Source: Syntrophaceae bacterium | GTDB lineage: Bacteria > Desulfobacterota > BSN033 > UBA1163 | Assembly (NCBI GenBank): GCA_013388645.1 | Contig: JACAEV010000197.1 | Span: 1 to 62,059 of the forward strand | Reading direction: 5' to 3' | DNA: 62,059 bases | Shown: one piece after another, positions 1 to 62,059 of the stretch | Layout of the letters: every line of letters starts with the position of its first letter | Position numbering within the stretch: position 1 is the stretch's first letter | Notes under the pieces: generated by a model | Database searches by the model: none | Seen by the model: the letters and a program-made list of their open reading frames with translations, nothing else | What the model was told of the DNA's origin: nothing | Made by a program: the position numbers and the translations under genes

Positions 1-115
1 ATTGCATCTACCGCGGAGGTTTGTAAAGCGTAGTTTGTAGTGACACAATTTTTATTCGGGTTTCGTAAAATCAATAGGTTAGCATCAAAATAACCTTATA
101 ACTGCGGAAGTTGGG

Positions 116-335
116 CTAATAGAAATCTTCTGCCTGAGTGGGAGTGAGACCAGAGAGAGCAAAGTCATCGATGATCAACAGATCGGGGAGCAGGTATTTT
201 TTCATGCGCTTCTCTCAGGAGTGATTGGCGCGGCCGGCCAAGAGGAAACGGAAGAGTTTGACTCTAAAGTGCAGAAATTTCTGTCCATTGACACATACCT
301 GCAGAGTCTCCAGATACGTGGCCAAGACTTGATGA
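116..335 (-). pseudogene. IS21-family IstB-like helper ATPase remnant (C-terminal part only, in-frame TGA)
   Basis: The minus-strand frame reads ...FRVKLFRFLLAGRANHS*EKRMKKYLLPDLLIIDDFALSGLTPTQAEDFY*. This resembles the IstB Walker-B region 'DLLIIDDxG'. A TGA lies at 215-217, there is no recognisable P-loop or N-terminus, and no istA lies upstream. Confidence 0.4.
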
Positions 336-515
336 GAATATATCAGAAAATTGAGATTGGACCAAAATTTATGCCAAAAGGAGTTTGCTAAGATAACGGA
401 GGTTAATGAAACGGCCATACACTCAATAGAGAGAGGAGAAGGGTAAGGCGTCAAAGATGGTTCGAAAAGTACCAAAGAAAATTTGTTGAAGCTATTAAAT
501 TCCTTTGCCTTATGA
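336..515 (+). pseudogene. XRE-family helix-turn-helix protein remnant (no start codon, in-frame TAA at 444-446)
   Basis: The frame reads EYIRKLRLDQNLCQKEFAKITEVNETAIHSIERGEG*GVKDGSKSTKENLLKLLNSFAL*, a classic HTH_3 pattern (QxEFAxxxGVxxxxISxIERGE...LLKL). It opens directly after a TGA and has no ATG. Confidence 0.4.
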
Positions 516-861
516 TTTTCTGGAAGTAATTTGAAGGAATCTTTTTGGTTCTGAGTGATTTTATGAAACAGGAAACAAGTTAAAATTTATGATCCTGCCG
601 CTCGCAATATCATACAGCTTCTTGCTATTGACAATTTATTATTTAATTGTTAATTAACCATCGGTTTTAAGCAAACTATCCTGTTAGAATTGGAAATCGC
701 TGAGCCATTCTCGATAAATCCAACTGCAAAGAAGTAAATAGAACAAGAGAATCTACGATTGACTTTATTTGAGCAGATACGATTTAAAAGAATGAGACGC
801 AAGAAATTGTGAGGGAAAAATTTCATTCAATCACTACGAAGGAGAGGACAGAGGAATTATT

Positions 862-2100
862 ATGCCAAAAGCAAAGACTGAAAATCAGGGGATGCCGGGC
901 CCTCTGGATGGAATCCGTATTGTGGAATATGGAGTATTCCATGCAGGGCCAGGTGGAAATGCCATTCTGGGTGATCTGGGAGCAGAAATCATCAAAATTG
1001 AAACGTTTGCCGGCGATCCGGAGCGCTCTTGGACCAGAGTCGCCGGAGCGGATTTTTCCCTTAAAAACAGGGAGGGTATTTTTTTTGAGGCGTCGAATCG
1101 AAATAAGAAAAGCATTTGCCTCAATATCAAGCAAAGAAAAGGTCGTGAGGTTTTCAATCGGCTGATAAAAGATGCGGATGTCTTTCTGACCAACTTGCGT
1201 AAAAGCACCAAAGCCAAAATGCGTTTGGATTATGCTGCAATATCCAAATTGAACCCAAATATTATTTACGCCAGTGTCTCCGCGTATGGAACCGAAGGCC
1301 CGATGAGCGATCTGGGCGCCTTCGATCCTTTGGGACAGGCCCGCTCCGGCATGATGTATGTGGCAGGAAAGCAAGAGCCCCAACTGCTTCATCTTGGTAT
1401 TTTAGATCAAACCACAGCCATTACGATGAGCCATGCCATTCTGACGGCTCTCTTTGACAGGGAACGCAGAGGTATTGGTCAGGAAGTGCATCTCTCTCTT
1501 TACAGCGCAGGCCTATGGGTGCAGTATTTTAATATACTCATAGCCGGTTTTTTTTCTATAGACCCCTGTGTTCTCGTTGGGGATGCTACACAACATTCGC
1601 CATTGAGAAAGCAATTTCGCTGCAAAGACGGCAGATGGATTATTGGCACCCATCATCCAGAAGAAAAATACTGGGCGACCTTTTGCAAGGTAACAGGGCA
1701 AGACGCATTATTGCAAGATTCGCGATACACCACGGCCGCCGGAGGGCCTTCGAACTATATTGAACTCAACACAATCTTTGATAAAGTCTTTGCGAGCAAA
1801 TCAGCGGACGAATGGATGAAAATCCTTTTGCCCCATGGCCTAATGTTTTCCCCCATTCAACGTATTGTGGAGATAATCAAGGATCCACAGGCCCTGGCAA
1901 ATGATTTTTTCATACCGTTTGAGCATCCGGTACAGGGGAAAACCCTGATTCCAGCCTATCCGATACATTTTAGTGCCTGTATTGCAGGAATCAGAAGTGC
2001 GGCGCCGAAATTGGGAGAACACACTGATCTGGTCATGCACCAGATAGGTTATACAGATCAAGAAATCCAGGAACTAAAAAAGGAAGGAGTCATTAAATAG
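862..2100 (+). CDS. Family III (CaiB/BaiF-type) acyl-CoA transferase
   Basis: 412 aa. The N-terminal 'GPLDGIRIVEYGVFHAGPGGNAILGDLGAEIIKIE' is the family III CoA-transferase signature. A GAAGGAG RBS lies upstream. Confidence 0.88.
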   Translation: MPKAKTENQGMPGPLDGIRIVEYGVFHAGPGGNAILGDLGAEIIKIETFAGDPERSWTRVAGADFSLKNREGIFFEASNRNKKSICLNIKQRKGREVFNRLIKDADVFLTNLRKSTKAKMRLDYAAISKLNPNIIYASVSAYGTEGPMSDLGAFDPLGQARSGMMYVAGKQEPQLLHLGILDQTTAITMSHAILTALFDRERRGIGQEVHLSLYSAGLWVQYFNILIAGFFSIDPCVLVGDATQHSPLRKQFRCKDGRWIIGTHHPEEKYWATFCKVTGQDALLQDSRYTTAAGGPSNYIELNTIFDKVFASKSADEWMKILLPHGLMFSPIQRIVEIIKDPQALANDFFIPFEHPVQGKTLIPAYPIHFSACIAGIRSAAPKLGEHTDLVMHQIGYTDQEIQELKKEGVIK

Positions 2101-2141
2101 AGGAACGTTGAGTTGTAACAATTAAGGCAACCTGTAAAGAT

Positions 2142-2233
2142 GTCATTCCTGCGGAAGCAGGAATCCATAACCTTTTGAATTTACTGGTCTCCCGCTGGAG
2201 TTTACCCCGTACCTGATACGGGGCGGGAGTGAC
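2142..2233. repeat. Structured palindromic intergenic element (two perfect hairpins inside an imperfect terminal inverted repeat)
   Basis: Hairpin 1 is ATTCCTGC(2145-2152)-GGAA-GCAGGAAT(2157-2164). Hairpin 2 is CCCCGTA(2205-2211)-CCTGA-TACGGGG(2217-2223), nested in CTCCCG(2189-2194)/CGGGAG(2224-2229). The outer arms are GTCATTCC(2142-2149) and GGAGTGAC(2226-2233). Confidence 0.6.
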
Positions 2234-2836
2234 GGATTAGGAATTATTAGAGGTTCCCTTAAGACAAATAAGGCTTATTCCCAAAAGTGCGCATAAAAAA
2301 TGCGAATAAGAATTATCAGTAAGGATCCTGAAAAAAAGATTGTAATGGTAACCACAGCCCACTTCGATTCTGAATCTGTTCTATTAAAAAGATCAACTTA
2401 AGCTGAAATAATCCGCCATCCAAACTGAGTGCTACAATACATGGTATTCAAAGCTTATGGAAAAATTTTTGGCGGATCGTCCCAGCCTTAAAGATCCTTT
2501 AAGACTATAATAATAACCATAAATGTAAAAAATATCACTTTTGTTAGAGGATCCCAAAATATAGTCCATCTACCATCTATAGCTGCGTCTTCATATTTGT
2601 AACCTAAGGGATATCGGCGAACCGCTTTTTTAGTAGAAAGCGAAATACAATTTCGAAAAGGATGGAAGAGCTTTCCAATTTCGTGCTGGGATATTTATAT
2701 TAGAAATTGAACGAAAGATGAGTTGTTAGGATAGAAATTATATGTTGTTAAACGAAAAAACGAAATTAAAGAGGTTGAAATAATCTGATAAAGTTGCTAA
2801 CCTTATGTTAAAGATAGGAACAATAGGAGAGTATAC

Positions 2837-4222
2837 ATGCAAGTTAAAGTTTCGGGATCGAATAATTACTTAGAGAAGAACAACATAGTTTGTTTCTTTG
2901 AACCACAAAGCGTTGCAGTGGTTGGTACCTTAAGAGAAAGTTACTTCGGAAGTCATGCCATAATAAAAAACTTATTGGAGGTTGGTTTCATGGGGAAAAT
3001 TTATCCTATTGATGTTTCTTGCAGCGAGTTTATGGGATTGAAAGTGCATGCCTCGCTCAAAAATATATCCGAAAAAATTGATTTAGTTCTGGCTATCGTA
3101 AATTCCTCAATGATTTCCAATCTGATGATCGAATGTGTGGAAAAGGATGTTAAGGCTATAATTATCTTCTCGAATAGTTTCTTAGAAAGCGACGAGGGAA
3201 AATTTATACTGCAAAAGGAAGTACTTGAAATTGCTAAACGGTCAGGCATCCGTGTTATTGGGCCCAATACGGCAGGTATTATCAATACTGGAAACAGTTT
3301 TATCAGCCACCCATATATAATGGGGCATGGAAAAATTAAGTTAGGGGGTATATCACTTTGTGGACAAAATAGGATGATCAGTCCTCATACATATCCTTTT
3401 GCTGATTTCCATTATGGAATAAGCAAAGTGTGCGACTTGGGCAATAAGAGCGATGTCGATGAGTCCGATATACTTGAATATTTGGAGAATGATTCGTCAA
3501 CAAAAGTAATTGCCATGCATATTGAAAACATAAGAGACGGTAAGAGGTTCTTAAAAATTGCAAGGAGAGTGACTTACAAAAAGCCAGTTTTAGTTTTAAA
3601 ACCTGGTCGAACAAATGAACAGGTTTTTGATGCCGCCTGTAAACAAGCAGGCATTATTCTCCTTGAAAAATTCAGTGAACTTTTTGAAATCCCTAAATTT
3701 TTTGCCTTTCAGCCCCTACCGAAAGGAAATCAGTTTGGTATTATTAGCTATACCGGCATGGGGGCTGCTTTAGCAGCAGACGAGGGGGCAAAATACAATT
3801 TATCTATTGCCAAATTATCTCCTGATACCATCGCAAAGTTAAACGTTATTTCCCCTGGCCTTTGTAAATCGGTTGTAGATTTGGGTCCACTTATGGCCCT
3901 TAAGAATGATTACATTTCTGTCTATCCAGAAATTCTGAAAGTCGTTTTGGAGGATGATAATATTGATTGTTTATTCCATATTCTTTGGGCAGCTCCGATG
4001 GGACCATTTTTAGAAGACTATATAAAAATATTTAGAAACTTACGGAGTGTCTCACAAAAACCTGTAGTGATATGGGTATATGGTCCCCGACAACCAAATG
4101 TATATGACCTGACTTGTAACTTAGAAGATTTAGGCTTTCCAGTGTTTTCAGCGCTTGAAACAGCAATTAAAGCAATTGGTTTAGCCTATCAATACGCTAT
4201 CTGGAAGGGAAGAAAACCATAA
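2837..4222 (+). CDS. ADP-forming acyl-CoA synthetase alpha-subunit-like CoA-binding protein (AcdA-like) lacking the phosphohistidine loop
   Basis: 461 aa. It has a CoA-binding Rossmann N-terminus 'FFEPQSVAVVGTLRES...GKIYPI' and a ligase-CoA domain 'IGPNTAGIIN'. The region 'KPVLVLKPGRTNEQVFDAACKQAGI' lacks the expected '...[11 protein letters not shown]...' segment. An AGGAGA RBS is present. Confidence 0.7.
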   Translation: MQVKVSGSNNYLEKNNIVCFFEPQSVAVVGTLRESYFGSHAIIKNLLEVGFMGKIYPIDVSCSEFMGLKVHASLKNISEKIDLVLAIVNSSMISNLMIECVEKDVKAIIIFSNSFLESDEGKFILQKEVLEIAKRSGIRVIGPNTAGIINTGNSFISHPYIMGHGKIKLGGISLCGQNRMISPHTYPFADFHYGISKVCDLGNKSDVDESDILEYLENDSSTKVIAMHIENIRDGKRFLKIARRVTYKKPVLVLKPGRTNEQVFDAACKQAGIILLEKFSELFEIPKFFAFQPLPKGNQFGIISYTGMGAALAADEGAKYNLSIAKLSPDTIAKLNVISPGLCKSVVDLGPLMALKNDYISVYPEILKVVLEDDNIDCLFHILWAAPMGPFLEDYIKIFRNLRSVSQKPVVIWVYGPRQPNVYDLTCNLEDLGFPVFSALETAIKAIGLAYQYAIWKGRKP

Positions 4223-4512
4223 GGGAAGTTTTTGATCTTTGATAAATCAGAAAAGAAGGCGTTTCCCCTAACCCCTAAATGATTTACCGTTATTACTAAA
4301 ATAGCTATTCCAAATATAATTGATAAAAACGATTCTGGAGGGCAAAACTTTCGCCATTATAGAATATTATTTATATGGCAAGGGCTTACAACGACCTTAT
4401 CAAAATAATGTGTGTTATTATTATTTTCTAAAAATACAAATGCTAAAACTTTTTCCTTGGGTTAAGGTCCTTTTTCCTCCACTATCGAGTAACAATTTTA
4501 TATCTCAAACTC

Positions 4513-5793
4513 TTAGTATAATTTCTCTATTCTTTGGGCTTTAAATGTAACGCGTTCCAATTTGCCTTTAGGTACCAAATCTAACTCTGTATTTATACCT
4601 AAATTGTTAAAAAACATCTCTTCAACTTTTTCTTTAAGAACTTTTAATTGTTTAACTTCGCTTTTGTGTTCTATTCTCAATTTTAGAACCTCCATCTCTT
4701 GTTTGGAGCAAATAATTCGGAACTCATTTTCAAGATCCTCGAATCCGGCTATCACCTCTTCTACATCGATGGGTAAAATGTTCTTTCCTCTGATATTGAC
4801 GATCTGTGAAACACGGCCTTTTACATAAGACATCTTAGGCATGGTACGGCCACATGAGCAAATTTCGTAAGGGAGGATGCTGCCTACATCTCCTACTCTA
4901 TATCTAATAAGAGGCATTGCTTCCCTTTCAAACATCGTAACAACTAATTCTCCTTCCTCACCTTCTGGTAGAAGCTTACCAGTTTTAGGATCCACTACCT
5001 CCAAAATCCCTACGTCAGCATTAATATGCATCCCTTTCCTTGCCTCACACTCAGCAGCCGCAAAAGGAACTGTTTCTACGGCCCCATAAAGGGTCATAAA
5101 AGGTATTCCATATTTTCCCTCGATTTTTTTCTTATAAGATTCAGCCCATCCTTCACCTACTCCACTGACCATTCTAAGTTCCGTATCTTTAATATCAATT
5201 CCTATCTGTTCCATTCTTTCAAAGTAGTGAAGAAGCAAGGAGGGCATATGTTCAATTACTGTAACTCCGCTTTCTTTGGTCAACCGTATTTGATGATCAG
5301 TACTATATCTACCAGCTGATAATAAAACGATAGAAGCTCCCAATTTTTTATAGCCAAGTAAACAGCAGTCAAATCGTGTAAGAATCTGAATTGTATCCCA
5401 CGGTCTTACACCCATTGTCCAACGGCTTCTTGCCTCTCCATCTTTAAAAAAAGTTTCCATATCTTTTTCGCTAAAGGGAATTGGAACAACTGAACCTACA
5501 GTTCCAGAGGTAGAGTGATACATCTTGATCTTTTCTTCAGGGATAGCAAGTCTGTCTTTGAGGGGAATATCGGTTGCTACTTCTATGTCTGTAGTAAAAG
5601 GAATCTTTGACAAGTCTTCAATTGAAGATATATCTTGTGGCTTTACTTCGGCTTGGTCAAATAAGGCTCGGTAGAATTTGGTTTTTTTATAGGCCCAATC
5701 TATCGCGTTTTGAAGTCTTTCATTTTGTAATTTTTGTAACTTCTGTATGGGGAGAGTCTCATTTTCCTCATCCCAGAATTTTCTTTCTATCAT
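4513..5793 (-). CDS. Phenylacetate-CoA ligase (PaaK)/coenzyme F390 synthetase-family adenylate-forming ligase
   Basis: 426 aa. PaaK-type N-terminus 'FWDEENETLPIQKLQKLQNERLQNAIDWAYKKTKFYRALFDQAEVKP', 'YHSTSGTVGS', and the C-terminal 'VKGRVSQIVNIRGKNILPIDVEEVI'. Confidence 0.82.
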   Translation of the reverse strand: MIERKFWDEENETLPIQKLQKLQNERLQNAIDWAYKKTKFYRALFDQAEVKPQDISSIEDLSKIPFTTDIEVATDIPLKDRLAIPEEKIKMYHSTSGTVGSVVPIPFSEKDMETFFKDGEARSRWTMGVRPWDTIQILTRFDCCLLGYKKLGASIVLLSAGRYSTDHQIRLTKESGVTVIEHMPSLLLHYFERMEQIGIDIKDTELRMVSGVGEGWAESYKKKIEGKYGIPFMTLYGAVETVPFAAAECEARKGMHINADVGILEVVDPKTGKLLPEGEEGELVVTMFEREAMPLIRYRVGDVGSILPYEICSCGRTMPKMSYVKGRVSQIVNIRGKNILPIDVEEVIAGFEDLENEFRIICSKQEMEVLKLRIEHKSEVKQLKVLKEKVEEMFFNNLGINTELDLVPKGKLERVTFKAQRIEKLY

Positions 5794-5968
5794 ATTATTC
5801 TCCCTTTTTGTATTTCATTTTCTGTTCCAGAATTTGATTTTCTTCGCAAAGAATAAGTGGGAACCAACTTTTTCTAAATAATTCGTGATCTTGTACTTTC
5901 GAATAAAAATCTCAGCAGAAGATGGTTCATGTTCGATTTATACATGATAAATCATCTGGTGTTAAAAA

Positions 5969-6763
5969 TTAGATCCCTTGAAATTTAGATTTCCGTCTCT
6001 CTTTGAAAGCCACAATTCCCTCTCTGCAATCTTCAGTTTTGAAACATATACTTTGCATAGAAGCTGCCCAGTCTAATTCTCCCAACAGATGACCGGTCAA
6101 ACCTCGGTTAATTCCCTGTTTCGCAATTGAGGTTGCTATTGGAGGTCCGTTAGATAATCTCATTGCGAGGTCCATGGCTTTCTCCTGGAGTCGCTCAGCA
6201 GGAACCACCTTGTTCACGAGACCTATTTTGAAGGCCTCTTGGGCATCAATGATCTCCCCGGTTAAAATCATCTCAGAAGCCCTACCAAGACCGATGATTT
6301 TTGGAAGGAGAAACATGCCCCCTAGGGCTGGGATGATGCCAACTTTTACCCAGATCGATCCAAAAGTAGCTGTTTCTGAAGCAATACGAAGGTCAAAGTG
6401 GAGCAAGAGATCAAAGCCTGCCCCTAATGCAGCACCATTGATGGCACCAATCACCGGTTTATCTAGATTTCTTAAAGACAACACTGTAGTTCCATAATAC
6501 TCCTTTATAAGATTACGAATCTCCACAGAGGATTTAGGACATAAATCATTTAAAACGAAGTCAACATCGCCACCACTTGAGAATGTATCTCCTGCTCCTG
6601 TAATTACAAGCGATTTAATTTCATTATCTCTCGTCACATCATTAATAGCATTTGCTATTTCGACAAAAATTTGTACGTTAAGGGCGTTCTTTACCTCTGG
6701 CCGGTTCAATGTTATTCGGGCTACCTTATTAAATTTTTCAAAAAAAATATTATTATATTGCAT
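5969..6763 (-). CDS. Enoyl-CoA hydratase/isomerase (crotonase superfamily)
   Basis: Motifs 'ARITLNRPEVKNALN', 'GAGDTFSSGGD' and 'AINGAALGAGFDLLL'. I placed the start at ATG 6763 (MQYNN...), which is preceded by AGGAGG. The track ORF extends to 6793. Confidence 0.85.
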   Translation of the reverse strand: MQYNNIFFEKFNKVARITLNRPEVKNALNVQIFVEIANAINDVTRDNEIKSLVITGAGDTFSSGGDVDFVLNDLCPKSSVEIRNLIKEYYGTTVLSLRNLDKPVIGAINGAALGAGFDLLLHFDLRIASETATFGSIWVKVGIIPALGGMFLLPKIIGLGRASEMILTGEIIDAQEAFKIGLVNKVVPAERLQEKAMDLAMRLSNGPPIATSIAKQGINRGLTGHLLGELDWAASMQSICFKTEDCREGIVAFKERRKSKFQGI

Positions 6764-7020
6764 AACTTTCCTCCTATTCTGTCTAAACATCAAGGGGTTC
6801 TAAAATAAATAACATATAATATAGCATGGCAGGATTAGCAAAATTATTAGGGTAAAACGATATACTCTTAACTATTTTTTTGATGCTTGTGATGCTCTCA
6901 ATTGTGCTGATAACCATTGTCTAAGTTTCTATATATTTTCCTTTTCAGGTTAGACAGACAACAGGTTCTGTGCCAGGTTTTATAAGCATAAAAGGTCTCG
7001 AAGTCCAATAAAATATAAAT

Positions 7021-8193
7021 TTATCTTTTTTTAAAGGAACTTAGGATCAAAGTATTGATGGGATCTGATATGCTTGTAAGCCTCTCTGGCCTTCCGAATT
7101 TGAGTGAGGATAATAGAGAATGATCAATAACACCGAAGATCATTTTAGTGGCTACATATGGGTTAAGGGAAGGCCTAAACTCATCTTTGGCTATGCCATC
7201 AAGTATAGTGTTATAAAAAACTCGTGCAAAATCCCGAAAAAGATTATAGGCTTCTTTTTGGTAGAAGGTCATTTTGTATCGGAGGTCAAATAAGCATGTG
7301 GAGCTGTACTCCCTGTGAGATTCCAAGTAATGTAAATAATCGGTTATGAGGACTTTGAGTCTCAGGTCACCCCGCTTGATTCCATTGAGGTGCTCGGTTT
7401 GAATAGAAAGCAGCTCTTTTGTCTTTTCAATGGGGAGTGTAAAAAGAATATCCTCCTTGCTTGAAAAATAATTATATACGGTGGCATCCCCCAAACCTGC
7501 CAATTTGGCGATATCTTGTATGCGGGCCTTATTATAACCATACTCTGAAAAGACTTTGGCTGCCGCATCGAGTATTTTATTTCTTTTATCTTCACTTTCC
7601 TTTTTCAATGTATCCTTTGCTATGGCGTGTTTTATTAGATCGAACAGATCTTCAAACAAAGAGAGTGGATCAGATGGTTTGTTTTCCACAAGCCATGTTA
7701 TCAGGATCTGATCGATAGTGCCGAAGATAAGATTAAGAATTATTGATGGTCTAATATCGGATCGAAATTCGCCATTGTTTTGCCCTTCTACAATTACCTT
7801 CCTATATTCTTGAATGAACTGTCTTATAAGTTTCTGGTGGTCCGTATCGTAAAAATCCCTGTTGGGCCTAAGCTCGAAAATGAGGAGAGTGGTGTATTCC
7901 CTGTCATTGGCCAGGAAATCAAAATAATTCCAGATTAGCTTTCTAAGTTTGATCTCTGCTCCCACAAGTCCTTTGAGATGCTGTTCATTATTTTCAATGA
8001 GTTTTTGAGTTTTTTCTTCCGGGATGGCGAATAGAATATCCTCTTTGTTTTTAAAATGTTCATAAATGGTACTATCGGTTACCTCCACAAGAAAAGAGAT
8101 GTCGGATATTTTCGTCTCCAAGAATCCTTTTGTAGAGAATAACTTTCCTGCAACCTTTAAAATTAATTCTTTTGTTGACAATTTACTATTCAC
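7021..8193 (-). CDS. Tandem-domain (double) TetR-family transcriptional regulator
   Basis: 390 aa with two complete TetR N-terminal HTH modules. They are 'ELILKVAGKLFSTKGFLETKISDISFLVEVTDSTIYEHFKNKEDILF' and 'NKILDAAAKVFSEYGYNKARIQDIAKLAGLGDATVYNYFSSKEDILF', and each is followed by its own ligand-domain-length segment. Confidence 0.85.
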   Translation of the reverse strand: MNSKLSTKELILKVAGKLFSTKGFLETKISDISFLVEVTDSTIYEHFKNKEDILFAIPEEKTQKLIENNEQHLKGLVGAEIKLRKLIWNYFDFLANDREYTTLLIFELRPNRDFYDTDHQKLIRQFIQEYRKVIVEGQNNGEFRSDIRPSIILNLIFGTIDQILITWLVENKPSDPLSLFEDLFDLIKHAIAKDTLKKESEDKRNKILDAAAKVFSEYGYNKARIQDIAKLAGLGDATVYNYFSSKEDILFTLPIEKTKELLSIQTEHLNGIKRGDLRLKVLITDYLHYLESHREYSSTCLFDLRYKMTFYQKEAYNLFRDFARVFYNTILDGIAKDEFRPSLNPYVATKMIFGVIDHSLLSSLKFGRPERLTSISDPINTLILSSFKKR

Positions 8194-8288
8194 GATTCTT
8201 ATTCATTGAAATTATAAATATAGTTTAATTCGTTTTTATTTTTAATTTAAAATAGCATTTTTTTTTTAAATGTCAAGGTTTTATTTTA

Positions 8289-8483
8289 CTGGAGTTTCCT
8301 GACTTTTTAGGGAACTGGCACTTTTCGTGGGCTATTTTAGGAAAAGAACTTTCCTAAGTACTTGAAATACTTAGAACATGATTTTTAAAACTAAAAACAC
8401 AATAATTCTATGTCTTGATACCTTCAACATACCGATATTATTATACAAAAAAGCTTTTTTTTTAAAAACTCAGGAAACGCCAG
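8289..8483. promoter_or_regulatory. Candidate operator set in the divergent TetR/operon control region
   Basis: CTGGAGTTTCCTGAC (8289-8303) and CTCAGGAAACGCCAG (8469-8483) form a 13/15 inverted pair. Between them lie TTAGGAAA-N5-TTTCCTAA (8337-8357) and the overlapping CTAAGTA-N7-TACTTAG (8354-8374). The half-site TTTCCTNA recurs. Confidence 0.3.
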
Positions 8484-8692
8484 TATATTTTATTGATGAA
8501 CGAAATTTAACTGATTAGATTTTTGAAAAATTAAATAAAAACATAATAAAAACAAAATATTAAAAATTTAAAAAAACTTAAAACAATAAAAAATATATTT
8601 TTTTCTTGACACGAATTTAATTTTATGATAACGGTTTTGCAAATAAGATTCGTTAATTTAATTAATTAATAAAAAGGAAAGGGGGAAAAACT

Positions 8693-9475
8693 ATGAATTT
8701 TGAGGATATTTTATATGATAAGAATGGCGATATAGCCCGAATAACTATCAATAGGCCTGAAAAAGGGAATGCTTTTCGGACAAAAACTTTGGCCGAAATG
8801 ATTTCAGCTTTAGAAGATGCAAAGGATGACTATAGTGTTGGAGTTATTGTGTTGACCGGAGCTGGTAAAAAACATTTTTGCACTGGAGGGGATTCAGCAG
8901 ACATGATAGGAGGAAAAGCAGGCTATAGCCGAGGTGTGAAAAAGATTTTTGAAGTAGAGAGACTGATAAGGATGTCACAGAAACCTGTTATTGCAGCTGT
9001 GAATGGTTGGGCAGTAGGAGGTGGGCATATTATGCACGTTTTATGTGATTTGAGCATAGCCGCGGAGACGGCCAAATTTGCGCAGGTGGGGCCGAAAGTT
9101 GGTAGTTTTGAAGCTGGCTTTGGGGCAGCGTACTTGGCTAGGGTTATCGGCGAAAAAAAAGCAAGAGAAATGTGGTTCCTTTGCAGGACCTACACAGCCC
9201 AAGAAGCATTAGAAATGGGGTTAGTCAATAAAGTCGTTCCTCTCGAACAGTTATCTAATGAAGTGGAAGCATGGTGCAAAGAAATTCTTGCGCTTAGCCC
9301 CACGGCTCTAAGCTTCCTAAAAATATCTCTAAACGCTCCGACCGACTGGATATATTCTCTCCAGAGATTAGCCGGAGAGGGTTTATGGCAATACTATGCA
9401 GGTGATGAGGCATTGGAAGGAAGAAAGGCTTTTCTGGAGAAAAGAAAACCTGACTTCAAACAGTTCCGCAAATGA
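8693..9475 (+). CDS. MenB/BadI-family crotonase-fold enzyme, probably a 2-ketocyclohexanecarboxyl-CoA hydrolase-type ring-opening hydrolase
   Basis: 260 aa. Motifs 'FEDILYDKNGDIARITINRPEKGNAFR', 'GGGHIMHVLCDLSIAAETAKFAQVGPKVGSFEAGFGAAYLARVIGEKKAREMWFLCR' and the C-terminal 'EKRKPDFKQF' are MenB/BadI hallmarks. There are no men genes nearby, and the next gene is a BadH-like SDR. Confidence 0.75.
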   Translation: MNFEDILYDKNGDIARITINRPEKGNAFRTKTLAEMISALEDAKDDYSVGVIVLTGAGKKHFCTGGDSADMIGGKAGYSRGVKKIFEVERLIRMSQKPVIAAVNGWAVGGGHIMHVLCDLSIAAETAKFAQVGPKVGSFEAGFGAAYLARVIGEKKAREMWFLCRTYTAQEALEMGLVNKVVPLEQLSNEVEAWCKEILALSPTALSFLKISLNAPTDWIYSLQRLAGEGLWQYYAGDEALEGRKAFLEKRKPDFKQFRK

Positions 9476-9526
9476 ATAGACTTGAATAAAAGAAGTAATG
9501 CTCTTGAAGCAGAAGAAGGAGGTATC

Positions 9527-10279
9527 ATGGATATTAAAAAGAAAAATGCGATAGTCACAGGAGGTGCAAAGGGGATAGGGAAGGGGATTTCTTTAAAGTT
9601 GGCAGAATATGGTGCAAATCTCACAGTTGTTGACATCGACGAAGAACTTTTACTCATTACAGCTGAAGAAATAAAAAAATTATATGGAGTCGAGACCTTA
9701 GGTCTAAAAGTGGATGTAACAAGCCTCGATCAGACCAAGGTGATGGTTGAAAGGACTCTTGAGAAATTCGGTCAGATTGACATTCTCGTTAATAATGTCG
9801 GGTGGGATATAGCCCAACCTTTTTGGGAGACCACGGAGGAATTTAGACAAAAAATAATTGATATTAATTATAAGGGTCTTGTAAATTGCTGTTTTTGTAC
9901 TGTTCCACATATGATTAAGCGGGAAAGTGGCAAAATTGTAAATATTGCCAGCGATGCCGGTCGTGTTGGAAGCATGGGAGAGACAGTTTATGCTGGATGT
10001 AAAGGGGGTGTTATTGCTTTTACTAAATCTCTTGCAAGAGAAGTAGCACGCTATAAAATAAATGTGAATTGTGTATCACCAGGTCCAACCGAAACTCCTG
10101 GCCACATTGAAGGAACTACGCCAAAATTGCGCGAGGCTTTGAAGAAGGCAATTCCTTTGGGAAGAGTTGCAACACCAGAAGAACAAGCAAATGCAGTACT
10201 GTTTTTTGCATCACCACTATCAGACTTTATTACGGGTCAGGTATTGAGTGTCAGTGGGGGGCTTACGATGGTCGGATAA
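9527..10279 (+). CDS. Short-chain dehydrogenase/reductase, BadH-like (2-hydroxycyclohexanecarboxyl-CoA dehydrogenase type)
   Basis: Motifs 'AIVTGGAKGIGKG', 'ILVNNVGWDIAQPF', 'IVNIASDAGRVGSMGETVYAGCKGG' and 'FITGQVLSVSGGLTM'. The start is set at ATG 9527 after GAAGGAGG; the track ORF starts at TTG 9482. Confidence 0.75.
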   Translation: MDIKKKNAIVTGGAKGIGKGISLKLAEYGANLTVVDIDEELLLITAEEIKKLYGVETLGLKVDVTSLDQTKVMVERTLEKFGQIDILVNNVGWDIAQPFWETTEEFRQKIIDINYKGLVNCCFCTVPHMIKRESGKIVNIASDAGRVGSMGETVYAGCKGGVIAFTKSLAREVARYKINVNCVSPGPTETPGHIEGTTPKLREALKKAIPLGRVATPEEQANAVLFFASPLSDFITGQVLSVSGGLTMVG

Positions 10280-10313
10280 TTTGTCTTATTCCGTACCAAT
10301 AGGGTGAGGAAAT

Positions 10314-11459
10314 ATGTTGGATAATTTTAATGAAGAACACAAACTCGTACGTGAAATGATTCAGAAACTCTGTCGCGATAAAGTGGTGCGAAGAGCAGCA
10401 GAAGTGGACAAAACTGAAGAATACCCTTGGGATCTTCATCAGCTCTTCGTTGAAAATGGATTATTTAATATTCGAGTGTCAGAGAAGTACGGCGGTGCGG
10501 AAATGGATTATACCTCAGCCTGTATCGTCGTTGAAGAATTGGCAAAAGTCGATGGTGCTTGCGCCAATACTGTTGCTCACCATCAAGCGGGCATGTGTTG
10601 CTTTATGGATGGCGCCAATGAAGTCCAAAAGGAGAAATACCTTCCAAAGATCGGTCGGGGTGACTACCTCGTTGGATTCGCTATGACAGAACCGAATTCG
10701 GGTTCAGATGCATTCTCTTTGAAGACCCGTGCAACAATGGAAGGCGAGGAATATGTGATCAACGGCGGGAAATGCTTTATTTCTAATGGCGGCATCACTG
10801 ATCTATATGTCCTTTTCACGACTGTTAACCCAGCTCAGAGGCGTGAGGGGATTACTGCATTCCTTGTAGAGAAAGAAACCCCTGGACTTATCGTTGGAAA
10901 AAATGAGAATAAAATGGGTTTTCGGGCATCACCTACGCGTGAATTGACTTTTGATAACATGCGAGTACCTAAGGAAAACCTTTTAGGGAAGATTGGAAAA
11001 GGTTGGGAATTAGTTTTGCAGTCACTTACCGAGACGAGAGTCCTTGTTGCAGCAATGGCATTGGGGATCGCTCAGGGAGCAATGGAAACGGCGATTTTAT
11101 ATGCAAAGCAAAGAGAGCAGTTCGGACAGCCTATCATTAATTTTCAGGGTATATCTTTCATGCTGGCTGATATGGCGATACAGGTGGAGTGTGCAAGAGC
11201 ATTAATTTACAAGCTTGCCGCTATGGTGGATCAAGGTAAAAGAAAGCTTCATTATTATGCTTCAGTGGCTAAGTGTTTTGCATCAGACATGGCCATGAAA
11301 GTAACGACAGATGCCGTCCAAGTTCTTGGAGGATATGGCTATACATCAGAATTTCCTGTGGAAAAGATGATGCGGGATGCTAAGGCAACACAGATCATCG
11401 AAGGGACAAATCAGATTCAACGCATCCAGATAGCAAAAGGCCTCATAAAAATGTATTAA
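10314..11459 (+). CDS. Acyl-CoA dehydrogenase
   Basis: 381 aa. Motifs 'GFAMTEPNSGSDA', 'INGGKCFISNG' and the C-terminal 'MRDAKATQIIEGTNQIQRIQIAK' with the catalytic Glu present. Confidence 0.9.
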   Translation: MLDNFNEEHKLVREMIQKLCRDKVVRRAAEVDKTEEYPWDLHQLFVENGLFNIRVSEKYGGAEMDYTSACIVVEELAKVDGACANTVAHHQAGMCCFMDGANEVQKEKYLPKIGRGDYLVGFAMTEPNSGSDAFSLKTRATMEGEEYVINGGKCFISNGGITDLYVLFTTVNPAQRREGITAFLVEKETPGLIVGKNENKMGFRASPTRELTFDNMRVPKENLLGKIGKGWELVLQSLTETRVLVAAMALGIAQGAMETAILYAKQREQFGQPIINFQGISFMLADMAIQVECARALIYKLAAMVDQGKRKLHYYASVAKCFASDMAMKVTTDAVQVLGGYGYTSEFPVEKMMRDAKATQIIEGTNQIQRIQIAKGLIKMY

Positions 11460-11475
11460 TAGAAAGGAAAACAAA

Positions 11476-12699
11476 TTGGGAAAACCAAAATTGAAAGATG
11501 ATGTAGTAATCGTCAGTGCCGCAAGAACACCATTTGGACGATTTGGAGGTATATTAAAAGATGTACCGAGCCTTGAATTGGGCGTTGCTGTTGTCAACGA
11601 AGTCATGAAGAGGTGCGGCAGGAAAGATATTCACGTAGATGAGGTTATTTTTGGATGCTGTGCACAGTGTGAATTCAAAACCTTAGCACCAGTAGTAGCG
11701 CGCCAGATACTCCTTAAGGCCGGTTTACCATCTGAAACTGTAAGTATAACGCTAGACCGAGCCTGTTGCTCCTCATTAGCGGCAGTACAAATTGCCCAGA
11801 GAGATATCGAAACCAATAATGCAGATGTTGTCTTAGCCGGCGGCGTAGAAAATATGAGTCGATTGCCATACTTAATTCGAGAGTTACGTTGGGGCACGAG
11901 AATCGGCGATGTGAAGTTGGTGGACGATCTGTTTGGTATGGAATCTGCGCCTGGATATGGAGCTGTAGCAGTGGACGCTGGTGAGGTAGCATTAGAATAC
12001 GGTTTTAAACGGAAAGATCAAGATCAATGGGCCTATAATAGCCAAATGCTTTACCAGACAGCTTTAGCGCAGGGTAAATATGAAGAAGAGATTTTTCCAA
12101 TTAGCGTCCCTCAAAAAAAAGGGCCTCCGATAATATTCAATCGTGATGAATTCCCTAAGCCGGATACCACAATAGAAGGTTTAGCTAAACTTCCAACTGT
12201 TTATGGATCTCCAACTGTAACAGCCGGCAACGCTCCAGGCTTGGATGCCGGTGCTTCGGCAGTGGTTCTGATGAGGCGGAGCAGGGCTGAAGATTATGGC
12301 ATACGACCACTTGCACGGATATTAACTGTTCAAAGTGTGGCAGGAGAACCTCACTACATGGCCATGGTACCGGCTACAGCAATTAAAAAAGCATTGGCGA
12401 AAGTGCAACTCTCCTTGGAAGACTTGGATCTTATAGAGATCAATGAGGCATTTGCTGCAATGCCTTTAGTGAGCCTCAAAGTACTTGCTGAGATGGATGA
12501 TAAACGAATGAAGAGGCTTGTTGAGATTACAAACGTGAATGGAGATGCAATAGCGATAGGGCATCCTGTTGGTGCAAGTGGGTGCAGAGTTCTTATGACG
12601 TTGATGTACGAACTGAGGAGGAGAGGAGGCAAGTACGGAGCTGCGACACTTTGTGGTGGCCTTGCACAGGGTGATGCCGCCATTATTGAAGCTGAATAA
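11476..12699 (+). CDS. Acetyl-CoA C-acyltransferase (thiolase)
   Basis: 407 aa. Motifs 'VVIVSAARTPFGRFGG', the active-site Cys region 'LDRACCSSLAAV', 'NVNGDAIAIGHPVGASG' and 'CGGLAQG'. It has a TTG start. Confidence 0.9.
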   Translation: MGKPKLKDDVVIVSAARTPFGRFGGILKDVPSLELGVAVVNEVMKRCGRKDIHVDEVIFGCCAQCEFKTLAPVVARQILLKAGLPSETVSITLDRACCSSLAAVQIAQRDIETNNADVVLAGGVENMSRLPYLIRELRWGTRIGDVKLVDDLFGMESAPGYGAVAVDAGEVALEYGFKRKDQDQWAYNSQMLYQTALAQGKYEEEIFPISVPQKKGPPIIFNRDEFPKPDTTIEGLAKLPTVYGSPTVTAGNAPGLDAGASAVVLMRRSRAEDYGIRPLARILTVQSVAGEPHYMAMVPATAIKKALAKVQLSLEDLDLIEINEAFAAMPLVSLKVLAEMDDKRMKRLVEITNVNGDAIAIGHPVGASGCRVLMTLMYELRRRGGKYGAATLCGGLAQGDAAIIEAE

Positions 12700-12731
12700 G
12701 CAGAAAAACGAATTTTACAGAGGAGGAAATT

Positions 12732-13586
12732 GTGGAGATTAGAACGATCAGTGTTTTGGGGCTTGGTATTATGGGACACGGCATAGCACAGGTTGCAGCT
12801 CAATCAGGCTTTCTGGTTTCGGTTTATGATATTAATGAAGAAGCGATTCAAAAAGGGCTGGATAGCATTAGGTCAGGATTAGATCGACAGATTAAGAAAG
12901 GAAAGATAAGTGAATCCGAAGCAAAAACAATAATGTCGAAAATAGTCCCGTCCATACACTTAATTGAAACAGTGAAATTAGCTGATGTGGTTATAGAGGC
13001 CATTCCAGAAATATTAGAGATGAAAAAAGAGACATTTCGGAAGATTGATGAAGCCCTCAAATCTGAATCGATCATTGCCACCAACACATCTCAGTTCAGC
13101 ATTACGGAACTTGCCTCCAGCACAACTCGGGCAGATCGGTTCATAGGAATGCATTGGTTCAATCCACCACAGATTATGAGACTTGTAGAGTTAGTCCGCG
13201 GGTTGGAGACCTCTGATAGCACTGTCGAAACCATACTGAGATTGTGCCGACAGTTTGGCAAAGAAACCATTGTTTGTTTAAAGGATACACCCGGTTTCTT
13301 AACAACCCGTATACTGAACGCTTTCTTGGCAGAAGCGTACCGTGTTGTTGAGGAGGGTATTGCCACTGCAGAAGATGTGGATAAAGCGGCGAAGCTGGCA
13401 TTTAACCATCCCATGGGTCCTTTGGAACTCGCTGATTTTTCTGGATTAGATACCGCTTTGAGAACAGCGATGGCTCTTGAAGCGGTCTATGGTGACCGGT
13501 ACAAGCCAACCCATACGATGCGGAATCTGGTTCAGGCCGGTCATCTAGGCCGGAAAACAGGGCGTGGCTGGCACCATTACGCTTAG
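12732..13586 (+). CDS. 3-hydroxyacyl-CoA dehydrogenase (Hbd type)
   Basis: 284 aa. Motifs 'ISVLGLGIMGHGIAQVAA', 'IATNTSQFSITELA', 'GMHWFNPP' and 'KDTPGFLTTR'. A GTG start follows GGAGGA. Confidence 0.9.
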   Translation: MEIRTISVLGLGIMGHGIAQVAAQSGFLVSVYDINEEAIQKGLDSIRSGLDRQIKKGKISESEAKTIMSKIVPSIHLIETVKLADVVIEAIPEILEMKKETFRKIDEALKSESIIATNTSQFSITELASSTTRADRFIGMHWFNPPQIMRLVELVRGLETSDSTVETILRLCRQFGKETIVCLKDTPGFLTTRILNAFLAEAYRVVEEGIATAEDVDKAAKLAFNHPMGPLELADFSGLDTALRTAMALEAVYGDRYKPTHTMRNLVQAGHLGRKTGRGWHHYA

Positions 13587-13675
13587 CAGTTCCCCAGAGC
13601 CCTTTTTTTCGTGAACAAAATGAACAAACGATAAGTAAATAAGGACCTATGCATTAGATAAAGAAGGAGAAGAAA

Positions 13676-14545
13676 ATGGAATATGAAAAAATCCTTTTTG
13701 AAAAGCAGGGTCGGTTGGCCTTCATTACTCTTAATGAAGCTAATCGCATGAATCCGATCGGCATCCGGATGCAGAGAGAGATTGTACAGGCCATTGAAGA
13801 GATCAACAATGATGATGAAATCCGGGTCAGTATTATTCGGGGTAAAGGCAAACACTTTAGTGTAGGCTACGCCCTCACCGATATCGATCCTGCCAGCACC
13901 GTGGCATGGCAGCTGATTGAAGACCGAAAAGGCAATATGTTGGAAGACCGAAACCGGCTCTATACCATCTCAAAAAGGTGGATGAACATCTGGGAATCCC
14001 CGAAAAGTTTCATCTGCCAGGTCCAGGGCAACTGTCTTGCTGGAGCGAATGATATTGCCCTGGTGTGCGATATGGTTATCGCCGCCGAAGATTCCAGATT
14101 TGGGCATCCGGGCGTGCGAGGAATCGGTACTCCTATTAGCGCTCCTTGGACCTATCTGCTCGGTTCGATGCGGGCTAAAAGGCTTCTCCTGACGGGGGAT
14201 ACGATCAGCGGCAAGGAGGCGGCGGAATGGGGGCTGATTACCATGGCAGTTCCCAGAGACAAGTTGGAGGCCGAGGTACTGAGGATGGCCAAGAGAATGG
14301 CAGCCATTCCGAACGACATGAGAGCCATTAATAAGTACGCGAGCAACAAGGTCATAGAAATGATGGGATTCAGGGAATCGATTATAAGCTACTGCGAATT
14401 GAATGCCATTGGCCACTTCATGCCCACAGTGAAGGAATTCTGGGCAAGGGTCGGGAAAGACGGTCTGCGTGAGGCGTTAAAATGGAGAGATAGGGATTTT
14501 GAGGAGATTGAAGAATTTTCGAGCTATCAGAATAAGTCGGAATGA
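13676..14545 (+). CDS. Enoyl-CoA hydratase/isomerase family protein
   Basis: 289 aa with crotonase-fold motifs 'LAFITLNEANRMNP' and 'VQGNCLAGANDIALVCDMVIAAEDSRFGHP'. Confidence 0.82.
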   Translation: MEYEKILFEKQGRLAFITLNEANRMNPIGIRMQREIVQAIEEINNDDEIRVSIIRGKGKHFSVGYALTDIDPASTVAWQLIEDRKGNMLEDRNRLYTISKRWMNIWESPKSFICQVQGNCLAGANDIALVCDMVIAAEDSRFGHPGVRGIGTPISAPWTYLLGSMRAKRLLLTGDTISGKEAAEWGLITMAVPRDKLEAEVLRMAKRMAAIPNDMRAINKYASNKVIEMMGFRESIISYCELNAIGHFMPTVKEFWARVGKDGLREALKWRDRDFEEIEEFSSYQNKSE

Positions 14546-14753
14546 GGTTAGCAAGTATTTTGTTGGACAACTTTATCCTTGGAATTAGTGTATGAAACGA
14601 GTGGACGTTCAAATGCTTTACAACCGAACGTGCGTAGTATTTTCCTCGGGGAAAGAATCAAAACTCTGAAAGGTATAAAAGGGTTTGAAAGTTCTACAGA
14701 AATACTATTCATGAAATCCAAGTTTTAAATCGAAGTAAGTAGAAAGTGGAATA

Positions 14754-15548
14754 ATGCTTAAGATTACTAACATCGAGATTGTTTATAATGATGTCATTTT
14801 GGCTGTTAGAGGTATATCTTTAGAGGTTCCTCAAGGGGGAATTGTAGCCCTATTGGGGTCCAATGGGGCCGGTAAAAGTACAACTCTAAAGGCCATCTCT
14901 GGCGTCCTTGATAGCGAAGAGGGAGAAATTGTTGACGGGAAGATAGAATTTAAGGGTGTTCTCCTAAATAGGAAAAATTCCAAAGAGATTGTTCGGCTTG
15001 GAATTATCCAGGTTCCAGAGGGTAGACGAATATTCGATGAGTTAACAGTGGATGAGAATCTATGGGTTGGGGCTTATCACCGTTTGGATTCCAAGAAGGT
15101 GAAAGAAGATTACCAAAGGGTGATGGATTACTTCCCCATTCTTAGAGAGCGCCATGGCCAGTTAGCTGGCTACCTTAGCGGAGGCGAACAGCAGATGTTG
15201 GTAATCGGTCGTGGAATCATGGGGAAACCAGAATTGCTTATGCTGGATGAGCCCTCATTAGGATTAGCCCCATTGATTGTGGAGGAGATCTTCCAGATTA
15301 TTCAGAAGGTCAATCACGAAGAGAGAACATCTATCCTCCTGGTTGAGCAAAATGCGAATATTGCTTTGCAAATTGCTAGTTACGGTTACATTATGGAGAA
15401 TGGCAAAGTGGTACTGGATGGTCCCAGTCAGAAACTCGCGGCAAACGAAGACGTAAAAGAGTTTTATTTGGGTTTAACTGATGTGGGAAGCAGAAAGAGT
15501 TATCGCGATGTGAAACATTACAAGAGAAGAAAGCGCTGGCTCTCCTAA
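14754..15548 (+). CDS. ABC transporter ATP-binding protein, LivF-like, with a basic C-terminal tail
   Basis: Walker A 'GSNGAGKST', signature 'LSGGEQQML' and Walker B 'LLMLDEPS'. A 26-aa extension 'LGLTDVGSRKSYRDVKHYKRRKRWLS' follows. Confidence 0.9.
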   Translation: MLKITNIEIVYNDVILAVRGISLEVPQGGIVALLGSNGAGKSTTLKAISGVLDSEEGEIVDGKIEFKGVLLNRKNSKEIVRLGIIQVPEGRRIFDELTVDENLWVGAYHRLDSKKVKEDYQRVMDYFPILRERHGQLAGYLSGGEQQMLVIGRGIMGKPELLMLDEPSLGLAPLIVEEIFQIIQKVNHEERTSILLVEQNANIALQIASYGYIMENGKVVLDGPSQKLAANEDVKEFYLGLTDVGSRKSYRDVKHYKRRKRWLS

Positions 15549-15560
15549 GGAGAAAGACCA

Positions 15561-16319
15561 ATGCCTCAACTTGTAGTGAAAGATCTTTCAATCAATTTTG
15601 GTGGCATCACAGCTCTTGTGAATGTCAGTTTCCAAGTAGAGAAGGGAGAGATTTTTTCCATCATTGGTCCCAACGGTGCCGGAAAGACCACCATCTTTAA
15701 CTGCATCAATCGGATTTATACACCGCACCGAGGTACGATTCTCTTTCAGGATCAAGATCTCCTCAGGTATAAACCTTTTGAGGTATCCAAGCTGGGAATC
15801 GCTCGTGCTTTCCAGAATATCGCATTGTTTGAAAACATGACGGTATTGGAAAACTTACTCTTAGGCCGCCATCATCGAATGAAATCAGGGGTGATGGCCG
15901 GAGGTATTTTCTGGGGAAAAGCTAAGAGAGAAGAATTATCCCACCGTAAAAGAGTGGAGGAGATCATCGATTTCCTTGAGATCGAGGCTTATCGTTATCA
16001 AATTGTTAAGACATTGCCTTATGGAATTCAGAAGCGGGTGGAATTGGCTCGCGCCCTATGTATGGATCCTTTTTTACTTCTTTTAGATGAACCGGTTTCT
16101 GGGATGAATGTAGAGGAAACCGAAGATACAGCGCGCTTTATATTAGATATTAATGAAGAATTGGGAACAACCATTGTATTGGTGGAGCATGATATGCGTG
16201 TGGTGATGGACGTTTCAGACAGGATCTGTGTCCTTAATTTTGGAGAGAAGATTGCTGAAGGGAGACCACAAGAGATCAGGAACGACCCCCTTGTTATCCG
16301 GGCCTACCTTGGGAAATGA
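15561..16319 (+). CDS. ABC transporter ATP-binding protein, LivG-like
   Basis: Motifs 'GPNGAGKTT', 'LPYGIQKRVELARAL', 'LLLLDEPVSGMN' and the C-terminal 'VIRAYLG'. Confidence 0.9.
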   Translation: MPQLVVKDLSINFGGITALVNVSFQVEKGEIFSIIGPNGAGKTTIFNCINRIYTPHRGTILFQDQDLLRYKPFEVSKLGIARAFQNIALFENMTVLENLLLGRHHRMKSGVMAGGIFWGKAKREELSHRKRVEEIIDFLEIEAYRYQIVKTLPYGIQKRVELARALCMDPFLLLLDEPVSGMNVEETEDTARFILDINEELGTTIVLVEHDMRVVMDVSDRICVLNFGEKIAEGRPQEIRNDPLVIRAYLGK

Positions 16320-18163
16320 ATTACCTTGCGGTCCCAGTTGATTTTTTGGAGTTGAAGAAAATGGAATTGAAGACTTTTCCTGCTATTTTTCAGGATAAAG
16401 TGAAAAGATTTGGAAATCAGGTGGCCTTGAGAGAGAAAGAATTTGGAATCTGGAGGAATATTTCATGGGCGGAGTACAATGAACATGTAAAACATTTCTG
16501 TTTGGGACTTATCTCACTTGGGTTAGAGAAAAGAGACAGGGTTTCGATCTTGAGCGAGAATTGTCAGCAGTGGTTATATGCTGATCTGGCCATCCAGTCA
16601 GCCGGCGCTATTACTGTAGGGGTTTATCCCACCAACCCGGCGGCCCAAGTAAAATACATTCTGGGACATTCCGAGTCAAAATTTGTAATCGTGGAGGATC
16701 AGGAACAAGCAGATAAGGTTCTGGAGGTGAAAGAGGATCTTCCTTGCCTTCGAAAAGCAATCGTAATCGATATGAAGGGATTACGTTACTACAACGATCC
16801 ACTTTTAATTAGCTTCGAAGAAGTAGAGAATCTTGGTAAAGAATTACATTCTAAGGAGCCCAATCTATTTGATTCCCGCTGGCAATCCTGTCAACCCCAA
16901 GATACAGCGGTGATTATATATACTTCCGGGACAACTGGCCCGCCTAAGGGGGCTATGCTCTCTCAACATAATATGGTAAACATGGTGTCGAGCGTTCTCA
17001 AAGTCATGCCCGTGACAGAGAAGGATAGTATGGTCTCTTACCTTCCACTATGTCATGCAGCTGAACGAATCTTTTCCATCCTCATCCCTTTGATGACGGG
17101 ATGTGTTGTAAACTTTGCAGAAAGCCTCGATACAGTCCAACAAAGTTTAGTAGAGATTGGTCCTACCCTCTTTCTAGGAGTTCCTAGAATCTGGGAAAAG
17201 ATGCATTCCTCCATTGTGATAAAAATGAAGGATGCCACTCCTCTTAAAAGGGTTACTTATCGTTGCCTGATTCCAATCGGGATGAAGATTTGCGAGAAGA
17301 GGTTAGCAAAACAGTCCATTCCATTCTGGCTTCTTGCCCTCAATAAAATAGCTCATATTTTTCTATATCGGGGGCTAAAGGGGTTTTTGGGATTGTCCAG
17401 AGCCCGGATCGTGATCTCAGGAGCTGCCCCCATCTCTCCTAATATTTTGAAATTTTTCCATAGCATTGGATTGAAGATCCGGGAGGGATATGGCCAGACT
17501 GAAATTTCGGGTATTTCTTTTATCCATCATTTTGATGATGTAAAGATTGGCACGGTTGGAAAACCCGTCCCAGGGGTTGAATTTTTTCTGGCCGAAGATG
17601 GAGAGATCGTTGAAAAGAGCGAAAGCATCTTCCAAGGTTATTTTAAGGATCCTGAAGGAACTCAGAGGATCTATAGGGATGGATGGCTCTGGTCGGGGGA
17701 TATTGGTGAAGTGGATGAGGACGGCCATCTCCGGATAGTTGATCGCAGTAAGGATATCATTGTCACCGCCGGAGGGAAAAACATCGCTCCTTCTGAGATT
17801 GAAAATTCACTGAAATTTAGCCCTTATATCAAAGAAGCCATCGTTATCGGCGAGGGAAAGAAATTTCTCTCAGCCTTGATTCAGATTGAGTATGATAATG
17901 TGAGCAAATGGGCTCAGGATAACAAAATCCCTTTTACAACCTTCAAGAGCCTTGCTCAAAATCCTCAAGTCTATGAGTTAATCCGGAAAGAGGTGGATAA
18001 GACTAACGATCAATTCGCCCGTGTAGAAAACATTCGCAAATTTATCCTTTTGGAAAAAGAGCTTGACCACGACGACGAAGAGCTTACAGCGACACTAAAA
18101 GTTCGGAGGAAGATTGTCGAGAAGAAATATAAGAGTTTGATTGACGCGATCTATGGTAAGTAA
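16316..18163 (+). CDS. Long (615-aa) AMP-forming acyl-CoA ligase embedded in the ABC operon (FadD/long-chain type)
   Basis: Motifs 'IIYTSGTTGPPKGAMLS', 'GYGQTE' and 'GDIGEVDEDGHLRIVDRSKDII'. An ATGA overlap with the upstream stop suggests translational coupling. An alternative start is ATG 16361. Confidence 0.85.
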   Translation: MNYLAVPVDFLELKKMELKTFPAIFQDKVKRFGNQVALREKEFGIWRNISWAEYNEHVKHFCLGLISLGLEKRDRVSILSENCQQWLYADLAIQSAGAITVGVYPTNPAAQVKYILGHSESKFVIVEDQEQADKVLEVKEDLPCLRKAIVIDMKGLRYYNDPLLISFEEVENLGKELHSKEPNLFDSRWQSCQPQDTAVIIYTSGTTGPPKGAMLSQHNMVNMVSSVLKVMPVTEKDSMVSYLPLCHAAERIFSILIPLMTGCVVNFAESLDTVQQSLVEIGPTLFLGVPRIWEKMHSSIVIKMKDATPLKRVTYRCLIPIGMKICEKRLAKQSIPFWLLALNKIAHIFLYRGLKGFLGLSRARIVISGAAPISPNILKFFHSIGLKIREGYGQTEISGISFIHHFDDVKIGTVGKPVPGVEFFLAEDGEIVEKSESIFQGYFKDPEGTQRIYRDGWLWSGDIGEVDEDGHLRIVDRSKDIIVTAGGKNIAPSEIENSLKFSPYIKEAIVIGEGKKFLSALIQIEYDNVSKWAQDNKIPFTTFKSLAQNPQVYELIRKEVDKTNDQFARVENIRKFILLEKELDHDDEELTATLKVRRKIVEKKYKSLIDAIYGK

Positions 18164-18306
18164 CGTAATAATACTGCATTAAATGGACTTAGACAGTCGA
18201 TAGCTTAGGGGGGAGTGGCGATTAAAAGATGCTCTTCCCAGTGATAGACTATAGAGAGCTTTTTCTGGTTTAATGGTTGGCAAAATCTCTATGGAGATGA
18301 AGGGAA

Positions 18307-19203
18307 ATGAACGAATCGATCCAAACCTTCTTGCAACTTATGTTGAGCGGGATGTCCATAGGCGGGGTCTATGCCATGGTCGCCCTCGGTTTTGTGCTTA
18401 TCTATAAAGCTACGGGGGTTTTTAACTTCGCTCAAGGGGAATTGATGATGGTGGGAGCCTACTTTTCTTTTTATCTTATCACTCAATATCACCTTCATTT
18501 CTTCCAGGCTTTCCTCTTGGCTTTGATTATCTCCGCTTTTCTTGGGATAGTTGTGGAGTTCCTAATCCTAAAACCAATGGTAGGAGAACCTATTTTTTCA
18601 GTGGTTATGATCACAGTAGGGCTTGCTGTAATGCTGAAAGGGACTGTGAGTCTAGTATGGGGACATGACGTTCATCAATTTCCTTCTCCTTTTATCAGCA
18701 GTCCTTTGTCTTTAGGCGGAGTCACCATCTTTCGCTCCTCCTTCTGGACTATCGTGGCGACTTTTGCTTTGGTGGTAATCTTCATTCTGTTTTTTAGAGT
18801 TTCTAAAGTCGGCATTGCCATGCGAGCTGTGGCCAACGATCAAAGAGCGGCCCAGATCATTGGAATCAGTATTCGCAAAATCTTTTCCATCTCCTGGGCG
18901 ATTGCTGCGGTAGTGGCGACGATCGGAGGATTTTTCTTTGTCAACATTTTCTTTGTGACTCCAGATATCAGTTATATCGGCATGAAGGCCTTTCCTGCAG
19001 CCGTTTTAGGAGGGATGGATAGTGTTCCAGGAGCCATCATAGGAGGTTTGATCATAGGTATCATTGAAAATCTGGCTGGTGGATATTTGGACAAACTTCT
19101 TGGAGGAGGGATTAAAGAAATCAGTTCTTTTGTGGTTCTGATTTTGATCCTGATGATTAAACCCTATGGGCTATTTGGAAAGGAAGAAATTACGAGAGTA
19201 TAG
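18307..19203 (+). CDS. ABC permease, LivH family
   Basis: 298 aa and polytopic. Motifs 'GVFNFAQGELMMVGAY' and 'GGMDSVPGAIIGGLIIGIIE'. Confidence 0.9.
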   Translation: MNESIQTFLQLMLSGMSIGGVYAMVALGFVLIYKATGVFNFAQGELMMVGAYFSFYLITQYHLHFFQAFLLALIISAFLGIVVEFLILKPMVGEPIFSVVMITVGLAVMLKGTVSLVWGHDVHQFPSPFISSPLSLGGVTIFRSSFWTIVATFALVVIFILFFRVSKVGIAMRAVANDQRAAQIIGISIRKIFSISWAIAAVVATIGGFFFVNIFFVTPDISYIGMKAFPAAVLGGMDSVPGAIIGGLIIGIIENLAGGYLDKLLGGGIKEISSFVVLILILMIKPYGLFGKEEITRV

Positions 19204-19208
19204 AAAAC

Positions 19209-20252
19209 ATGATTAACGGAAATTTCAAAACGAATTATGAAGACGAAATCAAGATTTTCCAGACTACTTTTGTGAAGTTCTGGCTAGTGATACTCTTTGT
19301 TGGCCTGATAATTTTCCCTTTGGTTGCGGATCGGTACTTCATTTATCTTTGTAACCTTTGCGGAATTGCAATTATTGGGGCTTTAGGGCTTAACATTCTA
19401 ACTGGTTATACCGGACAGATTTCTTTGGGCCATGCGGGCTTTCTGGCCATCGGAGGTTATACTTCGGCTATTCTTTCTACTAAATTGGGAATTCCTTTCT
19501 GGTTGGCTATGCCGCTTTCAGGAATCATGGCGGCCATGGCAGGAATGATCGTGGCCATTCCTTCTTTGCGACTAAAAGGTCTATATATAGCCATTACCAC
19601 TTTCGCTTTTGGATTCATTGTAGATCACCTGATTATTCATTGGGAAAGTATGACCAACGGTCCTTCCGGCATCACCGCTCCACGGCCTTCCCTCGGTGTA
19701 TTCGTTTTCGATTCGGACAAAAGTTACTACTTTATCATCATCGTAATGGTCATCCTGGCAACAGGTTTTGCCCGAAATTTATTCAGGAGTAGAGTAGGAA
19801 GGGCTTTGATTGCTATACGGGACCGGGATATTGCTGCCGAGATCATCGGGATAAACCTCACCAAATATAAAATCCAGGCGTTTTCCATCAGTTCCTTTTA
19901 CGCGGGTATCGCTGGAAGCCTCATGGCTCATTATTTTGATGTCATCACTTTTGAGAATTTTACACTTATGCTGTCTATCCAGTATCTTGCAATGATCATC
20001 GTAGGAGGAGTGGGAAGCATCTTAGGTTCCATCTACGGTGCTATCTTTATTACTTTACTTCCTGAATTAATTCGGCTTCTAACTGACCTCTTTCGGCAAG
20101 AATATCCAAGCCTGACTACTCGGTTCGCCGATTTAAAGAGCGTGACCTTTGGATTAATTATTATCATCTTCCTCATTTTCGGCCCAAAGGGGCTTTATGG
20201 AGTGTGGAGGGATATCAAGGTTTATTGGAAAAACTGGCCTTTTACCTATTAA
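19209..20252 (+). CDS. ABC permease, LivM family
   Basis: 347 aa and polytopic. Motifs 'GYTGQISLGHAGFLAIGGY' and 'IAIRDRDIAAEIIGIN'. Confidence 0.9.
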   Translation: MINGNFKTNYEDEIKIFQTTFVKFWLVILFVGLIIFPLVADRYFIYLCNLCGIAIIGALGLNILTGYTGQISLGHAGFLAIGGYTSAILSTKLGIPFWLAMPLSGIMAAMAGMIVAIPSLRLKGLYIAITTFAFGFIVDHLIIHWESMTNGPSGITAPRPSLGVFVFDSDKSYYFIIIVMVILATGFARNLFRSRVGRALIAIRDRDIAAEIIGINLTKYKIQAFSISSFYAGIAGSLMAHYFDVITFENFTLMLSIQYLAMIIVGGVGSILGSIYGAIFITLLPELIRLLTDLFRQEYPSLTTRFADLKSVTFGLIIIIFLIFGPKGLYGVWRDIKVYWKNWPFTY

Positions 20253-20339
20253 CGAGGAATAGTGGGGAGATGGGAGGAGAGCTTTAGAAAAGGATAAAAA
20301 CAAGGAATTTGCAGGTAAAAGAGAAAGGAGGAAAAAGAA

Positions 20340-21551
20340 ATGGTTAAAAAAGTATCGGAGGTCCTCATATTGGTGGGAATAGTCTCGATCCTAGGCTTGT
20401 TAGGAGCAGAAGGAGCAGAAGTGGGTGTAACTGATTCTACAATAAAGGTTGGGGGAGTTATGTTGATAACAGGTCCTATCGCTCGATATGGAACTGCCGC
20501 TGCTGATGGGATAGCTATTTATTGTAAATACATTAACGAGATGGGAGGTATTAATGGAAGAAAGATTGACTTGATCATGGAAGATGATGGATATGATCCC
20601 GTACGTGCCTTAGCAGCGGCAAAAAAACTTATCGACCGAGATAGGGTGTTTGCCTTTATTACTACCTCAGGGACTCCCCAAACCCATCAAATTGTCCCTC
20701 TATTGGGGAAAGAGAATATCCCTTCTTTATCTGGGATCATTCCTCAGATGCCTGTGGCCGATCCTCCACGAACTGCTTTCACTTTTGGAATGCGTTATGG
20801 ACACCAGATGATCTTAGCTACTGATTACATCATGAAAGATCTTAAGGCCAAATCCCCAAAGATGGCCATCCTTTATCAGGATGATGAATACGGAAAGGAA
20901 GTAAAGTGGGGAGCCTTGCTGGCTTGCAAACATTATGGGTTGCAGATGGTAGCTGAAGAGACCTACAAGAGAGGAGCAGTAGACTTTAGCTCACAAGTAC
21001 TGAATTTGAAGAGAGCTAATCCAGATTATGTTTATTTGGCTACGGTAATTCGAGAAACCCCTATTGTCCTTAAGGAAGCTACGAAATTGGGATGGGCGCC
21101 TGTTTTTATTGGAAATTCATCCTACTGTGATGAGTCCACTATCGAGCTTTCCAGTCGGGATGCTCCGGAAGTCCTCAAGAAAATGATTCAGGTCCATTAC
21201 CTTTCCCGTTTCTTTGAAGAAAATCCCGAAATGTCTCAACTCAAAGCTGGCTTCAAAAAGATCAGGCCAGATATCGATACAAATAAACTCCTCCACTACC
21301 ATATCCTGGGTTGGGTCAATGGGTTAATATTTTGTGAAGGGGTTAAAAGAGCGGGGAAGGACCTAACGCGGGAAGGTTTGATTAAAGGATGGGAGAGTAT
21401 GTCTAATTTCAACACAGGGGGCCTGGCCGGAATTATCTCCTTTGGGCCAAATAAACACTTTGCTGACACTTCCGGCAGGATCTTTAAAGCAGATTTAGAT
21501 AAGAATATTTGGGTTCCAATTACCGATTGGAGAAAACCCAGCTTTGAATGA
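20340..21551 (+). CDS. Periplasmic/extracytoplasmic substrate-binding protein (LivK/Peripla_BP_6 type)
   Basis: 403 aa. It has a signal peptide and 'IKVGGVMLITGPIARYGTAAADGIAIYCKYINEMGGINGRKIDLIMEDDGYDP'. Confidence 0.85.
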   Translation: MVKKVSEVLILVGIVSILGLLGAEGAEVGVTDSTIKVGGVMLITGPIARYGTAAADGIAIYCKYINEMGGINGRKIDLIMEDDGYDPVRALAAAKKLIDRDRVFAFITTSGTPQTHQIVPLLGKENIPSLSGIIPQMPVADPPRTAFTFGMRYGHQMILATDYIMKDLKAKSPKMAILYQDDEYGKEVKWGALLACKHYGLQMVAEETYKRGAVDFSSQVLNLKRANPDYVYLATVIRETPIVLKEATKLGWAPVFIGNSSYCDESTIELSSRDAPEVLKKMIQVHYLSRFFEENPEMSQLKAGFKKIRPDIDTNKLLHYHILGWVNGLIFCEGVKRAGKDLTREGLIKGWESMSNFNTGGLAGIISFGPNKHFADTSGRIFKADLDKNIWVPITDWRKPSFE

Positions 21552-21752
21552 ACCCTTTTTCTCCTCCCTCCCCCCTGAAGAGAACTGTAAATAAGGCCAT
21601 TGGAGTTTTGCTCTTTTTGCTATGAGTAAAAGATTTTGTGGACTGGGCAAAACTCATCAGAAGGGCTTAAACCTGACCTATGTGGAAACGTAGGAATACT
21701 GAAAAAAATTTGAGAATTTTCAAGCTATAAAAAGATATTGGAATGATTATAA

Positions 21753-22553
21753 ATGAACTTAAAATATTTGCATTTTGAAATTATGGACAAAACGGGAGTT
21801 CTTTACTTTAACTCGCCCCCAGCAAATGGCTTTAACCAGGAGTTGGTGAATGAATTGACGACAATGGTGAATTCATTAAAGGCAAATGTGGGCGAGATAC
21901 GGAGCCTTATTATCACGAGCAAGATTGAGAATATATTTATTGCAGGGGCCGATATAAAAATGATCAAAAAGTTTATGGATGGTCCAAATCTGGTTGCTGA
22001 CCAAATCCATTTCAATACTGATCTTCAGCAAGTCATCAATGAAATCGAAGGCCTGCCATTTCCGGTGATAGCGGCAATAAACGGACATGCAATGGGAGGT
22101 GGGCTTGAACTCGCTTTGGCATGCGATTTTCGTTTTATGGCTAAGGGAAAAGCTCGGATAGGCCTTCCCGAGGTAAATTTAGGACTTCTTCCAGGCGCAG
22201 GAGGAACACAGCGCATCTCAAGATTAATCGGTAAGAGTCGGGCGAAAGATATGATCTTTAACAGCAAACTTTTTGATGCAGAGGGGGCCTTGGCCATAGG
22301 TATCGTAGATCAAATTTTTGATCCTGAGTCACTGATGGAAAAAAGTTTGGAATATGCTAACAAGTTGAAAGATCGTGCCGGGATATCCATTTCCGTAGTC
22401 AAAGGGTGTATTGATAAGGGATTGGAAATGTCGCTGAAAGAAGGTCTCGCCCTTGAGATGGAAGGACTTGAAAGGTTGTTAAAGACCAATGATGCCCAGG
22501 AAGGTGTTACAGCCTTTTTAGAAAAACGAAAACCGGTCTTTCAAAGCAAGTAG
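21753..22553 (+). CDS. Enoyl-CoA hydratase/isomerase
   Basis: 266 aa. Motifs 'AAINGHAMGGGLELALACDFR', 'GLPEVNLGLLPGAGGTQR' and 'EGVTAFLEKRKPVF'. Confidence 0.85.
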   Translation: MNLKYLHFEIMDKTGVLYFNSPPANGFNQELVNELTTMVNSLKANVGEIRSLIITSKIENIFIAGADIKMIKKFMDGPNLVADQIHFNTDLQQVINEIEGLPFPVIAAINGHAMGGGLELALACDFRFMAKGKARIGLPEVNLGLLPGAGGTQRISRLIGKSRAKDMIFNSKLFDAEGALAIGIVDQIFDPESLMEKSLEYANKLKDRAGISISVVKGCIDKGLEMSLKEGLALEMEGLERLLKTNDAQEGVTAFLEKRKPVFQSK

Positions 22554-22636
22554 AAATGTGAGTCAAGAATTTAGTGGGAGTGCTGTAGCAAACTCAAAAA
22601 ATGGAAAGGAAGCATTAAAATGGGGGAAGCTAAGAA

Positions 22637-24199
22637 ATGGGGCTATACGATTTCACCATTTATAACATTATAAAACATAATGCTATCGTTTATAAAGATC
22701 GAATTGCCTGGAAATTTGGAGACCAGGTTATCACCCATAGCCAATTCCATGAAAATATCAATCGATTGGCCCATGGCCTTGTAGATGCCGGTTTACAAAA
22801 AGGAGACCGCATTGGTATCTTGGCGCAAAACAGCCTTGATTACATCTATCTATATGGTGCGTCCGCCCAAATAGGTTCCATAGTGGTTCCAATAAGTTGG
22901 CGCCTGAAACCAAAAGAGATTGAATATATCATTTCCGACGCGCATCCTAAGATTCTTTTTATAGAGTCTGAATTTCAGGAAATGATAGGAAAGATGGCCT
23001 CAAGGTTTTGGTTTATTGAAAGGTGCTTTATTTTAGACAAACCAATGGAAGGTTTTGTTTTCTTCAAAGATTTATTAGGAAACAAAGGGGGTGAAATTCA
23101 ATCAGATGTTGGCTCCAATGATACCTTTGTCATTTTATATACTGCAGCCTCAAGTGGAGAGCCTAAGGGGGCTGCGCTCTCACATCAAAATTTAATCTAT
23201 TATAATCTTCAAACGATGTGTGTTTGGCGTCTGACACACGAGGACATAAATATCAATTTACTACCATTTTTCCATACACAAGGATTGGTTGTATGCCTAA
23301 GCGTAATGCAGGCAGGAGGATTGAACATCATTATCCCAAAGTTCGATGCCGACCTTGCTATTAAACATATTCAAGAAGATAGGGTGACCGTTTTTAGCGA
23401 ATTTGCGCCTATGTTGACTACCATATTAGACAAGGCAAGGGAGGGGAATTTTGATCTATCAAGTCTGAGGATCATAACGGGTTTGGATAGCTACGATACA
23501 ATAAGGAGATTAGAAGAATTGACTTCTGCAACCTTTTGGACTGGGTATGGGCAAACAGAAACCTCAGGAGGTTCTGTCAGCTTAGCTCCTTACTTAAAGA
23601 AACCTGGGTCTGCAGGAGTTTGTGCATTATTGAGTGAGGTAAAAATAGTTGATCACAGTGGAAAAAATGTGGAGACGGGGGAGGCTGGAGAGATAGTCGT
23701 TCGTGGCCCGATGGTATTCAAAGGCTATTGGAATCGAGAAAAAGAGACCGAATATACCTTTCGTGGTGGTTGGCATCATACCGGCGACAAAGGTTATCTT
23801 GATGCAGATGGGTATCTGTGGTTTATAGGGCGTCTTACCGAAAAGGATCTTATTAAAACGGGCGGTGAAAATGTCTATCCGGAAGAAGTTGAAAAAGTCA
23901 TCTTGGAACACCCCTTCGTTGAGCAGGTGGTTGTTTTTGGAGTTCCTGATTCCCAATGGGGAGAAGCTGTTAAGGCGGTCTGTGTTTTGAAAAAAGGGCA
24001 ATCGATGGATGAGGAAGACTTGATGAACTTTGTGGCGAATCGCATTGCGCGCTTCAAGAAACCCAAATATGTCAGTTTTGTCTCCAGCTTGCCTAAGAAT
24101 ATAGGAGGGGATATTAATCGGGAAAGAGTGAAAGCCCTTTATCGAGAAGAAATGGGTGTTAAGAAAGAAAAACAGCAGAGCGGAGTTGTTGAAGAGTGA
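22637..24199 (+). CDS. AMP-forming acyl-CoA synthetase (medium-chain class)
   Basis: 520 aa. Motifs 'LYTAASSGEPKGAALSH', 'GYGQTETSG', 'GWHHTGDKGYLDADGYLWFIGR' and 'GGENVYPEEVE'. Confidence 0.85.
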   Translation: MGLYDFTIYNIIKHNAIVYKDRIAWKFGDQVITHSQFHENINRLAHGLVDAGLQKGDRIGILAQNSLDYIYLYGASAQIGSIVVPISWRLKPKEIEYIISDAHPKILFIESEFQEMIGKMASRFWFIERCFILDKPMEGFVFFKDLLGNKGGEIQSDVGSNDTFVILYTAASSGEPKGAALSHQNLIYYNLQTMCVWRLTHEDININLLPFFHTQGLVVCLSVMQAGGLNIIIPKFDADLAIKHIQEDRVTVFSEFAPMLTTILDKAREGNFDLSSLRIITGLDSYDTIRRLEELTSATFWTGYGQTETSGGSVSLAPYLKKPGSAGVCALLSEVKIVDHSGKNVETGEAGEIVVRGPMVFKGYWNREKETEYTFRGGWHHTGDKGYLDADGYLWFIGRLTEKDLIKTGGENVYPEEVEKVILEHPFVEQVVVFGVPDSQWGEAVKAVCVLKKGQSMDEEDLMNFVANRIARFKKPKYVSFVSSLPKNIGGDINRERVKALYREEMGVKKEKQQSGVVEE

Positions 24200-24978
24200 C
24201 ACCAATGGAGAATAATTTGATTCATATTAAGAACATTCATTTGGCCTTCGGCGGTACTCAAGCCCTTCTGAATGTTAGTTTGGAGATTAAAGAAAAAGAA
24301 ATTCTGGCGATTATAGGCCCAAATGGGGCCGGAAAGACCTCTCTTCTAAATTGCATCAGTGGGTTCTACCGTCCCTATAAAGGTGAAATAATATATCAAA
24401 ATATGGATTTAACAAAGGTAGCGCCTCATAAAATTGCCAAATTGGGCATCGCTCGTACTTTTCAAAACATTGAACTCTATACCGGGCTGAATACTCTGGA
24501 CAACCTTATGGCGGCCAGGCACATCCACATGAAGCGAGGAGCTTTTTGGGACGGTATATATTTTGGCCCTAGACGAAGAGAAGATATCAAACACCGTAAG
24601 TTTGTGGAAGAGGTCATCGATCTTCTTGAGCTAGAACCAGTCCGGAAAAAAATTGTAGGTTCACTTCCTTATGGTCAACGCAAGAGGGTCGATTTAGCAA
24701 GAGCGCTTTGCATGAATCCAAAGATACTTTTGTTGGATGAGCCAATGGCCGGAATGAATGTTGAAGAAAAAGAGGATATGGCGCGATTTATTTTGGACAT
24801 CTTTGAGCTCAGGGAAATCGCAGTTGTTTTGGTAGAACATAATATGGACGTCGTTATGGATATCAGCGACAGGATTGCTGTACTTGATTTCGGGACGAAG
24901 ATTGCCGAAGGTAGTCCCGATGATATTAAGGGTGATCCAAAGGTCATTAGGGCTTACTTGGGAGCCGGGCAATCCTGA
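24196..24978 (+). CDS. ABC transporter ATP-binding protein, LivG-like (paralog of 15561..16319)
   Basis: Motifs 'GPNGAGKTS', 'LPYGQRKRVDLARAL' and 'LLLDEPMAGMN'. GTG 24196 overlaps the upstream stop. ATG 24205 is an alternative start. Confidence 0.88.
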   Translation: MTPMENNLIHIKNIHLAFGGTQALLNVSLEIKEKEILAIIGPNGAGKTSLLNCISGFYRPYKGEIIYQNMDLTKVAPHKIAKLGIARTFQNIELYTGLNTLDNLMAARHIHMKRGAFWDGIYFGPRRREDIKHRKFVEEVIDLLELEPVRKKIVGSLPYGQRKRVDLARALCMNPKILLLDEPMAGMNVEEKEDMARFILDIFELREIAVVLVEHNMDVVMDISDRIAVLDFGTKIAEGSPDDIKGDPKVIRAYLGAGQS

Positions 24979-25003
24979 CATCATCGAGTAATAAAGGTTC
25001 AAA

Positions 25004-26941
25004 ATGGACAACATTAGAGAGAGAGAAAAAGATCAGTTAGATACACTGCCCAAGCTATTGAAAAACATATATGAGGCAAATCCCAATGGAGTTGCTTTAA
25101 GAGTTAAGAACATGGGGATTTGGCAAAAATATACGTGGAGCGATTATTACAATAACGTTAAATACCTTGCATTGGGTTTAGTCTCCCTAGGCCTTAAGCG
25201 TGGGGATAAAATTTCCATTTTGGGAGAAAATAAACCTGAGTGGTATTATGCAGAACTTGCGGCCCAATCGGTGGGAGCGATTGCTGTGGGCATTTTTAGT
25301 GATTGTATAGCTTCTGAAGTCAAATTCTATGTAGAGCACTCCGACTCCGTTTTTGTCATTGCTCATGACCAGGAACAAGTAGATAAAGTATTAGATATAA
25401 TAGATGAAATTCCCTTGCTGAAAAAAATTGTATACTGGGATCCCAAAGGAATGTGGAGTTATCAGAATAAACTTTTGTGCAGCTTCGATGAAGTCGTTGA
25501 AATGGGTAGGAACTATGAAAAATTTAATCCTGAGTTTTTTGATAAAACGGTTGCTACAGGTAATGCTAATGATATCGGTGTTATCTGTTATACCTCTGGA
25601 ACCACCGGACAGCCCAGAGGAGCCATGTTAAGCCAAAGGTGGTTGGTGGATGGAACTAGGCATTGGGCTGAAAGGGATGATTGGAAAGATAAAGGATTCA
25701 ATTATGTTTCATTTCTCCCTGGGGCCTGGGCTGCTGAACAAGGATTCGGGATCGCTGGGAACCTTTGCGCCGGGGTAAGGGTTAATTTTCCTGAGTCAAC
25801 TGAAACTGTCCAAACCGACTTGCGGGAGATTGGTCCTGAACTACTTTTTTATGGCGCTCGCATGTGGGAGTTAGTCAATCGTAACATCCAGGCAAAGATG
25901 ATAGATTCCACGTTACCCCGCAGGCTTATCTATCGTATCTGCCTTCCCATCGGGTTAAAAGTAGCCAAACTACGTTCTGAGAGAAAAGTACTTAAAGTTT
26001 TTTGGCGACTTATATATTTTGGGGCTTATTATAGCTTCTTTAAGCAGTTACGCGACAACTTGGGCCTCAGCAAGGCAAGAATAGTATATTCTGCTGGAGC
26101 TGCTATCAGCCCGGATATCATTCACTTTTTTCAAGCAATGGGAATAGAAATCAAACTTTACTATGGTAGCACTGAATCAGGTGCTATCTCTGTCCCCGAG
26201 ACAGGGCATATCAGACCTGAGACAACGGGACCTCCACTTCCTTGGGTGAAAGTCAAAATCTCTGAAGAAGGAGAGATACTTGTCAAAAATGAATATATGA
26301 TGTTTGCAGGCTATTACAAGGACTCAAAGGCCACCGAAGATAAGATCAAGGATGGATGGTATCAAACAGGTGACTTTGGTTATGTAGATGATGAAGGGCA
26401 TCTGATTGTCATTGATCGGATGGGTGATCTCAAATCGTTAAAGTCAGGCAAAAAATTTTCGCCTCAATATACGGAGATAAGGTTACGCTTCAGTCCTTAT
26501 ATAAAAGACGCTTTAGTAATAGGGGATAAAGACCGTGAGTATGTGGTCTGTCTGATCAACATCGATATTGAAAATGTGGGACAGTTTGCAGAAAAAAAAC
26601 ACATCGAATATACAACCTTCTCTGATATCTCTCAAAAGCCCGAGGTAATTGAATTGATAAGGGGAGAGATCATCAAGGTCAATCGAACACTTCCAGATCA
26701 TGCGAGAATTAAGAAATTTGTGAATTTGGACAAAGAACTCGATCCTGATGATGAAGAATTAACCAGAACAAGGAAGTTGCGGAGGAGTTTCGTTGAGAAC
26801 CGTTACAGCGATTTAATTGAGGCTATATATAGCAGCAAGGAATATTACGAATCGCAAGAGTCGATCACTTATCGTGATGGGCGAAAAGGTTCCATAAAAA
26901 TGGCAGTCAAAGTGAACTGGGTTGAGGAGGAAGGGGTATGA
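25004..26941 (+). CDS. Long (645-aa) AMP-forming acyl-CoA ligase embedded in the ABC operon (paralog of 16316..18163)
   Basis: Motifs 'ICYTSGTTGQPRGAMLS', 'YYGSTE' and 'GDFGYVDDEGHLIVIDRMGD'. It shares the C-terminal 'LDPDDEELTRTRKLRR' architecture with the first copy. Confidence 0.85.
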   Translation: MDNIREREKDQLDTLPKLLKNIYEANPNGVALRVKNMGIWQKYTWSDYYNNVKYLALGLVSLGLKRGDKISILGENKPEWYYAELAAQSVGAIAVGIFSDCIASEVKFYVEHSDSVFVIAHDQEQVDKVLDIIDEIPLLKKIVYWDPKGMWSYQNKLLCSFDEVVEMGRNYEKFNPEFFDKTVATGNANDIGVICYTSGTTGQPRGAMLSQRWLVDGTRHWAERDDWKDKGFNYVSFLPGAWAAEQGFGIAGNLCAGVRVNFPESTETVQTDLREIGPELLFYGARMWELVNRNIQAKMIDSTLPRRLIYRICLPIGLKVAKLRSERKVLKVFWRLIYFGAYYSFFKQLRDNLGLSKARIVYSAGAAISPDIIHFFQAMGIEIKLYYGSTESGAISVPETGHIRPETTGPPLPWVKVKISEEGEILVKNEYMMFAGYYKDSKATEDKIKDGWYQTGDFGYVDDEGHLIVIDRMGDLKSLKSGKKFSPQYTEIRLRFSPYIKDALVIGDKDREYVVCLINIDIENVGQFAEKKHIEYTTFSDISQKPEVIELIRGEIIKVNRTLPDHARIKKFVNLDKELDPDDEELTRTRKLRRSFVENRYSDLIEAIYSSKEYYESQESITYRDGRKGSIKMAVKVNWVEEEGV

Positions 26942-27825
26942 CTTATTTCCTGCAATATCTTTTAATTGGTTTCTTGACAGGAGGGTTATATTCCGCCTTT
27001 GCGGTGACAGTTGTTTTAGTTTATAAGGCTACCCATGTCGCAAGTCTAGCCCATGGACAAATTCTGGCCTTTGGTGCTGTTTTTTTCTACTGGTGTATAG
27101 CGGTCTTACAGTTGCCAATATCGGTTAGTTTTCTCGTTGCATTGGCTTTGGCGGGGGTTTTAGGATTCATCATCGAACGGTTAACCATGCGCCCGTTAAT
27201 TGGAGAACCCCTCTTTACGAGTTTCCTTATGACCTTCGCGGTATTTATGTTTCTGGACGGAGTTTTCAATTTGTACGTGGCAGGCGAAACCCGTTTTATT
27301 CCCCCATTTCTTCCCCAAGGAAATATGGGTATAGGAAAACTGATTATTGCAGAACAAAGAGCCTCCAACTTTGTAATGACTCTGCTTCCAGCTTTGATTG
27401 TGATTGGTTTTTTTAAATACAGTAAGGTAGGGTTGCGCATGAGAGCAACCGCGGAAAATCATCGGTTGGCACAAAGTGCTGGAATTCGGGTAAAAAATAT
27501 CTTCTCCATTATTTGGATTTTCTCTTCGATATTGGCAGCAGTAGCCGGTATTGGTTGTGCGACGATCATGAATATTCACTATCCTTTGCCTTACAATGGT
27601 CTCAAAGGGCTTCTGGTAGCCCTGGTCGGTGGTTTAGATTCAATCGGGGGGGCAATTCTGGCGGGTTTGCTTGTGGGAGTGATTGAGAGCTTGGCTGCAG
27701 GCTATGTTGATCCTCTAACCGAAGTCGGAGGAACAAGTGAGGTGGTCGCCTATGTTCTACTCCTCTTTATCTTATTAGTGAAGCCCTATGGTTTATTTGG
27801 ATTAGCTCGTATTGAAAGAATATAG
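26938..27825 (+). CDS. ABC permease, LivH family
   Basis: 295 aa and polytopic. Motif 'GGLDSIGGAILAGLLVGVIE'. The ATGA overlaps the ligase stop. Confidence 0.9.
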   Translation: MTYFLQYLLIGFLTGGLYSAFAVTVVLVYKATHVASLAHGQILAFGAVFFYWCIAVLQLPISVSFLVALALAGVLGFIIERLTMRPLIGEPLFTSFLMTFAVFMFLDGVFNLYVAGETRFIPPFLPQGNMGIGKLIIAEQRASNFVMTLLPALIVIGFFKYSKVGLRMRATAENHRLAQSAGIRVKNIFSIIWIFSSILAAVAGIGCATIMNIHYPLPYNGLKGLLVALVGGLDSIGGAILAGLLVGVIESLAAGYVDPLTEVGGTSEVVAYVLLLFILLVKPYGLFGLARIERI

Positions 27826-27847
27826 TTAGAAAGGAAAGTTAGAAGTC

Positions 27848-28894
27848 ATGAGACCTTGCGGTGTTTTTGATGAAAGATACGAGACCGATATGGCTATTAT
27901 TAGGACATGGCAACACTGGACAATATTGCTTGGAACCATCGGTTTGCTTTTTTGTATTCCACTTTTTGCATCTTATTACTTTATTAGTTTGCTAAACGGT
28001 ATTTTCATTACCTCGGTTATGGTGTTAGGACTACAGATTATCATGGGGTATTGTGGACAGGTTTCTTTGGGTCAAGCAGCTTTTATGGCAGTAGGGGGGT
28101 TTGTTTCGGCTTTGCTTACACTAAAGCTCGGATTATCTTTCTGGCTTGCCTTACCTCTTTCAGGTCTGTCTGCTGGTTTAATCGGTCTCATTGGTGGAGC
28201 ACCCTCTCTTCGGGTAAAAGAGTTTTACCTGGCTATGAGTACAGTCGCCATACATTATGTGATTATCTGGCTCATTACGCATCTCAAGATTACTGGTTAT
28301 ACGCAAGGGTTGGTTGCCCCTCCCCCAGCGATCGGCAACTTTGTATTCAATACTGAAGAGCGAATGTACTATATTATTTTGATGGTCACACTGTTATTGA
28401 CCTTTTACGCACGAAATCTAATAAGAGGGAACGTCGGTAGGATATTTATTGCAATTCGGGATAATGACCTTGCCGCCGAGGTAATGGGAGTAAATATTTT
28501 TAAGTATAAGATGCTCGCATTTTTTGTTTCATGTTTTTATGCTGGCATTGCAGGAAGTCTTCTGGCTCACTGGTACCAGATTGTAAATGTAGAACAGTTT
28601 ACACTCAACCACGCCCTTCTCTATATCGGAATGATCATTGTAGGTGGCATGGGAAGCATTCCGGGCGCTTTCTTTGGAGTATTTCTTCTGCGCCTACTGG
28701 ATGAATTTGTGTTGACTGTTTCTCCAATGTTGGCCCACAAGTTTCCACAACTAGGTATGACTCCTGCCGCTTCCCTGGGTGTTATGTGCTTTGGCATCGT
28801 TCTCGTACTTTTTCTACTCTACGAGCCACGGGGGATAGCACATCGGTGGGAAATCTTTAAGGCATCTTATCGAATTTACCCTTATCGAAAGTAA
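27848..28894 (+). CDS. ABC permease, LivM family
   Basis: 348 aa. Motifs 'GYCGQVSLGQAAFMAVGGF' and 'IAIRDNDLAAEVMGVN'. Confidence 0.9.
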   Translation: MRPCGVFDERYETDMAIIRTWQHWTILLGTIGLLFCIPLFASYYFISLLNGIFITSVMVLGLQIIMGYCGQVSLGQAAFMAVGGFVSALLTLKLGLSFWLALPLSGLSAGLIGLIGGAPSLRVKEFYLAMSTVAIHYVIIWLITHLKITGYTQGLVAPPPAIGNFVFNTEERMYYIILMVTLLLTFYARNLIRGNVGRIFIAIRDNDLAAEVMGVNIFKYKMLAFFVSCFYAGIAGSLLAHWYQIVNVEQFTLNHALLYIGMIIVGGMGSIPGAFFGVFLLRLLDEFVLTVSPMLAHKFPQLGMTPAASLGVMCFGIVLVLFLLYEPRGIAHRWEIFKASYRIYPYRK

Positions 28895-29099
28895 GGCTGC
28901 GAATAACAGGTTTCCTAAAACAGGTGTTCTAAACATGATTGCGGATAAAGATGGTTTTTTACATTTGACATAAAGCTAAATACAAATTCGGAATTCTGAT
29001 GGAGAAAGGAGGGAGATAAAAAAGAAGATATAAAATCACATTGGATATGGAGGAATAGAAAGGGGTTAATTTTACTTATAAAAGAAAGGAGGTTCAAAC

Positions 29100-30314
29100 A
29101 TGAGGGCTCTTAAGATGATAGGATTGTCTATTGTATTTTTGGTTTTTGTATCTATATCTATTTCTTCCTTCGGAGCTGAGAGAGAGGTTGCTTATTTAAG
29201 CTTGGGAGACTACACTGGACCATCTGCTAATACTGGGATCCCCGCCGATAGCGGTTGTGAAGATGGGTTCAAGTATATTAACGACAAAGGAGGAATCCAG
29301 GGTGTAAAGGTAAAATTTATACCGGTGGACACACGTTATGAGGTCGCCAGAGCGGTATCGGCTTACAAACAATTGCGCAAGACACCTAAACTCTTGGTAG
29401 TCGGTTGCCCAGGTACTGCTGTTGGAAAGGGGATCGCGCCTCTGGCTAATGCGGACAAGTTGGTGCAGCTTGCCGTCGCAGATGGCGAATTTGTAGCCAA
29501 CGTTAGTCGTACCTTCATCTGGGGCCAGTGTTACCAAGATGTTTTTGGCAGCATGTTGGACTGGATGGTGAAGGACTGGAGGCAAAAGGGTAAGGCGGGG
29601 TCGCCCACCGTCGGGTATATTTCCTGGGATAATGCTTATGGGAGAGAGGCTCTTCGAGGTGGAAAAGAGTATGCAGAAAAGATTGGGGTTAAGCTTCTCC
29701 CGCCGAAGTTATTCCCCCCAGGAACAGCTGACCACAGTCAGTATTTGGCTTTTTTAAAGGATGCCGATTACATCTTTGCCGGGACGCCTGACCCCACTCC
29801 AGCCGCCGTAATAAGGGACGCTTACCGGCTTGGTATGACCAAGAACATTCAGTTTTTTTGTGACACGTTTGGGCCGACAATGTCCGGAGGAGTAAAAGCA
29901 TACAATAAAGAACTGCAGGGAACCATAGTGGTAAGCTGGTTCCTCAGAGGCCTTGAAGCTCGGAATCATCCATTAGCTAAAGAGCTATGGACGAAGTACC
30001 GTAAAAGACCAATGAGCGAGATGTCGCCTCTTTATCAAATAGGTATTGTTTGGGCTCTAAACTATGCAGCTGCCCTTGAGATCGCACTAAAGGAAGTCGG
30101 TTATGATAAAATAACACCAGATGATATGTATAAGGCATATCAGAAGCTCACAGGACGAAATATCTCTCAGGGGATGCAAGGATTATGCGCTTACAGTCCC
30201 ACCTCAAGACGTGGGAGTGAAGAAGTTAAATTCTACCAGGTGAAAGGGGAGGAACTAGTTCCTATCTCAGGATGGACTAAGTGCCCAGATACCGTCTCGC
30301 TTCATAAATTCTAA
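29100..30314 (+). CDS. Substrate-binding protein (LivK/Peripla_BP_6 type), highly diverged from the 20340..21551 copy
   Basis: 404 aa. It has a signal peptide, 'GFKYINDKGGIQGVKVKFIPVDTRYE' and a strong AAAGGAGG RBS. Confidence 0.8.
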   Translation: MRALKMIGLSIVFLVFVSISISSFGAEREVAYLSLGDYTGPSANTGIPADSGCEDGFKYINDKGGIQGVKVKFIPVDTRYEVARAVSAYKQLRKTPKLLVVGCPGTAVGKGIAPLANADKLVQLAVADGEFVANVSRTFIWGQCYQDVFGSMLDWMVKDWRQKGKAGSPTVGYISWDNAYGREALRGGKEYAEKIGVKLLPPKLFPPGTADHSQYLAFLKDADYIFAGTPDPTPAAVIRDAYRLGMTKNIQFFCDTFGPTMSGGVKAYNKELQGTIVVSWFLRGLEARNHPLAKELWTKYRKRPMSEMSPLYQIGIVWALNYAAALEIALKEVGYDKITPDDMYKAYQKLTGRNISQGMQGLCAYSPTSRRGSEEVKFYQVKGEELVPISGWTKCPDTVSLHKF

Positions 30315-30351
30315 CCAGTTGACCTAAGCAAAAGAGAAAGGAGGAAGCAAA

Positions 30352-30852
30352 ATGAATCTTTTTTCTGCGAAATGGATGGTGATTGTTTTAATGGTCCTAT
30401 TTTCTATCTCGTTCTCATCTGGCACATTGTCAGCTCAGGCGAAATTAACGATCAAACCTGACAAAACAGTTTTGTCCCAACAACTCCTTAAAGAACCTAT
30501 TAAGTTTTTCGGATCAGGTTGGGGAGCAGGGGAGACCGTAGTGATAGAATTGTTAATTCCCAAAGGGATAGAAATGAGAGGCCTTGGTAAAGAAGAAGAC
30601 AGGGTAGGCATTGCGGTTGGCACTTGTAATGAAAAGGGGGATTTCGAAACGACAATGGGTACCCTCGCCACACTAAATTGGTTTTTTCAGGTAGCCTGGA
30701 TATTTGATGATAAAACCACATCCATGAAGTCAAGTTTTGAAAAGGCTAATCCTCTCCCTCCTGGGGAATATGAAATTTTAGCGACCGGAGCAATCACTGA
30801 TAAGGAATGCCGTGTTTATTTCGAAATATTGCCACACACAAAAGGGCAATAG
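30352..30852 (+). CDS. Secreted hypothetical protein (166 aa) inside ABC module 2
   Basis: A strong GAAAGGAGGAAG RBS and a signal peptide 'MNLFSAKWMVIVLMVLFSISFSSGTLSAQA'. I recognised no family motif. Confidence 0.6.
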   Translation: MNLFSAKWMVIVLMVLFSISFSSGTLSAQAKLTIKPDKTVLSQQLLKEPIKFFGSGWGAGETVVIELLIPKGIEMRGLGKEEDRVGIAVGTCNEKGDFETTMGTLATLNWFFQVAWIFDDKTTSMKSSFEKANPLPPGEYEILATGAITDKECRVYFEILPHTKGQ

Positions 30853-31095
30853 GAACCAAGTAGAATTCAAGCTTAGGAAACTATAATACTGTCGAGTGAG
30901 GAGTTTTGGATAGTCCGGTCTTTATTGCTTTTGTATTAGCAAGAATATAATGTACGACCGAATTGCGAAACCTATTTTCTTTTAGTTTTCCTTCCGTCGA
31001 TAGATTATTCATAAAAATCGGGAGAATGAGCTTTAATCTAAAAAGCTTGAGTTAAGGTGGGTATCCTGTATTACTCCAATTTTGGAGGTTAGCGA

Positions 31096-31902
31096 ATGAG
31101 TGTTATCCTCAGCCTAAAAAATATCGAAGTGACATATAGCGAAGTCATCTTAGTCGTTAAAGGTGTGACCCTGGAGGTTCAAGAAGGAAGCATTGTCACA
31201 CTTTTAGGTGCAAATGGTGCTGGTAAAACTACAATCCTGAAGGCGATCTCTGGCCTTCTGGTCTCGGAACTGGGAAAAGTTACTGAGGGAAGTATTGAAT
31301 TTAGGGGAATTCCTATTCAGAGAGAAAGCCCGGAAAATATTGTCAAGATGGGAATAGTTCATGTAATGGAGGGACGTCCTTCATTTGATCAATTGACCGT
31401 GGAAGAAAATCTCATAGTGGGTGCGTCGTCTCGAACAAATAGACCGACAGAGATTAAGAAGGACCTTGAAAGGATCTATAGTTATTTTCCTAAGCTCAAG
31501 GCTTTGCGAAAAAAGATTAGTGGGTATATTTCCGGAGGGGAGAAGCAAATGCTGGTAGTTGGGCGGGGACTAATGGCACACCCCAAGATGATGTTATTAG
31601 ATGAGCCCTCTCTTGGTCTTGCTCCTCTTATTGTTAAGGAGATATTTGAGATTATTGAATTCGTTAATAAGGAAGCAGGTACTTCAATTCTTTTAGTCGA
31701 ACAGAATGCCTTGGCAGCTCTTTCCATTTCGAGTTATGGATACATCATGGAAAATGGAAGGATCGTAATGGATGGTGTGGCAGCTAACCTGAAAGATAAC
31801 GAGGATATTCGGGAATTCTATTTAGGACTCAGCAAAGTTGGAAAAAGGAAAAGCTATAGGCATGTCAAGCATTATCGTCGCAGAAAAAGATGGTTAGGTT
31901 AA
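31096..31902 (+). CDS. ABC transporter ATP-binding protein, LivF-like, with a basic C-terminal tail (paralog of 14754..15548)
   Basis: Motifs 'GANGAGKTT', 'ISGGEKQML' and 'MMLLDEPS'. The tail is 'LGLSKVGKRKSYRHVKHYRRRKRWLG'. Confidence 0.9.
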   Translation: MSVILSLKNIEVTYSEVILVVKGVTLEVQEGSIVTLLGANGAGKTTILKAISGLLVSELGKVTEGSIEFRGIPIQRESPENIVKMGIVHVMEGRPSFDQLTVEENLIVGASSRTNRPTEIKKDLERIYSYFPKLKALRKKISGYISGGEKQMLVVGRGLMAHPKMMLLDEPSLGLAPLIVKEIFEIIEFVNKEAGTSILLVEQNALAALSISSYGYIMENGRIVMDGVAANLKDNEDIREFYLGLSKVGKRKSYRHVKHYRRRKRWLG

Positions 31903-31956
31903 GTAAGTTTTTTCCGCGGTTATCTACTTCTATTCTTTTGAGAGGGGAGGGATAGG

Positions 31957-33561
31957 ATGGAGAGCAGTAAATGGGTAAATGTGGGGAAGATTTTGGAAAT
32001 GCATGCTAGCCACTTTCCAGATAAGCTTGGATGGAAGGACAAATACAAAAGTTTCAACTTTAGAAAATGGAACGAACGGGCATGCAGGCTTGCCCATGGG
32101 CTTACGAGCATCGGAATTGGTAGGCAAGATAGATTGGCTGTTTTAGCTTACAATAGAGGCGAGTGGATGGAATTCTATGCGGGGTGCGCAAAAGGATCAC
32201 TAATAGTCGTTCCTATATTGTTTCGCTTAGCACCGCCAGAGATTGAATATATTGTCACTCATGCAGAGTGTAAGGGATTTATAATTGAAAAGCCTTTTGT
32301 AGATACCGTGAATAGCCTTAAAGGGAAACTCCCCGTACCCAAGGATGCTTACATCTATTTGGGAGAGAAGCCCGTACCCAAGGGTTATATCTATTATGAG
32401 GACCTTATCTCTCAATCATCTCCTGCTGTGCCAGATTTAACCGTGCTTGGAGACGACACATGGACCATTATGTACACTTCCGGGACAACAGGAAAACCAA
32501 AAGGCGTGGTCATGACACATGAGACTTATCAAAGATGGTTTGCAGTGATGGGCATGAACATGCCTGTTGAGCCCACTGACAGACCCCTCATTGTAATGCC
32601 TATGTGCCATATTAACTCACTGTTCTTCTCTTTTCGACATACAATGGTATCTGCTCCAGTGTTTATTCATAACATGATCAGCTTTGATCCTGAGGAACTA
32701 CTCAGAACGATAGAAAAAAACCGCATTACTTTTACTTCTTTAGTTCCAACCCAATATGTCATGATTCTTGATCTCCCAGATGAGGTTAAAAAAAAATATG
32801 ATGTTTCATCCGTAAAACATCTTATGATCTCCTCGGCCCCAGCAGATAAAGATCTTAAGCGCGCTATTATGAATTTTTTTAAGAATGCCAAATTATGGGA
32901 GGGATATGGTTCAACTGAGACCTGTACTGTTACACTCCTAAGGCCTGAGGATCAGCTTGAGAAGTTGGGGACGATAGGGAGAGAGATTTTCGGTACCGAT
33001 AGAATCAAACTTCTTGATGAAAATAGAATGGAAGTGCCTGATGGCGAAGTAGGGGAATTGTTTTCAAGAACGCCTGCCTATTTCAAGGAGTATTTTAAAG
33101 ATCCAGAAAAAACAAAAGAGGGATTTGAGGGAGAGTGGTTTTCAGTGGGAGATATGGCTAGGAGGGATAAAGACAGCTACTATATTCTGGTTGACAGAAA
33201 GGCGAACATGATCATAACCGGAGGCGAAAATTTATATCCGTCCGAGGTAGAGCAGATTATTAGGGAGCATCCGGCTATTCAGGATGTTGTAGTCATAGGT
33301 GTCCCTGATAGGAAATGGGGCGAGGCCATAAAGGCTATTGTGGTTTTAAAAGAGAGCTGGGAAGCGAGCTCGGATCTGGAAAAAGAAATTATCGATTTCA
33401 GCAAGAATAAACTCGCCAGTTACAAAAGGCCGAAATCTATTGACTTCCTTAAAGCGGATGAGATGCCAAGAACGGCAACAGGCAAGATTAAGTATGCAAG
33501 TCTAAGGAAAAGATATGGAAGTTGGGGTGAAAAACATGAAAGTGGAGAAAACAATTTATAA
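31957..33561 (+). CDS. AMP-forming acyl-CoA synthetase
   Basis: 534 aa. Motifs 'IMYTSGTTGKPKGVVMTH', 'GYGSTET', 'GDMARRDKDSYYILVDRKANMI' and 'GGENLYPSEVE'. Confidence 0.85.
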   Translation: MESSKWVNVGKILEMHASHFPDKLGWKDKYKSFNFRKWNERACRLAHGLTSIGIGRQDRLAVLAYNRGEWMEFYAGCAKGSLIVVPILFRLAPPEIEYIVTHAECKGFIIEKPFVDTVNSLKGKLPVPKDAYIYLGEKPVPKGYIYYEDLISQSSPAVPDLTVLGDDTWTIMYTSGTTGKPKGVVMTHETYQRWFAVMGMNMPVEPTDRPLIVMPMCHINSLFFSFRHTMVSAPVFIHNMISFDPEELLRTIEKNRITFTSLVPTQYVMILDLPDEVKKKYDVSSVKHLMISSAPADKDLKRAIMNFFKNAKLWEGYGSTETCTVTLLRPEDQLEKLGTIGREIFGTDRIKLLDENRMEVPDGEVGELFSRTPAYFKEYFKDPEKTKEGFEGEWFSVGDMARRDKDSYYILVDRKANMIITGGENLYPSEVEQIIREHPAIQDVVVIGVPDRKWGEAIKAIVVLKESWEASSDLEKEIIDFSKNKLASYKRPKSIDFLKADEMPRTATGKIKYASLRKRYGSWGEKHESGENNL

Positions 33562-33582
33562 AAATGAACTTAAGGAAAGAAT

Positions 33583-35481
33583 ATGAGCGCCGAAACAATT
33601 GCAATGGCATCTCCAGGAACCGAGGGATATGTTTTGGGAAATGAAGCGGTCGCCAGAGGCGCAATTGAGTCAGGAGTATGGTTTGTTGCCTGCTATCCTG
33701 GGACACCATCTTCAGAGATATCGGATACCCTATGCAAGCTTTCTGGAGAATTTGGGTATGAATTCGAGTATTCCGCGAATGAAATCGTTGCAACTGAAGC
33801 CGCGGCAGGAGTTGCCTTATTTGGTGGTAAAAGCATGGTGATTTTCAAGGGGGCTGGGTTTTTCGTTGCCTCCGATGCATTGTTCCATCTGGTATTGGGT
33901 AGATTGTGTGGCCCCATGGTGATAGTCGCCTGTGATGATCCCTCGATGCACAGCTCAAGCGATGAAGTGGATCTGCGAATGCTCGCACAAGCCGGGTCAA
34001 TTATTACTTTGGTCCCGTCGAACGTAACCGACGCAAAAGAGATGACCATAGAGGCATTCAAGCTTTCCGAGCTGATGCGTGTGCCCGTATTGATACGTAT
34101 GAGCACACGCTTGTGCCATCAAAGGGGATTTATTAAGCTCGGCGATATACCCAAGAGAAGGGATAATAGGATGGATTGGGATCTCTTAAAAGGTAAATGG
34201 GAGCGCTTTGTTCCCATGGGGGGAGATCCCGTAAGGGGAGAGATGTTAAAGAGCATCGAAGTTATTAGGAGAACGAAAAACATTTTTGAAGACAATAAGT
34301 TAAATAAGCTTGTTAGGGCTAAGTCGGATATCGGTATATTGACCTGTGGCGTCACTTACGGTTACAGCCAAGAAGCAATAAAATTATTGGATATCGAAGC
34401 TTCTATGCTTAATGTGGGGACCATTTACCCACTTCCTGAAAAACTACTAAAAGAATTTATTCAAGAGCTAAAAACTCTCATTGTTGTCGAAGAATTGAGA
34501 CCCTATCTGGAGTCATACATCAGAGCTTTAGCCAAGGATGTAAAACCAGACCTACAGATCTTTGGGAAATGGAATGGCTATTTTCCACAGGCTTTTGAGT
34601 ATGATACGACAATAGTGATGAACTCCATCTCAAAGGCCATGAATATAAATGTGCCGATGGAGTACAAAGAGATAGAGAAGAGAACGGATTTCGTTAAAGA
34701 GTTTACTTTTCCACGAGATCCAGTATTTTGTCCCGGATGTCCGCACAGAGCTACATTTTACGCCGTTAAAAAAGTTACCAAAGATAAAGCGATCATTACG
34801 CAGGATGTTGGGTGTTATTCGATAGGGCTAACTCCTCCTTTCAAAATGGGAGACATTGTACTTTGCATGGGTGGATCCATAGGTGTCGCCTGCGGAATAA
34901 GTTATTTCAATGATAGACCTATCATCGGTTTTATTGGGGATTCAACTTTTTTCCATGCTGGTCTACCAGGCCTTATCAATGCCGTCCATAATCAAGCAGA
35001 TTTCACTCTAATTATTCTGGATAACGGAACAACTGGAATGACCGGATTCCAACCACATCCTGGGAATGATAGTCGAGGGAGAGAAAGGCTTGCCAAGAAG
35101 ATTGACATAGAAAATATTGTTAAGGCTATTGGTGTAGAAGATATAAAAGTGGTTGATAGCTATAATATAAAGGAGTTGATGGATGCGACTAGCGATGCAA
35201 TAGCTTTTAGAGGAGTATCCGTTATTATCTCCAGAAGGGCCTGTTCCATAATAAGTCGAAGAGAAAACCAGAGGAAAGGCCTAAAGGTTGTTGCTTATCA
35301 AATAGATTCGAATAAGTGTGAAGGTTGTTGGCTCTGTATTGAAAAATTCGGGTGTCCTGCTATTGAAAGGGATGGAGAAGTTGTAAAAATTCTTTCTGAA
35401 TCCTGTAATGGATGCAGCGTTTGTGCTCAAATTTGTCCATTCAATGCCATCTTTAAAGAGGATACCAATGGACAAATATGA
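33583..35481 (+). CDS. iorA: Indolepyruvate:ferredoxin oxidoreductase alpha subunit
   Basis: 632 aa. Motifs 'GNEAVARGAIESGVWFVACYPGTPSSEI' and the TPP region 'GDSTFFHAGLPGLINAVHN'. The C-terminal 2x[4Fe-4S] motifs are 'CEGCWLCIEKFGCP' and 'CNGCSVCAQICP'. Confidence 0.88.
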   Translation: MSAETIAMASPGTEGYVLGNEAVARGAIESGVWFVACYPGTPSSEISDTLCKLSGEFGYEFEYSANEIVATEAAAGVALFGGKSMVIFKGAGFFVASDALFHLVLGRLCGPMVIVACDDPSMHSSSDEVDLRMLAQAGSIITLVPSNVTDAKEMTIEAFKLSELMRVPVLIRMSTRLCHQRGFIKLGDIPKRRDNRMDWDLLKGKWERFVPMGGDPVRGEMLKSIEVIRRTKNIFEDNKLNKLVRAKSDIGILTCGVTYGYSQEAIKLLDIEASMLNVGTIYPLPEKLLKEFIQELKTLIVVEELRPYLESYIRALAKDVKPDLQIFGKWNGYFPQAFEYDTTIVMNSISKAMNINVPMEYKEIEKRTDFVKEFTFPRDPVFCPGCPHRATFYAVKKVTKDKAIITQDVGCYSIGLTPPFKMGDIVLCMGGSIGVACGISYFNDRPIIGFIGDSTFFHAGLPGLINAVHNQADFTLIILDNGTTGMTGFQPHPGNDSRGRERLAKKIDIENIVKAIGVEDIKVVDSYNIKELMDATSDAIAFRGVSVIISRRACSIISRRENQRKGLKVVAYQIDSNKCEGCWLCIEKFGCPAIERDGEVVKILSESCNGCSVCAQICPFNAIFKEDTNGQI

Positions 35482-36073
35482 GATATTAGTCGCTGGTGTT
35501 GGGGGACAAGGGGTTATTTTTATTAGCAATGTATTAGGATACGCAGCTCAACGTGCTGGTTATAAAAGAGTTGTGGGTGGAGAAATTCATGGCCTGGCCC
35601 AAAGGGGGGGGAGTGTCGCAAGCTACGTCAGGTTTGGAGAAGGTGTTTACGGACCGATTGTACCGTTGGGCTGTGCCGATATAATCATAGGTCTAGAGTT
35701 TATGGAAGGATTAAGACACATTAATCGATTGTCGAAAAATGGCGCACTTGTACTCTCCAATGTTAGGGTACCCACAATGGGTATGATGGTCAATAATCTT
35801 GCATACCCCAATTCGTTAAATGTTTTATCTAAATTACAGACGTTATTTGATAGAGTATTTTTATTCGAATCTCGGAACACCCCATGTCATTTTGGAAGTT
35901 TGGGTTTGGAAAATATGATCCTCTTGGGTGCAATCGTTAACCATTTTCTTGATTTCCCGATTGGAGAGGAAGATATCCAAGAAAGTATTAAAACGCTTAC
36001 TAAGAAAAATATGGTTGAAAGAAATTTAGAAGCTTTTCAAGCAGGGATGAAACTTCGCCCCTTAATAACATAA
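35468..36073 (+). CDS. iorB: Indolepyruvate:ferredoxin oxidoreductase beta subunit
   Basis: 'MDKYEILVAGVGGQGVIFISNVLGYAA...GEIHGLAQRGGSV'. ATG 35468 overlaps the iorA stop by 14 nt. The track ORF starts further upstream, inside iorA. Confidence 0.85.
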   Translation: MDKYEILVAGVGGQGVIFISNVLGYAAQRAGYKRVVGGEIHGLAQRGGSVASYVRFGEGVYGPIVPLGCADIIIGLEFMEGLRHINRLSKNGALVLSNVRVPTMGMMVNNLAYPNSLNVLSKLQTLFDRVFLFESRNTPCHFGSLGLENMILLGAIVNHFLDFPIGEEDIQESIKTLTKKNMVERNLEAFQAGMKLRPLIT

Positions 36074-36096
36074 ATGGAAATATTTGAATTGTCATA

Positions 36097-37251
36097 ATGC
36101 CAAGAAATAATGTTTTCAGCAAAGTTGAACGGTATTATAGAGACTATGGTGCCAGGGCGAAGGAACTGAAGGCTCAAGGGATAAAGGTAATCGCCTATCT
36201 TTGTTCTCTTACTCCCATAGAAATCATAACAGCAGCGGGATTCCTGCCTTTAAGAATAAGAGGTGACACCAGAGAACCTATAACCATAGGAGATACAAAA
36301 TTAGAGACTATAGCGTGTCCTTTTTTGAGAAGTTGCTTTGATGTTTCACTTAAAGGAAGATATGATTTTTGTGATGGTCTGATTATTCCGCATGCATGCG
36401 ATAGCATTACAAGAACGTATAGCGTCTGGCGTTATTCGATTGGAATAACTTATTCTCATTTTGTAAATCTACCTCATAAAGTCAGCGAGACATCGTTGAA
36501 ATTCTTTAAGGCGGAGCTGACAACATTCAAAAATAGCCTCGAAAGGTTTGCTGACAAGAAGATCTCAGATGAAGCCCTAGCGGAAGCGATAGATTTGAAT
36601 GTAGAAAATCGAAAGAAAGTAAAGGCTTTATATCAATCAAGGAAATCCAACCCACCCCCTATTTCAGGGGCTGAAATAGGAAAAATATTAACCGCTGGTA
36701 TGGGTTTACCTGTGTCTGAATCGAATGAGTTGTTTGATGAGTGTTTAAGGCAGATCAAGCTAAAAAAAGAGATTCCTTTGAAGAAAAGACCTCGGATCAT
36801 GATTTTAGGTAGTTGTTTGGACAATGTTGACCTTATTACTTTTGTTGAGGATGCCGGTGCTGATGTTGTTGTTGATAGCTTATGTATGGGAACGAGAGAT
36901 TACTGGCGCGATATCGGATCTGTGGATGATCCAATGCGTGCAATTGCGCTTCTATATCTGAATAAAATGAATTGTCCCAGGACCTACAGAGAGAAGGTGG
37001 GTAAGAAATTTAGGGAGGATGCAGAGGCAAGATTCGGTGATATCGGTTTGTTAATTAATGAATTCAAGGTCGAGGGTGTCATTCTGTATGTTTATAGAAA
37101 CTGCGACCCATTTGGTTTTGAAGTACCCGCAAGAAAGGAATATCTTTCTTCGCTTCATATCCCAGTTCTATACCTGGAAGGTGAATACTCTTCAGGAGCT
37201 ATTGGGCATTTAAAGACAAGGATCAAGGCATTTCTTGAGTTGATTGGATAG
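36097..37251 (+). CDS. HGD-D family protein (2-hydroxyacyl-CoA dehydratase / benzoyl-CoA reductase BcrC-BadD-HgdB family), smaller subunit
   Basis: 384 aa. Motifs 'YYRDYGARAKELKAQGIKVIAYLCSLTPIEIITAAGFLPLRIRG', 'ETIACPFLRSCFD', 'PHACDSITRTY' and 'RNCDPFGFE'. Confidence 0.8.
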   Translation: MPRNNVFSKVERYYRDYGARAKELKAQGIKVIAYLCSLTPIEIITAAGFLPLRIRGDTREPITIGDTKLETIACPFLRSCFDVSLKGRYDFCDGLIIPHACDSITRTYSVWRYSIGITYSHFVNLPHKVSETSLKFFKAELTTFKNSLERFADKKISDEALAEAIDLNVENRKKVKALYQSRKSNPPPISGAEIGKILTAGMGLPVSESNELFDECLRQIKLKKEIPLKKRPRIMILGSCLDNVDLITFVEDAGADVVVDSLCMGTRDYWRDIGSVDDPMRAIALLYLNKMNCPRTYREKVGKKFREDAEARFGDIGLLINEFKVEGVILYVYRNCDPFGFEVPARKEYLSSLHIPVLYLEGEYSSGAIGHLKTRIKAFLELIG

Positions 37252-37262
37252 GAAAAAGCGGA

Positions 37263-38615
37263 ATGACTGACATACAAAACAATGCTGGAAGAGGAAGAAG
37301 AAGAGGACATGCTACGCGAGCTGCGACTAAGATTCCCTACATGGTGAAAAGCTCCATCATCGATACTTTAAAGGCGAAAGAAAAGGGGAAAATCCTCGCC
37401 TACACATTTGTTTATTGTTGCTACGATGAAATTATAAGGGCCATGGATATAATACCTATTTGGACTGAGAATTACTCTGGAGTATGCGGCGCTAAGAGGG
37501 ATGCCGAAAGATTCCTTAGTAGGGCTGAATCATTGGGATTTTCACGTTCTCTTTGCACTTATGCATTATGTGGAATAGGCTTTGACCAATGGCGGGAAGA
37601 ACTCGGTACTATGCCTCAGGATGCTCCTTGGGGGGGGCAGATGAAGCCCGATCTTATGTTATCAAGTGGGCAGGTCATTTGTGATCCGAGGTATAAATGG
37701 TATCAGGCAGTACAACAATATATGCCAGATGTCCCCATTTATACTGTTGATTTACCATGGCCTGTTTATGAGGATGATTTGGATTTACCTTCTGTTGAAT
37801 CCTATTATATTGAATATCTTAAGGAAGAATTGCATGGGCTGGTTAAGTTTTTGGAGAAGCATACTGGAAGAAAGATGAATTGGGACAAGCTGAGTGAGTT
37901 AGTTGATTTGACCGAAAGGACATGGAATTTAATCTGGGAGACATATGAACTCAGACGGACTGTTCCTACACCTATGGATACAGGAGATGCGATGAACACG
38001 ATGGTGCCCATCCTTTATATGATGGGTACCCAGGAAGGATATGACTTCTTTTTAGAATTAAATAAAGAGCTAAAGGAGAAAATTAAGAGGAAAGAAGGGG
38101 TTATTTCGAATGAAAAATTTAGACTACTATGGGGTGGTGGATTACCCCCATGGTTCGCCTTAGGTGACTTTAATTATTTTAACAGTAAGGGAGCTGTTTT
38201 TCCGGTTGAGGTAACCTATCGCGTCATTGAACCTATCAATGACCTGAACATACCTAATACGAATGGTCCTGTTGAACGTATAGCCTGGAGGTGGCTTAGG
38301 TATTGGACGTATTGGTACAAGAAGGCAAAAAGTAGGCCAGGCTCTGAGCCAGACGTAGAACGTTTAATACAATACATTGAAGACTACCGAATCGATGGTG
38401 TTGTCGTGCACTTAGCCTCTTCGTGTCGAACAGCACATCTGAGTCTTATTTGGCAATTAAGTCAATTAAAAAAGATATACAAACAAATCCCTTGCTTATT
38501 TCTAGAGAGTGATATGATCGATATAAAGCAATATTCAAAATTACATACAAGAAATATGATAGATGCGTTCATTGAAATCTTGGAATCCAACAAAGAAAAA
38601 AGGGGAAATTGCTAA
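37263..38615 (+). CDS. HGD-D family protein (HgdA/BcrB-like), larger subunit
   Basis: 450 aa. Motifs 'ILAYTFVYCCYDEIIRAMDIIPIWTENYSGVCGAKRDAERFLSRAESLGFSRSLCTYALCGIG' and 'DGVVVHLASSCRTAHLS'. Confidence 0.78.
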   Translation: MTDIQNNAGRGRRRGHATRAATKIPYMVKSSIIDTLKAKEKGKILAYTFVYCCYDEIIRAMDIIPIWTENYSGVCGAKRDAERFLSRAESLGFSRSLCTYALCGIGFDQWREELGTMPQDAPWGGQMKPDLMLSSGQVICDPRYKWYQAVQQYMPDVPIYTVDLPWPVYEDDLDLPSVESYYIEYLKEELHGLVKFLEKHTGRKMNWDKLSELVDLTERTWNLIWETYELRRTVPTPMDTGDAMNTMVPILYMMGTQEGYDFFLELNKELKEKIKRKEGVISNEKFRLLWGGGLPPWFALGDFNYFNSKGAVFPVEVTYRVIEPINDLNIPNTNGPVERIAWRWLRYWTYWYKKAKSRPGSEPDVERLIQYIEDYRIDGVVVHLASSCRTAHLSLIWQLSQLKKIYKQIPCLFLESDMIDIKQYSKLHTRNMIDAFIEILESNKEKRGNC

Positions 38616-38634
38616 GTTTCAGTAGGAGAGTTAA

Positions 38635-39300
38635 ATGGATGCTCGAATAGCCGTTAGAGAAAGGAGAAGTATCCGCTGTTTCAGGCCAGATGAAGTTCCC
38701 GAAAATATTATTCGGGAAATCTTGGATGTGGCAAGATGGGCTCCTTCTTGGGGGAATACCCAACCTTGGGAGTTTTATGTAGTGACAGGGAATGCTCTAG
38801 AAAAATTTAAAAAACTGAATCGTCAACAGTATATGGACGGAATACCCCCATCACCAGAAATCCCTATGCCAAGGGTTTGGCCCGAGGTGTTAAAAAAGAG
38901 GTATACGAGCTTAGGGAAAAGGCTTTTAACCTCCATGTCGATTGCAAGAGAAGATACAGAAGGTCGCAGTAGATATTATGCAAAAATGTATGGTCTTTTT
39001 GGTGCTCCCTGCCTAATTCTCACATGCATCGAGAAAAGCCTCTCCATTGAATATGCTATGATAGATGTTGGGCTTATTAATCAGACAATCTGTTTATTGG
39101 GCCATGAAAGGAATCTCGGCACTTGTATGCTTGCAGCTTCTGTATCGTATCCAAAGCTTTTAAGAGAATTGTTACCTATTCCAAAAGATAAACTTATCGT
39201 CATTGGAACCGTTCTCGGTTATCCTGATTGGGATTCCCCAGAAAATCATTTTGAGCGGGAAAGGGCAACGATTGACGAACAGGTCACCTGGGTGAGTTAG
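38635..39300 (+). CDS. Nitroreductase-fold flavoprotein
   Basis: 221 aa with 'RRSIRCFRPDEVPENIIREILDVARWAPSWGNTQPWEFYVV'. Confidence 0.85.
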   Translation: MDARIAVRERRSIRCFRPDEVPENIIREILDVARWAPSWGNTQPWEFYVVTGNALEKFKKLNRQQYMDGIPPSPEIPMPRVWPEVLKKRYTSLGKRLLTSMSIAREDTEGRSRYYAKMYGLFGAPCLILTCIEKSLSIEYAMIDVGLINQTICLLGHERNLGTCMLAASVSYPKLLRELLPIPKDKLIVIGTVLGYPDWDSPENHFERERATIDEQVTWVS

Positions 39301-39423
39301 ATAAATGGATTTGCAACGATTTTCGAAAAAGGGGTCGCCACATGTTTTTTCAGGAGTGATCTGCGTGGTTTGATAATCTGATAAGAATAGTAAGTTTGTT
39401 TAGGAAACGGTTAAAGTGTTTCT

Positions 39424-40410
39424 ATGAGAAAAGAAAAGGTATTTATTACTGATCCCTTATTGAGTAGTATTCCAAAAATGGCACAAAAGAGGTTTCCGAA
39501 AGAGAACGACCAAATCGAATGGATGATTGCGAATAGTGGCGAAAAAGAAGAACTGTTGAAGGTAATACCCTGCGTAAATATTATTGTTGTTGGGAGGCAA
39601 CAAATAACGCGAGAACTCATCCAAAGGGCTGATAAGGCTTATTTTATCCAGCAATGTGGAATGGGATACGACAATATAGACATTGCAGCGGCACGCTCGA
39701 GAAACATCGTTGTTGCAACTGCTGGTCCGGCAGGAGTTATTTCGGTGGCTGAACATACCATTTTACTGATGCTGGCAGTGGCAAAGAGCCTTCCACTTGC
39801 TCATAATTCAACGATAAAGGGAGATTGGCTCTTTCCAAATCTTTTAGGGCATGTTTACGAAGTTTACGAGAAAACATTAGGTATTATCGGATTGGGGCAG
39901 ATTGGAACCCGGGTTGCAGTTCTCGCTCACGCCTTAGGAATGAAGATTCAATATTATGACCCATACCGCAAGAGTGTTAGTGACCTTGAGTTTCCTATTA
40001 AGTTCGGTTCTTTGGATGAACTTCTGGTTACTTCTGATTTCGTTTCCATACATACTATTTTAAACGAAGAAACTCGCCATATGATCAGTAAAGACAAATT
40101 GCGTATGATGAAATCGACTGCATACCTTATTAACACATCTCGAGGAGAAATTGTTGATGAAGATGCTCTTGCTGATTTTTTAGAAGAAGGGAGAATTGCA
40201 GGCGCAGGCTTGGATGTTTTCGGCGCGCACACGGAAGGTCCAAAAAGAGGGTCAAAGATTCTAAGCTTACCCAATGTAGTGCTTACCCCACATCTTGCTG
40301 GATCTACAGCAGAAGCCTTTTTTAGAAATTATTACGTTCATTCATTAGAAAATATTATGCGGACTGTAAGGAAAGAAGCACCGTTATATATCGTGAGACA
40401 AGGAGAGTAG
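39424..40410 (+). CDS. D-isomer-specific 2-hydroxyacid dehydrogenase (NAD-binding)
   Basis: 328 aa. Motifs 'LGIIGLGQIGTRVA', 'LINTSRGEIVDEDAL', 'GAGLDVF' and 'VVLTPHLAGST'. Confidence 0.85.
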   Translation: MRKEKVFITDPLLSSIPKMAQKRFPKENDQIEWMIANSGEKEELLKVIPCVNIIVVGRQQITRELIQRADKAYFIQQCGMGYDNIDIAAARSRNIVVATAGPAGVISVAEHTILLMLAVAKSLPLAHNSTIKGDWLFPNLLGHVYEVYEKTLGIIGLGQIGTRVAVLAHALGMKIQYYDPYRKSVSDLEFPIKFGSLDELLVTSDFVSIHTILNEETRHMISKDKLRMMKSTAYLINTSRGEIVDEDALADFLEEGRIAGAGLDVFGAHTEGPKRGSKILSLPNVVLTPHLAGSTAEAFFRNYYVHSLENIMRTVRKEAPLYIVRQGE

Positions 40411-40424
40411 GAGGAGACAGAAGT

Positions 40425-42089
40425 ATGGAAGAAAAGGAAAAGGATTCCGACGTGATGGATAGTTATCATGAGAAACCTACTGGGTTTAAAACTTGGTCTG
40501 GTCTTCCACTAAAGAATTGGTATGGTCCTGGGGATGTCTCAACAATTAATTATGGGAAGAATATAGGGGATCCTGGTAACTTCCCTTATACCAGGGGAAT
40601 CCATCAGGATATGTTTAGGGGCCGCTATTGGACACGTAGGGAGGTAACTGGATATGGGACCCCTGAAGAGACCAATCAGAGGTTAAAGTACTTGATCAAG
40701 GAAGGTTCTGGGGGACTCAATGTCATTCCTGATAATCCCAGCATCATGGGAATCGATTCTGATCATCCACGGGCGAAGGGTGAGGTAGGTGTGCAAGGAG
40801 TTCCAATGTGCACTCGCCAAGATATGGAACTGCTGATGGAAGACATACCTCTTGAAAAGATCAGTATGTCCCTTATAGTTTCTTCTACTCAAACACCAGT
40901 AGCGCTTTCCCAATATATTGCTCTCGCAGAGAGTAGAGGGTTGAAGCCGTCTGATTTGGCGGGAACCACTCAAAACGATCCCATTCACTGCCGATATGCT
41001 GGATTCGCCAATTCCTCACCCATCAACCTTGCATTAAAAACTGGAGTGGATGTCATTGAATACTGCACCCTGAATATGCCCCGATGGTACCCTATTAATG
41101 TAAATATGTATGACCTCAGAGAACAGGGTATTAACGCTGCACAAGAGCTTGCTTTCGGTTTCTCCATGGCCATGCTGTATATTCAGGGTGTACTTAACAG
41201 AGGTCTCGATATAGACTCATTTGCTCCCAGATTCGCTTTTTACTGTTCGGCTCATATTGATTTTTTTGAGGAAATTGCCAAGTTAAGGGCTGCACGTCGA
41301 ATTTGGGCAAGAATTATGAAGGAGCGGTTCGGAGCTAAGAATCCTAATTCATTAAAATTTAAGTTCGGTATACATACTGCAGGGTGTTCCCTCGTGCCTC
41401 AGCAACCATTGAACAATATTATTCGTGTTGCCTATGAAGCCATGGCCGCGGTGCTGGCCGGTGTTCAATCCCTTCATTGTTGTTCCTATGATGAACCTAT
41501 TGCACTACCTACTGAGGAGTCTGTGAGGCTGGCTATTAGAACTCAGCAAATCTTAGCTTACGAAACAGGTGTGGCTCTTGTTGCTGACCCCTTGGGAGGG
41601 AGCTATTTCATAGAAAACCTGACGGAAGAGATAGAGCAACAGGCGAATATTATCATGGAGAAAATAGAGACCCAAGGAGGGATGAAAAAGGCTCTTCAGA
41701 TGGGGTGGATAGATGCACAAATCGATGAGGCGGCATTGAAATACCAAAGAGAGGTGGAAAATGGGGAACACATTGTGGTGGGATTGAACAAATTTCGAAC
41801 GGATGAGGAGACTTCAGTAGGGAAGGTCCATCGAATTTCCCCGGATTCGGAGGAGAAACAGATTACAAGGCTGAAAAAGCTAAGAGAATCTCGGGACGAA
41901 AAGAAAGTGAAAGATGCTTTAAGGGCGCTCAAGTCAAGAGCGGAAGAAGGAGAAAAAGAAAATTTGATTCCAGCCATGATCGAGGCATCCCGTCAGTACG
42001 CAACAATTGCAGAAATCCTTGGAACTGTTCGGATTGTAATGGGGGAACCATATGATCCTTTGGGGGTATTGAGCCACCCATTTTTTTGA
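40425..42089 (+). CDS. Acyl-CoA mutase large (substrate-binding TIM-barrel) subunit, methylmalonyl-CoA mutase family, divergent
   Basis: 554 aa. Motifs 'FPYTRGIHQDMFRGRYWTRREVTGYGTPEETN', 'GLNVIPDNPS', 'GTTQND' and 'RIWARIM'. There is no C-terminal B12 domain. Confidence 0.8.
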   Translation: MEEKEKDSDVMDSYHEKPTGFKTWSGLPLKNWYGPGDVSTINYGKNIGDPGNFPYTRGIHQDMFRGRYWTRREVTGYGTPEETNQRLKYLIKEGSGGLNVIPDNPSIMGIDSDHPRAKGEVGVQGVPMCTRQDMELLMEDIPLEKISMSLIVSSTQTPVALSQYIALAESRGLKPSDLAGTTQNDPIHCRYAGFANSSPINLALKTGVDVIEYCTLNMPRWYPINVNMYDLREQGINAAQELAFGFSMAMLYIQGVLNRGLDIDSFAPRFAFYCSAHIDFFEEIAKLRAARRIWARIMKERFGAKNPNSLKFKFGIHTAGCSLVPQQPLNNIIRVAYEAMAAVLAGVQSLHCCSYDEPIALPTEESVRLAIRTQQILAYETGVALVADPLGGSYFIENLTEEIEQQANIIMEKIETQGGMKKALQMGWIDAQIDEAALKYQREVENGEHIVVGLNKFRTDEETSVGKVHRISPDSEEKQITRLKKLRESRDEKKVKDALRALKSRAEEGEKENLIPAMIEASRQYATIAEILGTVRIVMGEPYDPLGVLSHPFF

Positions 42090-42134
42090 ATAAGTTATCA
42101 ACATTTATAATGAAATTTCTGTACGGAGGGAATA

Positions 42135-43655
42135 ATGAAGAATGAGAAGTTTGATGCGATTGTGATTGGTGCGGGGGTGGGGGGACCCACAGCAGGAGCC
42201 ATCCTTGCGAAAAAAGAAGGGATGAAAGTCCTTGTACTTGAAAAGGCCTCTCGAGTTGGGGGAAGAGATATTTCCTTTAATTTCAGCGAGGAAGACCCAG
42301 AGACCTATAAACGATTGATTGCTAATGCGGCTCATACTTGGTATGTCAAGTCGGAACCGGATCTAACGGAACTTTTTAAGCAGGGGTATCTAAAGGGATA
42401 TAGTTTTGAAGCAGGAATTCATACTCTTCAAATCACCGAAAGAGGACGGACAAATGTTTGTCTCACCTACTTGGGGAAACCATTGACTCTCTTCCCTGCT
42501 GTGAGTGCAGGGTGGTGGCATGGCGGTGAATTATACCATTTCGAAAATGGCTCTGAGAGGGGGGGGAATTTCCCCTGGATGAATGAGAGAGACAAGGAGG
42601 AGTGTGGAAAGATCAACCGGTTGATGGTAAAAATTTCAGCTGATGAGGCTCATTCCTATGATCATATAAGTTTGAAGGAATGGATGGAGGTGAGAACTGA
42701 TAATCAAAATACCAAAGACTTCCACTACGTGAATGGTACGATGAACTGTACTATCAATGATCCCGCAAACATTTCTGCAGGGGATTGTATTCTTATGAAT
42801 CGGGCTGTGGCAAGAGCAGGTAAACGATTTTCATATGGTGGGTGTTCAACACCAGGCCTTCCAGGTTTCGTACAAATCCCGTTGAAATTATGTGAGGTAA
42901 TTGAGGAGCATGGCGGGAAAGTTGTAACTCGGGCAACGGTGAAGGAGGTATTAATTGAGAATAGAAAGGTGAAAGGAGTCCTTGTGGAGATTGAAGGAGC
43001 AGAAGAAAAGATCGAATGTCCAATTGTCATCAATTCTGGGATGGTTAATGAGATGTTCAATTACATTCCTGAAAACCACTTTCCTTATACTTTCGTCAAA
43101 CGGGTGAAAGGCTTTTGGCGGGCTGGAATAGGTGCGGTCTATTTTGGACTCGGCCACAAGATTGTAAAAGAACATTTGACTTTTGTTCCTAAAATTGCAG
43201 GCAAAGAAGACGGTTTCGACAGCGATGTCCGCATGGGGTTCTGGGATAGCTCAGGCATGGATCCAGGCCGCGCCCCGGAAGGCAAGCAGTTATTGGATGC
43301 GTATGTATCCCTTGTAGATATAGAGGCTCATAACCTGGAACTCGTAAATTTGGCATATGAGAAAATGAAAAAATTCATGGAAGATAATTATCAGGGCTTT
43401 AAACAGGCACTCGAATGGACTCTGTATACTGTTTCTGACAGTCTCGTACCAGTCGCCCAGGCACCTTATCAAGTTGGGGATGCAAGACCCAAAGCAAAAA
43501 GTCCTTTTATTGAAGGGCTCTATATGGCATCAGACAGTTCGGAGTGTTCTATGGCTGCAAATGATGCAGCCGTCCATGCCGGAATCATTGCAGCAAGCCG
43601 TATTAGTGGAAAGGATTATGTAAGCGAAATTCTACCTGAATATCTCAGAGATTAA
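42135..43655 (+). CDS. FAD-dependent oxidoreductase, phytoene-desaturase (CrtI)-like family
   Basis: 506 aa. The dinucleotide fold is 'KFDAIVIGAGVGGPTAGAILAKKEGMKVLVLEKASRVGGR'. A GGAGGG RBS is present. Confidence 0.75.
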   Translation: MKNEKFDAIVIGAGVGGPTAGAILAKKEGMKVLVLEKASRVGGRDISFNFSEEDPETYKRLIANAAHTWYVKSEPDLTELFKQGYLKGYSFEAGIHTLQITERGRTNVCLTYLGKPLTLFPAVSAGWWHGGELYHFENGSERGGNFPWMNERDKEECGKINRLMVKISADEAHSYDHISLKEWMEVRTDNQNTKDFHYVNGTMNCTINDPANISAGDCILMNRAVARAGKRFSYGGCSTPGLPGFVQIPLKLCEVIEEHGGKVVTRATVKEVLIENRKVKGVLVEIEGAEEKIECPIVINSGMVNEMFNYIPENHFPYTFVKRVKGFWRAGIGAVYFGLGHKIVKEHLTFVPKIAGKEDGFDSDVRMGFWDSSGMDPGRAPEGKQLLDAYVSLVDIEAHNLELVNLAYEKMKKFMEDNYQGFKQALEWTLYTVSDSLVPVAQAPYQVGDARPKAKSPFIEGLYMASDSSECSMAANDAAVHAGIIAASRISGKDYVSEILPEYLRD

Positions 43656-43681
43656 AAAGCAGGAAGGAAAAGGATTGGATA

Positions 43682-44077
43682 ATGGCACTTAAAAGAAAGG
43701 TTAGAATTCTAATTGCCAAAATTGGGCTTGATGGTCATGATAGGGGAGCAAAAGTCCTGGCCTCAATGTTGAGGGATAATGGTTACGAAGTCATTTATCT
43801 GGGTCTTTATAATACCCCCGAAATGGTTGTTCAAAGTGCCATCCAGGAAGCGGTTGATATCATTGGCATTAGCTTTCATTCGGGGGAACATTTAACATTG
43901 ACTCCGATATTAATGAATAAACTCCGCGAACATCAGCTGGGCGAAATTCCCGTTATTATAGGAGGTATCATCCCAATGGAGGATGAGAACATATTGATAG
44001 GAATGGGTGTCAAACGGGTTTTTCGGGGTTCACTGGTTAGTGAAGTCATAGAATATTTGAATCATTATTTCAAATGA
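43682..44077 (+). CDS. Cobalamin-binding small subunit of the acyl-CoA mutase
   Basis: 131 aa. 'RILIAKIGLDGHDRGAKVLASMLRDNGYEVIYLG' carries the DxHxxG motif, with 'IGISFHSG' and 'VIIGGIIP'. Confidence 0.85.
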   Translation: MALKRKVRILIAKIGLDGHDRGAKVLASMLRDNGYEVIYLGLYNTPEMVVQSAIQEAVDIIGISFHSGEHLTLTPILMNKLREHQLGEIPVIIGGIIPMEDENILIGMGVKRVFRGSLVSEVIEYLNHYFK

Positions 44078-44117
44078 AGAGGAATTTCCATTTGAATTTG
44101 ACGGAGAGGGAATAATC

Positions 44118-45284
44118 GTGGATTTTTCTTATACAAACGAACAAGAGATCTTAAAAGATATATTGCGAGAGTTCTGTGATAAGGAGATAACACCAAAAGT
44201 AGCGGAATACGACAGAAAACGAGAATTTGATTATAGCATCATTGAAAAGCTGCATAAACAAAAACTTTTAGGTGTCGTCATCCCTAAGGAATATGGAGGG
44301 GTAGGTGGCAGTTTAATTGATCAAGCAATTATTTGTGAAGAGATTGCCCGTAATTCATTTACAGCGATGGTAGTAACGAATTTTACTTGGTATATGCCCT
44401 ACGAGATACTAAGAGTGGGGACAGAGGAGAATAAGAAAAGGTGGATTTCCTATCTATTTGATGGGAAAAAATTGGGTGCGCATTCTGGTACAGAGGCCGA
44501 TGCCGGAACAGATGCAGCATCGGTTCGAACCTGGGCTAAACTGGAGGGGGATGAATGGGTCATTAATGGAACAAAATGGTTTGTCTCCAATCTTGGCAAA
44601 GCAGATTATTACTTCATTAGTTTACGTACTGCTGAAGACCGTTACAATGGAATGAGCACAATCTTAGTAGAAAAAAATACGCCTGGTATGACCATTGGAA
44701 GAAGGGTTGAACACATTAGCGTACGAGGAATAAATAATGGTGAGTTAATATTTGAGAATTGTCGGGTCCCTAAGGAGAACCTCATCGGTAGATTGAATAA
44801 GGGATTTTATGACATGTTGGTCCTATATGATGTAATAAGATTATTTTTCGCCATAGGGGCAGTTGGGATAGCAAGGGGTGCCTTGGAAAGCTCAATAAAA
44901 TTTGCTCAAGAACGGCAACAGTTTGGTAAGCCCATTGGGGATTTTCAGCTAATCAGAGCAATGATTGCTGACATGGCGACAGAGATCGATGCTGCAAGAT
45001 TGTTAATTTATAGAGCATTGGATATGGAGAGAAAAGGACTCAAACATACAAAAGAGACTTGCATGGCAAAACTCTATGCCACCGAAATGGCCGATAGAAC
45101 TACATACAAAGCTATACAAATACATGGAGGATATGGAGTTACTACGGATTTCCCTGTAGAACGTTATTGGAGAGATGCCCGTATCACCACTATAGGTGAA
45201 GGGACAAGCGAGATCCAAAGGTTGATTATCGCTTCTGAAATATTCAAGAGCGAAAAAATCGTGCTTGACTCAGCACTCGATTAA
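44118..45284 (+). CDS. Acyl-CoA dehydrogenase (adjacent to etfBA, Bcd-like arrangement)
   Basis: 388 aa. Motifs 'GTEADAGTDAAS', 'INGTKWFVSN' and 'YWRDARITTIGEGTSEIQRLIIA'. It has a GTG start. Confidence 0.88.
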   Translation: MDFSYTNEQEILKDILREFCDKEITPKVAEYDRKREFDYSIIEKLHKQKLLGVVIPKEYGGVGGSLIDQAIICEEIARNSFTAMVVTNFTWYMPYEILRVGTEENKKRWISYLFDGKKLGAHSGTEADAGTDAASVRTWAKLEGDEWVINGTKWFVSNLGKADYYFISLRTAEDRYNGMSTILVEKNTPGMTIGRRVEHISVRGINNGELIFENCRVPKENLIGRLNKGFYDMLVLYDVIRLFFAIGAVGIARGALESSIKFAQERQQFGKPIGDFQLIRAMIADMATEIDAARLLIYRALDMERKGLKHTKETCMAKLYATEMADRTTYKAIQIHGGYGVTTDFPVERYWRDARITTIGEGTSEIQRLIIASEIFKSEKIVLDSALD

Positions 45285-45294
45285 TTTGGGTATT

Positions 45295-46062
45295 ATGTTG
45301 AATATAGCAGTCTGTATCAAGGAAATACCCGAGGAAATTCGGGTAAATAAGAAAACATACACCTTGATTAGAGAAGGTATAAAGGGGGTTATTAATCCGT
45401 GCGATAAAAATGCGATAGAGCTATCCGTCACCTTAAAGGAGAAACATGGGGGGAAGGTAACGCTGATTTCCATGGGCCCTCAAAATGTGGAAAAGACTTT
45501 AATACATGGCTTGGCCATGGGGGCGGATCAAGCAGTATTTATTTGTGATAAGGCATTTGCTGGCGCTGATACACTTGCAACAGCATTTACCTTAGTAACA
45601 GCTATAAAAAAACTGGGTCATTTCCAATTAATACTTTGCGGTAAAGCAAGTGCAGACAGTGGCACGCAGCATATTGGACCCCAGATTGCCAATTTTTTAG
45701 GGATTACTCAAGTTACATACGCAGTCGGTCTTGCTGTTGAAAACAACAAGGTACGGGTGAAAAGGCAGTTGATGGATGAATACGAAACTGTGGAAGTGGA
45801 ATTTCCAGTTTTGATAAGCGTTGTTAAAGGAATGAATGAGCCAAGGATTCCATCGTACGTTGACATATATGAAGCATCCAAGAAGGACTTTTTCAGATGG
45901 TCCATTAATGATCTCGGTTTAAAGGAGGACCAGGTAGGTCTAACGGGATCCCCAACGAAAATTAGTAAAATCTTACCACCAGAGACGATTCGGCAGTGCA
46001 AGATGCTACAAGGTACATTAGAGGAAATATGTAATGATTTAGCCCAAATATTGAAGACTTGA
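45295..46062 (+). CDS. etfB: Electron transfer flavoprotein beta subunit
   Basis: 'MLNIAVCIKEIPEE...', 'ISMGPQNVEKTLIHGLAMGADQAVFI' and 'LILCGKASADSGT'. The start is set at ATG 45295, downstream of the ACAD stop. Confidence 0.88.
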   Translation: MLNIAVCIKEIPEEIRVNKKTYTLIREGIKGVINPCDKNAIELSVTLKEKHGGKVTLISMGPQNVEKTLIHGLAMGADQAVFICDKAFAGADTLATAFTLVTAIKKLGHFQLILCGKASADSGTQHIGPQIANFLGITQVTYAVGLAVENNKVRVKRQLMDEYETVEVEFPVLISVVKGMNEPRIPSYVDIYEASKKDFFRWSINDLGLKEDQVGLTGSPTKISKILPPETIRQCKMLQGTLEEICNDLAQILKT

Positions 46063-46073
46063 AGGGTTAAATA

Positions 46074-47051
46074 ATGGAGAACAACAATCAGTATCGAGGT
46101 GTCTGGGTATTTGTAGAGCATAAAGGCAGCCAAATAGAAAAGTGTAGTCTTGAGCTTTTATCTTTAGGGCGCAATCTTGCTAGCGAACTTCAGGTGGATC
46201 TTTCAACCCTTGTGATAGGGAATCTCATGGGACGATTATCTGAGGAATTGATGTACTATGGGGTGGATGTCGTATATGTCGTGGAAAACCCTGTTCTTGA
46301 AAGGTATACTACTTCTCCCTACCATAAAATTACTTGTGACTTAATCAAAGAATATAGGCCGGAGATAGTTCTATTTAGCTCTACACCTATAGGTATGGAT
46401 TTAGCCCCCAGAGTTGCTTGTGAACTAAAGACTGGCCTGGTTGCTCACTGTGTAGATTTGAAAATAGATAAGGGCAAGAGACAGTTACTTCAAATTTGTC
46501 CTTACGGTGATTATATGGCAACTATGATCACCACAGTGAAACCACAAATGGTTACAGTTCAGCCTGGGGTAACCCCTCTACCTCCAAGGGGAGAATTCAA
46601 ACAGGGACAAACAGTGCAGATTGAACGGGAAATAGATATTGGGAATATAAAAATCATAGAAGTGGTGAAGCCAGAAAAAGCTGATATGGGAAAGATCGAG
46701 GAATCGGATGTTATTATTGCAATCGGGCGGGGGGTGAAGAACATGAGCTTGGCTGAGAAACTGGCAGAATGCCTTGGAGGAATATTGGGTGCTACACAGC
46801 CAATTGTTGATGCTGGACTATTACCGGAATCACGTATGATCGGCCAGACAGGGAAAGCAGTCCGACCTAAGGTATATATTGCTTGCGGAATTTCTGGGGC
46901 AGGGCAACACATCGTAGGAATGAAAAATTCTGGGTTAATTGTAGCTATTAATACTGACGAAAAGGCTCCCATATTTAAAGTTGCTGATTACGGTATCATT
47001 GGAGATGTTTCTAAAGTGATCCCTGCATTAATTGCCGCTTTAAACCGCTGA
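46074..47051 (+). CDS. etfA: Electron transfer flavoprotein alpha subunit
   Basis: 325 aa. Motifs 'VWVFVEHKGSQIEKCSLELL' and 'VYIACGISGAGQHIVGMKNSGLIVAINTDEKAPIF'. Confidence 0.9.
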   Translation: MENNNQYRGVWVFVEHKGSQIEKCSLELLSLGRNLASELQVDLSTLVIGNLMGRLSEELMYYGVDVVYVVENPVLERYTTSPYHKITCDLIKEYRPEIVLFSSTPIGMDLAPRVACELKTGLVAHCVDLKIDKGKRQLLQICPYGDYMATMITTVKPQMVTVQPGVTPLPPRGEFKQGQTVQIEREIDIGNIKIIEVVKPEKADMGKIEESDVIIAIGRGVKNMSLAEKLAECLGGILGATQPIVDAGLLPESRMIGQTGKAVRPKVYIACGISGAGQHIVGMKNSGLIVAINTDEKAPIFKVADYGIIGDVSKVIPALIAALNR

Positions 47052-47146
47052 TGTTATTTAAAATCTTGATTAATATTTCTTTCGCTCAATGCGTTGCAGT
47101 AATATCCATAAGATGAGAATTGGTCAAGGGAAGGAGGAAATTTATA

Positions 47147-48679
47147 ATGAGAAATTTCGGTTCCCTTATAAGAGAGAAGGCGTTGAAACATCAAAATAAG
47201 ACTCTCTTTATTTTTAGGGACGGCGAGATAAGCTTTAAAGATTTCCACGAAAAGACCAGCCGTATGGCCGCCAGTTTGGTGGGATATGGCTTGAACATTA
47301 GTGATCGGGTAATAGTCCATTTTGGTAACGGGTTAGAAATTGTCGAATCATATTTTGCTGTAGGGAAGGCTGGAGCTATTTCTATTCCCCTAAACACAAT
47401 GTTCACTGCCCGAGAGATGAAATACATCATCAATAATGCGGAGGCTAAATTTATTATCACTTCGGAAGATTCTCTTGCCAAGATTCTGTCGATAAGAGAT
47501 GAAATACCAACCGTCCAAAAGATATTTGTGGCAGGAAAAGGAAGGCAATCTGACGTCATTCCATACCGTCAGCTTTATGAAGGAACTACACAAGAGGTAC
47601 ATGGATTAGATGTGGATCCAGAAAGTATTTCGATGGTGTTTTATACTTCCGGTACCACTGGAAATCCAAAAGGGGCAATGCTCACGCACAACGGCTTAAT
47701 CACAAATGCCGAGGTGATGGTAAAGACGCTGGGTTTTACCGAAAACGACAGGTCACTCTGCATTTTACCTTTTTTCCACCTCTTTGCGACCATGTTTAGT
47801 TTACTGCAAATGATGTTTGCGGGAGGAAGTACGGTCATTGTTGAAGGGAAGTTTGATGAAGAGATAGCTTGCCGATTTATTGAAAAGTACAAGGTAACGG
47901 TATTGTTGGGAGTGCCAACTATATTTATTTATCTGATCAATTACCCAGGGAGAAAAAAGTATGATTTATCATCTCTTAGAATTGGGGTGACTGGAAGTGG
48001 GCCAGTTCCCATTACATTAAAGGAGCAATTTGAAAAAGAAGTTGGTATCGTTGTCGTTGAAGGTTATGGCTTAACAGAGGGTGGACCAATTGTCTGTATC
48101 GAGAGGCCTGGGGGAGAAAGGCGGCTTGGTTCTTGCGGGTTGACTTTGCCAGGGTTAGAGACCCGTGTTGTGGATCAAAATGGTAAGGATGTTCCACCAG
48201 GAGAAATTGGAGAACTTATCATCAAAGGATATCCTTATATCATGAAAGGTTATTGGAAAATGCCAAAGGAGACTTCTGAGACTCTGCGCAATGGGTGGCT
48301 TTTTACAGGCGATTTAGTGAAAAAAGACAAGGATGGATATATCTATATCGTTGATAGGATAAAGGATATGATAGTTCGTGGTGGGTATAATATCTATCCT
48401 AAGGAGGTCGAAATGGTTCTTTACTCTCATCCCTCGGTTTTAGAAACTGCTGTGGTGGGAATATTTGATGAAGTACTGGGCGAGGTACCGAAGGCATACA
48501 TTGTTCTCAAGCCAGGGGAGAATATATCTGTGGAAGAATTAAATAAGTATTGCAGAGAAAATTTAGCAGCATACAAGGTACCGCGGGAGATCGTTTTAGT
48601 AAATGAGTTACCTAAAACAGGATCTGGGAAAATAAGTAAGGTTGAAATACGGGAAAGAGAGAAAATGAAAGGGAACTAA
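47147..48679 (+). CDS. AMP-forming acyl-CoA synthetase
   Basis: Motifs 'FYTSGTTGNPKGAMLTH', 'GYGLTEG', 'GDLVKKDKDGYIYIVDRIKDMI' and 'PKTGSGKI'. The start is ATG 47147 after GGAAGGAGG. Confidence 0.88.
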   Translation: MRNFGSLIREKALKHQNKTLFIFRDGEISFKDFHEKTSRMAASLVGYGLNISDRVIVHFGNGLEIVESYFAVGKAGAISIPLNTMFTAREMKYIINNAEAKFIITSEDSLAKILSIRDEIPTVQKIFVAGKGRQSDVIPYRQLYEGTTQEVHGLDVDPESISMVFYTSGTTGNPKGAMLTHNGLITNAEVMVKTLGFTENDRSLCILPFFHLFATMFSLLQMMFAGGSTVIVEGKFDEEIACRFIEKYKVTVLLGVPTIFIYLINYPGRKKYDLSSLRIGVTGSGPVPITLKEQFEKEVGIVVVEGYGLTEGGPIVCIERPGGERRLGSCGLTLPGLETRVVDQNGKDVPPGEIGELIIKGYPYIMKGYWKMPKETSETLRNGWLFTGDLVKKDKDGYIYIVDRIKDMIVRGGYNIYPKEVEMVLYSHPSVLETAVVGIFDEVLGEVPKAYIVLKPGENISVEELNKYCRENLAAYKVPREIVLVNELPKTGSGKISKVEIREREKMKGN

Positions 48680-48814
48680 AAAGGAAGGCTCAATAAATGG
48701 AAAGGGAGAAATTGTATGTTGGAATTTGTCAAGTGAATTTGGAGTTGCCTGTACCATTGAAGAGGTTTCAAAGCCCAGTTTCTTTAGTAAAGTCAAAAAC
48801 AGGAAGAGATAAGA

Positions 48815-49885
48815 ATGCAAGATCTTTATGAGAAATTACGCAAGAAACTTGATAGACATCCGATGGGTACCCCTGCGCACCCAACTATTTTAAATATCCT
48901 TAAGGAACTATTCACACCTGATGAGGTTCGTCTGGCGTTAAGTATGAGCTTTAAGAGTTTAGAGATAGAAGAGATTGCAAAAAGGGCTGGCGTTCCAACA
49001 CTTGAAGCTTCTTCTTTGTTAGAGAGCATGGCTGACAAGGGGCTAATATACTGCACGAAAAACAAGGGGCGAATCCGATACACTCTTATTCCACCCATGC
49101 CAGGTTTCTTTGAATTTAGTCTTGTCAAGGGAGAGGAGACGGCCCAGACTCGACGACTCGGTGCGCTTTGGGAAGATTATTTTAAAAGTGCCTTGGGCCA
49201 TTCTATGCACAATACAAGAATCCCTATGAGCAGGGTGATATCTGTGAACAAGAAAATATCTTATGGGGTGGCTATACTTCCCTATGAAGAGTCACTTGAA
49301 ATTGTTAAAAAAGCCAATAAGGTGGCTTTAGGCCAATGTCAATGCCGATTTTCAGCTCGAAACTGTGATGCTCCGCTTGATGTTTGCATCTTATTAGAAG
49401 GTTGGGCAGAATTCTTGGTCGATAGGAAGTTGGCGCAATCCATTTCGGTTGAGGAGGCGATTGATGCCTTACAGAGAGCTGAAGCAGCGGGTCTTGTTCA
49501 TATGACAACCAATACGAAAACGCCGGTTCCCTATATTTGTAATTGCTGTTCTTGTTGCTGTTATATGCTTCGTGGAGTTGTTGAGCTTGGGTACAGAGAC
49601 CTGGCTTCCTCCAGATTCATCGCCTTTGTAGATGAAGAAACTTGCACGGGATGTAATGCATGTGTTGAGATTTGCAAGTTTAAAGGTGTAGAAGTTAATG
49701 AAGAGGGGGTAGCTAAGGTGATAAAAGATTATTGTATGGGTTGCGGTCTTTGCAGCTCGGCATGCCCGGAGGATGCAATCTCGATGGTTCAACGGAGTGA
49801 TTACCACGAACCGTATAATTCGGGTAGAGACCTATTGCTAGATATTGCCAAAGATAAAAATAAGCTGAACTTTGAATTATCTTAG
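48815..49885 (+). CDS. Cys-rich Fe-S protein with a C-terminal 2x[4Fe-4S] ferredoxin domain (putative electron-transfer partner)
   Basis: 356 aa. Motifs 'CQCRFSARNCDAPLDVC', 'YICNCCSCCCYMLRG', 'CTGCNACVEICKF' and 'CMGCGLCSSACPEDAI'. There is no TM segment. Confidence 0.7.
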   Translation: MQDLYEKLRKKLDRHPMGTPAHPTILNILKELFTPDEVRLALSMSFKSLEIEEIAKRAGVPTLEASSLLESMADKGLIYCTKNKGRIRYTLIPPMPGFFEFSLVKGEETAQTRRLGALWEDYFKSALGHSMHNTRIPMSRVISVNKKISYGVAILPYEESLEIVKKANKVALGQCQCRFSARNCDAPLDVCILLEGWAEFLVDRKLAQSISVEEAIDALQRAEAAGLVHMTTNTKTPVPYICNCCSCCCYMLRGVVELGYRDLASSRFIAFVDEETCTGCNACVEICKFKGVEVNEEGVAKVIKDYCMGCGLCSSACPEDAISMVQRSDYHEPYNSGRDLLLDIAKDKNKLNFELS

Positions 49886-49915
49886 AGATTAAAACAACAG
49901 ATAGAGGGGGAAGAG

Positions 49916-50698
49916 ATGAATTACAAATACATACTATTTTCAAGAATGGACCGTGTGGGCAGAATAGAGGTTAATCGTCCTGAAAGTTTGAATTCTGTGA
50001 CGATCGATGTCATGAGAGAGCTTGATTATGCCATCAAAGAGATTGAAGATGATGAGCATCTTAGAGGGGTCATCATAACGGGGGCTGGGGACAAAGCGTT
50101 CATTTCAGGCGGTGATATAAAGTATATGGAAAAGATTACAGCGAGAGAGCTGCTCAATGAACAAACAGAGGGGCAAGAGATTATACAGAGGATGGAGGAG
50201 CTTAGAAAACCAATGATTGCTCGAATCAATGGAATTGCTCTGGGTGCCGGCACTGAGATCGCCCTTGCCTGCGATATTAGGATTGCCTCTGAAAAGGCGC
50301 GCTTTGGGTTGCCAGAGATAACGCTTGGGATCATCCCTGGTTATGGCGGGACCCAACGATTACCTCGTTTGATTGGTAGCGGTAAAGCTAAGGAGTTAAT
50401 GATGACAGGCGACATTATCTCTGCCGAGGAGGCTTATAGGATAGGCTTGGTTAACAGGGTGGTCCCCCATAATCAATTGGACGCAGAAGTGGATAGTGTG
50501 GCCAAGAAGTTGTGTGAACGGCCACCCCTTGGTCTGCAAATGGTTAAGGAAGCTATAAATTACGGCATGCAGATGGATCTTCATAGTGCAATCCGCATGG
50601 AAGCACGCCTCTTTAACATCCTTTTTAACTCTGAGGACAAAAAAGAAGGTATGGCAGCTTTTTGGGAGAAGCGGAAGCCCGCTTTTAAAGGGCGATAA
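49916..50698 (+). CDS. Enoyl-CoA hydratase (crotonase)
   Basis: 260 aa. Motifs 'GRIEVNRPESLNS', 'GAGDKAFISGGD', 'INGIALGAGTEIALACDIR', 'GLPEITLGIIPGYGGTQR' and 'EKRKPAFKG'. Confidence 0.9.
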   Translation: MNYKYILFSRMDRVGRIEVNRPESLNSVTIDVMRELDYAIKEIEDDEHLRGVIITGAGDKAFISGGDIKYMEKITARELLNEQTEGQEIIQRMEELRKPMIARINGIALGAGTEIALACDIRIASEKARFGLPEITLGIIPGYGGTQRLPRLIGSGKAKELMMTGDIISAEEAYRIGLVNRVVPHNQLDAEVDSVAKKLCERPPLGLQMVKEAINYGMQMDLHSAIRMEARLFNILFNSEDKKEGMAAFWEKRKPAFKGR

Positions 50699-50749
50699 TA
50701 GTTAAATGCTTAAGCATGTTGCAAAATAATTCTTTGTAGGAGGAGACTA

Positions 50750-51898
50750 ATGGATTTTACTCTCACCAAAGAACAACAAGATATTATTAATGCAGCGAAA
50801 GAGTTTGCTCGGAAAGAATTTCCAGATCGTGCTCAGGAATTCGACCGCGACGAGACGTTTGACTTCGAGATCTGGAAGAAAGCATGCAATCTTGGATTTG
50901 TAGGCTTAAACATTAAAGAAGAATATGGTGGTCAAGGATTGGGAATTTTTGAGCATTGTTTGGTAACTGAGGAATTCTGGGCTGTAGACGCTGGTATTGG
51001 AACTGCGATTATTTCGACAGCCTTCGGTTCCGAGCTTTTGAGTTTATACGGGACGGAAGAACATAAAAGGAAATATTTACCCCCTCTTGTTTCTGGTAAG
51101 TCAATCATGGGAACTGCAATTACCGAACCGGATGCAGGCTCTGATGTAACTCAGGCCGTTACGACTGCGGTTAGAGATAAAGACGAATATGTTATTAATG
51201 GTTCAAAAATTTTTATTACTAACGGAGATAAGGCGGACTTTCTCGTTGTATTTTGCCGAACAGAACCCGATAACCCTAATAAGTATAACCGGTATAGTTT
51301 TATTATAGTTGAAACGAACAGAAAGGGGTTTGAGGCCAACAAGTTGCGTGGAAAACTTGGCATACGCGCCAGTGATACTGCTGAGGTATCCTTTTCAGAT
51401 GTCAGGGTACCGATTTCCAATCTCATTGGAAAAGAAGGCGAAGGGTTCAAAGAATTAATGATGTTCTTTGATTTGACAAGATTAATAGTTTGTGCTGAAG
51501 CTGTGGGAATCGCTCGGGCCGCGCTTGAAGAGGCAATAAACTACACAAAAAAGAGATGTCAGTTTGGGCAACCCATTGCATCCTTTCAAGTCACTCAATT
51601 CAAGATTGCCGAAATGGCTACGCTCATCCAAGCGGCCAAAAACCTCTATTATGAGGCCGCATGGAAAGTGGATCATGGCATGGTAGATCCGAAATTGATC
51701 GCCATGGCAAAGTGGTTTTCGGGCGAGGCGGCTGTCCGTTGCGCTGATGAAGCCTTGCAGATGCATGGAGGATACGGATATTTAGATGAATATAAGGTAC
51801 AACGTATTTATCGGGACGCTAAGGTGGTTGAGATTTATGAAGGAACAAAGGAGGTAGAGAAGATTATTGTGGCAAGAGCTTATTTACCTAAGTATTAA
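50750..51898 (+). CDS. Acyl-CoA dehydrogenase (canonical)
   Basis: 382 aa. Motifs 'AITEPDAGSDV', 'INGSKIFITNG' and 'IYRDAKVVEIYEGTKEVEKIIVA'. Confidence 0.9.
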   Translation: MDFTLTKEQQDIINAAKEFARKEFPDRAQEFDRDETFDFEIWKKACNLGFVGLNIKEEYGGQGLGIFEHCLVTEEFWAVDAGIGTAIISTAFGSELLSLYGTEEHKRKYLPPLVSGKSIMGTAITEPDAGSDVTQAVTTAVRDKDEYVINGSKIFITNGDKADFLVVFCRTEPDNPNKYNRYSFIIVETNRKGFEANKLRGKLGIRASDTAEVSFSDVRVPISNLIGKEGEGFKELMMFFDLTRLIVCAEAVGIARAALEEAINYTKKRCQFGQPIASFQVTQFKIAEMATLIQAAKNLYYEAAWKVDHGMVDPKLIAMAKWFSGEAAVRCADEALQMHGGYGYLDEYKVQRIYRDAKVVEIYEGTKEVEKIIVARAYLPKY

Positions 51899-51948
51899 TT
51901 AAAAAATACATGGTTTTAAGACTTGATTTGGAGAAGCACGAGGTTTTT

Positions 51949-53091
51949 ATGGAAATTTATTTCAAAGAGGAACATGAAATCTTCAGAAAAACAATCCAAT
52001 CATTTATTGAAAAGGAAATACTTCCTTTAGTCGATGAGGCTGAAGAAAAGGAGAAATTCCCAGTAGAACTTTTTCCAAAGATGGGGAGCCAGGGATTTTT
52101 GTGTATTAGAGTCCCTAAAACCTATGGGGGGAGAGATGGGGACAAGATTATGGAATGCATTGCTATTGAGGAGCTTACAAAGGGCAGTTCCGGGATCACA
52201 AGTGCCTTTACAACCCATGGAGGTCTGGCAACAGATCCTATTTTGCGCTTTGGAAGCGAGGATCAAAAACAAAGATATCTTGTTCCCGCTGTAAAAGGAG
52301 AAAAAATTGGAGCTTTTGGATTGACGGAGCCAGATGCTGGGTCTGATGCAGCAAGCCTTCGAGCGACAGCCGAAAAGAGGCTTGGCGGCTATCTCATCAA
52401 TGGAACAAAGACTTTTATTACAAATGGCCCCATTTGTCATTACGTGATTGTTGCTGCTTATACGGATGTGACAAAAAAAGGAAGTGGGATTAACCTCTTT
52501 ATCGTGGATAGAGAGAATCCAGGTTTCTCTGTAGTTAAGAAGTTGACTAAACTTGGACATCGCTCTACAGAGACCGGTGAGTTATCCTTTGATGACTGCT
52601 GGGTTCCTAAAGAGCAGATGATCGGCGATCAGGAGGGTGGGGGATTTAATCAGATCGAGTACACACTTCGGTCTGGAAGAATCTCAACAGGAGCCAGGTG
52701 CATTGGGTTGGCAAGGTCCATCCTCGAAGAGTCGATGTACTATGTGAGGAATGCTAAAAAACAAGGAAGGATGGTAGGAAGAAGTCAATCCGTACGTTTT
52801 TCCCTCGCCGAAATGGCTATGTACTTGGATGTCATGAAGGCCATCACCTATCGTTGCGCATGGTTGTATGACTGCGGTAAAGTTACCATGAAAGATGCTG
52901 CGATTGTGAAACTTTTCTGTACCGAAACGCTTTGTAAGATGGCATATGATGGTTTGCGATTGCAAGGCGGAGAGGCTTATTTGAATAGTAACCTCATGCA
53001 AAGGCTTCTGAGAGATTCCCGCCTGCACAGAATTCCCGAGGGAACCTCGGAAATTCAACACCTTTTGATCTTCAATGAACTTGGAATCTAA
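51949..53091 (+). CDS. Acyl-CoA dehydrogenase
   Basis: Motifs 'GLTEPDAGSDAAS', 'INGTKTFITNG' and 'LLRDSRLHRIPEGTSEIQHLLI'. The start is set at ATG 51949 (MEIYFKEEHEIF...); the track ORF starts at 51910. Confidence 0.85.
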   Translation: MEIYFKEEHEIFRKTIQSFIEKEILPLVDEAEEKEKFPVELFPKMGSQGFLCIRVPKTYGGRDGDKIMECIAIEELTKGSSGITSAFTTHGGLATDPILRFGSEDQKQRYLVPAVKGEKIGAFGLTEPDAGSDAASLRATAEKRLGGYLINGTKTFITNGPICHYVIVAAYTDVTKKGSGINLFIVDRENPGFSVVKKLTKLGHRSTETGELSFDDCWVPKEQMIGDQEGGGFNQIEYTLRSGRISTGARCIGLARSILEESMYYVRNAKKQGRMVGRSQSVRFSLAEMAMYLDVMKAITYRCAWLYDCGKVTMKDAAIVKLFCTETLCKMAYDGLRLQGGEAYLNSNLMQRLLRDSRLHRIPEGTSEIQHLLIFNELGI

Positions 53092-53110
53092 TAAGTGAAG
53101 AGGATTTTAT

Positions 53111-54211
53111 ATGGACTTTGAACTGAGCGAAGAGCAAAAAGATGTTAAAAAAGCGGCTCGGGAATTTGCGCGAGGAGAGTTCGATAATGACCGAGCTTCT
53201 GAGCTTGAACTCCAGCTGGGATTCCCTACGGAGATATGGAAGAAAGCATGCCGTCTTGGGTTCATAGGAATCTATATTCCGGAGGAGTATGGAGGACAAG
53301 GTTTGGGTTTCCTTGAAAATATCCTTGTGATAGAGGAGTTTTGTCGGAAGGATTCGAGAATTGGAAGCGCTTTAGGTTTTGCTGATTTAGGCACTGAGAT
53401 TTTATGTGCGTATGGTTCTGAAGAACAGAAGAAATTTTATCTTGTTCCCGTAGTAAGAGGTGAAAGTCTTTCAACGGTAGCATTTGATGAGCCAGAGACA
53501 TTGCCTACAGAAGGGATAAAACATGGGGAAAATATTTTGATTTGTGGGGTAAAACGGTTTGTATTGAATGGAGGGAATGCAGGTTACTATTTGGTGCCTT
53601 TCCAAATGGATGGGAGGGTATCGATTATTCTGATAGAGAAAGATAGACAAGGGATTGAGTTTATCCCCCAGGAGAAGATGGGGATGAAGATGGTATCTAC
53701 AGGGGAACTTCAGTTTAAAAATGTTTCTGTTCCGATGGATCACCTCATTGGGGAAGAAGAAAAAGATTTCTATATCTTAGAGAATTTTATTAGCCAGACC
53801 CATCTTAGGCTTGGTGCCCAGGGTTTGGGGATCGCCCAGGGAGCTTTTGACAGAGGGTTGGATTATGGCAAACAGAGGGAGCAGTTTAGCCGGAAATTGA
53901 TTCAGTTTCAAATTATTCGGCATCGGTTAGCGGAGATGGCAACGCGGATTGAGATGGTGCGTTTATTAGTTTATAAAGCTGCGTGGCTAATAGATATAGG
54001 TCGGATGGATCCAAAGCTTTGCGCAATGGCGAGGGCGAGTTCAGGGGATCTGGTTGTAGATGTGGTAGATGAGGCACTTCAGATATTTGGGGGCTATGGA
54101 TATATGAGAGAAACGGAGATTGAGCATTTTTATCGAGATGCGTGGTTGGTAGATATTTTTGGAGGGAAGAGCAATTTGAGGGACAGTATTGCCAAATGGG
54201 TAACAGGTTAA
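53111..54211 (+). CDS. Acyl-CoA dehydrogenase-like protein lacking the catalytic Glu and the FAD motif (probable non-catalytic partner subunit)
   Basis: 366 aa with overall ACAD architecture. 'VAFDEPETLPTEG' replaces 'TEPxAGSD', and 'FYRDAWLVDIFGGKSNLRD' replaces 'YRDAKxxxIYEGTxEIQ', so Glu becomes Gly. Confidence 0.75.
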   Translation: MDFELSEEQKDVKKAAREFARGEFDNDRASELELQLGFPTEIWKKACRLGFIGIYIPEEYGGQGLGFLENILVIEEFCRKDSRIGSALGFADLGTEILCAYGSEEQKKFYLVPVVRGESLSTVAFDEPETLPTEGIKHGENILICGVKRFVLNGGNAGYYLVPFQMDGRVSIILIEKDRQGIEFIPQEKMGMKMVSTGELQFKNVSVPMDHLIGEEEKDFYILENFISQTHLRLGAQGLGIAQGAFDRGLDYGKQREQFSRKLIQFQIIRHRLAEMATRIEMVRLLVYKAAWLIDIGRMDPKLCAMARASSGDLVVDVVDEALQIFGGYGYMRETEIEHFYRDAWLVDIFGGKSNLRDSIAKWVTG

Positions 54212-54566
54212 GAAATAAACAACCGATCCTAAGTTTGTTAACAGGAATGGATGAATTCGATTTTGTCCACGAGAAATAATTAAAAGCCCTTCTCCCTTTA
54301 TCATGGTTTCCGCCTTGTCTGCATTTAGTTCTTTAATAGGTTATTCAGGACTCACCATATTTGCCTTTCCTCCTGGAGAATATTTTTTCTCCGTCTACTC
54401 CCAATTTGTGGGCCCCTCTACACATTGGCGAGATGCAAGACTGCTAAGACTTTTATTAAGATAAGGAGAGGTGCTCTCTGTCAGAATCCAAGAAGACATC
54501 TATGGAAGTCGGTGTAAAAATAAATTCAATAAATTTGAAAATCTAATTCAATCAATGGAGGATGGG

Positions 54567-55709
54567 ATGGGTCCTTTAATTGGTTACAGGGTCGTGGAAA
54601 TAGTAGGGGTGGGTCCTGGGCCCATGTGTGCCATGTTACTGTCCGACATGGGGGCAGAAGTTTTGCGGATTGAGCGTATTGGAGCTGGAGGTCTCGATAT
54701 AGGAATCCCAGCTAAGTTCAATCTCTTAAATCGGGGTCGACAATCCGTAGCCATCGACTTAACAAAAAAGGAAGGAGCTGAGACTGTCCTTCGTTTGGTG
54801 GAGCGAGCAGATGCCCTGATTGAAGGCTTCCGTCCTGGTGTTGCCGAGCGACTTGGGATTGGTCCAGAGGCATGCTTCGTTCGGAACCCAAAATTGATTT
54901 ATGGTCGTATGACCGGCTGGGGACAAGAAGGCCCACTCGCTCATACCGCAGGTCATGACATTAATTATATTTCTTTGGTCGGCGCACTGCATGCCATTGG
55001 ACGAGAGGGAGAGAGGCCGGTGCCACCGCTTAATCTTGTAGGTGATTTCGGAGGGGGTGCATTGTACCTTGCATTTGGAATTGTTTGCGGCCTTCTGGAG
55101 ACTTCGAAGTCTGGTAAAGGACAGGTAGTGGATGCTGCAATGGTAGATGGAGTTGCCTCGTTGATGACTTTATTTTTTGGCCTCAAGGCTGCAGGCATCT
55201 GGACAAGCCAGCGAGGTGAAAACCTCTTAGATACAGGTGCCCATTTTTACGACGTCTATGAAACTGCAGATGGAAAATATATCTCTATTGGTTCAATAGA
55301 ACCCAAGTTTTATGCAGAACTTTTACGACTTCTTGATATAGGTGAGGAGGACCTCAGCCATCAAATGGATCGTAAGAGGTGGCCAGAGATGCATGAACGT
55401 CTCAAGGTTGTATTTAAAACAAAAACCCGCGATGAATGGTGTGCCATTATGGAAACGTCTGATGCCTGCTTCGCCCCGGTCCTATCAATGGATGAATCCC
55501 CAAACCATCCCCACAATAAAGCGCGTGGCACGTTTATAGAGATCGATGGGGTGATTCAACCAGCTCCTGCACCACGTTTCAGCCGGACTAGACCTGAAAT
55601 CCAAGGTCCGCCATCCGAGCCTGGTCAGAATACAAATGAGGCTCTTGCTGACTGGGGGTTTTCTAAGGAGGAAATCATTAAGTTGCGGAAAGCAGGAGTA
55701 ATCCAATAA
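54567..55709 (+). CDS. Alpha-methylacyl-CoA racemase-type family III CoA-transferase fold enzyme
   Basis: Motifs 'GPLIGYRVVEIVGVGPGPMCAMLLSDMGAEVLRIER', 'GHDINYISLVGALHAIGREGERPVPPLNLVGDFGGGALYLAFG'. The start is ATG 54567 after GGAGGA, or alternatively 54555. The track ORF starts at 54471. Confidence 0.8.
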   Translation: MGPLIGYRVVEIVGVGPGPMCAMLLSDMGAEVLRIERIGAGGLDIGIPAKFNLLNRGRQSVAIDLTKKEGAETVLRLVERADALIEGFRPGVAERLGIGPEACFVRNPKLIYGRMTGWGQEGPLAHTAGHDINYISLVGALHAIGREGERPVPPLNLVGDFGGGALYLAFGIVCGLLETSKSGKGQVVDAAMVDGVASLMTLFFGLKAAGIWTSQRGENLLDTGAHFYDVYETADGKYISIGSIEPKFYAELLRLLDIGEEDLSHQMDRKRWPEMHERLKVVFKTKTRDEWCAIMETSDACFAPVLSMDESPNHPHNKARGTFIEIDGVIQPAPAPRFSRTRPEIQGPPSEPGQNTNEALADWGFSKEEIIKLRKAGVIQ

Positions 55710-55792
55710 GAGTATAAAAGATCAGAGAAAAATTGGAATCTTATGTTTGAAAGCTAATTCCAAAAAATGGGAGTGGAAAGCAAAGGAGACTG

Positions 55793-56326
55793 ATGAAGAA
55801 GCTTGTTCATACCAGAGAAATCTCAATACAAACTTCCGATATGGGAGACCATCGCATCCTTTTGGAGGGTAGCCTCATAGACCACCGGTTTCAGCCAACG
55901 CATAACGAGGCCTCAGAGGAGTCCGGGCTTGTTCACCATATGGTTATTCGATTGAAGGTCAAGGGGCCTGGGTTGTTGATCGAACAAGCAGAAGCGACCA
56001 TGCCTCATCATCCGAGAGAAGAATGCCCAGAGGTGCTTCCTTAAATCCGGAATTTGGAAGGATTGGGGATCGCCCCAGGTTACATTATGAAGGTAAAGAG
56101 AGTCATTGGAGGCGCAAAGGGGTGTGCACACCTGACGAGCCTCGTCATCGCCATGGGGGAGTCTGTTGTCCAGGGATACTGGTCTGCCTATGGGGAGAAA
56201 AGAAGAAGGGGTCTTAGTGAACAGGCCATAAAAAAATTCATCAATACCTGTCATCTTTGGAAGGAGGATGGTCCTATCGTAAAGGAGCTACGTGAGAGTT
56301 GGAGACCTCAGGGATCATCAGAATAA
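55793..56326 (+). pseudogene. DUF2889-family gene interrupted by an in-frame TAA (56042-56044)
   Basis: The two track ORFs (55793..56044 and 56054..56326) are in the same frame. The joined sequence reads '...HHMVIRLKVKGPGLLIEQAEATMPHHPREECPEVLP*IRNLEGLGIAPGYIMKVKRVIGGAKGCAHLTSL...', which is continuous with the DUF2889 pattern (H.M...P...C....L.G..I..G.....GG..GC.HL). Confidence 0.65.
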
Positions 56327-56523
56327 AGAAGGCCTGCCGGTGAAGTTTTCAGCAAAAATTTAGCCAGACGCCAACTATTATCTATATTATTTAAATTATG
56401 AAAGTCACAACCTCTGCAGAAAGTTTTTGTTAAAATAAATAAATTTCCAACACATGGACTGATTTTTTGGTGTCGGAGGAAATCACAAAATTATGTTAAT
56501 GGGGGTCAAGGAAAGTAGATATC

Positions 56524-57067
56524 ATGCGTAAGTTGAGAGATTACAGCGGGCAATTAAATCCTAACATAAAGCTTGGGAATTTTTCTAAGGACGGCCTTGT
56601 AAGGTTGCTCAAGATGTATAGTAGGTTGTATTTAGCGGTAGACGGTTTTTGGTATCTCGCAGTTAAGGAAAAGGTGAATAATGACATGGCATTGACTTGT
56701 GGGTCTGGGAGAAACAGTGTAGGAATGAAATAAGGAGAATCACTAAACTACTTAATATCCAGGGAAAGGACGTTATATCGTTTTTCCAAGCTTATCAGTT
56801 CAGTCCATGGATTTGGAATATGCAATATGAGATTGAGGTCAAAAGCAGTAACTTAGGTATACTAACCGTTACTCAATGGTCTACATTGGAGGCGTTGGAG
56901 AAGGAGGGTGAAGGAAGAGAAAAGACGTTCCATAAGGACGTGGAGCCTATAATGTTTAAGGTGTACGTCGATTGGTTCAACACCCCAAAATTGGAGCGAA
57001 CTACATAAAGTTGCCGCCACGAAAAAACAATGATGAAATTGCTTGCCAGTGGGGATTTAAAATGTAG
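56524..57067 (+). pseudogene. DUF6125-like gene with two frameshifts and lost Cys positions
   Basis: It reads in three frames: '...LYLAVDGFWYLAVKEKVNNDMA', then 'IDLWVWEKQCRNEIRRITK...DWFNTPK', then 'IGANYIKLPPRKNNDEIACQWGFKM*'. The shifts lie near 56688-56697 and in CCCCAAAA at 56983-56990. Confidence 0.55.
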
Positions 57068-57290
57068 ACTCTGGATATGAAATCTCTCACTATTTGTAAT
57101 GGAAGAGTAAGTGATTTGAAAGAGGGAAGTCGTAACAGGGCATAGGAAAATTTAAGATGGTTCGGCAAAGGAACTCGAAGAGATGTTTAAGGAGATTGTA
57201 GGGGGGTGGCTTGAGATAAATACGATGGGAGTAAAAAATAATTTAAGTCATCTTGTTCTGGTTTGAAAATCTAAGGAAGGAGGAAACTGA

Positions 57291-58082
57291 ATGAACATTG
57301 TCGTCTGTATTAAAAGGGTCCCGGAAACAGCTGATGCAGATGTCTCCATCGGCAAATCAGGAAAGGACATCGATAAAAGTGGGCTAGCATTCGATCTGAA
57401 CGAGTGGGACAGCTATGCGATTGAAGAAGCCATCCTGCTCAAAGAGAAATTGGGCGGAACCGTAACGGTCCTTTCTATCGGGGGAGAAGATTCGAACGAA
57501 TCCCTCAGAAAATGTTTAGCCATGGGGGCAGATGATGCCATCCGGTTGACCGATCCTGCTTTTGAAGGGTCAGATGGTTTCGTCACGGCAAAGATTTTGG
57601 CAGAGGCGATTCGAAAAATCCCTTATGACCTCATCCTCACAGGCACTCAAGCCGAAGACGATGGATATGGGCAGGTGGGGGTGGTCTTGGCCGCACTGCT
57701 TGGAATCCCTCATGCCGCTTTAGTCAACCGTCTCGGTGTCCAAGATAAGAATGTAAAGGTTCATCGAGAGTTGGAAGGGGGGGTAGAGGAAGTATTTGAA
57801 CTGGATCTTCCTGCGGTGCTCACTATCCAAACTGGAATCAATGAACCCCGATATGTCTCCATCATGGGAATCCGAAAGGTGGCCAAAAAAGAGATTAAGA
57901 CTTTGGGCACTTCAGATCTCAATCTAAAGGTTGAGGAAGTGGGTCTCACTGGGTCAGATATCCAGCTAGAAAAGATCTTCCTTCCACCGGTTGGTGAAGG
58001 AGCCGAGATGTTAGAGGGAAAACCAGAAGAGATCGCATCGAAAGTATTTGATATTCTGAAAGAAAAAGGAGGGCTCGCCTAA
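57291..58082 (+). CDS. etfB: Electron transfer flavoprotein beta subunit (second copy)
   Basis: 263 aa. Motifs 'MNIVVCIKRVPETAD', 'LSIGGEDSNESLRKCLAMGADDAIRL' and 'LILTGTQAEDDGYGQ'. An AAGGAAGGAGG RBS is present. Confidence 0.9.
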   Translation: MNIVVCIKRVPETADADVSIGKSGKDIDKSGLAFDLNEWDSYAIEEAILLKEKLGGTVTVLSIGGEDSNESLRKCLAMGADDAIRLTDPAFEGSDGFVTAKILAEAIRKIPYDLILTGTQAEDDGYGQVGVVLAALLGIPHAALVNRLGVQDKNVKVHRELEGGVEEVFELDLPAVLTIQTGINEPRYVSIMGIRKVAKKEIKTLGTSDLNLKVEEVGLTGSDIQLEKIFLPPVGEGAEMLEGKPEEIASKVFDILKEKGGLA

Positions 58083-59074
58083 TGAAAGAGATCATCGTCC
58101 TTGCGGAACATCGACGTGGAGAATTGAGAGATGTGACATGGGAGATACTCTCCAAAGGCAGACAATTGTCAGAGAGCATGGGGGCAGAGATAGGAGTCGC
58201 TCTTTTGGGCAAAGGAGTGAGCAAGATCGCCGAGGTTCTCAAACCGAAAGCCCACAGAGTCTTTCTGATCGAGGATGATCGACTCGAGTTTTACAACTCT
58301 GAGACCTATGAAAAAGTTCTGACCCAGCTGATCACAGAAAGGAAACCACCCCTAACCCTAATCGGACATACGGCGATGGGTATGGACTTTGCCCCCAGCC
58401 TTGCAGCTCATTTAAAGATGCCCCTGGCTACGGATTGTATTGGAATCGATGCAGCAGGAGAAGCCTTTTCCCTGACTCGCCAACTCTATGGAGGAAAAGT
58501 GAATGCGAAAGTTTCCTTTTTGAAGAAAGGGCCGTACATGGTAACCGTTCGTTCTGGGGCCTTTCCTGTAATAGAAAAAGAAGCTCTTCTGGGTGAATTG
58601 GTGAAGCTTCCTTCACCCCTGACCGATGAAGGTCTGGCCAAACGGTTTCTCCAGTATGTGGAAGCTGCTGTAGGAGAAGTTGATATTACACAAGCTGATA
58701 TCTTGGTTTCTATAGGAAGAGGAATTAAAGAAGCCGAAAATATTCCGATGGTCAGAGAATTTGCTGATGCCATAGGAGGAACCCTTGCATGCTCCAGGCC
58801 TGTGGTGGATAAGAAATGGTTGCCCAAGGACCGCCAAGTAGGAACATCTGGTAAAACAGTGAAACCAAAGGTTTACATTGCTATTGGTATCAGCGGCGCT
58901 TTCCAGCATATTGCAGGGATGAAAGGTGCAGGCACAGTGATCGCTATTAATAAAGACCCAAAAGCTCCTATCTTCAGCGCCGCGACTTACGGGATTGTGG
59001 CAGACTTATTCAAAATCGTTCCTGTCCTGAAAGATAAGGTTAAAGGCCTTAAGAAAATAAGAGTTACGAGTTAA
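58082..59074 (+). CDS. etfA: Electron transfer flavoprotein alpha subunit (second copy)
   Basis: 330 aa. Motifs 'IIVLAEHRRGELRDVTWEIL' and 'VYIAIGISGAFQHIAGMKGAGTVIAINKDPKAPIF'. Confidence 0.9.
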   Translation: MKEIIVLAEHRRGELRDVTWEILSKGRQLSESMGAEIGVALLGKGVSKIAEVLKPKAHRVFLIEDDRLEFYNSETYEKVLTQLITERKPPLTLIGHTAMGMDFAPSLAAHLKMPLATDCIGIDAAGEAFSLTRQLYGGKVNAKVSFLKKGPYMVTVRSGAFPVIEKEALLGELVKLPSPLTDEGLAKRFLQYVEAAVGEVDITQADILVSIGRGIKEAENIPMVREFADAIGGTLACSRPVVDKKWLPKDRQVGTSGKTVKPKVYIAIGISGAFQHIAGMKGAGTVIAINKDPKAPIFSAATYGIVADLFKIVPVLKDKVKGLKKIRVTS

Positions 59075-59233
59075 GAACTTTGTGAGAGACTAATCATGAA
59101 CACCCAGATAGATAAAGAGCGGCGTTTATATCTGTCAAGTGGAAGGATTTAGAGGCAATTTTAAAGCAAAGATAAAACATAGTCCACGTTATGTATAACC
59201 AATAACCAGAGAAATACAACCGTTGTAAAAAGC

Positions 59234-59476
59234 GTGAATAGATCTGACCGGTTAAAGTTTCGAGTAAGTTTGATATGGGGCTTGGAGAGAGAAAGGCCAT
59301 TTGTATCTCCTCTTCCCATTCGGTTCCTTTCAGCTATATCATCGATTCAAAAAACTGCCTCTTTCTGCAGAAGGGGGGAATGTGGGAAATGCAGGGAGGT
59401 CTGTCCCTCGGGTGCCATCAGTCTCAGGCACTTTAAGACGGAACAAATCATCGCCCAGATTAGAGAAGTCTGTTGA
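59234..59476 (+). other. Orphan ORF carrying a single ferredoxin-like Cys motif; possible gene fragment
   Basis: The 80-aa ORF ends '...SFCRRGECGKCREVCPSGAISLRHFKTEQIIAQIREVC*'. It has no RBS and no flanking domain context. Confidence 0.2.
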
Positions 59477-59580
59477 CCCCAGGTTCGGGTAGGAAACGCC
59501 TACCTGTCCGATAGGCAGGGTTTGAAACCGTTCCCTACAATTGCTAATTGTTGATTGACTATTTTGCATTGAGCCGTTTT

Positions 59581-60103
59581 ATGAAAAAAGGTCTTGTCCA
59601 GGTCTATACGGGAAACGGGAAGGGTAAAATAACGGCAGCATTAGGACTTACCCTCAGGACAGTTGGTCATGGGTAGAAGGTGTTGATGATTCAATTTATG
59701 AAAGGGAATGTCCAATACGGGGAACTGGAGTCCGCTAAGAAACTCCCCCTTATCTGACGATAAAACAGGTCGGTCGAGAAACATTTATCTCAAAACTAAT
59801 CCGGATCCAAAGGAGTTGCAGTTGGCTCAAGAGGGATTTGGAATGGCGAAAAAAGCGATCCGAAACAAAGAATATAACATCGTGATCCTTGGTGAGATCA
59901 ACCTGGCTGTCGATTATGGCCTCATTCCCACCACCGAAATTCTACATCTGATCGATTCCAAACCGGAAGAAATAGAACTCATTCTTACAGGTCGAAATGT
60001 GAAGCACGAAATTCTGGAGAAAGCCGATTTGGTAATAGAAATGGTAGACCAAAAACACTACTACGACAAAGGGGGCCTGGCCCGGAGAGGAATAGATATA
60101 TAA
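59581..60103 (+). pseudogene. cobO: Cob(I)alamin adenosyltransferase (CobO/BtuR type) pseudogene: one nonsense codon plus two frameshifts
   Basis: 'MKKGLVQVYTGNGKGKITAALGLTLRTVGHG*KVLMIQFMKGNVQYGELESAKKLP' has a TAG at 59674-59676. It shifts in C5 (59745-59749) to 'YLTIKQVGRETFISK'. It then shifts in A4 (59792-59795) to 'TNPDPKELQLAQEGFGMAKKAIRNKEYNIVILGEINLAV...LILTGRNVKHEILEKADLVIEMVDQKHYYDKGGLARRGIDI*'. Confidence 0.75.
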
Positions 60104-60274
60104 AAAAGATTAGAATTTATTTTCTTCATAACACTTGACCATTCAAACCCTTAAAAAGCCTTCCACGGTCATGTGGATTGAAGAGAATGCTTGTGTTCTA
60201 TTTAATATGTTACACCTCTGAGAAGCGGAGACTTGAATGGAGGTTATCGTTGCGTCAAGAGATGGAGGAAAGTA

Positions 60275-60949
60275 ATGAAGATTATCAAATCAAAAAGATC
60301 CGAAATATTCGATATTGAATTGAATAAGGACCTTTTGGCCAGGAACAGGAGGTTAGCTAAAGAAAACAGAAAGAGGTTTGATCATTCAAACATATTGGCT
60401 ATCGATATTATGGGTTCGATTGGATCAGGGAAGACTTCTTTGATCAAAAGTATTTTAAAAAGACTTGGGTTGGGGAAGAAAGTGGCTGTTATAGCAGGGG
60501 ACCTTACCACAACTATCGATGCAGAAAGAATCGAGAAGGAAGGAGCCCGTGTGATTCAGGTCAATACTGGAAAAGAGTGCCATCTTGATGCCAACTTGAT
60601 CCGTCAAGCGATAGAGAGGATGAAATTGGGTGGTGTCAAAGTGCTCTTCGTTGAAAACGTGGGGAACCTCATCTGTCCAGGGGAATTTCCTTTAGGAGCT
60701 CATAAAAGGGTTGTCGTGATCTCTGTAACCGAAGGGGCTTATACACTTATAAAACATCCTTATATTTTTAGAGAAGCTGATGTGATTGTTCTCAACAAGA
60801 TCGATCTGGCTAAAGCAATGAAAGTGAACTCCTTCCAGTTGGAAAAGGATGCCAAAAAGATCAATCCTAATGTTCCTTTTATTAAAACGAATGCTCTGAG
60901 TGGAATGGGTGTATCTAAAATCATCAATGTTTTGGGGTTGAGGACCTAA
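60275..60949 (+). CDS. hypB: Hydrogenase nickel-incorporation GTPase HypB
   Basis: Motifs 'MGSIGSGKTSL', 'GKECHLDA', 'VENVGNLICP' and 'LNKIDL'. The start is ATG 60275 after GGAGGA. Confidence 0.88.
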   Translation: MKIIKSKRSEIFDIELNKDLLARNRRLAKENRKRFDHSNILAIDIMGSIGSGKTSLIKSILKRLGLGKKVAVIAGDLTTTIDAERIEKEGARVIQVNTGKECHLDANLIRQAIERMKLGGVKVLFVENVGNLICPGEFPLGAHKRVVVISVTEGAYTLIKHPYIFREADVIVLNKIDLAKAMKVNSFQLEKDAKKINPNVPFIKTNALSGMGVSKIINVLGLRT

Positions 60950-60952
60950 ATC

Positions 60953-61324
60953 ATGCACGAGTTTTCCGTTTCCAGCGAAATTGTAAAAAATGTTCTCGAC
61001 GCAACTCAAAAGAATAAAGGGGGAAAAGTTCTTTCCATCCAATTAGAGATTGGTGAATTGACATTTCTCAATGTGGAACAGGTCACTTTTTGGATTATAG
61101 AATTATTTAAAGGTTCAGTAGCTGAAGGCGCAGAGGTGAAGATTAAAACAATCAATGCCCGAATCCATTGCAAGGTCTGTGGATATAAAGGTGGAATCAG
61201 ATCTGGGCAAAAGAACTCTTTACGGCACTTAGCCCTTTGTAGTTGTCCCAAATGCAATTCTTTCCAATTTAAGACTGAAAGGGGTCAGGAGTGTGTGCTC
61301 CGGAGAATTAAAGCAGTGAAATAG
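60953..61324 (+). CDS. hypA: Hydrogenase nickel-insertion protein HypA
   Basis: 123 aa. It has 'MHEFSVSSEIV' and the zinc site 'CKVCGYKG...CPKCNS'. Confidence 0.88.
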   Translation: MHEFSVSSEIVKNVLDATQKNKGGKVLSIQLEIGELTFLNVEQVTFWIIELFKGSVAEGAEVKIKTINARIHCKVCGYKGGIRSGQKNSLRHLALCSCPKCNSFQFKTERGQECVLRRIKAVK

Positions 61325-61405
61325 ATTTTAAGTTGCACCTCTCTTCACTTTGCTACCAGGGTCATGAAATCGATTCTTCTTAGATCTTATTTTTTGGGGG
61401 ATAAA

Positions 61406-61756
61406 ATGAAATTCGAAAGTTATGGAAACGGTTTTGTGTGTGGTCAAAACAATCCGAAAGGGTTGAAATTGAGTTTTGAGATCGATAAAGAAAAGCAAAC
61501 CCTTAAGTCAAGCTTCGTTGCCGGAGCTACGTTTCAAGGGGCCGATGGCACCGTCCAAAAAAGGGTTCTAACTATTCTGTCAGATGAAGCTGCATCCAAA
61601 TTAGTTTTTGAATTGGGGTATCATGCCCTCACCGCTTCTTTAAAAGTCAGATTCAATAGGCCGGCTCTAATTTTCAAACCTCTTTTTGTTTATGGAGAAA
61701 TTACTGAGATAACCAAGAGATTGATATGGATAGGTTCCTTGAACAAAGGACGCTGA
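61406..61756 (+). CDS. PaaI/4HBT-type hotdog-fold thioesterase, atypical and probably 3'-truncated
   Basis: It has 'FVCGQNNPKGLKLSFEI...' and 'LSDEAASK...TASLKVRFNRP'. The usual 'HGG' is 'QKR', and the protein ends about 20 aa early. The start is ATG 61406. Confidence 0.55.
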   Translation: MKFESYGNGFVCGQNNPKGLKLSFEIDKEKQTLKSSFVAGATFQGADGTVQKRVLTILSDEAASKLVFELGYHALTASLKVRFNRPALIFKPLFVYGEITEITKRLIWIGSLNKGR

Positions 61757-61759
61757 AAC

Positions 61760-61945
61760 ACAGTCCAGAAGAAGTGGTCCATCTTCTCCAATAGGGGGTT
61801 TTGAAGCAGGAGTCGTTCAGAATTCGGAAGACATTGCAAATGATCCTTATCTGAAGGCAAGAGATTTTTTGTGTCATTGGAGCATCCAGTTCTCGGGAAA
61901 ACCTTTACAGATGCCTCCTATATATATATGTTATGTAGACCGTAA
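61760..61945 (+). pseudogene. C-terminal fragment of a family III CoA-transferase with a frameshift in a T6 run
   Basis: '...IGGFEAGVVQNSEDIANDPYLKARDF' shifts at T6 (61865-61870) to 'FVSLEHPVLGKTFTDAS...'. This matches the C-terminal 'DPxLxARxFFxxxxHPxxG' region only; no N-terminal part is present. Confidence 0.5.
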
Positions 61946-62059
61946 AATAGAATTGACCCCGGATCGTCATTTAAAATTGACCCCCTGATCAGATACAATC
62001 TCCTTCAAAAAAGGAAGGAGAAGAGAGGGGATGGTCAGTATGTATGTGTGGCATCAAAT
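61934..62059 (+). mobile_element. Left end of an IS21-family-like insertion sequence (terminal TGT, subterminal direct repeats, start of an istA-like ORF running off the window)
   Basis: TGTAGACCG starts at 61934. The direct repeat AATTGACCCC occurs at 61951-61960 and 61975-61984. GGAAGGAG is followed by ATG 62031 'MVSMYVWHQ...'. This is a short sequence, so the call is tentative. Confidence 0.35.

Follow-up and report, generated by a model that had tools for sequence, protein, structure and literature searches.

Among the closest described counterparts of the locus analyzed here, which lies in a stretch of DNA of 62,059 nucleotides (the window), are the clostridial clusters hadAIBC-acdB-etfBA, fldAIBC and hgdCAB, with which it has in common two adjacent HGD-D subunits, a D-2-hydroxyacid dehydrogenase, an ACAD-EtfBA set and, for the oxidative branch, a 2-oxoacid oxidoreductase. 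It differs from them, however, in that the window has neither an activator ATPase nor an adjacent family III CoA-transferase, its beta-like subunit has retained six cysteines for cluster binding, the subunit sequences are closer to BzdNO, there is a mutase in the gene string, and the host, judged by its relatives, is no amino-acid fermenter.

A second counterpart is class I benzoyl-CoA reductase (BzdNOPQ/BcrABCD; structure 8S02, PMC11971306). Distant orthologs of the HGD-D pair resemble it in having two ATPase genes, but the nearest orthologs have one only and the window none, and the pair scores far under the cutoffs for BzdN/O and BcrB/C; no benzoyl-CoA pathway genes were identified. In Thauera aromatica, electrons come from a KGOR/ferredoxin donor system, to which the 2-oxoacid:ferredoxin oxidoreductase gene near the HGD-D pair is a parallel. 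DCCP (6ENO) is the top NCBIfam model for the first subunit and has the same six-cysteine motif; DCCP is, however, a homodimer, whereas here there are two diverged subunits, the second with a single-cluster motif.

A co-directional island for CoA-thioester catabolism

The initial annotation had described thirteen co-directional genes with short gaps, at 33583-49885. Gene order, coordinates and shared strand were borne out by the ORF listing and by Pfam and NCBIfam scans, but the genes number 14. The gaps within this string are at most 135 nt, and no terminator-like site was found on the + strand in them. Nor does the string stop at 33583 and 49885: acyl-CoA genes on the same strand extend from 8693 to ~59074, and the string is part of a >50-kb co-directional island for the breakdown of imported organic acids as CoA thioesters. 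The features are as follows.

7021..8193, - strand: TetR regulator doubled in tandem, divergently oriented to the island (TetR_N and TetR_C_4, two domains each)
8693..14545, + strand: ECH1 (BadI/MenB-like crotonase), BadH-like SDR, ACAD1, thiolase, 3-hydroxyacyl-CoA dehydrogenase, ECH2
14754..22553, + strand: LIV-type ABC transporter 1 with fused 615-aa AMP-binding protein, then ECH3 (Pfam)
22637..33561, + strand: lig1, LIV-type ABC transporter 2, secreted 166-aa protein, lig2 (Pfam)
31957-33561, + strand: within the preceding entry, lig2 (like lig1, a ligase)
33583-35481, + strand: iorA (TIGR03336, 645 bits; cutoff 651)
35408-36073, + strand: iorB (IOR_beta, 156 bits)
36097-37251, + strand: HGDD1 (PF06050)
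37263-38615, + strand: HGDD2 (PF06050)
38635-39300, + strand: nitroreductase-fold flavoprotein (PF00881)
39424-40410, + strand: NAD-dependent D-isomer-specific 2-hydroxyacid dehydrogenase (PF02826, PF00389)
40425-42089, + strand: mutase large subunit (PF01642, 585 bits; TIGR00641, 566 bits, cutoff 304)
42135-43655, + strand: CrtI/amine-oxidase-fold FAD protein (PF01593, PF13450)
43682-44077, + strand: B12-binding small mutase subunit (PF02310; TIGR00640, 135 bits)
44118-45284, + strand: ACAD2 (Pfam)
45265-46062, + strand: etfB (Pfam)
46074-47051, + strand: etfA (Pfam)
47120-48679, + strand: lig3 acyl-CoA ligase (PF00501, PF13193; NF004837, 497 bits, cutoff 476)
48815-49885, + strand: Cys-rich Fe-S protein (Pfam and sequence)
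49916..59074, + strand: ECH4, three further ACADs, family III CoA-transferase, second EtfBA pair (Pfam, NCBIfam)

The best matches of the host, an uncultured anaerobe, were Desulfobacteraceae and 'Deltaproteobacteria' metagenome-assembled genomes. IorAB is, as judged from its sequence, an indolepyruvate-type 2-oxoacid:ferredoxin oxidoreductase, with a 2x[4Fe-4S] domain at the iorA C-terminus. The nearest PDB match of the nitroreductase-fold protein is the uncharacterised 3gr3.

The HGD-D pair, a putative radical Fe-S enzyme

The two HGD-D genes had been labelled a dehydratase core. The label of PF06050 is HGD-D only, and the family also covers benzoyl-CoA reductase and double-cubane proteins. 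NCBIfam equivalog scores of the key enzymes were all under their cutoffs, with HGDD1 ranked as double_cubane (208 bits) ahead of BzdN (181) and HadC (139); its best PDB match was BzdN (8s02_B, 172 bits, versus 120 for HadC). HGDD1 C36/74/101/263/293/336 align with BzdN C36/73/100/263/293/327, the [8Fe-9S] double-cubane ligands; these six cysteines, together with R53 and R267, which are likewise shared with BzdN, are invariant in 90/90 orthologs, and HadC has no equivalent of C263 when aligned to HGDD1. HGDD2 matched BzdO (88 bits) ahead of HadB (74) among PDB structures and HadB (119 bits) ahead of BzdO (106) among NCBIfam models. Its invariant C98/C140/C388, E69 and Y100 align with the BzdO cluster cysteines C95/C128/C380, Glu65 and Tyr97, but BzdO Trp46, His131 and Glu381/Gly382 are not retained. 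HGDD1 is predicted to be a BzdN/DCCP-like subunit with an [8Fe-9S] double-cubane site, and HGDD2 a BzdO/HadB-like catalytic subunit with a single [4Fe-4S] cluster. With this reductase-type cofactor signature, nearer to BzdNO (the core of benzoyl-CoA reductase) than to HadBC, the pair is assigned to a distinct clade within the benzoyl-CoA-reductase/2-hydroxyacyl-CoA-dehydratase superfamily and is not a canonical dehydratase core.

No activating ATPase gene for the pair was found in the 62-kb window. To our knowledge, every known member of this radical-enzyme family requires such an ATPase, and the pair may rely on an unlinked gene outside the 62 kb. Orthologs elsewhere carry one or two BcrAD_BadFG ATPase genes (Pfam-confirmed): a single one in the nearest orthologs (61-70%) and two in 34/36 of the more distant ones. 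Their commonest neighbours are ligase or CoA-transferase genes; lig2 orthologs (60-66%) adjoin them in seven lineages, and ior-like genes (37-38%) lie close by in two. 2-Hydroxyacid dehydrogenases of two unrelated families also recur beside them (the NAD type in four lineages, the GlcD-CCG FAD type at ~10 loci), which is consistent with the 2-hydroxyacid logic that had been proposed for the string.

These neighbourhoods bear on the reading of the whole string as one pathway after the clostridial fld/had/hgd pattern, in which a 2-oxoacid would pass by way of an (R)-2-hydroxyacid, 2-hydroxyacyl-CoA and enoyl-CoA to acyl-CoA, the pair being a true dehydratase and the mutase rearranging the same skeleton. 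The string does hold the D-2-hydroxyacid dehydrogenase, ACAD-EtfBA and IorAB that this would call for, the dehydrogenases recur as just described, a family III CoA-transferase gene is directly upstream of the orthologs in seven Dehalococcoidia loci, the single ATPase gene of the nearest orthologs is as with dehydratase activators, and HadB is the top NCBIfam model for HGDD2. Obligate anaerobes, moreover, generally avoid reductases with a stoichiometric ATP cost. Nevertheless, we consider one pathway of this kind improbable, given that HGDD1 retains the six-cysteine double-cubane set lost in HAD beta-subunits, BzdNO outscores HadBC for both subunits among solved structures, the two ATPase genes of most of the more distant orthologs are a reductase architecture, the window has no activator or adjacent CoA-transferase, and 0/80 HGD-D genome loci include a mutase.

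The mutase and its usual partners

The closest structure to the mutase large subunit is HcmA (4r3u, 431 bits). Like HcmAB, IcmAB and methylmalonyl-CoA mutase (MCM), the enzyme is split into large and small subunits and has a B12 site of the DxHxxG type (DGHDRG in the small subunit). In contrast to these enzymes, its counterpart of their conserved DILKE(F/Y) stretch is DPIHCRY, a CrtI-fold gene lies between the subunit genes, and a MeaB-type chaperone gene is absent. MCM Tyr89, Arg207 and His244 are replaced by Val74, Gly193 and Asp230, and HCM Asp117 by Ile101, and this active-site signature is invariant in 118 homologs. The protein is classed as an atypical AdoCbl acyl-CoA mutase, from a large uncharacterised clade without the specificity residues of MCM or 2-hydroxyisobutyryl-CoA mutase.

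The CrtI-fold flavoprotein accompanies this clade in ~16 lineages, with its gene between the two subunit genes in all but one; its orthologs (68-92%) are confined to the neighbourhood of the clade, and it is as strongly conserved as the mutase (77-92%). The phytoene desaturase/CrtI family, to which limonene dehydrogenase CtmAB belongs, has the same fold and FAD dinucleotide-binding motif: the AF2 model (pLDDT 95) is nearest to 3ka7, 3nrn, phytoene desaturase 5mog and 4rep (TM ~0.7 to PDS and the CrtI-type desaturase). The window's flavoprotein differs from that family in having ≤20% identity to any solved structure, and in its acyl-CoA context, paired with the mutase and the Cys-rich Fe-S protein. 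The latter, which has 19 cysteines, two Fer4 motifs (2x[4Fe-4S]), a CxCCxCCC stretch and a weak wHTH domain, recurs as a mutase-operon partner, with orthologs (53-87%) near the mutase in four lineages and a 49% match beside it in a fifth.

Other partners are dispersed through the island. Orthologs (65-84%) of the genes at 8693..14545 immediately precede the mutase in at least 10 lineages, those of the LIV-type transporter 1 region directly follow the small subunit gene in five, and tandem TetR orthologs (52-64%) stand divergent, upstream of the mutase operon, in seven. The usual mutase neighbours are BadI/BadH/ACAD-like genes, a LIV-type transporter, the Cys-rich Fe-S protein and a tandem TetR regulator; rather than being fused into a clostridial fld/had-type unit, as had been supposed, the mutase belongs to a conserved operon of its own.

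Among named models, NCBIfam gave MenB (357 bits) and BadI (299) for ECH1, BadH (251) for the SDR and cyclohexane-1-carbonyl-CoA dehydrogenase (364) for ACAD1, all below curated equivalog cutoffs. These best or second-best matches hint at an alicyclic substrate and recall badHI-aliBA-badK of Rhodopseudomonas palustris, but a mutase is absent from the Bad/Ali pathway, the BadI/BadH-like assignments are weak, and 2-methyl-branched beta-oxidation would also be compatible.

A lineage-restricted junction of two modules

The order ior, HGD-D, 2-hydroxyacid dehydrogenase, mutase was found in one further lineage only, L088/L094, which has lig2, iorAB, the HGD-D pair, the dehydrogenase, mutL, CrtI and mutS as in the window (identities: mutase 81%, HGD-D 60% and 77%, iorA 76%). 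The mutase of L116 is preceded, at a distance of 5.5 kb, by an ATPase and an HGD-D pair that is not orthologous to the one here. A 92%-identical relative, L086, is without the whole 16-kb block from lig1 to HGDD2 (ligase/transporter/ior/HGD-D), with a clean junction. No mutase was found within 10 kb of the HGD-D pair in the 80 species genomes carrying the pair, and no ior or HGD-D gene near the mutase in ~10 mutase lineages; where at least 5 kb upstream of the mutase was available (13 lineages), ECH1/SDR/ACAD1-type genes were present there in 10/13 and ior/HGD-D in 2/13. The gene order whose conservation the initial annotation had asked about recurs, but narrowly, and of the two signs of chance juxtaposition that it had named together, synteny unique to this genome and independent sub-blocks, the second was observed and the first was not.

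The nitroreductase-fold gene was found in L001 and L086 and not in L088. The 2-hydroxyacid dehydrogenase gene immediately precedes the mutase in both L088 (69%) and L086; the L086 copy is cut short by an IS element (rve transposase). The order ACAD2-EtfB-EtfA is kept in L086 and one other lineage and lies away from the mutase in others; ECH4 and ACAD3 also follow in L086, and an ECH4 ortholog (70%) adjoins the mutase in L115. In the 14-gene string, two modules that are conserved apart from each other meet at a lineage-restricted junction; the string is not a single known fermentation pathway with a mutase added, and the ior/HGD-D block looks like an addition to the mutase's own conserved operon.

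The ior/HGD-D-mutase adjacency, seen only in two related lineages and one analogous case, could mean no more than that catabolic genes tend to gather in islands, with no pathway shared between them. On this reading, the block and the operon would act on unrelated substrates and would have become neighbours by insertion and IS-mediated rearrangement, which the independence of the sub-blocks in most genomes, the clean indel and the transposase in L086 support; the island's transporters, ligases, ACADs and ETFs are also duplicated, which points to several pathways running side by side. We nonetheless find this unlikely, since the same order persists in L088 despite divergence to 60-81% protein identity, an analogous non-orthologous system stands beside the mutase in L116, and gaps over the module borders are 11-45 nt, without terminator-like sites. 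A functional link between the modules is plausible.

Quite doubtful is the proposal that the mutase/CrtI-like set rearranges alkyl- or cycloalkyl-substituted succinyl-CoA or related naphthenic acids arising by anaerobic hydrocarbon activation, with the window's organism as a scavenger: in L093 the set does have as neighbours a carboxyltransferase and a glycyl-radical enzyme whose small subunit is of the BssC/TutF type, and in L115 a biotin carrier, carboxyltransferase and OAD_beta, its partners resemble alicyclic-acid enzymes, small pocket positions (Tyr to Val/Leu, Arg to Gly) suggest a bulky substrate, and the window has two family III CoA-transferases, but the glycyl-radical enzyme occurs in only 1/~17 lineages and received no fumarate-adding-enzyme typing from NCBIfam, the window has neither it nor a carboxyltransferase, and a succinyl-type substrate would have to be anchored otherwise than by the carboxylate-binding Arg207 of MCM, which is missing here, the invariant R190 and R232 being candidates only.

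Our preferred explanation, to which we give about an even chance, is that separately inherited modules meet in a catabolic island with a radical-enzyme/mutase route. Module 1 (22.6-38.6 kb) is one indel block, with an ABC transporter, two CoA ligases, IorAB and the two-subunit radical Fe-S enzyme; module 2 is the atypical mutase with the CrtI-fold flavoprotein, its normal operon partners being dispersed through the same island. Between them lie the nitroreductase-fold protein and D-2-hydroxyacid dehydrogenase, and after the mutase ACAD-EtfBA and the third ligase. The cell would take up and thioesterify a carboxylic acid that is branched, alicyclic or aryl-substituted, and the radical enzyme, reduced by a trans-encoded ATPase, would act on the acyl-CoA by ketyl-radical chemistry, whether to reduce it by two electrons or to dehydrate a 2-hydroxyacyl-CoA, with IorAB and the 2-hydroxyacid dehydrogenase providing either its substrate or low-potential electrons. 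The mutase would shift the thioester carbon beyond a branch point that blocks beta-oxidation, the flavoprotein and Fe-S protein would contribute an accompanying redox step, and ACAD/ETF, crotonases, SDR and thiolase would complete the degradation, possibly with a BadI-type ring opening.

Gene string and surrounding island

The genes and the order that the initial annotation had given for positions 33583-49885 were all borne out by the ORF list and by Pfam and NCBIfam searches, with the correction that the string comprises 14 genes and not 13. In order on the + strand, these are iorA, iorB, two HGD-D genes, a nitroreductase-fold protein, a D-2-hydroxyacid dehydrogenase, the mutase large subunit, an amine-oxidase/CrtI-like flavoprotein, the B12-binding subunit, an acyl-CoA dehydrogenase (ACAD), etfB, etfA, an AMP-forming ligase and a Cys-rich protein. 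The features on which the analysis centers are as follows:

36097-37251, + strand, HGDD1, first HGD-D subunit
37263-38615, + strand, HGDD2, second HGD-D subunit
from 39424, + strand, D-2-hydroxyacid dehydrogenase
40425-42089, + strand, mutL, mutase large subunit
42135-43655, + strand, CrtI-like flavoprotein
43682-44077, + strand, mutS, B12-binding small subunit
48815-49885, + strand, Cys-rich protein

Intergenic gaps within the string are at most 135 nt, and a promoter/terminator scan found no terminator-like sites on the + strand between its genes. Promoter counts in the same scan were at or below the shuffle expectation, and the scan speaks neither for nor against a single operon. An Rfam scan of the whole window returned no cobalamin riboswitch and no other family at threshold. 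The string is not self-contained but part of a larger island, as co-directional acyl-CoA genes extend from 8693 to ~59074, including two LIV-type ABC transporters, five ligase-like genes, five ACADs, two EtfBA pairs, five crotonases and one thiolase. IorA (645.1 bits versus an IOR_alpha cutoff of 650.9) and IorB (156 bits versus an IOR_beta cutoff of 206) probably belong to the indolepyruvate:ferredoxin oxidoreductase family, a membership by NCBIfam score that does not imply substrate specificity. Family III CoA-transferases are at distances of ~16 kb and ~35 kb, with ligases adjacent instead.

Two further features of the island were noted. The second ABC transporter operon includes a gene (30352-30852) for a protein of 166 aa whose N-terminus resembles a signal peptide; it has no Pfam or NCBIfam match and is kept at 89% in L001, a closely matching contig, and at 50% in L088, from another lineage. 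A DUF2889 gene (55793-57290) is broken by a TAA stop at 56042-56044, and the ~1 kb that follows (56.3-57.3 kb) contains no ORF longer than ~100 aa and nothing that Rfam finds; island-edge decay or sequencing error could be the cause of both.

Cofactor residues, activators and neighborhood of the HGD-D pair

Both subunits matched PF06050 (266 bits for HGDD1 and 181 for HGDD2), confirming two adjacent HGD-D subunits. Against NCBIfam, HGDD1 ranked double_cubane first (208 bits), followed by BzdN (181), BcrC (157) and HadC (139), and HGDD2 ranked HadB (119), BzdO (106) and BcrB (74). All of these named-family matches were far under their curated cutoffs, which for BzdN, BzdO, BcrB and BcrC are 421-487 bits. 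Among solved structures, HGDD1 was closer to BzdN than to HadC (172 versus 120 bits), and HGDD2 to BzdO than to HadB (88 versus 74 bits; BzdNO is 8S02).

The ligands of the BzdN [8Fe-9S] cluster are Cys36/73/100/263/293/327, the catalytic [4Fe-4S] cluster of BzdO is bound by Cys95/128/380, with Glu65 donating the proton and Tyr97 contacting the thioester, and the double cubane is lost in dehydratases (PMC11971306). All six BzdN cysteines align with cysteines of HGDD1 (C36/74/101/263/293/336), and these, together with R53 and R267, were invariant in all 90 family members collected; at the C263 position, HadC has Ala in its structure-match alignment with HGDD1. HGDD1 does not conform to a dehydratase-type beta subunit, which has a single [4Fe-4S]/[4Fe-5S] site and has lost the distal sub-cluster ligands. 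The equivalents in HGDD2 of the BzdO cysteines, glutamate and tyrosine (C98, C140, C388, E69 and Y100) were likewise invariant, and HGDD2 differs from BzdO in that Trp46 is replaced by Cys and His131 by Arg. Based on this residue conservation and the alignments to BzdNO, we place HGDD1/2 within the BCR-I/HAD superfamily as a separate clade whose predicted cofactor complement is of the reductase type. The description of the pair as a "dehydratase core" was not upheld, given that Pfam identifies HGD-D only, that BzdNO is closer than HadBC and that the six double-cubane cysteines are kept.

Two ATPase subunits are the architecture of a reductase, and one that of a dehydratase or DCCP. ATPases were sought by tblastn in the window and the comparison loci with an HgdC sequence as the query. 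This search identified no BcrAD_BadFG-type ATPase in the window (62 kb) or the related L086-L091 loci, including L088, while matches were present in 75 other loci (three of these matches, in L027 and L010, confirmed as PF01869), and one or two adjoin most of the 80 genome loci with HGD-D orthologs. Counts were limited to loci with enough flanking DNA.

Table. Adjacent ATPase genes at HGD-D ortholog loci, by identity to the window pair
Identity at most 60% (n = 36): two ATPase genes, 34 (orders aNOa or NOaa); one, 1; none, 1
Identity at least 61% (n = 14): two ATPase genes, 1; one, 10; none, 3

Adjacent ATPase genes thus fall in number with rising similarity to the window pair across the ortholog loci (L003-L085), from two at 60% or less to a single gene at 61-67%, with no such gene in either the window or L088, which suggests a stepwise shift from a heterodimeric to a homodimeric to an unlinked activator. 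If the HGD-D enzyme of the window has an ATPase, it must be an unlinked one.

The genomic setting of the clade was compared in 80 species genomes from Desulfobacteraceae, Desulfatiglandales, Syntrophus (including S. buswellii) and Dehalococcoidia. The HGD-D subunits were adjacent in all 80, and in none was a mutase, a CrtI-like gene, a nitroreductase or ACAD-Etf found within 10 kb of the pair. Orthologs of lig2, the ligase at 31957-33561, were near the pair in seven loci (60-66%), with a 51% match in one more. A family III CoA-transferase was immediately upstream in seven Dehalococcoidia loci, LIV transporters and ligases were the recurrent partners in Syntrophaceae, and ior-like genes were present in two loci. 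Two unrelated families of 2-hydroxyacid dehydrogenase were also found near the orthologs, an NAD type in four lineages and a GlcD-CCG FAD type in ~10 loci. This neighborhood has the flavor of 2-hydroxyacid metabolism and is the strongest argument for the dehydratase reading.

Among individual loci, six in Desulfobacteraceae (L027:12851-19215, L029, L030, L054, L063 and L068) share a conserved set adjoining the HGD-D orthologs that consists of a CxxCxxCC protein, a thiolase, a lig2 ortholog and a GlcD-type FAD oxidase of 864 aa that also carries fused Fer4 and CCG domains. The HGD-D locus L053 encodes an NAD-type 2-hydroxyacid dehydrogenase as well as two ATPases, with glycyl-radical-enzyme genes on both flanks (15-1694 and 15957-18281).

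Because the cofactor evidence and the neighborhood evidence diverge, we keep both two-electron reduction and dehydration as candidate chemistries for the pair. It resembles class I benzoyl-CoA reductase in the six BzdN-type cysteines of HGDD1 and the three cysteines, glutamate and tyrosine of BzdO type in HGDD2, but differs from it in that the window encodes no two ATPase subunits and the family cutoffs are not reached. Conversely, it resembles a 2-hydroxyacyl-CoA dehydratase system in its two adjacent HGD-D subunits, but differs from it in that the window has no activator ATPase and HGDD1 retains every BzdN-type ligand. Of the two other genes expected beside such a dehydratase, the D-2-hydroxyacid dehydrogenase is in the string and the family III CoA-transferase is not adjacent.

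An atypical mutase and its partners

MutL contains a full MM_CoA_mutase domain (PF01642, 585 bits; TIGR00641, 566 bits versus a cutoff of 304), and mutS matched TIGR00640 (135 bits versus 57) and has the DxHxxG motif as DGHDRG. The closest solved structure to mutL was HcmA (431 bits), followed by human methylmalonyl-CoA mutase (MCM; 353 bits), and the model specific to methylmalonyl-CoA mutase, NF006944, was not reached (452 bits versus a cutoff of 876). We take Tyr89, Arg207 and His244 (P. shermanii numbering) to be the specificity residues of MCM, having checked their positions against 1REQ/5REQ, and Ile90 and Asp117 to be those of 2-hydroxyisobutyryl-CoA mutase (HCM), with positions read from the 4R3U alignment; a literature search returned no paper stating these roles for MCM, ICM or HCM. 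In contrast to MCM, the PDB alignments place Val74, Gly193 and Asp230 of mutL at Tyr89, Arg207 and His244, and the first of these mappings was verified by the 5REQ Y89F chain, which shows Phe there. MutL differs also from HCM, for all that HcmA is its closest structure, by having Val74 at Ile90 and Ile101 at Asp117. The usually conserved DILKE(F/Y) stretch is DPIHCRY in mutL, and the Phe/Gln pair that we presume to mark ICM is missing from the clade. Across 118 mutL homologs at 57-92% identity, E73, V/L74, I101, R190, G193, Y229-D230 and R232 were invariant. Since the active-site substitutions are invariant in the clade, its members are predicted to be neither MCM nor HCM, and the small residues at the pocket positions of mutL suggest a bulky substrate.

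No MeaB-type chaperone gene was identified in the window. The gene at 60233, at first read as a MeaB-like mutase chaperone, is hypB (TIGR00073, 255 bits); with hypA (60953) it forms a pair of hydrogenase nickel-insertion genes (60233-61324) that follows, and is outside of, the catabolic cluster, and hypB is easily confused with MeaB/CobW-type chaperones. A cobO/cobA-type ATP:corrinoid adenosyltransferase at 59500-60103 looks like a pseudogene, as a stop codon and a frameshift break it up. Its ORF (59708-60103) spans profile positions 68-171 only, and its P-loop portion at the N-terminus (VYTGNGKGK...) is encoded in a different frame that contains an in-frame stop. On one metagenome contig (L099:11701-18600), two more mutase large/small pairs, at 47-56% to those of the window and neither with a CrtI-like gene, are directly downstream of mutL-CrtI-mutS.

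Conservation of the CrtI-like protein equals that of the mutase (77-92% among five orthologs), and its gene separates mutL from mutS in all lineages seen but L115, which has it 3 kb downstream. The family is small, with ~30 clusters at 68-91% and two at 54%, after which identity drops to 34%. Its AlphaFold model (pLDDT 95) was nearest to uncharacterized archaeal oxidoreductases and phytoene desaturases at a TM score of ~0.7, superfamily-level matches that carry no functional assignment, and a PDB sequence search matched the FAD-binding N-terminus alone. A 32% homolog in the actinomycete Dactylosporangium (L112) adjoins a double TetR (directly upstream, L112:6793-7920) and acyl-CoA genes with no mutase, and this mutase-less setting suggests that the flavoprotein acts on CoA esters.

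Upstream context was judged in the 13 mutase lineages with at least 5 kb of upstream sequence. In 10 of these, orthologs of three genes of the 8693-14545 stretch, a BadI/MenB-like crotonase (ECH1), a BadH-like SDR and an ACAD (ACAD1), were upstream of the mutase, the usual layout having a divergent tandem TetR first and, after the mutase, LIV transporter 1 and the Cys-rich Fe-S protein. Two lineages (that of the window and L088) have ior/HGD-D upstream, and one (L086) a nitroreductase, a truncated 2-hydroxyacid dehydrogenase and an IS element. The window has all of the usual partners, displaced to 7021-22553 and 48815-49885. The best NCBIfam matches were MenB (357 bits) and BadI (299) for ECH1 and BadH (251) for the SDR, and the second-best for ACAD1 was cyclohexane-1-carbonyl-CoA dehydrogenase (364), all under cutoff; these matches hint at ring-opening beta-oxidation of an alicyclic acyl-CoA, and would be compatible with 2-methyl-branched substrates too. 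The tandem TetR of the window (7021-8193, - strand), divergent to the island, accompanies the mutase operon in L090, L092, L096, L099, L100, L103 and L115.

The Cys-rich protein (356 aa, 19 Cys), a recurrent companion of the mutase operon, matched no NCBIfam model; its two ferredoxin motifs are preceded by CQC-x6-C-x6-C (residues 175-191) and an unusual CNCCSCCC (242-249). In L115 the mutase set adjoins a biotin carrier, a carboxyltransferase and OAD_beta, and in L093 a carboxyltransferase and a glycyl-radical enzyme whose small subunit is of the BssC/TutF type. Designation of this glycyl-radical enzyme as fumarate-adding was not supported, as NCBIfam returned only generic PFL2-3 and dehydratase models and the BssC_TutF small subunit was the sole point in its favor.

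Conservation of the junction and its interpretation

The composite order was conserved in part. L001 and L002 (HGDD1 89%) match the window to the end of their contigs. L088/L094, from a clearly different organism, keep the order lig2, iorAB, HGDD1/2, 2-hydroxyacid dehydrogenase, mutL, CrtI and mutS (identities of 77% for lig2, 76% for iorA, 60% for HGDD1, 77% for HGDD2, 69% for the dehydrogenase, 81% for mutL, 81% for CrtI and 71% for mutS), without the nitroreductase and with a transporter replacing ACAD-Etf after mutS. The order was not kept in the 80 HGD-D genomes, nor in L086 (mutase 92%), where the crotonase gene ECH3 is followed directly by the nitroreductase and the 16 kb from the ligase lig1 to HGDD2 is a clean indel in the DNA alignment. 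In L086:7405-9709, the 2-hydroxyacid dehydrogenase is truncated to 257 aa and an rve-family transposase is between it and the mutase; active IS-mediated rearrangement of the island is what L086 points to. In L116, the mutase set is preceded at 5.5 kb by an HGD-D pair and one ATPase; this pair is not orthologous to that of the window, identities of 32% and 20% indicating a different subfamily. Two or three independent co-localizations among ~17 lineages exceed chance by a rough estimate that assumes a few HGD-D pairs per genome, a result that is suggestive only.

The analogy to clostridial fld/had/hgd clusters held for part of the neighborhood logic and failed for the activator, the cluster site of the beta subunit and the sequence affinity. 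Our preferred reading of the string is a junction, restricted to certain lineages and inside a larger catabolic island, at which a single module of substrate uptake, activation, IorAB and radical enzyme would meet an atypical B12 mutase operon. That the radical enzyme and then the mutase act in functional series is plausible, and we consider it about evenly balanced against mere co-location. A bolder proposal, which we hold to be rather improbable, is that the mutase, the CrtI-fold flavoprotein and the Cys-rich Fe-S protein would constitute a new functional type of B12 mutase system, perhaps the long-sought one for rearranging bulky alkyl- or cycloalkyl-substituted acyl-CoA in anaerobic hydrocarbon or naphthenic-acid degradation, here in series with a new double-cubane BCR/dehydratase member fed electrons or substrate by IorAB. 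The putative active-site signature of such a mutase type would be E73, V/L74, I101, R190, G193 and Y229-D230.

A literature search found no description of the HGD-D clade or of the mutase clade; both are uncharacterized, occur widely among uncultured sulfate reducers, syntrophs and Dehalococcoidia, and carry testable sequence signatures. The interest of the former is a heterodimer that joins reductase-type cofactors with a dehydratase-type neighborhood, and that of the latter is a mutase that has none of the known specificity determinants and is tied to a flavoprotein. For annotation, "HGD-D" should not be equated with "dehydratase", nor "MM_CoA_mutase" with "methylmalonyl-CoA mutase". To our knowledge, the carbon-skeleton rearrangement step in the anaerobic breakdown of branched, alicyclic or hydrocarbon-derived acids has never been biochemically assigned, and either clade could close a gap in these routes.

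Follow-up and report, generated by a model that had tools for sequence, protein, structure and literature searches.

An HGD-D gene pair without a neighbouring archerase ATPase: a predicted radical-enzyme core that is probably activated in trans

How does a radical-enzyme core receive its activating electron when the gene for the activating ATPase is missing from its operon? This question is raised by two adjacent genes on the forward strand of the window, that is, the whole 62,059-bp contig analyzed here, which encode a small HGD-D subunit (N/gamma-like, 36097..37251, 384 aa; PF06050, E = 1.1e-78) and a large one (O/beta-like, 37263..38615, 450 aa; PF06050, E = 6e-53). The two ORFs are separated by 11 nt, both match the PF06050 HGD-D profile from end to end, and they are distant paralogues of each other (21% identity, BLASTP E = 1e-8). 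The first-pass annotation had placed this paralogous pair at exactly these coordinates and had read it as the catalytic heterodimer of a 2-hydroxyacyl-CoA dehydratase or benzoyl-CoA reductase (BCR/HAD). Indeed, PF06050 is found in both products, and their cluster ligands align with those of BzdN and BzdO. The closest N-subunit match among GTDB species representatives is 70% identical. A 19-kb Logan contig that falls within the window also carries the pair.

The annotation had also reported that no HgdC/BcrA-like ATPase accompanies the pair, and this held true for the window by both Pfam scans and six-frame tblastn. No PF01869 (BcrAD_BadFG) domain was detected in the ~56 ORFs scanned across the window, and with eight archerases from relatives as queries the best tblastn match reached only E = 0.008 (29 bits) and sits within an enoyl-CoA hydratase gene. 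Neither the window nor the gaps left by the deletions in three ATPase-less relatives (L002, L011 and L012) contained ATPase pseudogene remnants, and we found no hidden ASKHA domain in the unannotated ORFs of the window or in its HTH+Fer4 protein (48815). As the window spans the contig from end to end, with 36 kb before the pair and 23 kb after it, this absence says nothing on the remaining genome.

The small subunit has BzdN as its top PDB match (8s02_B, 1.5e-49), followed by HadC (3o3m_B) and DCCP (7yyl). In our alignment, 84/84 relatives retain its residues C36, C74, C101, C263, C293 and C336; all six align to cysteines of BzdN, and their spacing matches the published DCCP motif (PMC7317905). 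We thus predict that the small subunit binds a six-Cys [8Fe-9S] double-cubane cluster, which would store and transfer electrons. The subunit differs in this from HadC, whose accessory [4Fe-4S]-SH site has three cysteines and which has no equivalents of C36 and C263. A three-Cys set only is likewise found in the N subunit of the sister subfamily (group 1). The large subunit is closest in the PDB to BzdO (8s02_A, 4.5e-24) and HadB (3o3m_A, 6e-20). Its C98, C140, C388 and E69 align with Cys95, Cys128, Cys380 and Glu65 of BzdO as well as with their HadB equivalents, and are invariant across relatives. We predict that it is the catalytic subunit, with a three-Cys [4Fe-4S] cluster leaving one iron site open. 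Two further invariant cysteines, Cys75 and Cys103, are extra relative to BzdO. Judged by spacing against the published motif, the large subunit keeps five of the seven DCCP cysteine positions (a, b, c, d and g: C52, C75, C98, C140 and C388).

To which known system does the pair belong? BzdNO of Aromatoleum sp. CIB (PDB 8S02; PMC11971306) provides the best match for both subunits and shares the N-then-O gene order, the six N cysteine positions of the [8Fe-9S] cluster, the three O cysteines and the catalytic Glu, but identity is only ~30% and the window operon has no P/Q genes. With the dehydratases HadBC+HadI, HgdAB+HgdC, FldBC+FldI and LcdAB+LcdC the pair has in common the fold family and the organization as a catalytic plus accessory heterodimer. 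However, the NCBIfam scores reach 119 bits for HadB (cut-off 750) and 139 bits for HadC (cut-off 700), the adjacent CoA-activating enzyme is an AMP-forming ligase rather than a family III CoA-transferase, and the activator gene is not adjacent. Finally, DCCP/DCCP-R of Carboxydothermus hydrogenoformans and YjiM/YjiL of E. coli (PMC7317905, PMC9351452) show a similar spacing of the six small-subunit ligands. DCCP is a homodimer with a 7-Cys motif, whereas the window encodes a heterodimer of diverged paralogues that scores below the NF040772 (double_cubane) cut-off of 350 bits, with 208 bits for the small subunit, its highest NCBIfam score, and 70 bits for the large one, in which two distal-cubane ligands are missing. 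Furthermore, both DCCP and YjiM have an adjacent ATPase gene, and the window has none. Every curated equivalog cut-off exceeds the scores of the pair, which falls outside any characterized dehydratase or reductase clade; the possibility, raised initially, that it would lie inside a known dehydratase clade does not apply. From its sequence, we conclude that the pair is the catalytic heterodimer core of an uncharacterized clade within the BCR/HAD/double-cubane family of radical enzymes. This clade has a wide distribution across Desulfobacterota, Syntrophia and Dehalococcoidia, and its predicted cofactor set is intermediate between those of DCCP, BzdNO and the dehydratases.

The neighboring genes all lie on the same strand. 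Upstream are an AMP-forming acyl-CoA ligase (31957..33561; PF00501/PF13193), which probably activates the substrate acid, an IorA-like 2-oxoacid:ferredoxin oxidoreductase alpha subunit (33583..35481; Pfam POR_N, TPP_enzyme_C and Fer4) and an IorB-like subunit with a POR gamma-type domain (35408..36073; PF01558, E = 3e-28), whose true start is probably near 35468; in L001 the IorB gene call is of 201 aa. The IorA-like protein combines TPP domains with a C-terminal 2x[4Fe-4S] (Fer4 dicluster) domain and scores 645 bits on TIGR03336, for a cut-off of 651. Downstream follow a nitroreductase-fold FMN protein (38635..39300; PF00881), a D-isomer-specific 2-hydroxyacid dehydrogenase (39424..40410; PF02826/PF00389), the large subunit of a B12-dependent acyl-CoA mutase (40425-42089; PF01642), closest to HcmA 4r3u, a FAD oxidoreductase (42135-43655; PF01593/PF13450), the B12-binding small subunit of the mutase (43682-44077; PF02310), and an acyl-CoA dehydrogenase with EtfB and EtfA (44118..47051; Pfam ACAD domains, ETF and ETF_alpha). 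The latter set possibly serves an enoyl-CoA redox step with ferredoxin coupling. Judging by gene content, a context of (R)-2-hydroxyacid dehydrogenase (39424), CoA activation (31957) and enoyl-CoA reductase (44118-47051) appears to be present. This matches the Fld/Had logic, in which a D-2-hydroxyacid dehydrogenase, CoA activation and ACAD + EtfAB are found together with a 2-oxoacid:ferredoxin oxidoreductase that serves the oxidative branch. Two family III CoA-transferases are encoded elsewhere in the window.

Which of these neighbors are conserved with the pair? Ligase homologues (550-970 bits) recur beside HGD-D pairs at many loci, with and without ATPases, IorAB adjoins them in L009, L095, L033/L105, L077/L108, L124/L129 and L148/157/158, and 2-hydroxyacid dehydrogenase homologues do so in L095, L101/102, L110-112, L058, L081 and L125; the conserved neighbors are thus the ligase, IorAB and the D-2-hydroxyacid dehydrogenase. 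The order ligase-IorAB-N-O-2HADH-mutase is shared by the window, L009 and L095, and in L095 the mutase, FAD oxidoreductase and B12-binding genes also follow in the same order (1042, 966 and 201 bits). The first-pass identification of the flanking genes as IorAB, with its own 2x[4Fe-4S] domain, and a nitroreductase-fold protein is supported by Pfam and TIGR03336. Its suggestion that IorAB, the pair and the nitroreductase might recur together without an activator stands in part: metagenomes contain many loci with IorAB, ligase and the pair and no neighboring ATPase, but the nitroreductase is confined to the window and a sister at 89% identity (L009/L010), and is missing from the otherwise identical cluster of L095 and from all other loci.

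The distribution of the ATPase among relatives bears directly on the question. One or two PF01869-type ATPases directly adjoin the pair in 73/80 GTDB species loci, and one or two canonical archerase genes do so in 97 of the 110 assessable loci of the window's subfamily when GTDB and metagenomes are combined; both samples are biased, the GTDB one being ranked by N-subunit similarity and the metagenomic one seeded with O-subunit peptides specific to the window. Matches to MbdQ (4e-70), HadI (1e-68), HgdC (4e-59) and DCCP-R (1e-48) identify these ATPases as canonical archerases. They occur in arrangements such as OFOR-ligase-N-O-ATPase-ATPase-2HADH (L058, which has the same pocket variant as the window) and N-O-ATPase-ATPase-ligase-IorAB (L033/L105). 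The GTDB scan alone, with ATPase loss in 3/76 loci, gave the impression that such loss is rare, and the metagenome scan corrected this. In the sister subfamily, 22/30 assessable loci have no neighboring ATPase.

ATPase-less loci are nested among ATPase-linked ones in the N and O trees alike. Within a conserved recJ...SLT-DeoC-RtcB synteny, L006, L092 and L094 have the ATPase, and a clean deletion has removed it from L002, L011 and L012, whose pairs show 0/103 and 0/192 changes at conserved columns and dN/dS values of 0.09-0.20. Comparisons of conserved columns, docking loops and substitutions revealed no sequence signature common to all ATPase-less loci. We also looked for a distal ATPase for the other ATPase-less loci, and none was found on their contigs among the best 120 matches of either homologue search; two long-contig matches that we inspected are ordinary N-O-ATPase clusters.

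Since most relatives have the ATPase next door, it is probably encoded elsewhere in the genome of the window. We thus favor, with a probability of about 0.65, activation in trans of the double-cubane HGD-D core by an ATPase encoded outside the operon. The core would still need an ASKHA archerase to inject the electron, and the archerase gene would have left the operon in the window lineage, the enzyme being possibly shared with a paralogous system. In this scheme, the acyl-CoA produced by the ligase, presumably co-transcribed with the pair, would be the substrate of the N-O core, IorAB would oxidize an (aryl)pyruvate and the resulting reduced ferredoxin would feed the ATPase, and the small-subunit double-cubane would accept and store electrons of very low potential. 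What we infer here is that an ATPase is encoded in trans, which substrate and reaction are involved, and what IorAB does; the domain identities, the cofactor ligands, the lack of an ATPase on the contig, the strong co-occurrence with ATPases among relatives and the purifying selection are observed. Two reactions seem possible, dehydration of an (R)-2-hydroxyacyl-CoA via a ketyl radical, as suggested by the recurrent D-2-hydroxyacid dehydrogenase, 2-oxoacid:ferredoxin oxidoreductase and ACAD/ETF neighbors, or a reduction.

Activation in trans has precedents, as unlinked archerase genes such as Gmet_0544 are known (PMC1924859). It is also compatible with what is known of the enzymology. BzdPQ is thought to bind BzdNO only transiently (PMC11971306), and this is the kind of complex that a trans-encoded ATPase would need. 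Dehydratases of the 2-hydroxyacyl-CoA type recycle the activating electron over many turnovers (PMC11971306), so that a distant activator gene would be sufficient. Moreover, dithionite and Ti(III) citrate fail to reduce the double-cubane of DCCP unless the ATPase and ATP are present (PMC7317905), and neither reductant supports forward activity of BzdNO by itself (PMC11971306); these results speak against electron injection by a flavoprotein or an ordinary ferredoxin domain. Counting against activation in trans are the absence of an ATPase across 62 kb, the fact that the ATPase-less state is common and old, and changes in a predicted docking loop of the window lineage.

These last observations bear on the other possibility put forward at the outset, a core that works without ATP. 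The archerase would no longer be used in the window lineage, either because electrons come directly from the 2x[4Fe-4S] domain of IorA, a ferredoxin or the neighboring flavoprotein, or because the physiological direction is oxidative, i.e. the thermodynamically easy reverse reaction, which needs no energized electron. We consider this unlikely, but several facts speak for it. Besides the empty 62 kb, L095, whose O subunit is 76% identical to that of the window, keeps the cluster with no ATPase alongside, and similar loci are frequent in metagenomes. Isolated BzdNO runs the reverse reaction with viologens and no ATPase (PMC11971306). Furthermore, the C-terminal loop of the O subunit, part of the ATPase-docking surface by homology to the DCCP:DCCP-R complex (PMC9351452), is altered by non-conservative substitutions: S423Q and D428H/Q are found in the window, L009 and L095 alike, and E426K in the window and L095, whereas L009 keeps this Glu, as do 107/107 ATPase-linked proteins. 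Conserved acidic residues of the loop are thereby lost. The C-terminal segment of O has an excess of lineage-specific changes (9/34 versus 16/249 columns, Fisher p = 0.001), although a less marked one if a 4-residue deletion is counted once. In the N subunit, D362G occurs in the window and L009 only, and Y335N, beside the ligand C336, is shared by the window and L009 and has a convergent counterpart in a second lineage that is linked to IorAB and has no ATPase. If the core is indeed ATP-independent, the charge changes in the loop and the convergent Y335N may be the footprints of a new docking partner.

However, this surface was mapped from a homologous but homodimeric protein, DCCP, and its choice followed inspection of the data, and the docking loop is unchanged in other ATPase-less lineages (L002/L011/L012, L139/140 and L089). 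Members of the sister subfamily without and with a linked ATPase share one C-terminal consensus and the same substitution load (0.108 versus 0.110, p = 1.0), and are thus indistinguishable by sequence. Neither is the nitroreductase a convincing injector, as it is not conserved with the pair and is of an ordinary NAD(P)H type (nearest PDB entries: 3gr3 and NfnB-type nitroreductases), and the double-cubane resists chemical reductants without ATP (PMC7317905). An adjoining ATPase is also the majority state of the subfamily. The co-conserved activator that the first-pass annotation had set against ATP-independence is thus largely present among the relatives; of its two alternatives, trans activation is favored and ATP-independence weakened. 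The proposal that the lineage of the window, L009 and L095 has dispensed with the archerase entirely, its core being charged by the IorA ferredoxin domain or a ferredoxin, or run in reverse, appears quite unlikely.

Could the pair instead be the core of a true class I benzoyl-CoA (aryl-CoA) reductase of the Bzd type, dearomatizing its aryl-CoA substrate at the cost of stoichiometric ATP hydrolysis, for which BzdPQ-like subunits would be encoded elsewhere? The best PDB matches and the six BzdN-like cysteines point in this direction, as do the many relatives that form four-gene clusters with two ATPase genes. Some relatives sit near aromatic-degradation genes (UbiD-like and phenylphosphate-synthase-like), some are annotated in their source records as 'bzd-type benzoyl-CoA reductase N subunit', and Dehalococcoidia homologues have been treated as bzdNOPQ in the literature (PMC5736913). 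We nevertheless regard this identity as improbable. The pair reaches 181 bits on TIGR03190 (BzdN) and 106 bits on TIGR03191 (BzdO), for cut-offs of 454 and 449, respectively. The catalytic His131 of BzdO is replaced by Arg (Arg143) in the large subunit and in all relatives, Glu381 is an Arg as well, and the benzoyl ring-pocket and thioester-binding residues are not conserved: Tyr97 is kept, but Trp46 is changed to Cys and Gln274 to Leu, Tyr298 is deleted, and Leu383 is an Ala in the window and a Trp in most relatives. The adjacent ligase is of the generic FadD5/FadD13/feruloyl-CoA-synthetase type, not of the benzoate-CoA ligase type, and we recognized no dienoyl-CoA hydratase, Had or Oah set adjoining the pair. 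The 2-hydroxyacid dehydrogenase, IorAB and mutase genes point to 2-oxo/2-hydroxy acid metabolism and not to a benzoyl-CoA pathway.

That the pair is a decaying, non-functional remnant, a view for which the missing ATPase is the sole support, is effectively refuted by the selection analysis, as both ORFs are intact with all cluster ligands and the catalytic Glu conserved, they are under purifying selection (dN/dS versus L009 of 0.22 for the small and 0.18 for the large subunit, like the neighboring genes), and the cluster order is kept in L009/L010 and L095.

In conclusion, activation in trans is the most likely explanation for this locus and, if correct, it calls for caution in annotation, since the activator gene of BCR/HAD systems would frequently be unlinked in uncultivated anaerobes. 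Should the ATP-independent reading prove true, it would be the first case of ATP-independent charging of a double-cubane or BCR/HAD core and would matter for low-potential redox biochemistry. Genes that are often annotated as 'benzoyl-CoA reductase' belong here to an uncharacterized clade, with an Arg in place of the BzdO His and a 2-oxo/2-hydroxy (aryl) acid context, and this bears on the interpretation of anaerobic aromatic degradation claims made from metagenomes. Widespread and with a predicted cofactor set of intermediate type, this clade merits biochemical study.

Both members of the HGD-D pair were recovered as full-length ORFs on the forward strand, at 36097-37251 (ORF1, 384 aa) and 37263-38615 (ORF2, 450 aa), and each matches PF06050 from end to end (E-values of 1.1e-78 and 6e-53, respectively), which bears out the coordinates and the classification of the first-pass annotation. 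Separated by 11 nt and sharing 21% identity, they are old paralogues. They lie within a closely packed run of same-strand genes extending from 31957 to 47051 on the forward strand. Upstream start an acyl-CoA ligase (31957), an IorA-like protein with TPP domains and a Fer4 dicluster (33583) and IorB (35408); downstream follow a nitroreductase-fold protein (38635), a D-2-hydroxyacid dehydrogenase (39424), an acyl-CoA mutase large subunit (40425), an FAD oxidoreductase (42135), a B12-binding subunit (43682), an acyl-CoA dehydrogenase (44118) and EtfB with EtfA (45265-47051). Outside this operon the window holds beta-oxidation enzymes, two Liv-type ABC transporters, more ligases and CoA-transferases. 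The mutase large subunit (within 40425-44077) is nearest to the 2-hydroxyisobutyryl-CoA mutase HcmA (4R3U, 431 bits), shows Val, Ile and Gly at the substrate-determining positions HcmA Ile90, HcmA Asp117 and MCM Arg207, and carries an unusual NDPIHCRYAGF motif. The FAD oxidoreductase, of the phytoene-desaturase/amine-oxidase type, sits between it and the B12-binding subunit, and this trio is kept in L095, a related locus.

Among solved structures, ORF1 is nearest to BzdN (8S02_B, 1.5e-49), then to HadC and the double-cubane protein DCCP, and ORF2 to BzdO (4.5e-24), then to HadB and MbdO. Every cut-off of the curated equivalog models was missed by both proteins: ORF1 scored 208 bits against double_cubane NF040772 (cut-off 350), 181 against BzdN TIGR03190 (454), 157 against BcrC TIGR02263 (421) and 139 against HadC NF052456 (700), and ORF2 scored 119 against HadB NF052455 (750) and 106 against BzdO TIGR03191 (449). 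These scores place the pair in a clade of the BCR/HAD/DCCP family that is uncharacterised and falls outside every characterised dehydratase or reductase clade.

The cofactor residues are well kept. Indeed, C36, C74, C101, C263, C293 and C336 of ORF1 are invariant in 84/84 relatives, each aligns to a Cys of BzdN, and their motif spacing matches that of DCCP (PMC7317905), whereas two of the six are missing from HadC; this set is the signature of an [8Fe-9S] double-cubane, which in BzdN is the electron-storage site (PMC11971306). ORF2 retains C98, C140, C388 and E69, the equivalents of the three Cys and one Glu that make up the catalytic [4Fe-4S]-OH2 site in BzdO and HadB. In contrast to BzdO, the acid/base His131 and Glu381 are both replaced by Arg across the clade (R143 and R389 in ORF2), the benzoyl-pocket Trp46 is replaced by Cys (C52 in ORF2, near-invariant) and neither thioester ligand, Gln274 or Tyr298, is retained. 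Two extra cysteines, C75 and C103, are invariant in the clade and, like C52, missing from BzdO and HadB. The spacing of C52, C75, C98, C140 and C388 agrees with five of the seven Cys positions of DCCP. The extra Cys and the two Arg hint at a substrate with an anionic or otherwise different head group, or at one more metal or thiol site.

No PF01869 protein was found among the ~56 ORFs profile-scanned across the 62,059-bp window, and six-frame tblastn of the window with eight archerases from relatives gave chance-level matches only. The lack of an archerase, the ASKHA-fold ATPase that injects the electron into such cores, is thus confirmed for the complete 62,059-bp contig, which is distinct from absence in the genome.

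Desulfobacterota-type MAGs hold hundreds of ORF1 homologues, 60-70% identical. Scanned for the pair (small subunit N and large subunit O), GTDB species genomes gave 80 loci, spanning Desulfobacteraceae, Desulfatiglandales, Syntrophus (including S. buswellii DM-2), Dehalococcoidia and one Bathyarchaeia MAG. An ATPase gene, or two, lies immediately next to the pair in 73/80, 3/80 have none and 4/80 lie on contigs too short for judging; by their matches to MbdQ, HadI, HgdC and DCCP-R, these ATPases are archerases of the canonical kind. ATPase-less loci were far more numerous in a JGI metagenome scan, which was seeded with ORF2 peptides and sampled the family differently. When all O subunits were clustered into subfamilies, that of the window (group 3, with a six-Cys N subunit) comprised 118 loci, 97 with an adjacent ATPase, 13 without and 8 not assessable, and its sister (group 1) comprised 39, with 8, 22 and 9, respectively; the GTDB and metagenome samples are both biased, and such counts are not population frequencies. 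The group 1 N subunit has lost the distal-cubane C36, C263 and C293, leaving a HadC-like three-Cys set. Group 1 loci (L120-L174, e.g. L148, L157, L158, L123, L124 and L129) mostly have no adjacent ATPase (22/30 assessable) and typically read IorAB-ligase-(SSF transporter)-N-O-ligase-thioesterase-UbiD, in peat, wetland and sediment metagenomes.

The nearest relatives of the window, L009 and L010 (86-89% identity), share its gene order with the nitroreductase in place. In L095, whose O subunit is 76% identical, the order is ligase-IorAB-N-O-2HADH-mutase-FAD protein-B12 subunit; it has no nitroreductase, and no ATPase lies within 4.8 kb on the upstream side or 6 kb on the downstream side. In the trees of both subunits, ATPase-less loci are interspersed with ATPase-linked ones. 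The conserved synteny recJ ... N-O-[ATPase]-SLT-DeoC-VCA0040-RtcB-archease contains the ATPase in L006, L092 and L094 and shows a clean deletion in L002, L011 and L012 (three species), where no ATPase remnant was found at the deletion. Absence of the archerase from the operon is a recurrent, apparently neutral rearrangement, in a clade with which the ATPase is strongly co-conserved.

At columns conserved in at least 95% of ATPase-linked proteins (103 in N, 192 in O), L002, L011 and L012 show no change (0/103 and 0/192), and dN/dS among them is 0.09-0.20. In group 1, the substitution load, scored at columns that the other subfamily conserves, does not differ between ATPase-less and ATPase-linked proteins (O, 0.108 vs 0.110, p = 1.0; N, 0.159 vs 0.140, p = 0.37), and their C-terminal consensus is identical. 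Compared between the window and L009, N has a dN/dS of 0.22 and O one of 0.18, similar to neighbouring genes. Given intact conserved columns, equal loads and low dN/dS, the ATPase-less cores are functional, and in general they bear no footprint of an altered activation mechanism.

Here the window lineage is an exception of degree, and its peculiarities are small but real. Its O subunits carry 8-9 changes at 146 ultra-conserved columns, against 0-4 in the other ATPase-less loci of the subfamily. Some lie near the catalytic Cys388 (E384L, F386S/Q, W391A/M), position 391 corresponding to the ring-contacting Leu383 of BzdO; the same pocket variant occurs in L058 and L114, both with ATPases. Others (I418M, S423Q, E426K, D428H/Q, T439I/L) fall in a C-terminal loop and helix that, by homology with the DCCP:DCCP-R complex, belong to the ATPase docking surface, whose DCCP side is acidic (PMC9351452). 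E426, invariant in 107/107 ATPase-linked sequences, is Lys in the window and L095, not in L009. In the N subunit, Y335N adjoins the ligand C336; at residue 335, Tyr is present in 96/97 ATPase-linked proteins, BzdN, HadC and DCCP have Phe, and the window and L009 have Asn, a change that is convergent in the ATPase-less, IorAB-linked L148, L157, L158 and L162. A bearing of the docking-loop and Y335N changes on activation is suggestive and post hoc.

In many loci a ligase of the 31957 type adjoins the pair, and IorAB and D-2-hydroxyacid dehydrogenases each do so in at least five lineages; all three neighbours are found with and without ATPases. Of the two flanking partners proposed earlier, IorAB is a genuine recurrent one, though also of ATPase-bearing versions, and the nitroreductase is a lineage-specific neighbour, rejected as a conserved partner since it is confined to the window, L009 and L010 and is missing from the otherwise identical cluster of L095. 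The ligase, dehydrogenase and nitroreductase of the window are of generic types. The gene orders of L033/L105 (N-O-ATPase-ATPase-ligase-IorAB-ligase) and of L058 (OFOR-ligase-N-O-ATPase-ATPase-2HADH-glycyl-radical enzyme, with a four-subunit 2-oxoacid:ferredoxin oxidoreductase in place of IorAB) show that the module logic of the window also exists with ATPases in cis. L058, the ATPase-bearing cluster closest to that logic, is flanked by two PFL-like glycyl-radical enzymes (108-1706 and 15840-18299) and also by a sigma-54 response regulator. With its 2-oxoacid oxidoreductase, D-2-hydroxyacid dehydrogenase, CoA activation and ACAD-ETF, the gene set of the window mirrors what is generally known of the Fld/Had pathways of amino-acid-fermenting clostridia. 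In Thauera, a 2-oxoacid:ferredoxin oxidoreductase is encoded with BCR and regenerates reduced ferredoxin. korAB is listed as the ferredoxin-regenerating system of BCR (PMC5736913).

We consider it likely (probability about 0.65) that a trans-encoded archerase, fed by IorAB-reduced ferredoxin, activates the core. Stepwise, we infer that IorAB would oxidise an (aryl)pyruvate to acyl-CoA and reduce ferredoxin, and that an archerase encoded elsewhere would accept the ferredoxin electron and, upon ATP hydrolysis, inject it into the double-cubane of the 384-aa subunit. From there the electron would reach the catalytic [4Fe-4S] cluster in the 450-aa subunit, which would convert the ligase-made acyl-CoA; the reaction would be a ketyl-radical dehydration, with a 2-hydroxyacyl-CoA as substrate, or a reduction. 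In the case of dehydration the electron is recycled, so catalytic amounts of activator would be enough, which fits an unlinked gene. Neither dithionite nor Ti(III) citrate reduces the DCCP cluster unless ATPase and ATP are supplied (PMC7317905), and BzdNO alone has no forward activity with either reductant (PMC11971306). The association of BzdPQ is thought to be transient only (PMC11971306), and orphan archerase genes are known in Geobacter (PMC1924859).

We think it improbable that the core is charged independently of ATP, as had been raised from the sequence, or operates physiologically in reverse. The docking-loop changes, the long conservation of the cluster without an ATPase and the ability of isolated BzdNO to run in reverse speak for such a mode, but an ATPase is adjacent in 97/110 assessable group 3 loci, the losses are scattered and ATPase-less cores are generally unchanged in conserved columns and substitution load; given this co-conservation, the new-biology reading is unsupported. 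Also doubtful is a genuine aryl-CoA reductase, which would overlap with activation in trans and differ in chemistry: the chemistry is of the family type, and the replaced pocket, thioester and acid/base residues of BzdO, with the extra Cys, make benzoyl-CoA an unlikely substrate. That the pair is a decaying remnant has a negligible chance and is refuted by the selection analysis.

Elsewhere in the window, the 356-aa product of 48815-49885 joins an N-terminal TrmB-like winged helix (sub-threshold) to a C-terminal 2x[4Fe-4S] domain through a middle region without family match, has a weak homologue ~5 kb from the pair in L032, and may be a redox-sensing regulator. A cobW/HypB/UreG-type GTPase (60233-60949) and the HypA homologue directly after it (60953-61324) are a Ni-insertion chaperone pair, not a mutase chaperone; 59708-60103 encodes a fragment of a corrinoid adenosyltransferase. 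On the reverse strand, a 390-aa tandem TetR regulator (7021-8193), with two complete TetR_N + TetR_C units, is divergent from a beta-oxidation operon starting at 8693. Two complete Liv-type ABC uptake systems (14754-31902) each have large ligases of the AMP-binding type (615 and 645 aa, AMP-binding_C_3) set among their genes, which suggests uptake coupled to CoA activation. Between a binding protein and an ABC ATPase lies a conserved 166-aa ORF without family match (30352-30852), also present in L009/L010.

Some relatives of the pair adjoin UbiD-like and phenylphosphate-synthase-like genes, and the clade probably spans several substrates. Many others have housekeeping neighbourhoods. In Desulfobacteraceae-type MAGs (L002-L008, L011, L012, L092, L094) the N-O-ATPase cluster lies amid conserved DciA, two Band_7, ACT and RecJ ... 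SLT_2, DeoC, VCA0040-like, RtcB and archease genes, and in S. buswellii it is close to yidC, jag and mnmE; these surroundings suggest that in part of the clade the role is a core one and not specialised catabolism. The clade is widespread, uncharacterised and probably mis-annotated as benzoyl-CoA reductase.

Follow-up and report, generated by a model that had tools for sequence, protein, structure and literature searches.

A predicted acyl-CoA mutase of new specificity encoded together with a desaturase-fold flavoprotein in a Syntrophaceae bacterium

Three genes within 3.65 kb of a 62,059-nucleotide stretch of Syntrophaceae bacterium DNA (contig JACAEV010000197.1, hereafter the window) encode, in this order, the large subunit of an acyl-CoA mutase, a flavoprotein, and the mutase small subunit (positions 40425-44077). 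As aligned here, every position that defines the specificity of methylmalonyl-CoA mutase (MCM), isobutyryl-CoA mutase (ICM), and 2-hydroxyisobutyryl-CoA mutase (HCM) is replaced. The two subunits very probably form an active AdoCbl-dependent acyl-CoA mutase of new specificity. The complete reading, in which such a mutase participates in the breakdown of branched or alicyclic acids with the flavoprotein as its partner, has an estimated probability of about 0.55. A mutase with an uncharacterised substrate had been proposed in the first-pass annotation, and the clade, the equivalog scores, and a literature search support this proposal. The annotation was incomplete rather than wrong: the two subunit genes that it described are there, but it missed the flavoprotein gene between them and the neighbouring genes, which restrict the probable class of substrate.

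Organization of the mutase unit

The large subunit matches the Pfam family MM_CoA_mutase over its full length (E 1.7e-175) and TIGR00641 with 566 bits. An RBS, GGAGGAG, is positioned 5' of its ATG. The best relatives of solved structure are HCM (4r3u_A, 6.7e-128) and then MCM, and the top Foldseek matches of the AF2 model are HCM, MCM, and IcmF. The model is of moderate confidence (pLDDT 73), with low values at residues 1-75 and 318-329. The NCBIfam equivalog scores are far under the cut-offs (MCM 452 versus 876, IcmF 234 versus 1500). The small subunit is recognized by the Pfam B12-binding profile (E 5.8e-22) and TIGR00640 (134.7 bits), it is most similar, among solved structures, to 2yxb and the small subunit of HCM (4r3u_C), and it contains the intact DxHxxG motif (GLDGHDRGAKV) reported previously. 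A search across the window ORFs did not identify a second mutase large subunit.

The previously noted absence of MeaB is correct for the window, since a Pfam scan of 52 of its ORFs did not detect PF03308, and no MeaB was found in the four other loci that carry the unit. However, the absence is not a family trait, because MeaB is encoded directly 3' of the two subunit genes of one family member (locus L122). The sole G3E GTPase in the window is HypB-like (60233-60949) and is followed by a HypA-like gene.

Table 1. Positions of the mutase unit, its active-site residues, and associated genes in the window.
Feature	Position	Strand	Basis
Double TetR regulator, two TetR_N domains; conserved partner of the unit elsewhere	7021..8193	-	Pfam
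MenB/BadI-like crotonase, BadH-like SDR, cyclohexane-1-carbonyl-CoA-dehydrogenase-like ACAD	8693..11459	+	NCBIfam
Liv-type ABC importer with embedded long acyl-CoA ligase (set a)	14754..21551	+	Pfam
Acyl-CoA mutase large subunit, substrate-binding TIM-barrel, 554 aa	40425..42089	+	Pfam PF01642, TIGR00641
Glu73-Val74, equivalent to MCM Gln88-Tyr89 (ICM Phe80, HCM Ile90)	40641..40646	+	Alignment
Ile101, equivalent to HCM Asp117 (Ala in MCM/ICM-type)	40725..40727	+	Alignment to 4r3u_A
Arg190-Tyr191-Ala192-Gly193-Phe194, short helix with the Arg207/Gln198 equivalent (Gly193 or Phe194)	40992..41006	+	Alignments, AF2
Tyr229-Asp230, equivalent to MCM Tyr243-His244; Asp in place of the catalytic His	41109..41114	+	Alignment
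His317, equivalent to MCM Gln330	41373..41375	+	Alignment
Cys352-Cys353, equivalent to MCM Thr365-Asn366	41478..41483	+	Alignment
Phytoene-desaturase/amine-oxidase-fold FAD flavoprotein, 506 aa, between the subunit genes	42135..43655	+	Pfam, AF2, Foldseek
B12-binding small subunit, 131 aa	43682..44077	+	Pfam PF02310, TIGR00640
DxHxxG motif DGHDRG, predicted base-off/His-on cobalamin ligation	43730..43747	+	Sequence alignment
Alpha-methylacyl-CoA racemase (AMACR) homologue	54471..55709	+	407 bits, E 1e-120 to M. tuberculosis MCR 1x74

Replacement of the active-site residues

The motifs FPYTRGI, WTRREVTGY, GTTQNDPIHCRYAGFAN, and NMYDLREQG, quoted in the first-pass annotation, are all present in the large subunit. 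The phmmer alignments to P. shermanii MCM (1req_A), human MCM, and HCM (4r3u_A) are ungapped over the three diagnostic motifs, and residue numbers were derived by counting chain positions in these alignments. MCM Tyr89 corresponds to Val74 (WTIRQYAGF versus WTRREVTGY), Arg207 to Gly193 (QNDILKEFMVRNTY versus QNDPIHCRYAGFAN), and His244 to Asp230 (GYHMQEAG versus MYDLREQG). In the MAFFT alignment of 266 sequences, the segment 186-194 slides by one residue and the equivalent of Arg207 is Phe194; by either method the position is neither Arg nor Gln. The three changes read by eye from the MCM motifs are thus borne out, as is the mismatch to the Phe/Gln pair of ICM, for which many canonical relatives show WTMRQFAGF ... 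IAQK. The canonical positions are occupied by neither Tyr/Arg/His nor Phe/Gln in the HMMER alignments to the three structures or in the MAFFT alignments of 121-266 sequences. The earlier list omitted the replacement of Gln330 by His and of Asn366 by Cys, two residues that we take to have roles in the MCM pocket, and the Ile at the position of HCM Asp117. The changed residues were placed in three dimensions by alignment to solved structures and from general knowledge of the structural literature.

Conservation was counted in 186 family homologues (54-92% identity) and 79 canonical mutase sequences. The pocket signature is near-invariant in the homologues, indicating that it did not arise by chance. 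Glu73 is present in all 186 homologues and is followed by Val (165) or Leu (21), whereas canonical sequences have Gln or Met followed by Phe or Tyr. Position 101 is Ile throughout the family and Ala in all 79 canonical sequences. Asp230 and His317 are each conserved in 185/186 homologues, as opposed to the His and Gln of 79/79 canonical sequences, and Cys353 (185/186) replaces an Asn present in 74 of 79. Cys274 and Cys353 are new and invariant, and Cys321 and Cys352 are mostly kept; these cysteines map to the cavity or its vicinity. Across cluster representatives, Asp at position 244 goes along with a basic residue at position 330 (10/14 versus 29/133, Fisher p = 2.8e-4). In the AF2 model, the new Arg190 belongs to a helix formed by residues 187-192, one turn before the Arg207 equivalent. 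Of the 186 homologues, 134 have Arg at position 190, 49 have Gln, and three have Leu; Arg occurs in members from Desulfobacterota and Dehalococcoidia and Gln in those from Binatia. The pocket also gains the polar or charged residues Glu73, Asp230, His317, and Arg190. The MCM arginines that bind the CoA phosphates (Arg82, Arg87, Arg283), the thioester contacts Gln197 and Tyr243, and the deoxyadenosine-ribose contact Glu370 are all kept, as are residues on the cofactor side.

Phylogenetic position of the mutase

The homologues come from uncultured Desulfobacterota, Dehalococcoidia, Binatia, and Rokubacteria. Their bit scores to the query are at least 689, whereas those of canonical mutases are at most 551. 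A neighbor-joining tree of 161 sequences recovers the family as monophyletic in 198 of 200 bootstraps and places it among further non-canonical sequences that are likewise uncharacterised; HCM, the two MCMs, and the canonical sequences of Tyr/Arg or Phe/Gln type fall outside the family. The protein therefore does not belong to a clade of known specificity, as judged against MCM, ICM-like, and HCM sequences. The closest characterised enzyme to the large subunit is HCM (41% identity), and a full-text literature search found no characterised family member. By sequence comparison, the mutase is a member of a deep and large uncharacterised branch of acyl-CoA mutases.

The interposed flavoprotein and the gene neighbourhood

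The flavoprotein matches the Pfam families Amino_oxidase (residues 27-490) and NAD_binding_8. Its AF2 model has a pLDDT of 95, and the top Foldseek matches are 3ka7, 3nrn, PDS 5mog, and CrtI-like 4rep, with TM scores of about 0.7. The gaps between the gene and its neighbours are 45 and 26 bp long, and both include an RBS. The unit was found again in four other loci; the large-flavoprotein-small order of the window is repeated in L001, L118, and L119, and the large-flavoprotein order in L087 extends to the contig end. Seven more mutase/flavoprotein pairs come from contigs of identical length. The flavoprotein family is narrow and co-occurs with a mutase subclade, in which it appears from its context to be a fixed partner; mutase family members without the flavoprotein are common. 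A 32%-identical flavoprotein homologue from Dactylosporangium shares its locus (L088) with a double TetR and with AMACR-like, ligase, SDR, and ACAD genes but not with a mutase, which suggests that the flavoprotein acts on substrates of acyl-CoA type and not on cobalamin. The racemase gene of that locus is 50.7% identical to the AMACR homologue of the window, which appears to be linked to the mutase unit as part of the same island.

The neighbours of the unit in the four other loci include BadI/MenB-like, BadH-like, and cyclohexanecarboxyl-CoA-dehydrogenase-like genes, a double TetR, and a Liv-type importer with a CoA ligase. Orthologues of the window crotonase and ACAD (68-84% identity) are beside the unit in L001, L118, and L119, those of the SDR (71-82%) in L001 and L118, and weaker matches in L087. 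In L001 and L118, double TetR orthologues (55-64%) head the operon that bears the unit, and importer and ligase orthologues (55-70%) are directly downstream of it. The NCBIfam scores of the window genes (MenB 357, BadI 299, BadH 251, CyhCrbnylCoADH 364 bits) are all under cut-off. The gene context differs among more distant family members: an ethylbenzene-dehydrogenase-type (EBDH-type) hydroxylase operon adjoins a Binatia-type member (L121), and a TPP enzyme and a CoA-transferase are encoded near another (L123). No genes of propionate, valine, or ethylmalonyl pathways are in the mutase gene context. In the window, the unit is flanked by a D-2-hydroxyacid dehydrogenase and an ACAD/ETF set, and HGD-D proteins adjoin.

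Proposed function and alternatives

Catalytic competence of the mutase is indicated by the near-invariance of the changed residues, the co-variation of Asp244 with the basic residue 330, and the MeaB gene at L122. The enzyme would retain the 1,2-shift of the thioester group, and His317, held by Asp230, may assume the role of His244 as a hydrogen-bond or proton donor. The substrate is presumably not an ester of the succinyl, short isobutyryl, or 2-hydroxyisobutyryl type. We tentatively favor a bulkier branched or alicyclic acyl-CoA, based on the BadI/MenB-, BadH-, and cyclohexanecarboxyl-CoA-dehydrogenase-like orthologues across the unit loci, the AMACR homologue, and the EBDH-type operon. The setting may be the anaerobic breakdown of branched or alicyclic acids. 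The acid would be imported and activated to its CoA ester by the TetR-controlled pathway, and the ester would then enter a modified beta-oxidation in which a BadI-type step cleaves a ring or a C-C bond. Where a tertiary or quaternary branch point stands in the way of beta-oxidation, the mutase could carry the thioester beyond it. The flavoprotein might create or relocate a C=C bond. The sub-cut-off scores of the neighbouring Bad-like genes, the differing gene context of more distant family members, and the distance to characterised relatives (none closer than 41% identity) count against this reading, and the polar and charged gains in the pocket fit a purely hydrophobic substrate poorly.

The substrate could instead be a dicarboxylic acyl-CoA, such as a substituted pimelyl-, adipyl-, or glutaryl-CoA from BadI-like ring cleavage, the distal carboxylate of which would be held by Arg190 and Tyr191 in place of the lost Arg207 and Tyr89, one helical turn away. 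BadI-type ring opening yields dicarboxyl-CoA esters, the island contains a family III CoA-transferase, and Arg190 is on the same short helix as the Arg207-equivalent position, with an Arg/Gln split that recalls the exchange of Arg for Gln from MCM to ICM. We consider this rather unlikely, because Arg190 is not equivalent to Arg207 in either alignment and varies across the family, and apolar residues (Val, Ile, Gly, Cys) fill the remaining new pocket positions. Another unlikely option is HCM-like chemistry on a larger 2-hydroxy-2-alkyl- or amino-acyl-CoA, the OH or NH3+ of which would be bound by Glu73, Asp230, and His317. No solved and characterised relative is closer than HCM, Val74 resembles HCM Ile90, and the acidic pocket residues, the 2-hydroxyacid and ACAD/ETF genes around the unit with the adjoining HGD-D proteins, and the contexts at L121 and L123 agree with such a role. 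However, HCM Asp117 is an invariant Ile and HCM Gln208 a Gly here, the 2-hydroxyacid genes are not kept beside the unit in L001, L118, and L087, and the HGD-D pair is nearer to BzdN/BzdO than to HadBC.

The protein is very unlikely to be a known mutase (MCM, ICM, ECM, HCM, PCM) with unusual yet functionally equivalent residues. The scaffold is fully conserved, and a small residue at the Tyr89/Phe position reportedly favors pivalyl-CoA in IcmF variants, but none of the 79 canonical sequences matches it at the specificity and catalytic positions, the family is a clade of its own, the MCM and IcmF equivalog scores are far below cut-off, and the gene context lacks propionate, valine, and ethylmalonyl pathway genes. 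To our knowledge, His244 is conserved in every characterised acyl-CoA mutase, so its loss could mean a different chemistry rather than a relocated acid. A dead paralogue or an enzyme of other AdoCbl radical chemistry (a thiyl on Cys353, or elimination), to which the new cysteines might also point, is nonetheless highly improbable: a dead paralogue would not hold its pocket residues invariant across 186 sequences, a B12 subunit with an intact DxHxxG motif is kept, MeaB accompanies the L122 member, the window offers no second large subunit as a pairing partner, and nothing positive favors thiyl chemistry. The flavoprotein, whatever the substrate of the mutase, could be a cofactor-repair component that reduces cob(II)alamin for an adenosyltransferase, in place of a MeaB-type system and without transforming the substrate itself. 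The position of its gene between the subunit genes and the lack of MeaB in the unit-bearing loci are compatible with this role, as is a truncated CobO-like adenosyltransferase gene 15.6 kb downstream of the unit; a cobalamin reductase of their own is encoded in B12 enzyme operons such as pdu. This role appears improbable given the remote homologue in an acyl-CoA operon without a B12 enzyme, the fold shared with substrate-transforming desaturases, isomerases, and oxidases, and the many family members without the flavoprotein.

Comparison with known systems

HCM (HcmAB of Aquincola tertiaricarbonis, 4R3U) has the same split layout, with a large subunit of about 560 and a small subunit of about 135 residues, and is the best solved match for both (E 6.7e-128 and 4.1e-30; 40.6% identity). 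Both enzymes have an aliphatic residue at the MCM Tyr89 position (Ile90 in HCM, Val74 here). However, HCM is outside the clade, its Asp117, Gln208, His, Gln, and Asn are replaced here by Ile, Gly, Asp, His, and Cys, and HCM operons carry a MeaB-like gene that the window lacks. MCM (P. shermanii MutB, 1REQ; human MMUT, 2XIJ) shares the fold, the cofactor mode, the CoA-phosphate arginines, Gln197, Tyr243, and Glu370. It differs in overall sequence (36-38% identity), in its carboxylate-binding Tyr89 and Arg207 and catalytic His244, which are replaced here, and in the B12 domain, which is a separate polypeptide in this system. In ICM, IcmF, and pivalyl-CoA mutase, the carboxylate-binding pair is replaced by apolar residues, as here, and the substrate favored for the present enzyme is likewise a branched acyl-CoA of the non-carboxylated type; acceptance of quaternary carbons has been associated with a small residue at the Phe80/Phe598 position. 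The Phe/Gln pair and His244 of ICM and IcmF are not present here, the IcmF equivalog is not reached, there is no fused or adjacent G-protein, and identity in structural alignments is 26-30%.

The R. palustris Bad/Ali pathway (BadHIK/AliAB) and the Lrc system, both for alicyclic-CoA ring cleavage, share with the conserved neighbourhood of the unit a BadI/MenB-like crotonase, a BadH-like SDR, a cyclohexanecarboxyl-CoA-dehydrogenase-like ACAD, hydratases, a thiolase, and a ligase, with the window genes all under the equivalog cut-offs. These known pathways, of which Lrc serves limonene ring cleavage in Syntrophobacteraceae (PMC12583861), have neither a B12 mutase nor a PDS-like flavoprotein at this point. 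The flavoprotein shares the two-domain FAD fold of PDS/CrtI and of the archaeal oxidoreductases 3KA7 and 3NRN, which are uncharacterised, and its N-terminal GxGxxG...E FAD-binding motif is intact. It differs from these proteins in sequence (14-20% identity; crtI_fam 33 bits versus a cut-off of 238) and in the location of its gene, which belongs to a mutase operon within islands for acyl-CoA catabolism and not to carotenoid clusters.

Gene organization of the mutase unit

Translation of the open reading frames at 40425-44077 on the forward strand identifies three closely spaced genes, which encode a mutase large subunit, a flavoprotein, and a small subunit. The intergenic gaps of the unit are 45 and 26 bp long, and each contains a Shine-Dalgarno sequence. 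The gene of a D-2-hydroxyacid dehydrogenase ends 14 bp before the start of the mutase, and that of an acyl-CoA dehydrogenase (ACAD) begins 40 bp past the small-subunit gene. The large subunit matches the Pfam profile MM_CoA_mutase over positions 1-512 of 512 (E = 1.7e-175) and TIGR00641 with 566 bits (cut-off 304). Its AF2 model is of moderate confidence (pLDDT 73), with 2-hydroxyisobutyryl-CoA mutase (HCM), methylmalonyl-CoA mutase (MCM), and the isobutyryl-CoA mutase (ICM) IcmF as the best Foldseek matches. The small subunit scores 134.7 bits against TIGR00640 (cut-off 57), also matches PF02310, and carries an intact DxHxxG motif of the base-off/His-on type (DGHDRG, residues 17-22). The profile matches and the motif show that the two subunits have the scaffold of an acyl-CoA mutase with an intact cofactor site. 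The first-pass annotation had described a two-gene split mutase; both subunits and the intact motif stand, but the span carries the flavoprotein gene as a third gene between them.

Positions of features in the window and at comparison loci
Feature	Locus	Coordinates	Strand	Remarks
Tandem double TetR (two TetR_N)	window	7021-8193	-
Tandem double TetR	L001	826-1995
Tandem double TetR	L118	3554-4690
Tandem double TetR	L088	6793-7920
Liv-type importer set	window	14754-21551	+	embeds 615-645-aa acyl-CoA ligase (AMP-binding_C_3)
Liv-type importer set, paralogous	window	24196-31902	+	embeds 615-645-aa acyl-CoA ligase (AMP-binding_C_3)
IOR-type alpha and beta subunits (indolepyruvate:ferredoxin-oxidoreductase)	window	33583-36073	+
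HGD-D pair	window	36097-38615	+
Acyl-CoA mutase large subunit	window	40425-42089	+	554 aa; PF01642, TIGR00641
FAD flavoprotein	window	42135-43655	+	506 aa; between the two mutase subunit genes
B12-binding small subunit	window	43682-44077	+	131 aa; PF02310, TIGR00640
Alpha-methylacyl-CoA racemase homologue	window	54471-55709	+
Interval between racemase gene and second ETF pair	window	55793-57290		1.5 kb; short ORFs only (64-103 aa on +, 113 aa on -)
CobA/CobO/BtuR-type corrinoid adenosyltransferase homologue	window	59708-60103	+	profile 68-171/172
cobW-family match	window	60233-60949
HypB-like G3E GTPase and HypA-like zinc protein	window	60233-61324	+	hydrogenase nickel insertion
Large-subunit paralogues in tandem	L003	2-3064
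Large-subunit paralogues in tandem	L005	6657-10066
Ethylbenzene-dehydrogenase-type Mo hydroxylase operon	L121	1747-7179		alpha subunit 691 bits to 2ivf_A
MeaB gene	L122	10111-11166

Pocket and catalytic residues

The PDB entries matched by the large subunit in phmmer are HCM (4r3u_A, E = 6.7e-128), human MCM (2.6e-104), P. shermanii MCM (1.6e-92), and IcmF (1.4e-53). The alignments to solved structures have no gaps across the three motifs in which the first-pass annotation had read substitutions by eye, and residue numbers of the query were obtained by counting chain positions in them. MCM residues Tyr89, Arg207, and His244 correspond to Val74, Gly193, and Asp230, and Gln88 corresponds to Glu73. 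In a larger MAFFT alignment, the segment 186-194 is moved by one residue and the equivalent of Arg207 is Phe194; neither alignment gives Arg or Gln at this site. Misalignment as the source of the changed residues was rejected, since three ungapped HMMER alignments and several MAFFT alignments concur, barring the one-residue ambiguity at the Arg207 site. The reported change of all three diagnostic positions is thus confirmed. Additional positions of the cavity are changed as well: HCM Asp117 (Ala in MCM) is replaced by Ile101, MCM Gln330 by His317, and Thr365-Asn366 by Cys352-Cys353.

The residues Arg82, Arg87, Arg283, Gln197, Tyr243, His364, and Glu370 of MCM are kept as Arg65, Arg72, Arg269, Gln183, Tyr229, His351, and Glu357. 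Based on the MCM structural literature, we take them to be binders of the CoA phosphates, the thioester, and the deoxyadenosine ribose. In MCM, the catalytic His244 forms a hydrogen bond to the thioester carbonyl. Tyr89 and His244 have been studied as catalytic residues, as in PDB entries 5REQ (Y89F) and 1E1C (H244A).

Conservation across the family

All of the 120 best homologues (57-92% identity) contain the motifs WTxRE[VL]xG[YF], N[LMA]YD[LMW]RE, and QSLHCC. A branch from Binatia and Rokubacteria with the same signature was added when the search was repeated from P0185, the most distant representative (54% identity). Residues were counted in 186 full-length family members and in 79 canonical mutases from genome loci. 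The retained residues Arg65, Arg72, Arg269, Gln183, Tyr229, and Glu357 are each conserved in 173-186 of the 186 members. The alignments show that the putative substrate-specificity and catalytic positions of the query differ from those of all characterized mutases and are conserved across a large clade.

Residues at cavity positions in the family and in canonical mutases
Position	Family	Canonical mutases
73	Glu 186/186	Gln or Met (n=79)
74	Val or Leu 186/186	Phe or Tyr (n=79)
101	Ile 186/186	Ala (n=79)
193	Gly 184/186	Arg or Gln (Arg207 site)
230	Asp 185/186	His 79/79
317	His 185/186	Gln 79/79
353	Cys 185/186	Asn 74/79

A scan of a genome collection with two patterns, one of them generic, returned 80 loci; family members were found only at L003-L005, and the other 77 loci, which hold canonical mutases, provided the comparison set. 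In some genomes, two to three large-subunit paralogues are arranged in tandem, one family member with another divergent copy. All family members that carry names were recovered from metagenome-assembled genomes, and databases annotate them as "methylmalonyl-CoA mutase" or "acyl-CoA mutase large subunit family protein".

The interposed flavoprotein

The flavoprotein has a GxGxxG...E motif for FAD binding and a full-length but weak match to Amino_oxidase. The nearest folds to its AF2 model (pLDDT 95) are the uncharacterized archaeal oxidoreductases 3KA7 and 3NRN, plant phytoene desaturase (PDS), and a CrtI-type desaturase, with TM of about 0.7 and 14-20% identity. Its membership in the CrtI/PDS family is uncertain: the FAD-binding fold and motif are present, and the score against TIGR02734 is 33 bits (cut-off 238), with a match limited to the N-terminus. 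CtmAB and the delta-24 desaturase were set aside as models for the flavoprotein, because they are assigned to a distinct class, which binds its flavin covalently and does not resemble PDS (PMC11061730).

The flavoprotein family is narrow, with about 30 clusters of at least 68% identity, two at 54%, and none above 34% beyond these. The gene order large subunit, flavoprotein, small subunit occurs in the window and at L001, L118, and L119, with mutases 72%, 78%, and 70% identical to the query. At L087 (68%), the contig ends after the flavoprotein gene. Seven more mutase and flavoprotein pairs were matched by identical lengths of their source contigs. Family members at 55-60% identity have only the large and small subunits, or a large subunit adjoining an ABC importer. 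A metagenome scan with the flavoprotein pattern (a generic GxGxxG) returned one remote homologue.

Since the flavoprotein gene lies within the mutase unit, its product could alternatively serve as a cobalamin reductase. In Dactylosporangium (L088), a homologue of 32% identity belongs to an operon that also encodes a double TetR, an AMACR-like protein, a ligase, an SDR, and an ACAD, and no mutase. The occurrence of this homologue in an acyl-CoA operon without a mutase argues that the flavoprotein substrate is probably of the acyl-CoA type rather than cobalamin.

Cobalamin chaperone and cofactor genes

A MeaB-type chaperone had been reported missing from the window, and this holds: PF03308 is absent among the 52 ORFs scanned with Pfam, and the sole G3E GTPase is HypB-like. 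A G3E chaperone gene beside the mutase genes is lacking in the window and at L001, L118, L119, and L087. The cobW-family match near the end of the window was considered as a hidden MeaB and rejected, as it is HypB-like and followed by a HypA-like gene. These two genes close an otherwise acyl-CoA catabolic island. The corrinoid adenosyltransferase homologue of the window lacks the N-terminal P-loop part, owing either to truncation or to an unusual start; at L004, a full-length homologue of 175 aa is encoded 9.4 kb downstream of the mutase. In an Rfam scan of positions 1-62059, no family reached its gathering score, and no cobalamin riboswitch was found despite the presence of a B12 enzyme and an adenosyltransferase-like gene.

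Catabolic gene context

The window contains a single-strand catabolic island of about 55 kb. At L001 and L118, the unit is placed between two blocks that are both also present in the window at 7021-21551, with orthologues 51-84% identical between loci. The first block comprises a divergent double TetR, a MenB/BadI-like crotonase (357/299 bits), a BadH-like SDR (251 bits), an ACAD resembling cyclohexane-1-carbonyl-CoA dehydrogenase (364 bits), a thiolase, and further hydratases; the second is a Liv-type ABC importer set that includes the gene of a long acyl-CoA ligase. All scores of the Bad-like neighbours are below the curated cut-offs, and these proteins are therefore relatives rather than the same enzymes. 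The Bad/Ali and limonene ring-cleavage pathways have the same neighbour types and no B12 mutase at this point (PMC12583861). Within one subclade, the mutase is tied to a desaturase-like flavoprotein and to beta-oxidation genes of the alicyclic type.

Importer set a of the window, at 14754-21551 and with its periplasmic binding protein gene at 20340-21551, is orthologous to the importer beside the unit at L001 and L118, and set c to the importer beside a lone family mutase at L085. The tandem double TetR heads operons that hold the unit and also adjoins the remote flavoprotein homologue in the actinomycete.

The island also holds five more ACADs, two ETF pairs, and several ligases. Its racemase homologue matches M. 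tuberculosis MCR (1x74) with 407 bits (E 1e-120), which indicates 2-methyl-branched acyl-CoA metabolism in the island. A counterpart of the racemase, 50.7% identical, adjoins the flavoprotein homologue in Dactylosporangium.

The unit is preceded by the IOR genes, the HGD-D pair, a nitroreductase-family gene, and the D-2-hydroxyacid dehydrogenase, and is followed by ACAD and ETF genes. The IOR beta ORF, if started at 35408, overlaps the alpha gene by 74 bp, and the public gene call starts at about 35468. These neighbours had suggested an anaerobic alpha-oxidation, from ACAD/ETF through a reverse 2-hydroxyacyl-CoA dehydratase and the D-2-hydroxyacid dehydrogenase to IOR. The idea was downgraded because the HGD-D pair resembles BzdN/BzdO (172 and 88 bits) more than HadBC, an activator ATPase gene (BcrAD_BadFG) is absent anywhere in the window, and the genes are not conserved beside the unit. 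At L119, an HGD-D set with an activator is located 6 kb upstream. At L121, the Mo hydroxylase operon lies directly upstream of a Binatia-type family member.

Possible reaction and substrate

It is unlikely that the mutase is a dead enzyme. The changed residues are strongly constrained in the family, the large subunit comes with a B12 subunit of its own whose motif is intact, and the window does not contain a second large subunit as a pairing partner. In addition, a MeaB gene directly follows the two subunit genes of the family member at L122, which is of the Binatia type. The replacements may be compensatory. In a set of 147 cluster representatives, none with Asp at the position of His244 has Gln at that of Gln330; His, Arg, or Lys occupies the latter in 10 of the 14 with Asp, compared to 29 of 133 with other residues (Fisher p = 2.8e-4). 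We infer that Asp230 and His317 may form a compensating pair, in which His317, oriented or charge-balanced by Asp230, would take over the role of His244, and the 1,2-shift of the thioester would be retained.

The substrate could be a bulky branched or alicyclic acyl-CoA. With such a substrate, the mutase would overcome a branch point that blocks anaerobic degradation, and the flavoprotein may act on the substrate or product of the mutase. In the complete form of this proposal, which is tentative and to which we assign a probability of about 0.2, the two proteins would constitute a new two-enzyme device by which strict anaerobes bypass, in the absence of oxygen, tertiary or quaternary branch points of acyl-CoAs that are alicyclic or isoprenoid-derived (naphthenic-acid-like): the Asp230-His317 dyad, in place of His244, would shift the thioester away from a blocked carbon, the flavoprotein would desaturate the rearranged chain, and Bad-type beta-oxidation and ring cleavage would follow. 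The main competing explanations concern the substituent of the substrate. It could be a distal carboxylate bound by Arg190, which is one turn ahead of the Arg207-equivalent site because residues 187-192 form a short helix in the large-subunit model; Arg190 is kept in the half of the family that includes the query and replaced by Gln in the Binatia half. The substituent could also be a hydroxyl or an amino group, held by the acidic residues newly present in the pocket. The proposal of a branched or alicyclic substrate draws on the neighbouring genes.

To our knowledge, His244 has been thought universal in the mutase family, and its replacement in this clade is relevant to the control of the radical rearrangement. 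We know of only about five natural acyl-CoA mutase specificities (MCM, ICM/IcmF, ethylmalonyl-CoA mutase (ECM), HCM/RCM, and pivalyl-CoA mutase (PCM)). Each new specificity has opened a pathway and was then adopted for metabolic engineering. The clade has a wide distribution among uncultured bacteria of sediments and the subsurface (Desulfobacterota, Dehalococcoidia, Binatia). Its members are routinely labelled "methylmalonyl-CoA mutase", and reconstructions that read propionate metabolism from them are therefore probably wrong. The link to a desaturase-like flavoprotein and alicyclic-CoA ring-opening genes provides a concrete candidate for the anaerobic breakdown of branched and cyclic acids.

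Comparison with known acyl-CoA mutases

Bit scores of the query are 689 or higher with family members and do not exceed 551 with canonical mutases. The query shares 40.6% identity with HCM, 38.4% and 36.3% with the two MCMs, and 46-47.5% with canonical split mutases. In a neighbour-joining tree of 161 sequences, in which HCM and two MCMs represent the characterized mutases, 198 of 200 bootstraps recover the family as monophyletic. The family is nested among about 50 further representatives that are non-canonical and unnamed. HCM, both MCMs, and the canonical sequences of the Tyr/Arg and Phe/Gln types fall outside. A mutase of known specificity is thus improbable, and the earlier reading of a signature that is neither that of MCM nor that of ICM, with an uncharacterized specificity, is supported and extended by the alignments, conservation, and tree. 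The sequence comparisons support the clade as a probable, previously undescribed variant of acyl-CoA mutase that is commonly mis-annotated as MCM. A literature search found no paper on the clade or on a pair of a mutase and a phytoene-desaturase-like protein.

The MM_CoA_mutase superfamily comprises 19,446 cluster representatives at E<=1e-3. Fewer than half of the best 150 of these (P0185-P0334) retain His244, and their pocket signatures vary (YD, YN, YV, and others). The clade is therefore one of many uncharacterized ones, and since non-canonical pockets are common, the reaction space of the superfamily is much larger than its characterized part.

The query differs from MCM by Val74 and Gly193 or Phe194 in place of the carboxylate-binding Tyr89 and Arg207, and its score of 452 bits against the MCM equivalog NF006944 is below the cut-off of 876. 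ECM presumably retains the carboxylate-binding pair, which the query lacks. In comparison with ICM/IcmF, the query has Val and Gly or Phe instead of the Phe80/Gln198 pair, a fused or associated MeaB-like G-protein (PF03308) is absent from the window, and the score against the IcmF equivalog NF045497 is 234 bits, below the cut-off of 1500. Val74 resembles Ile90 of HCM, whereas Ile101 and Gly193 take the place of HCM Asp117 and Gln208.
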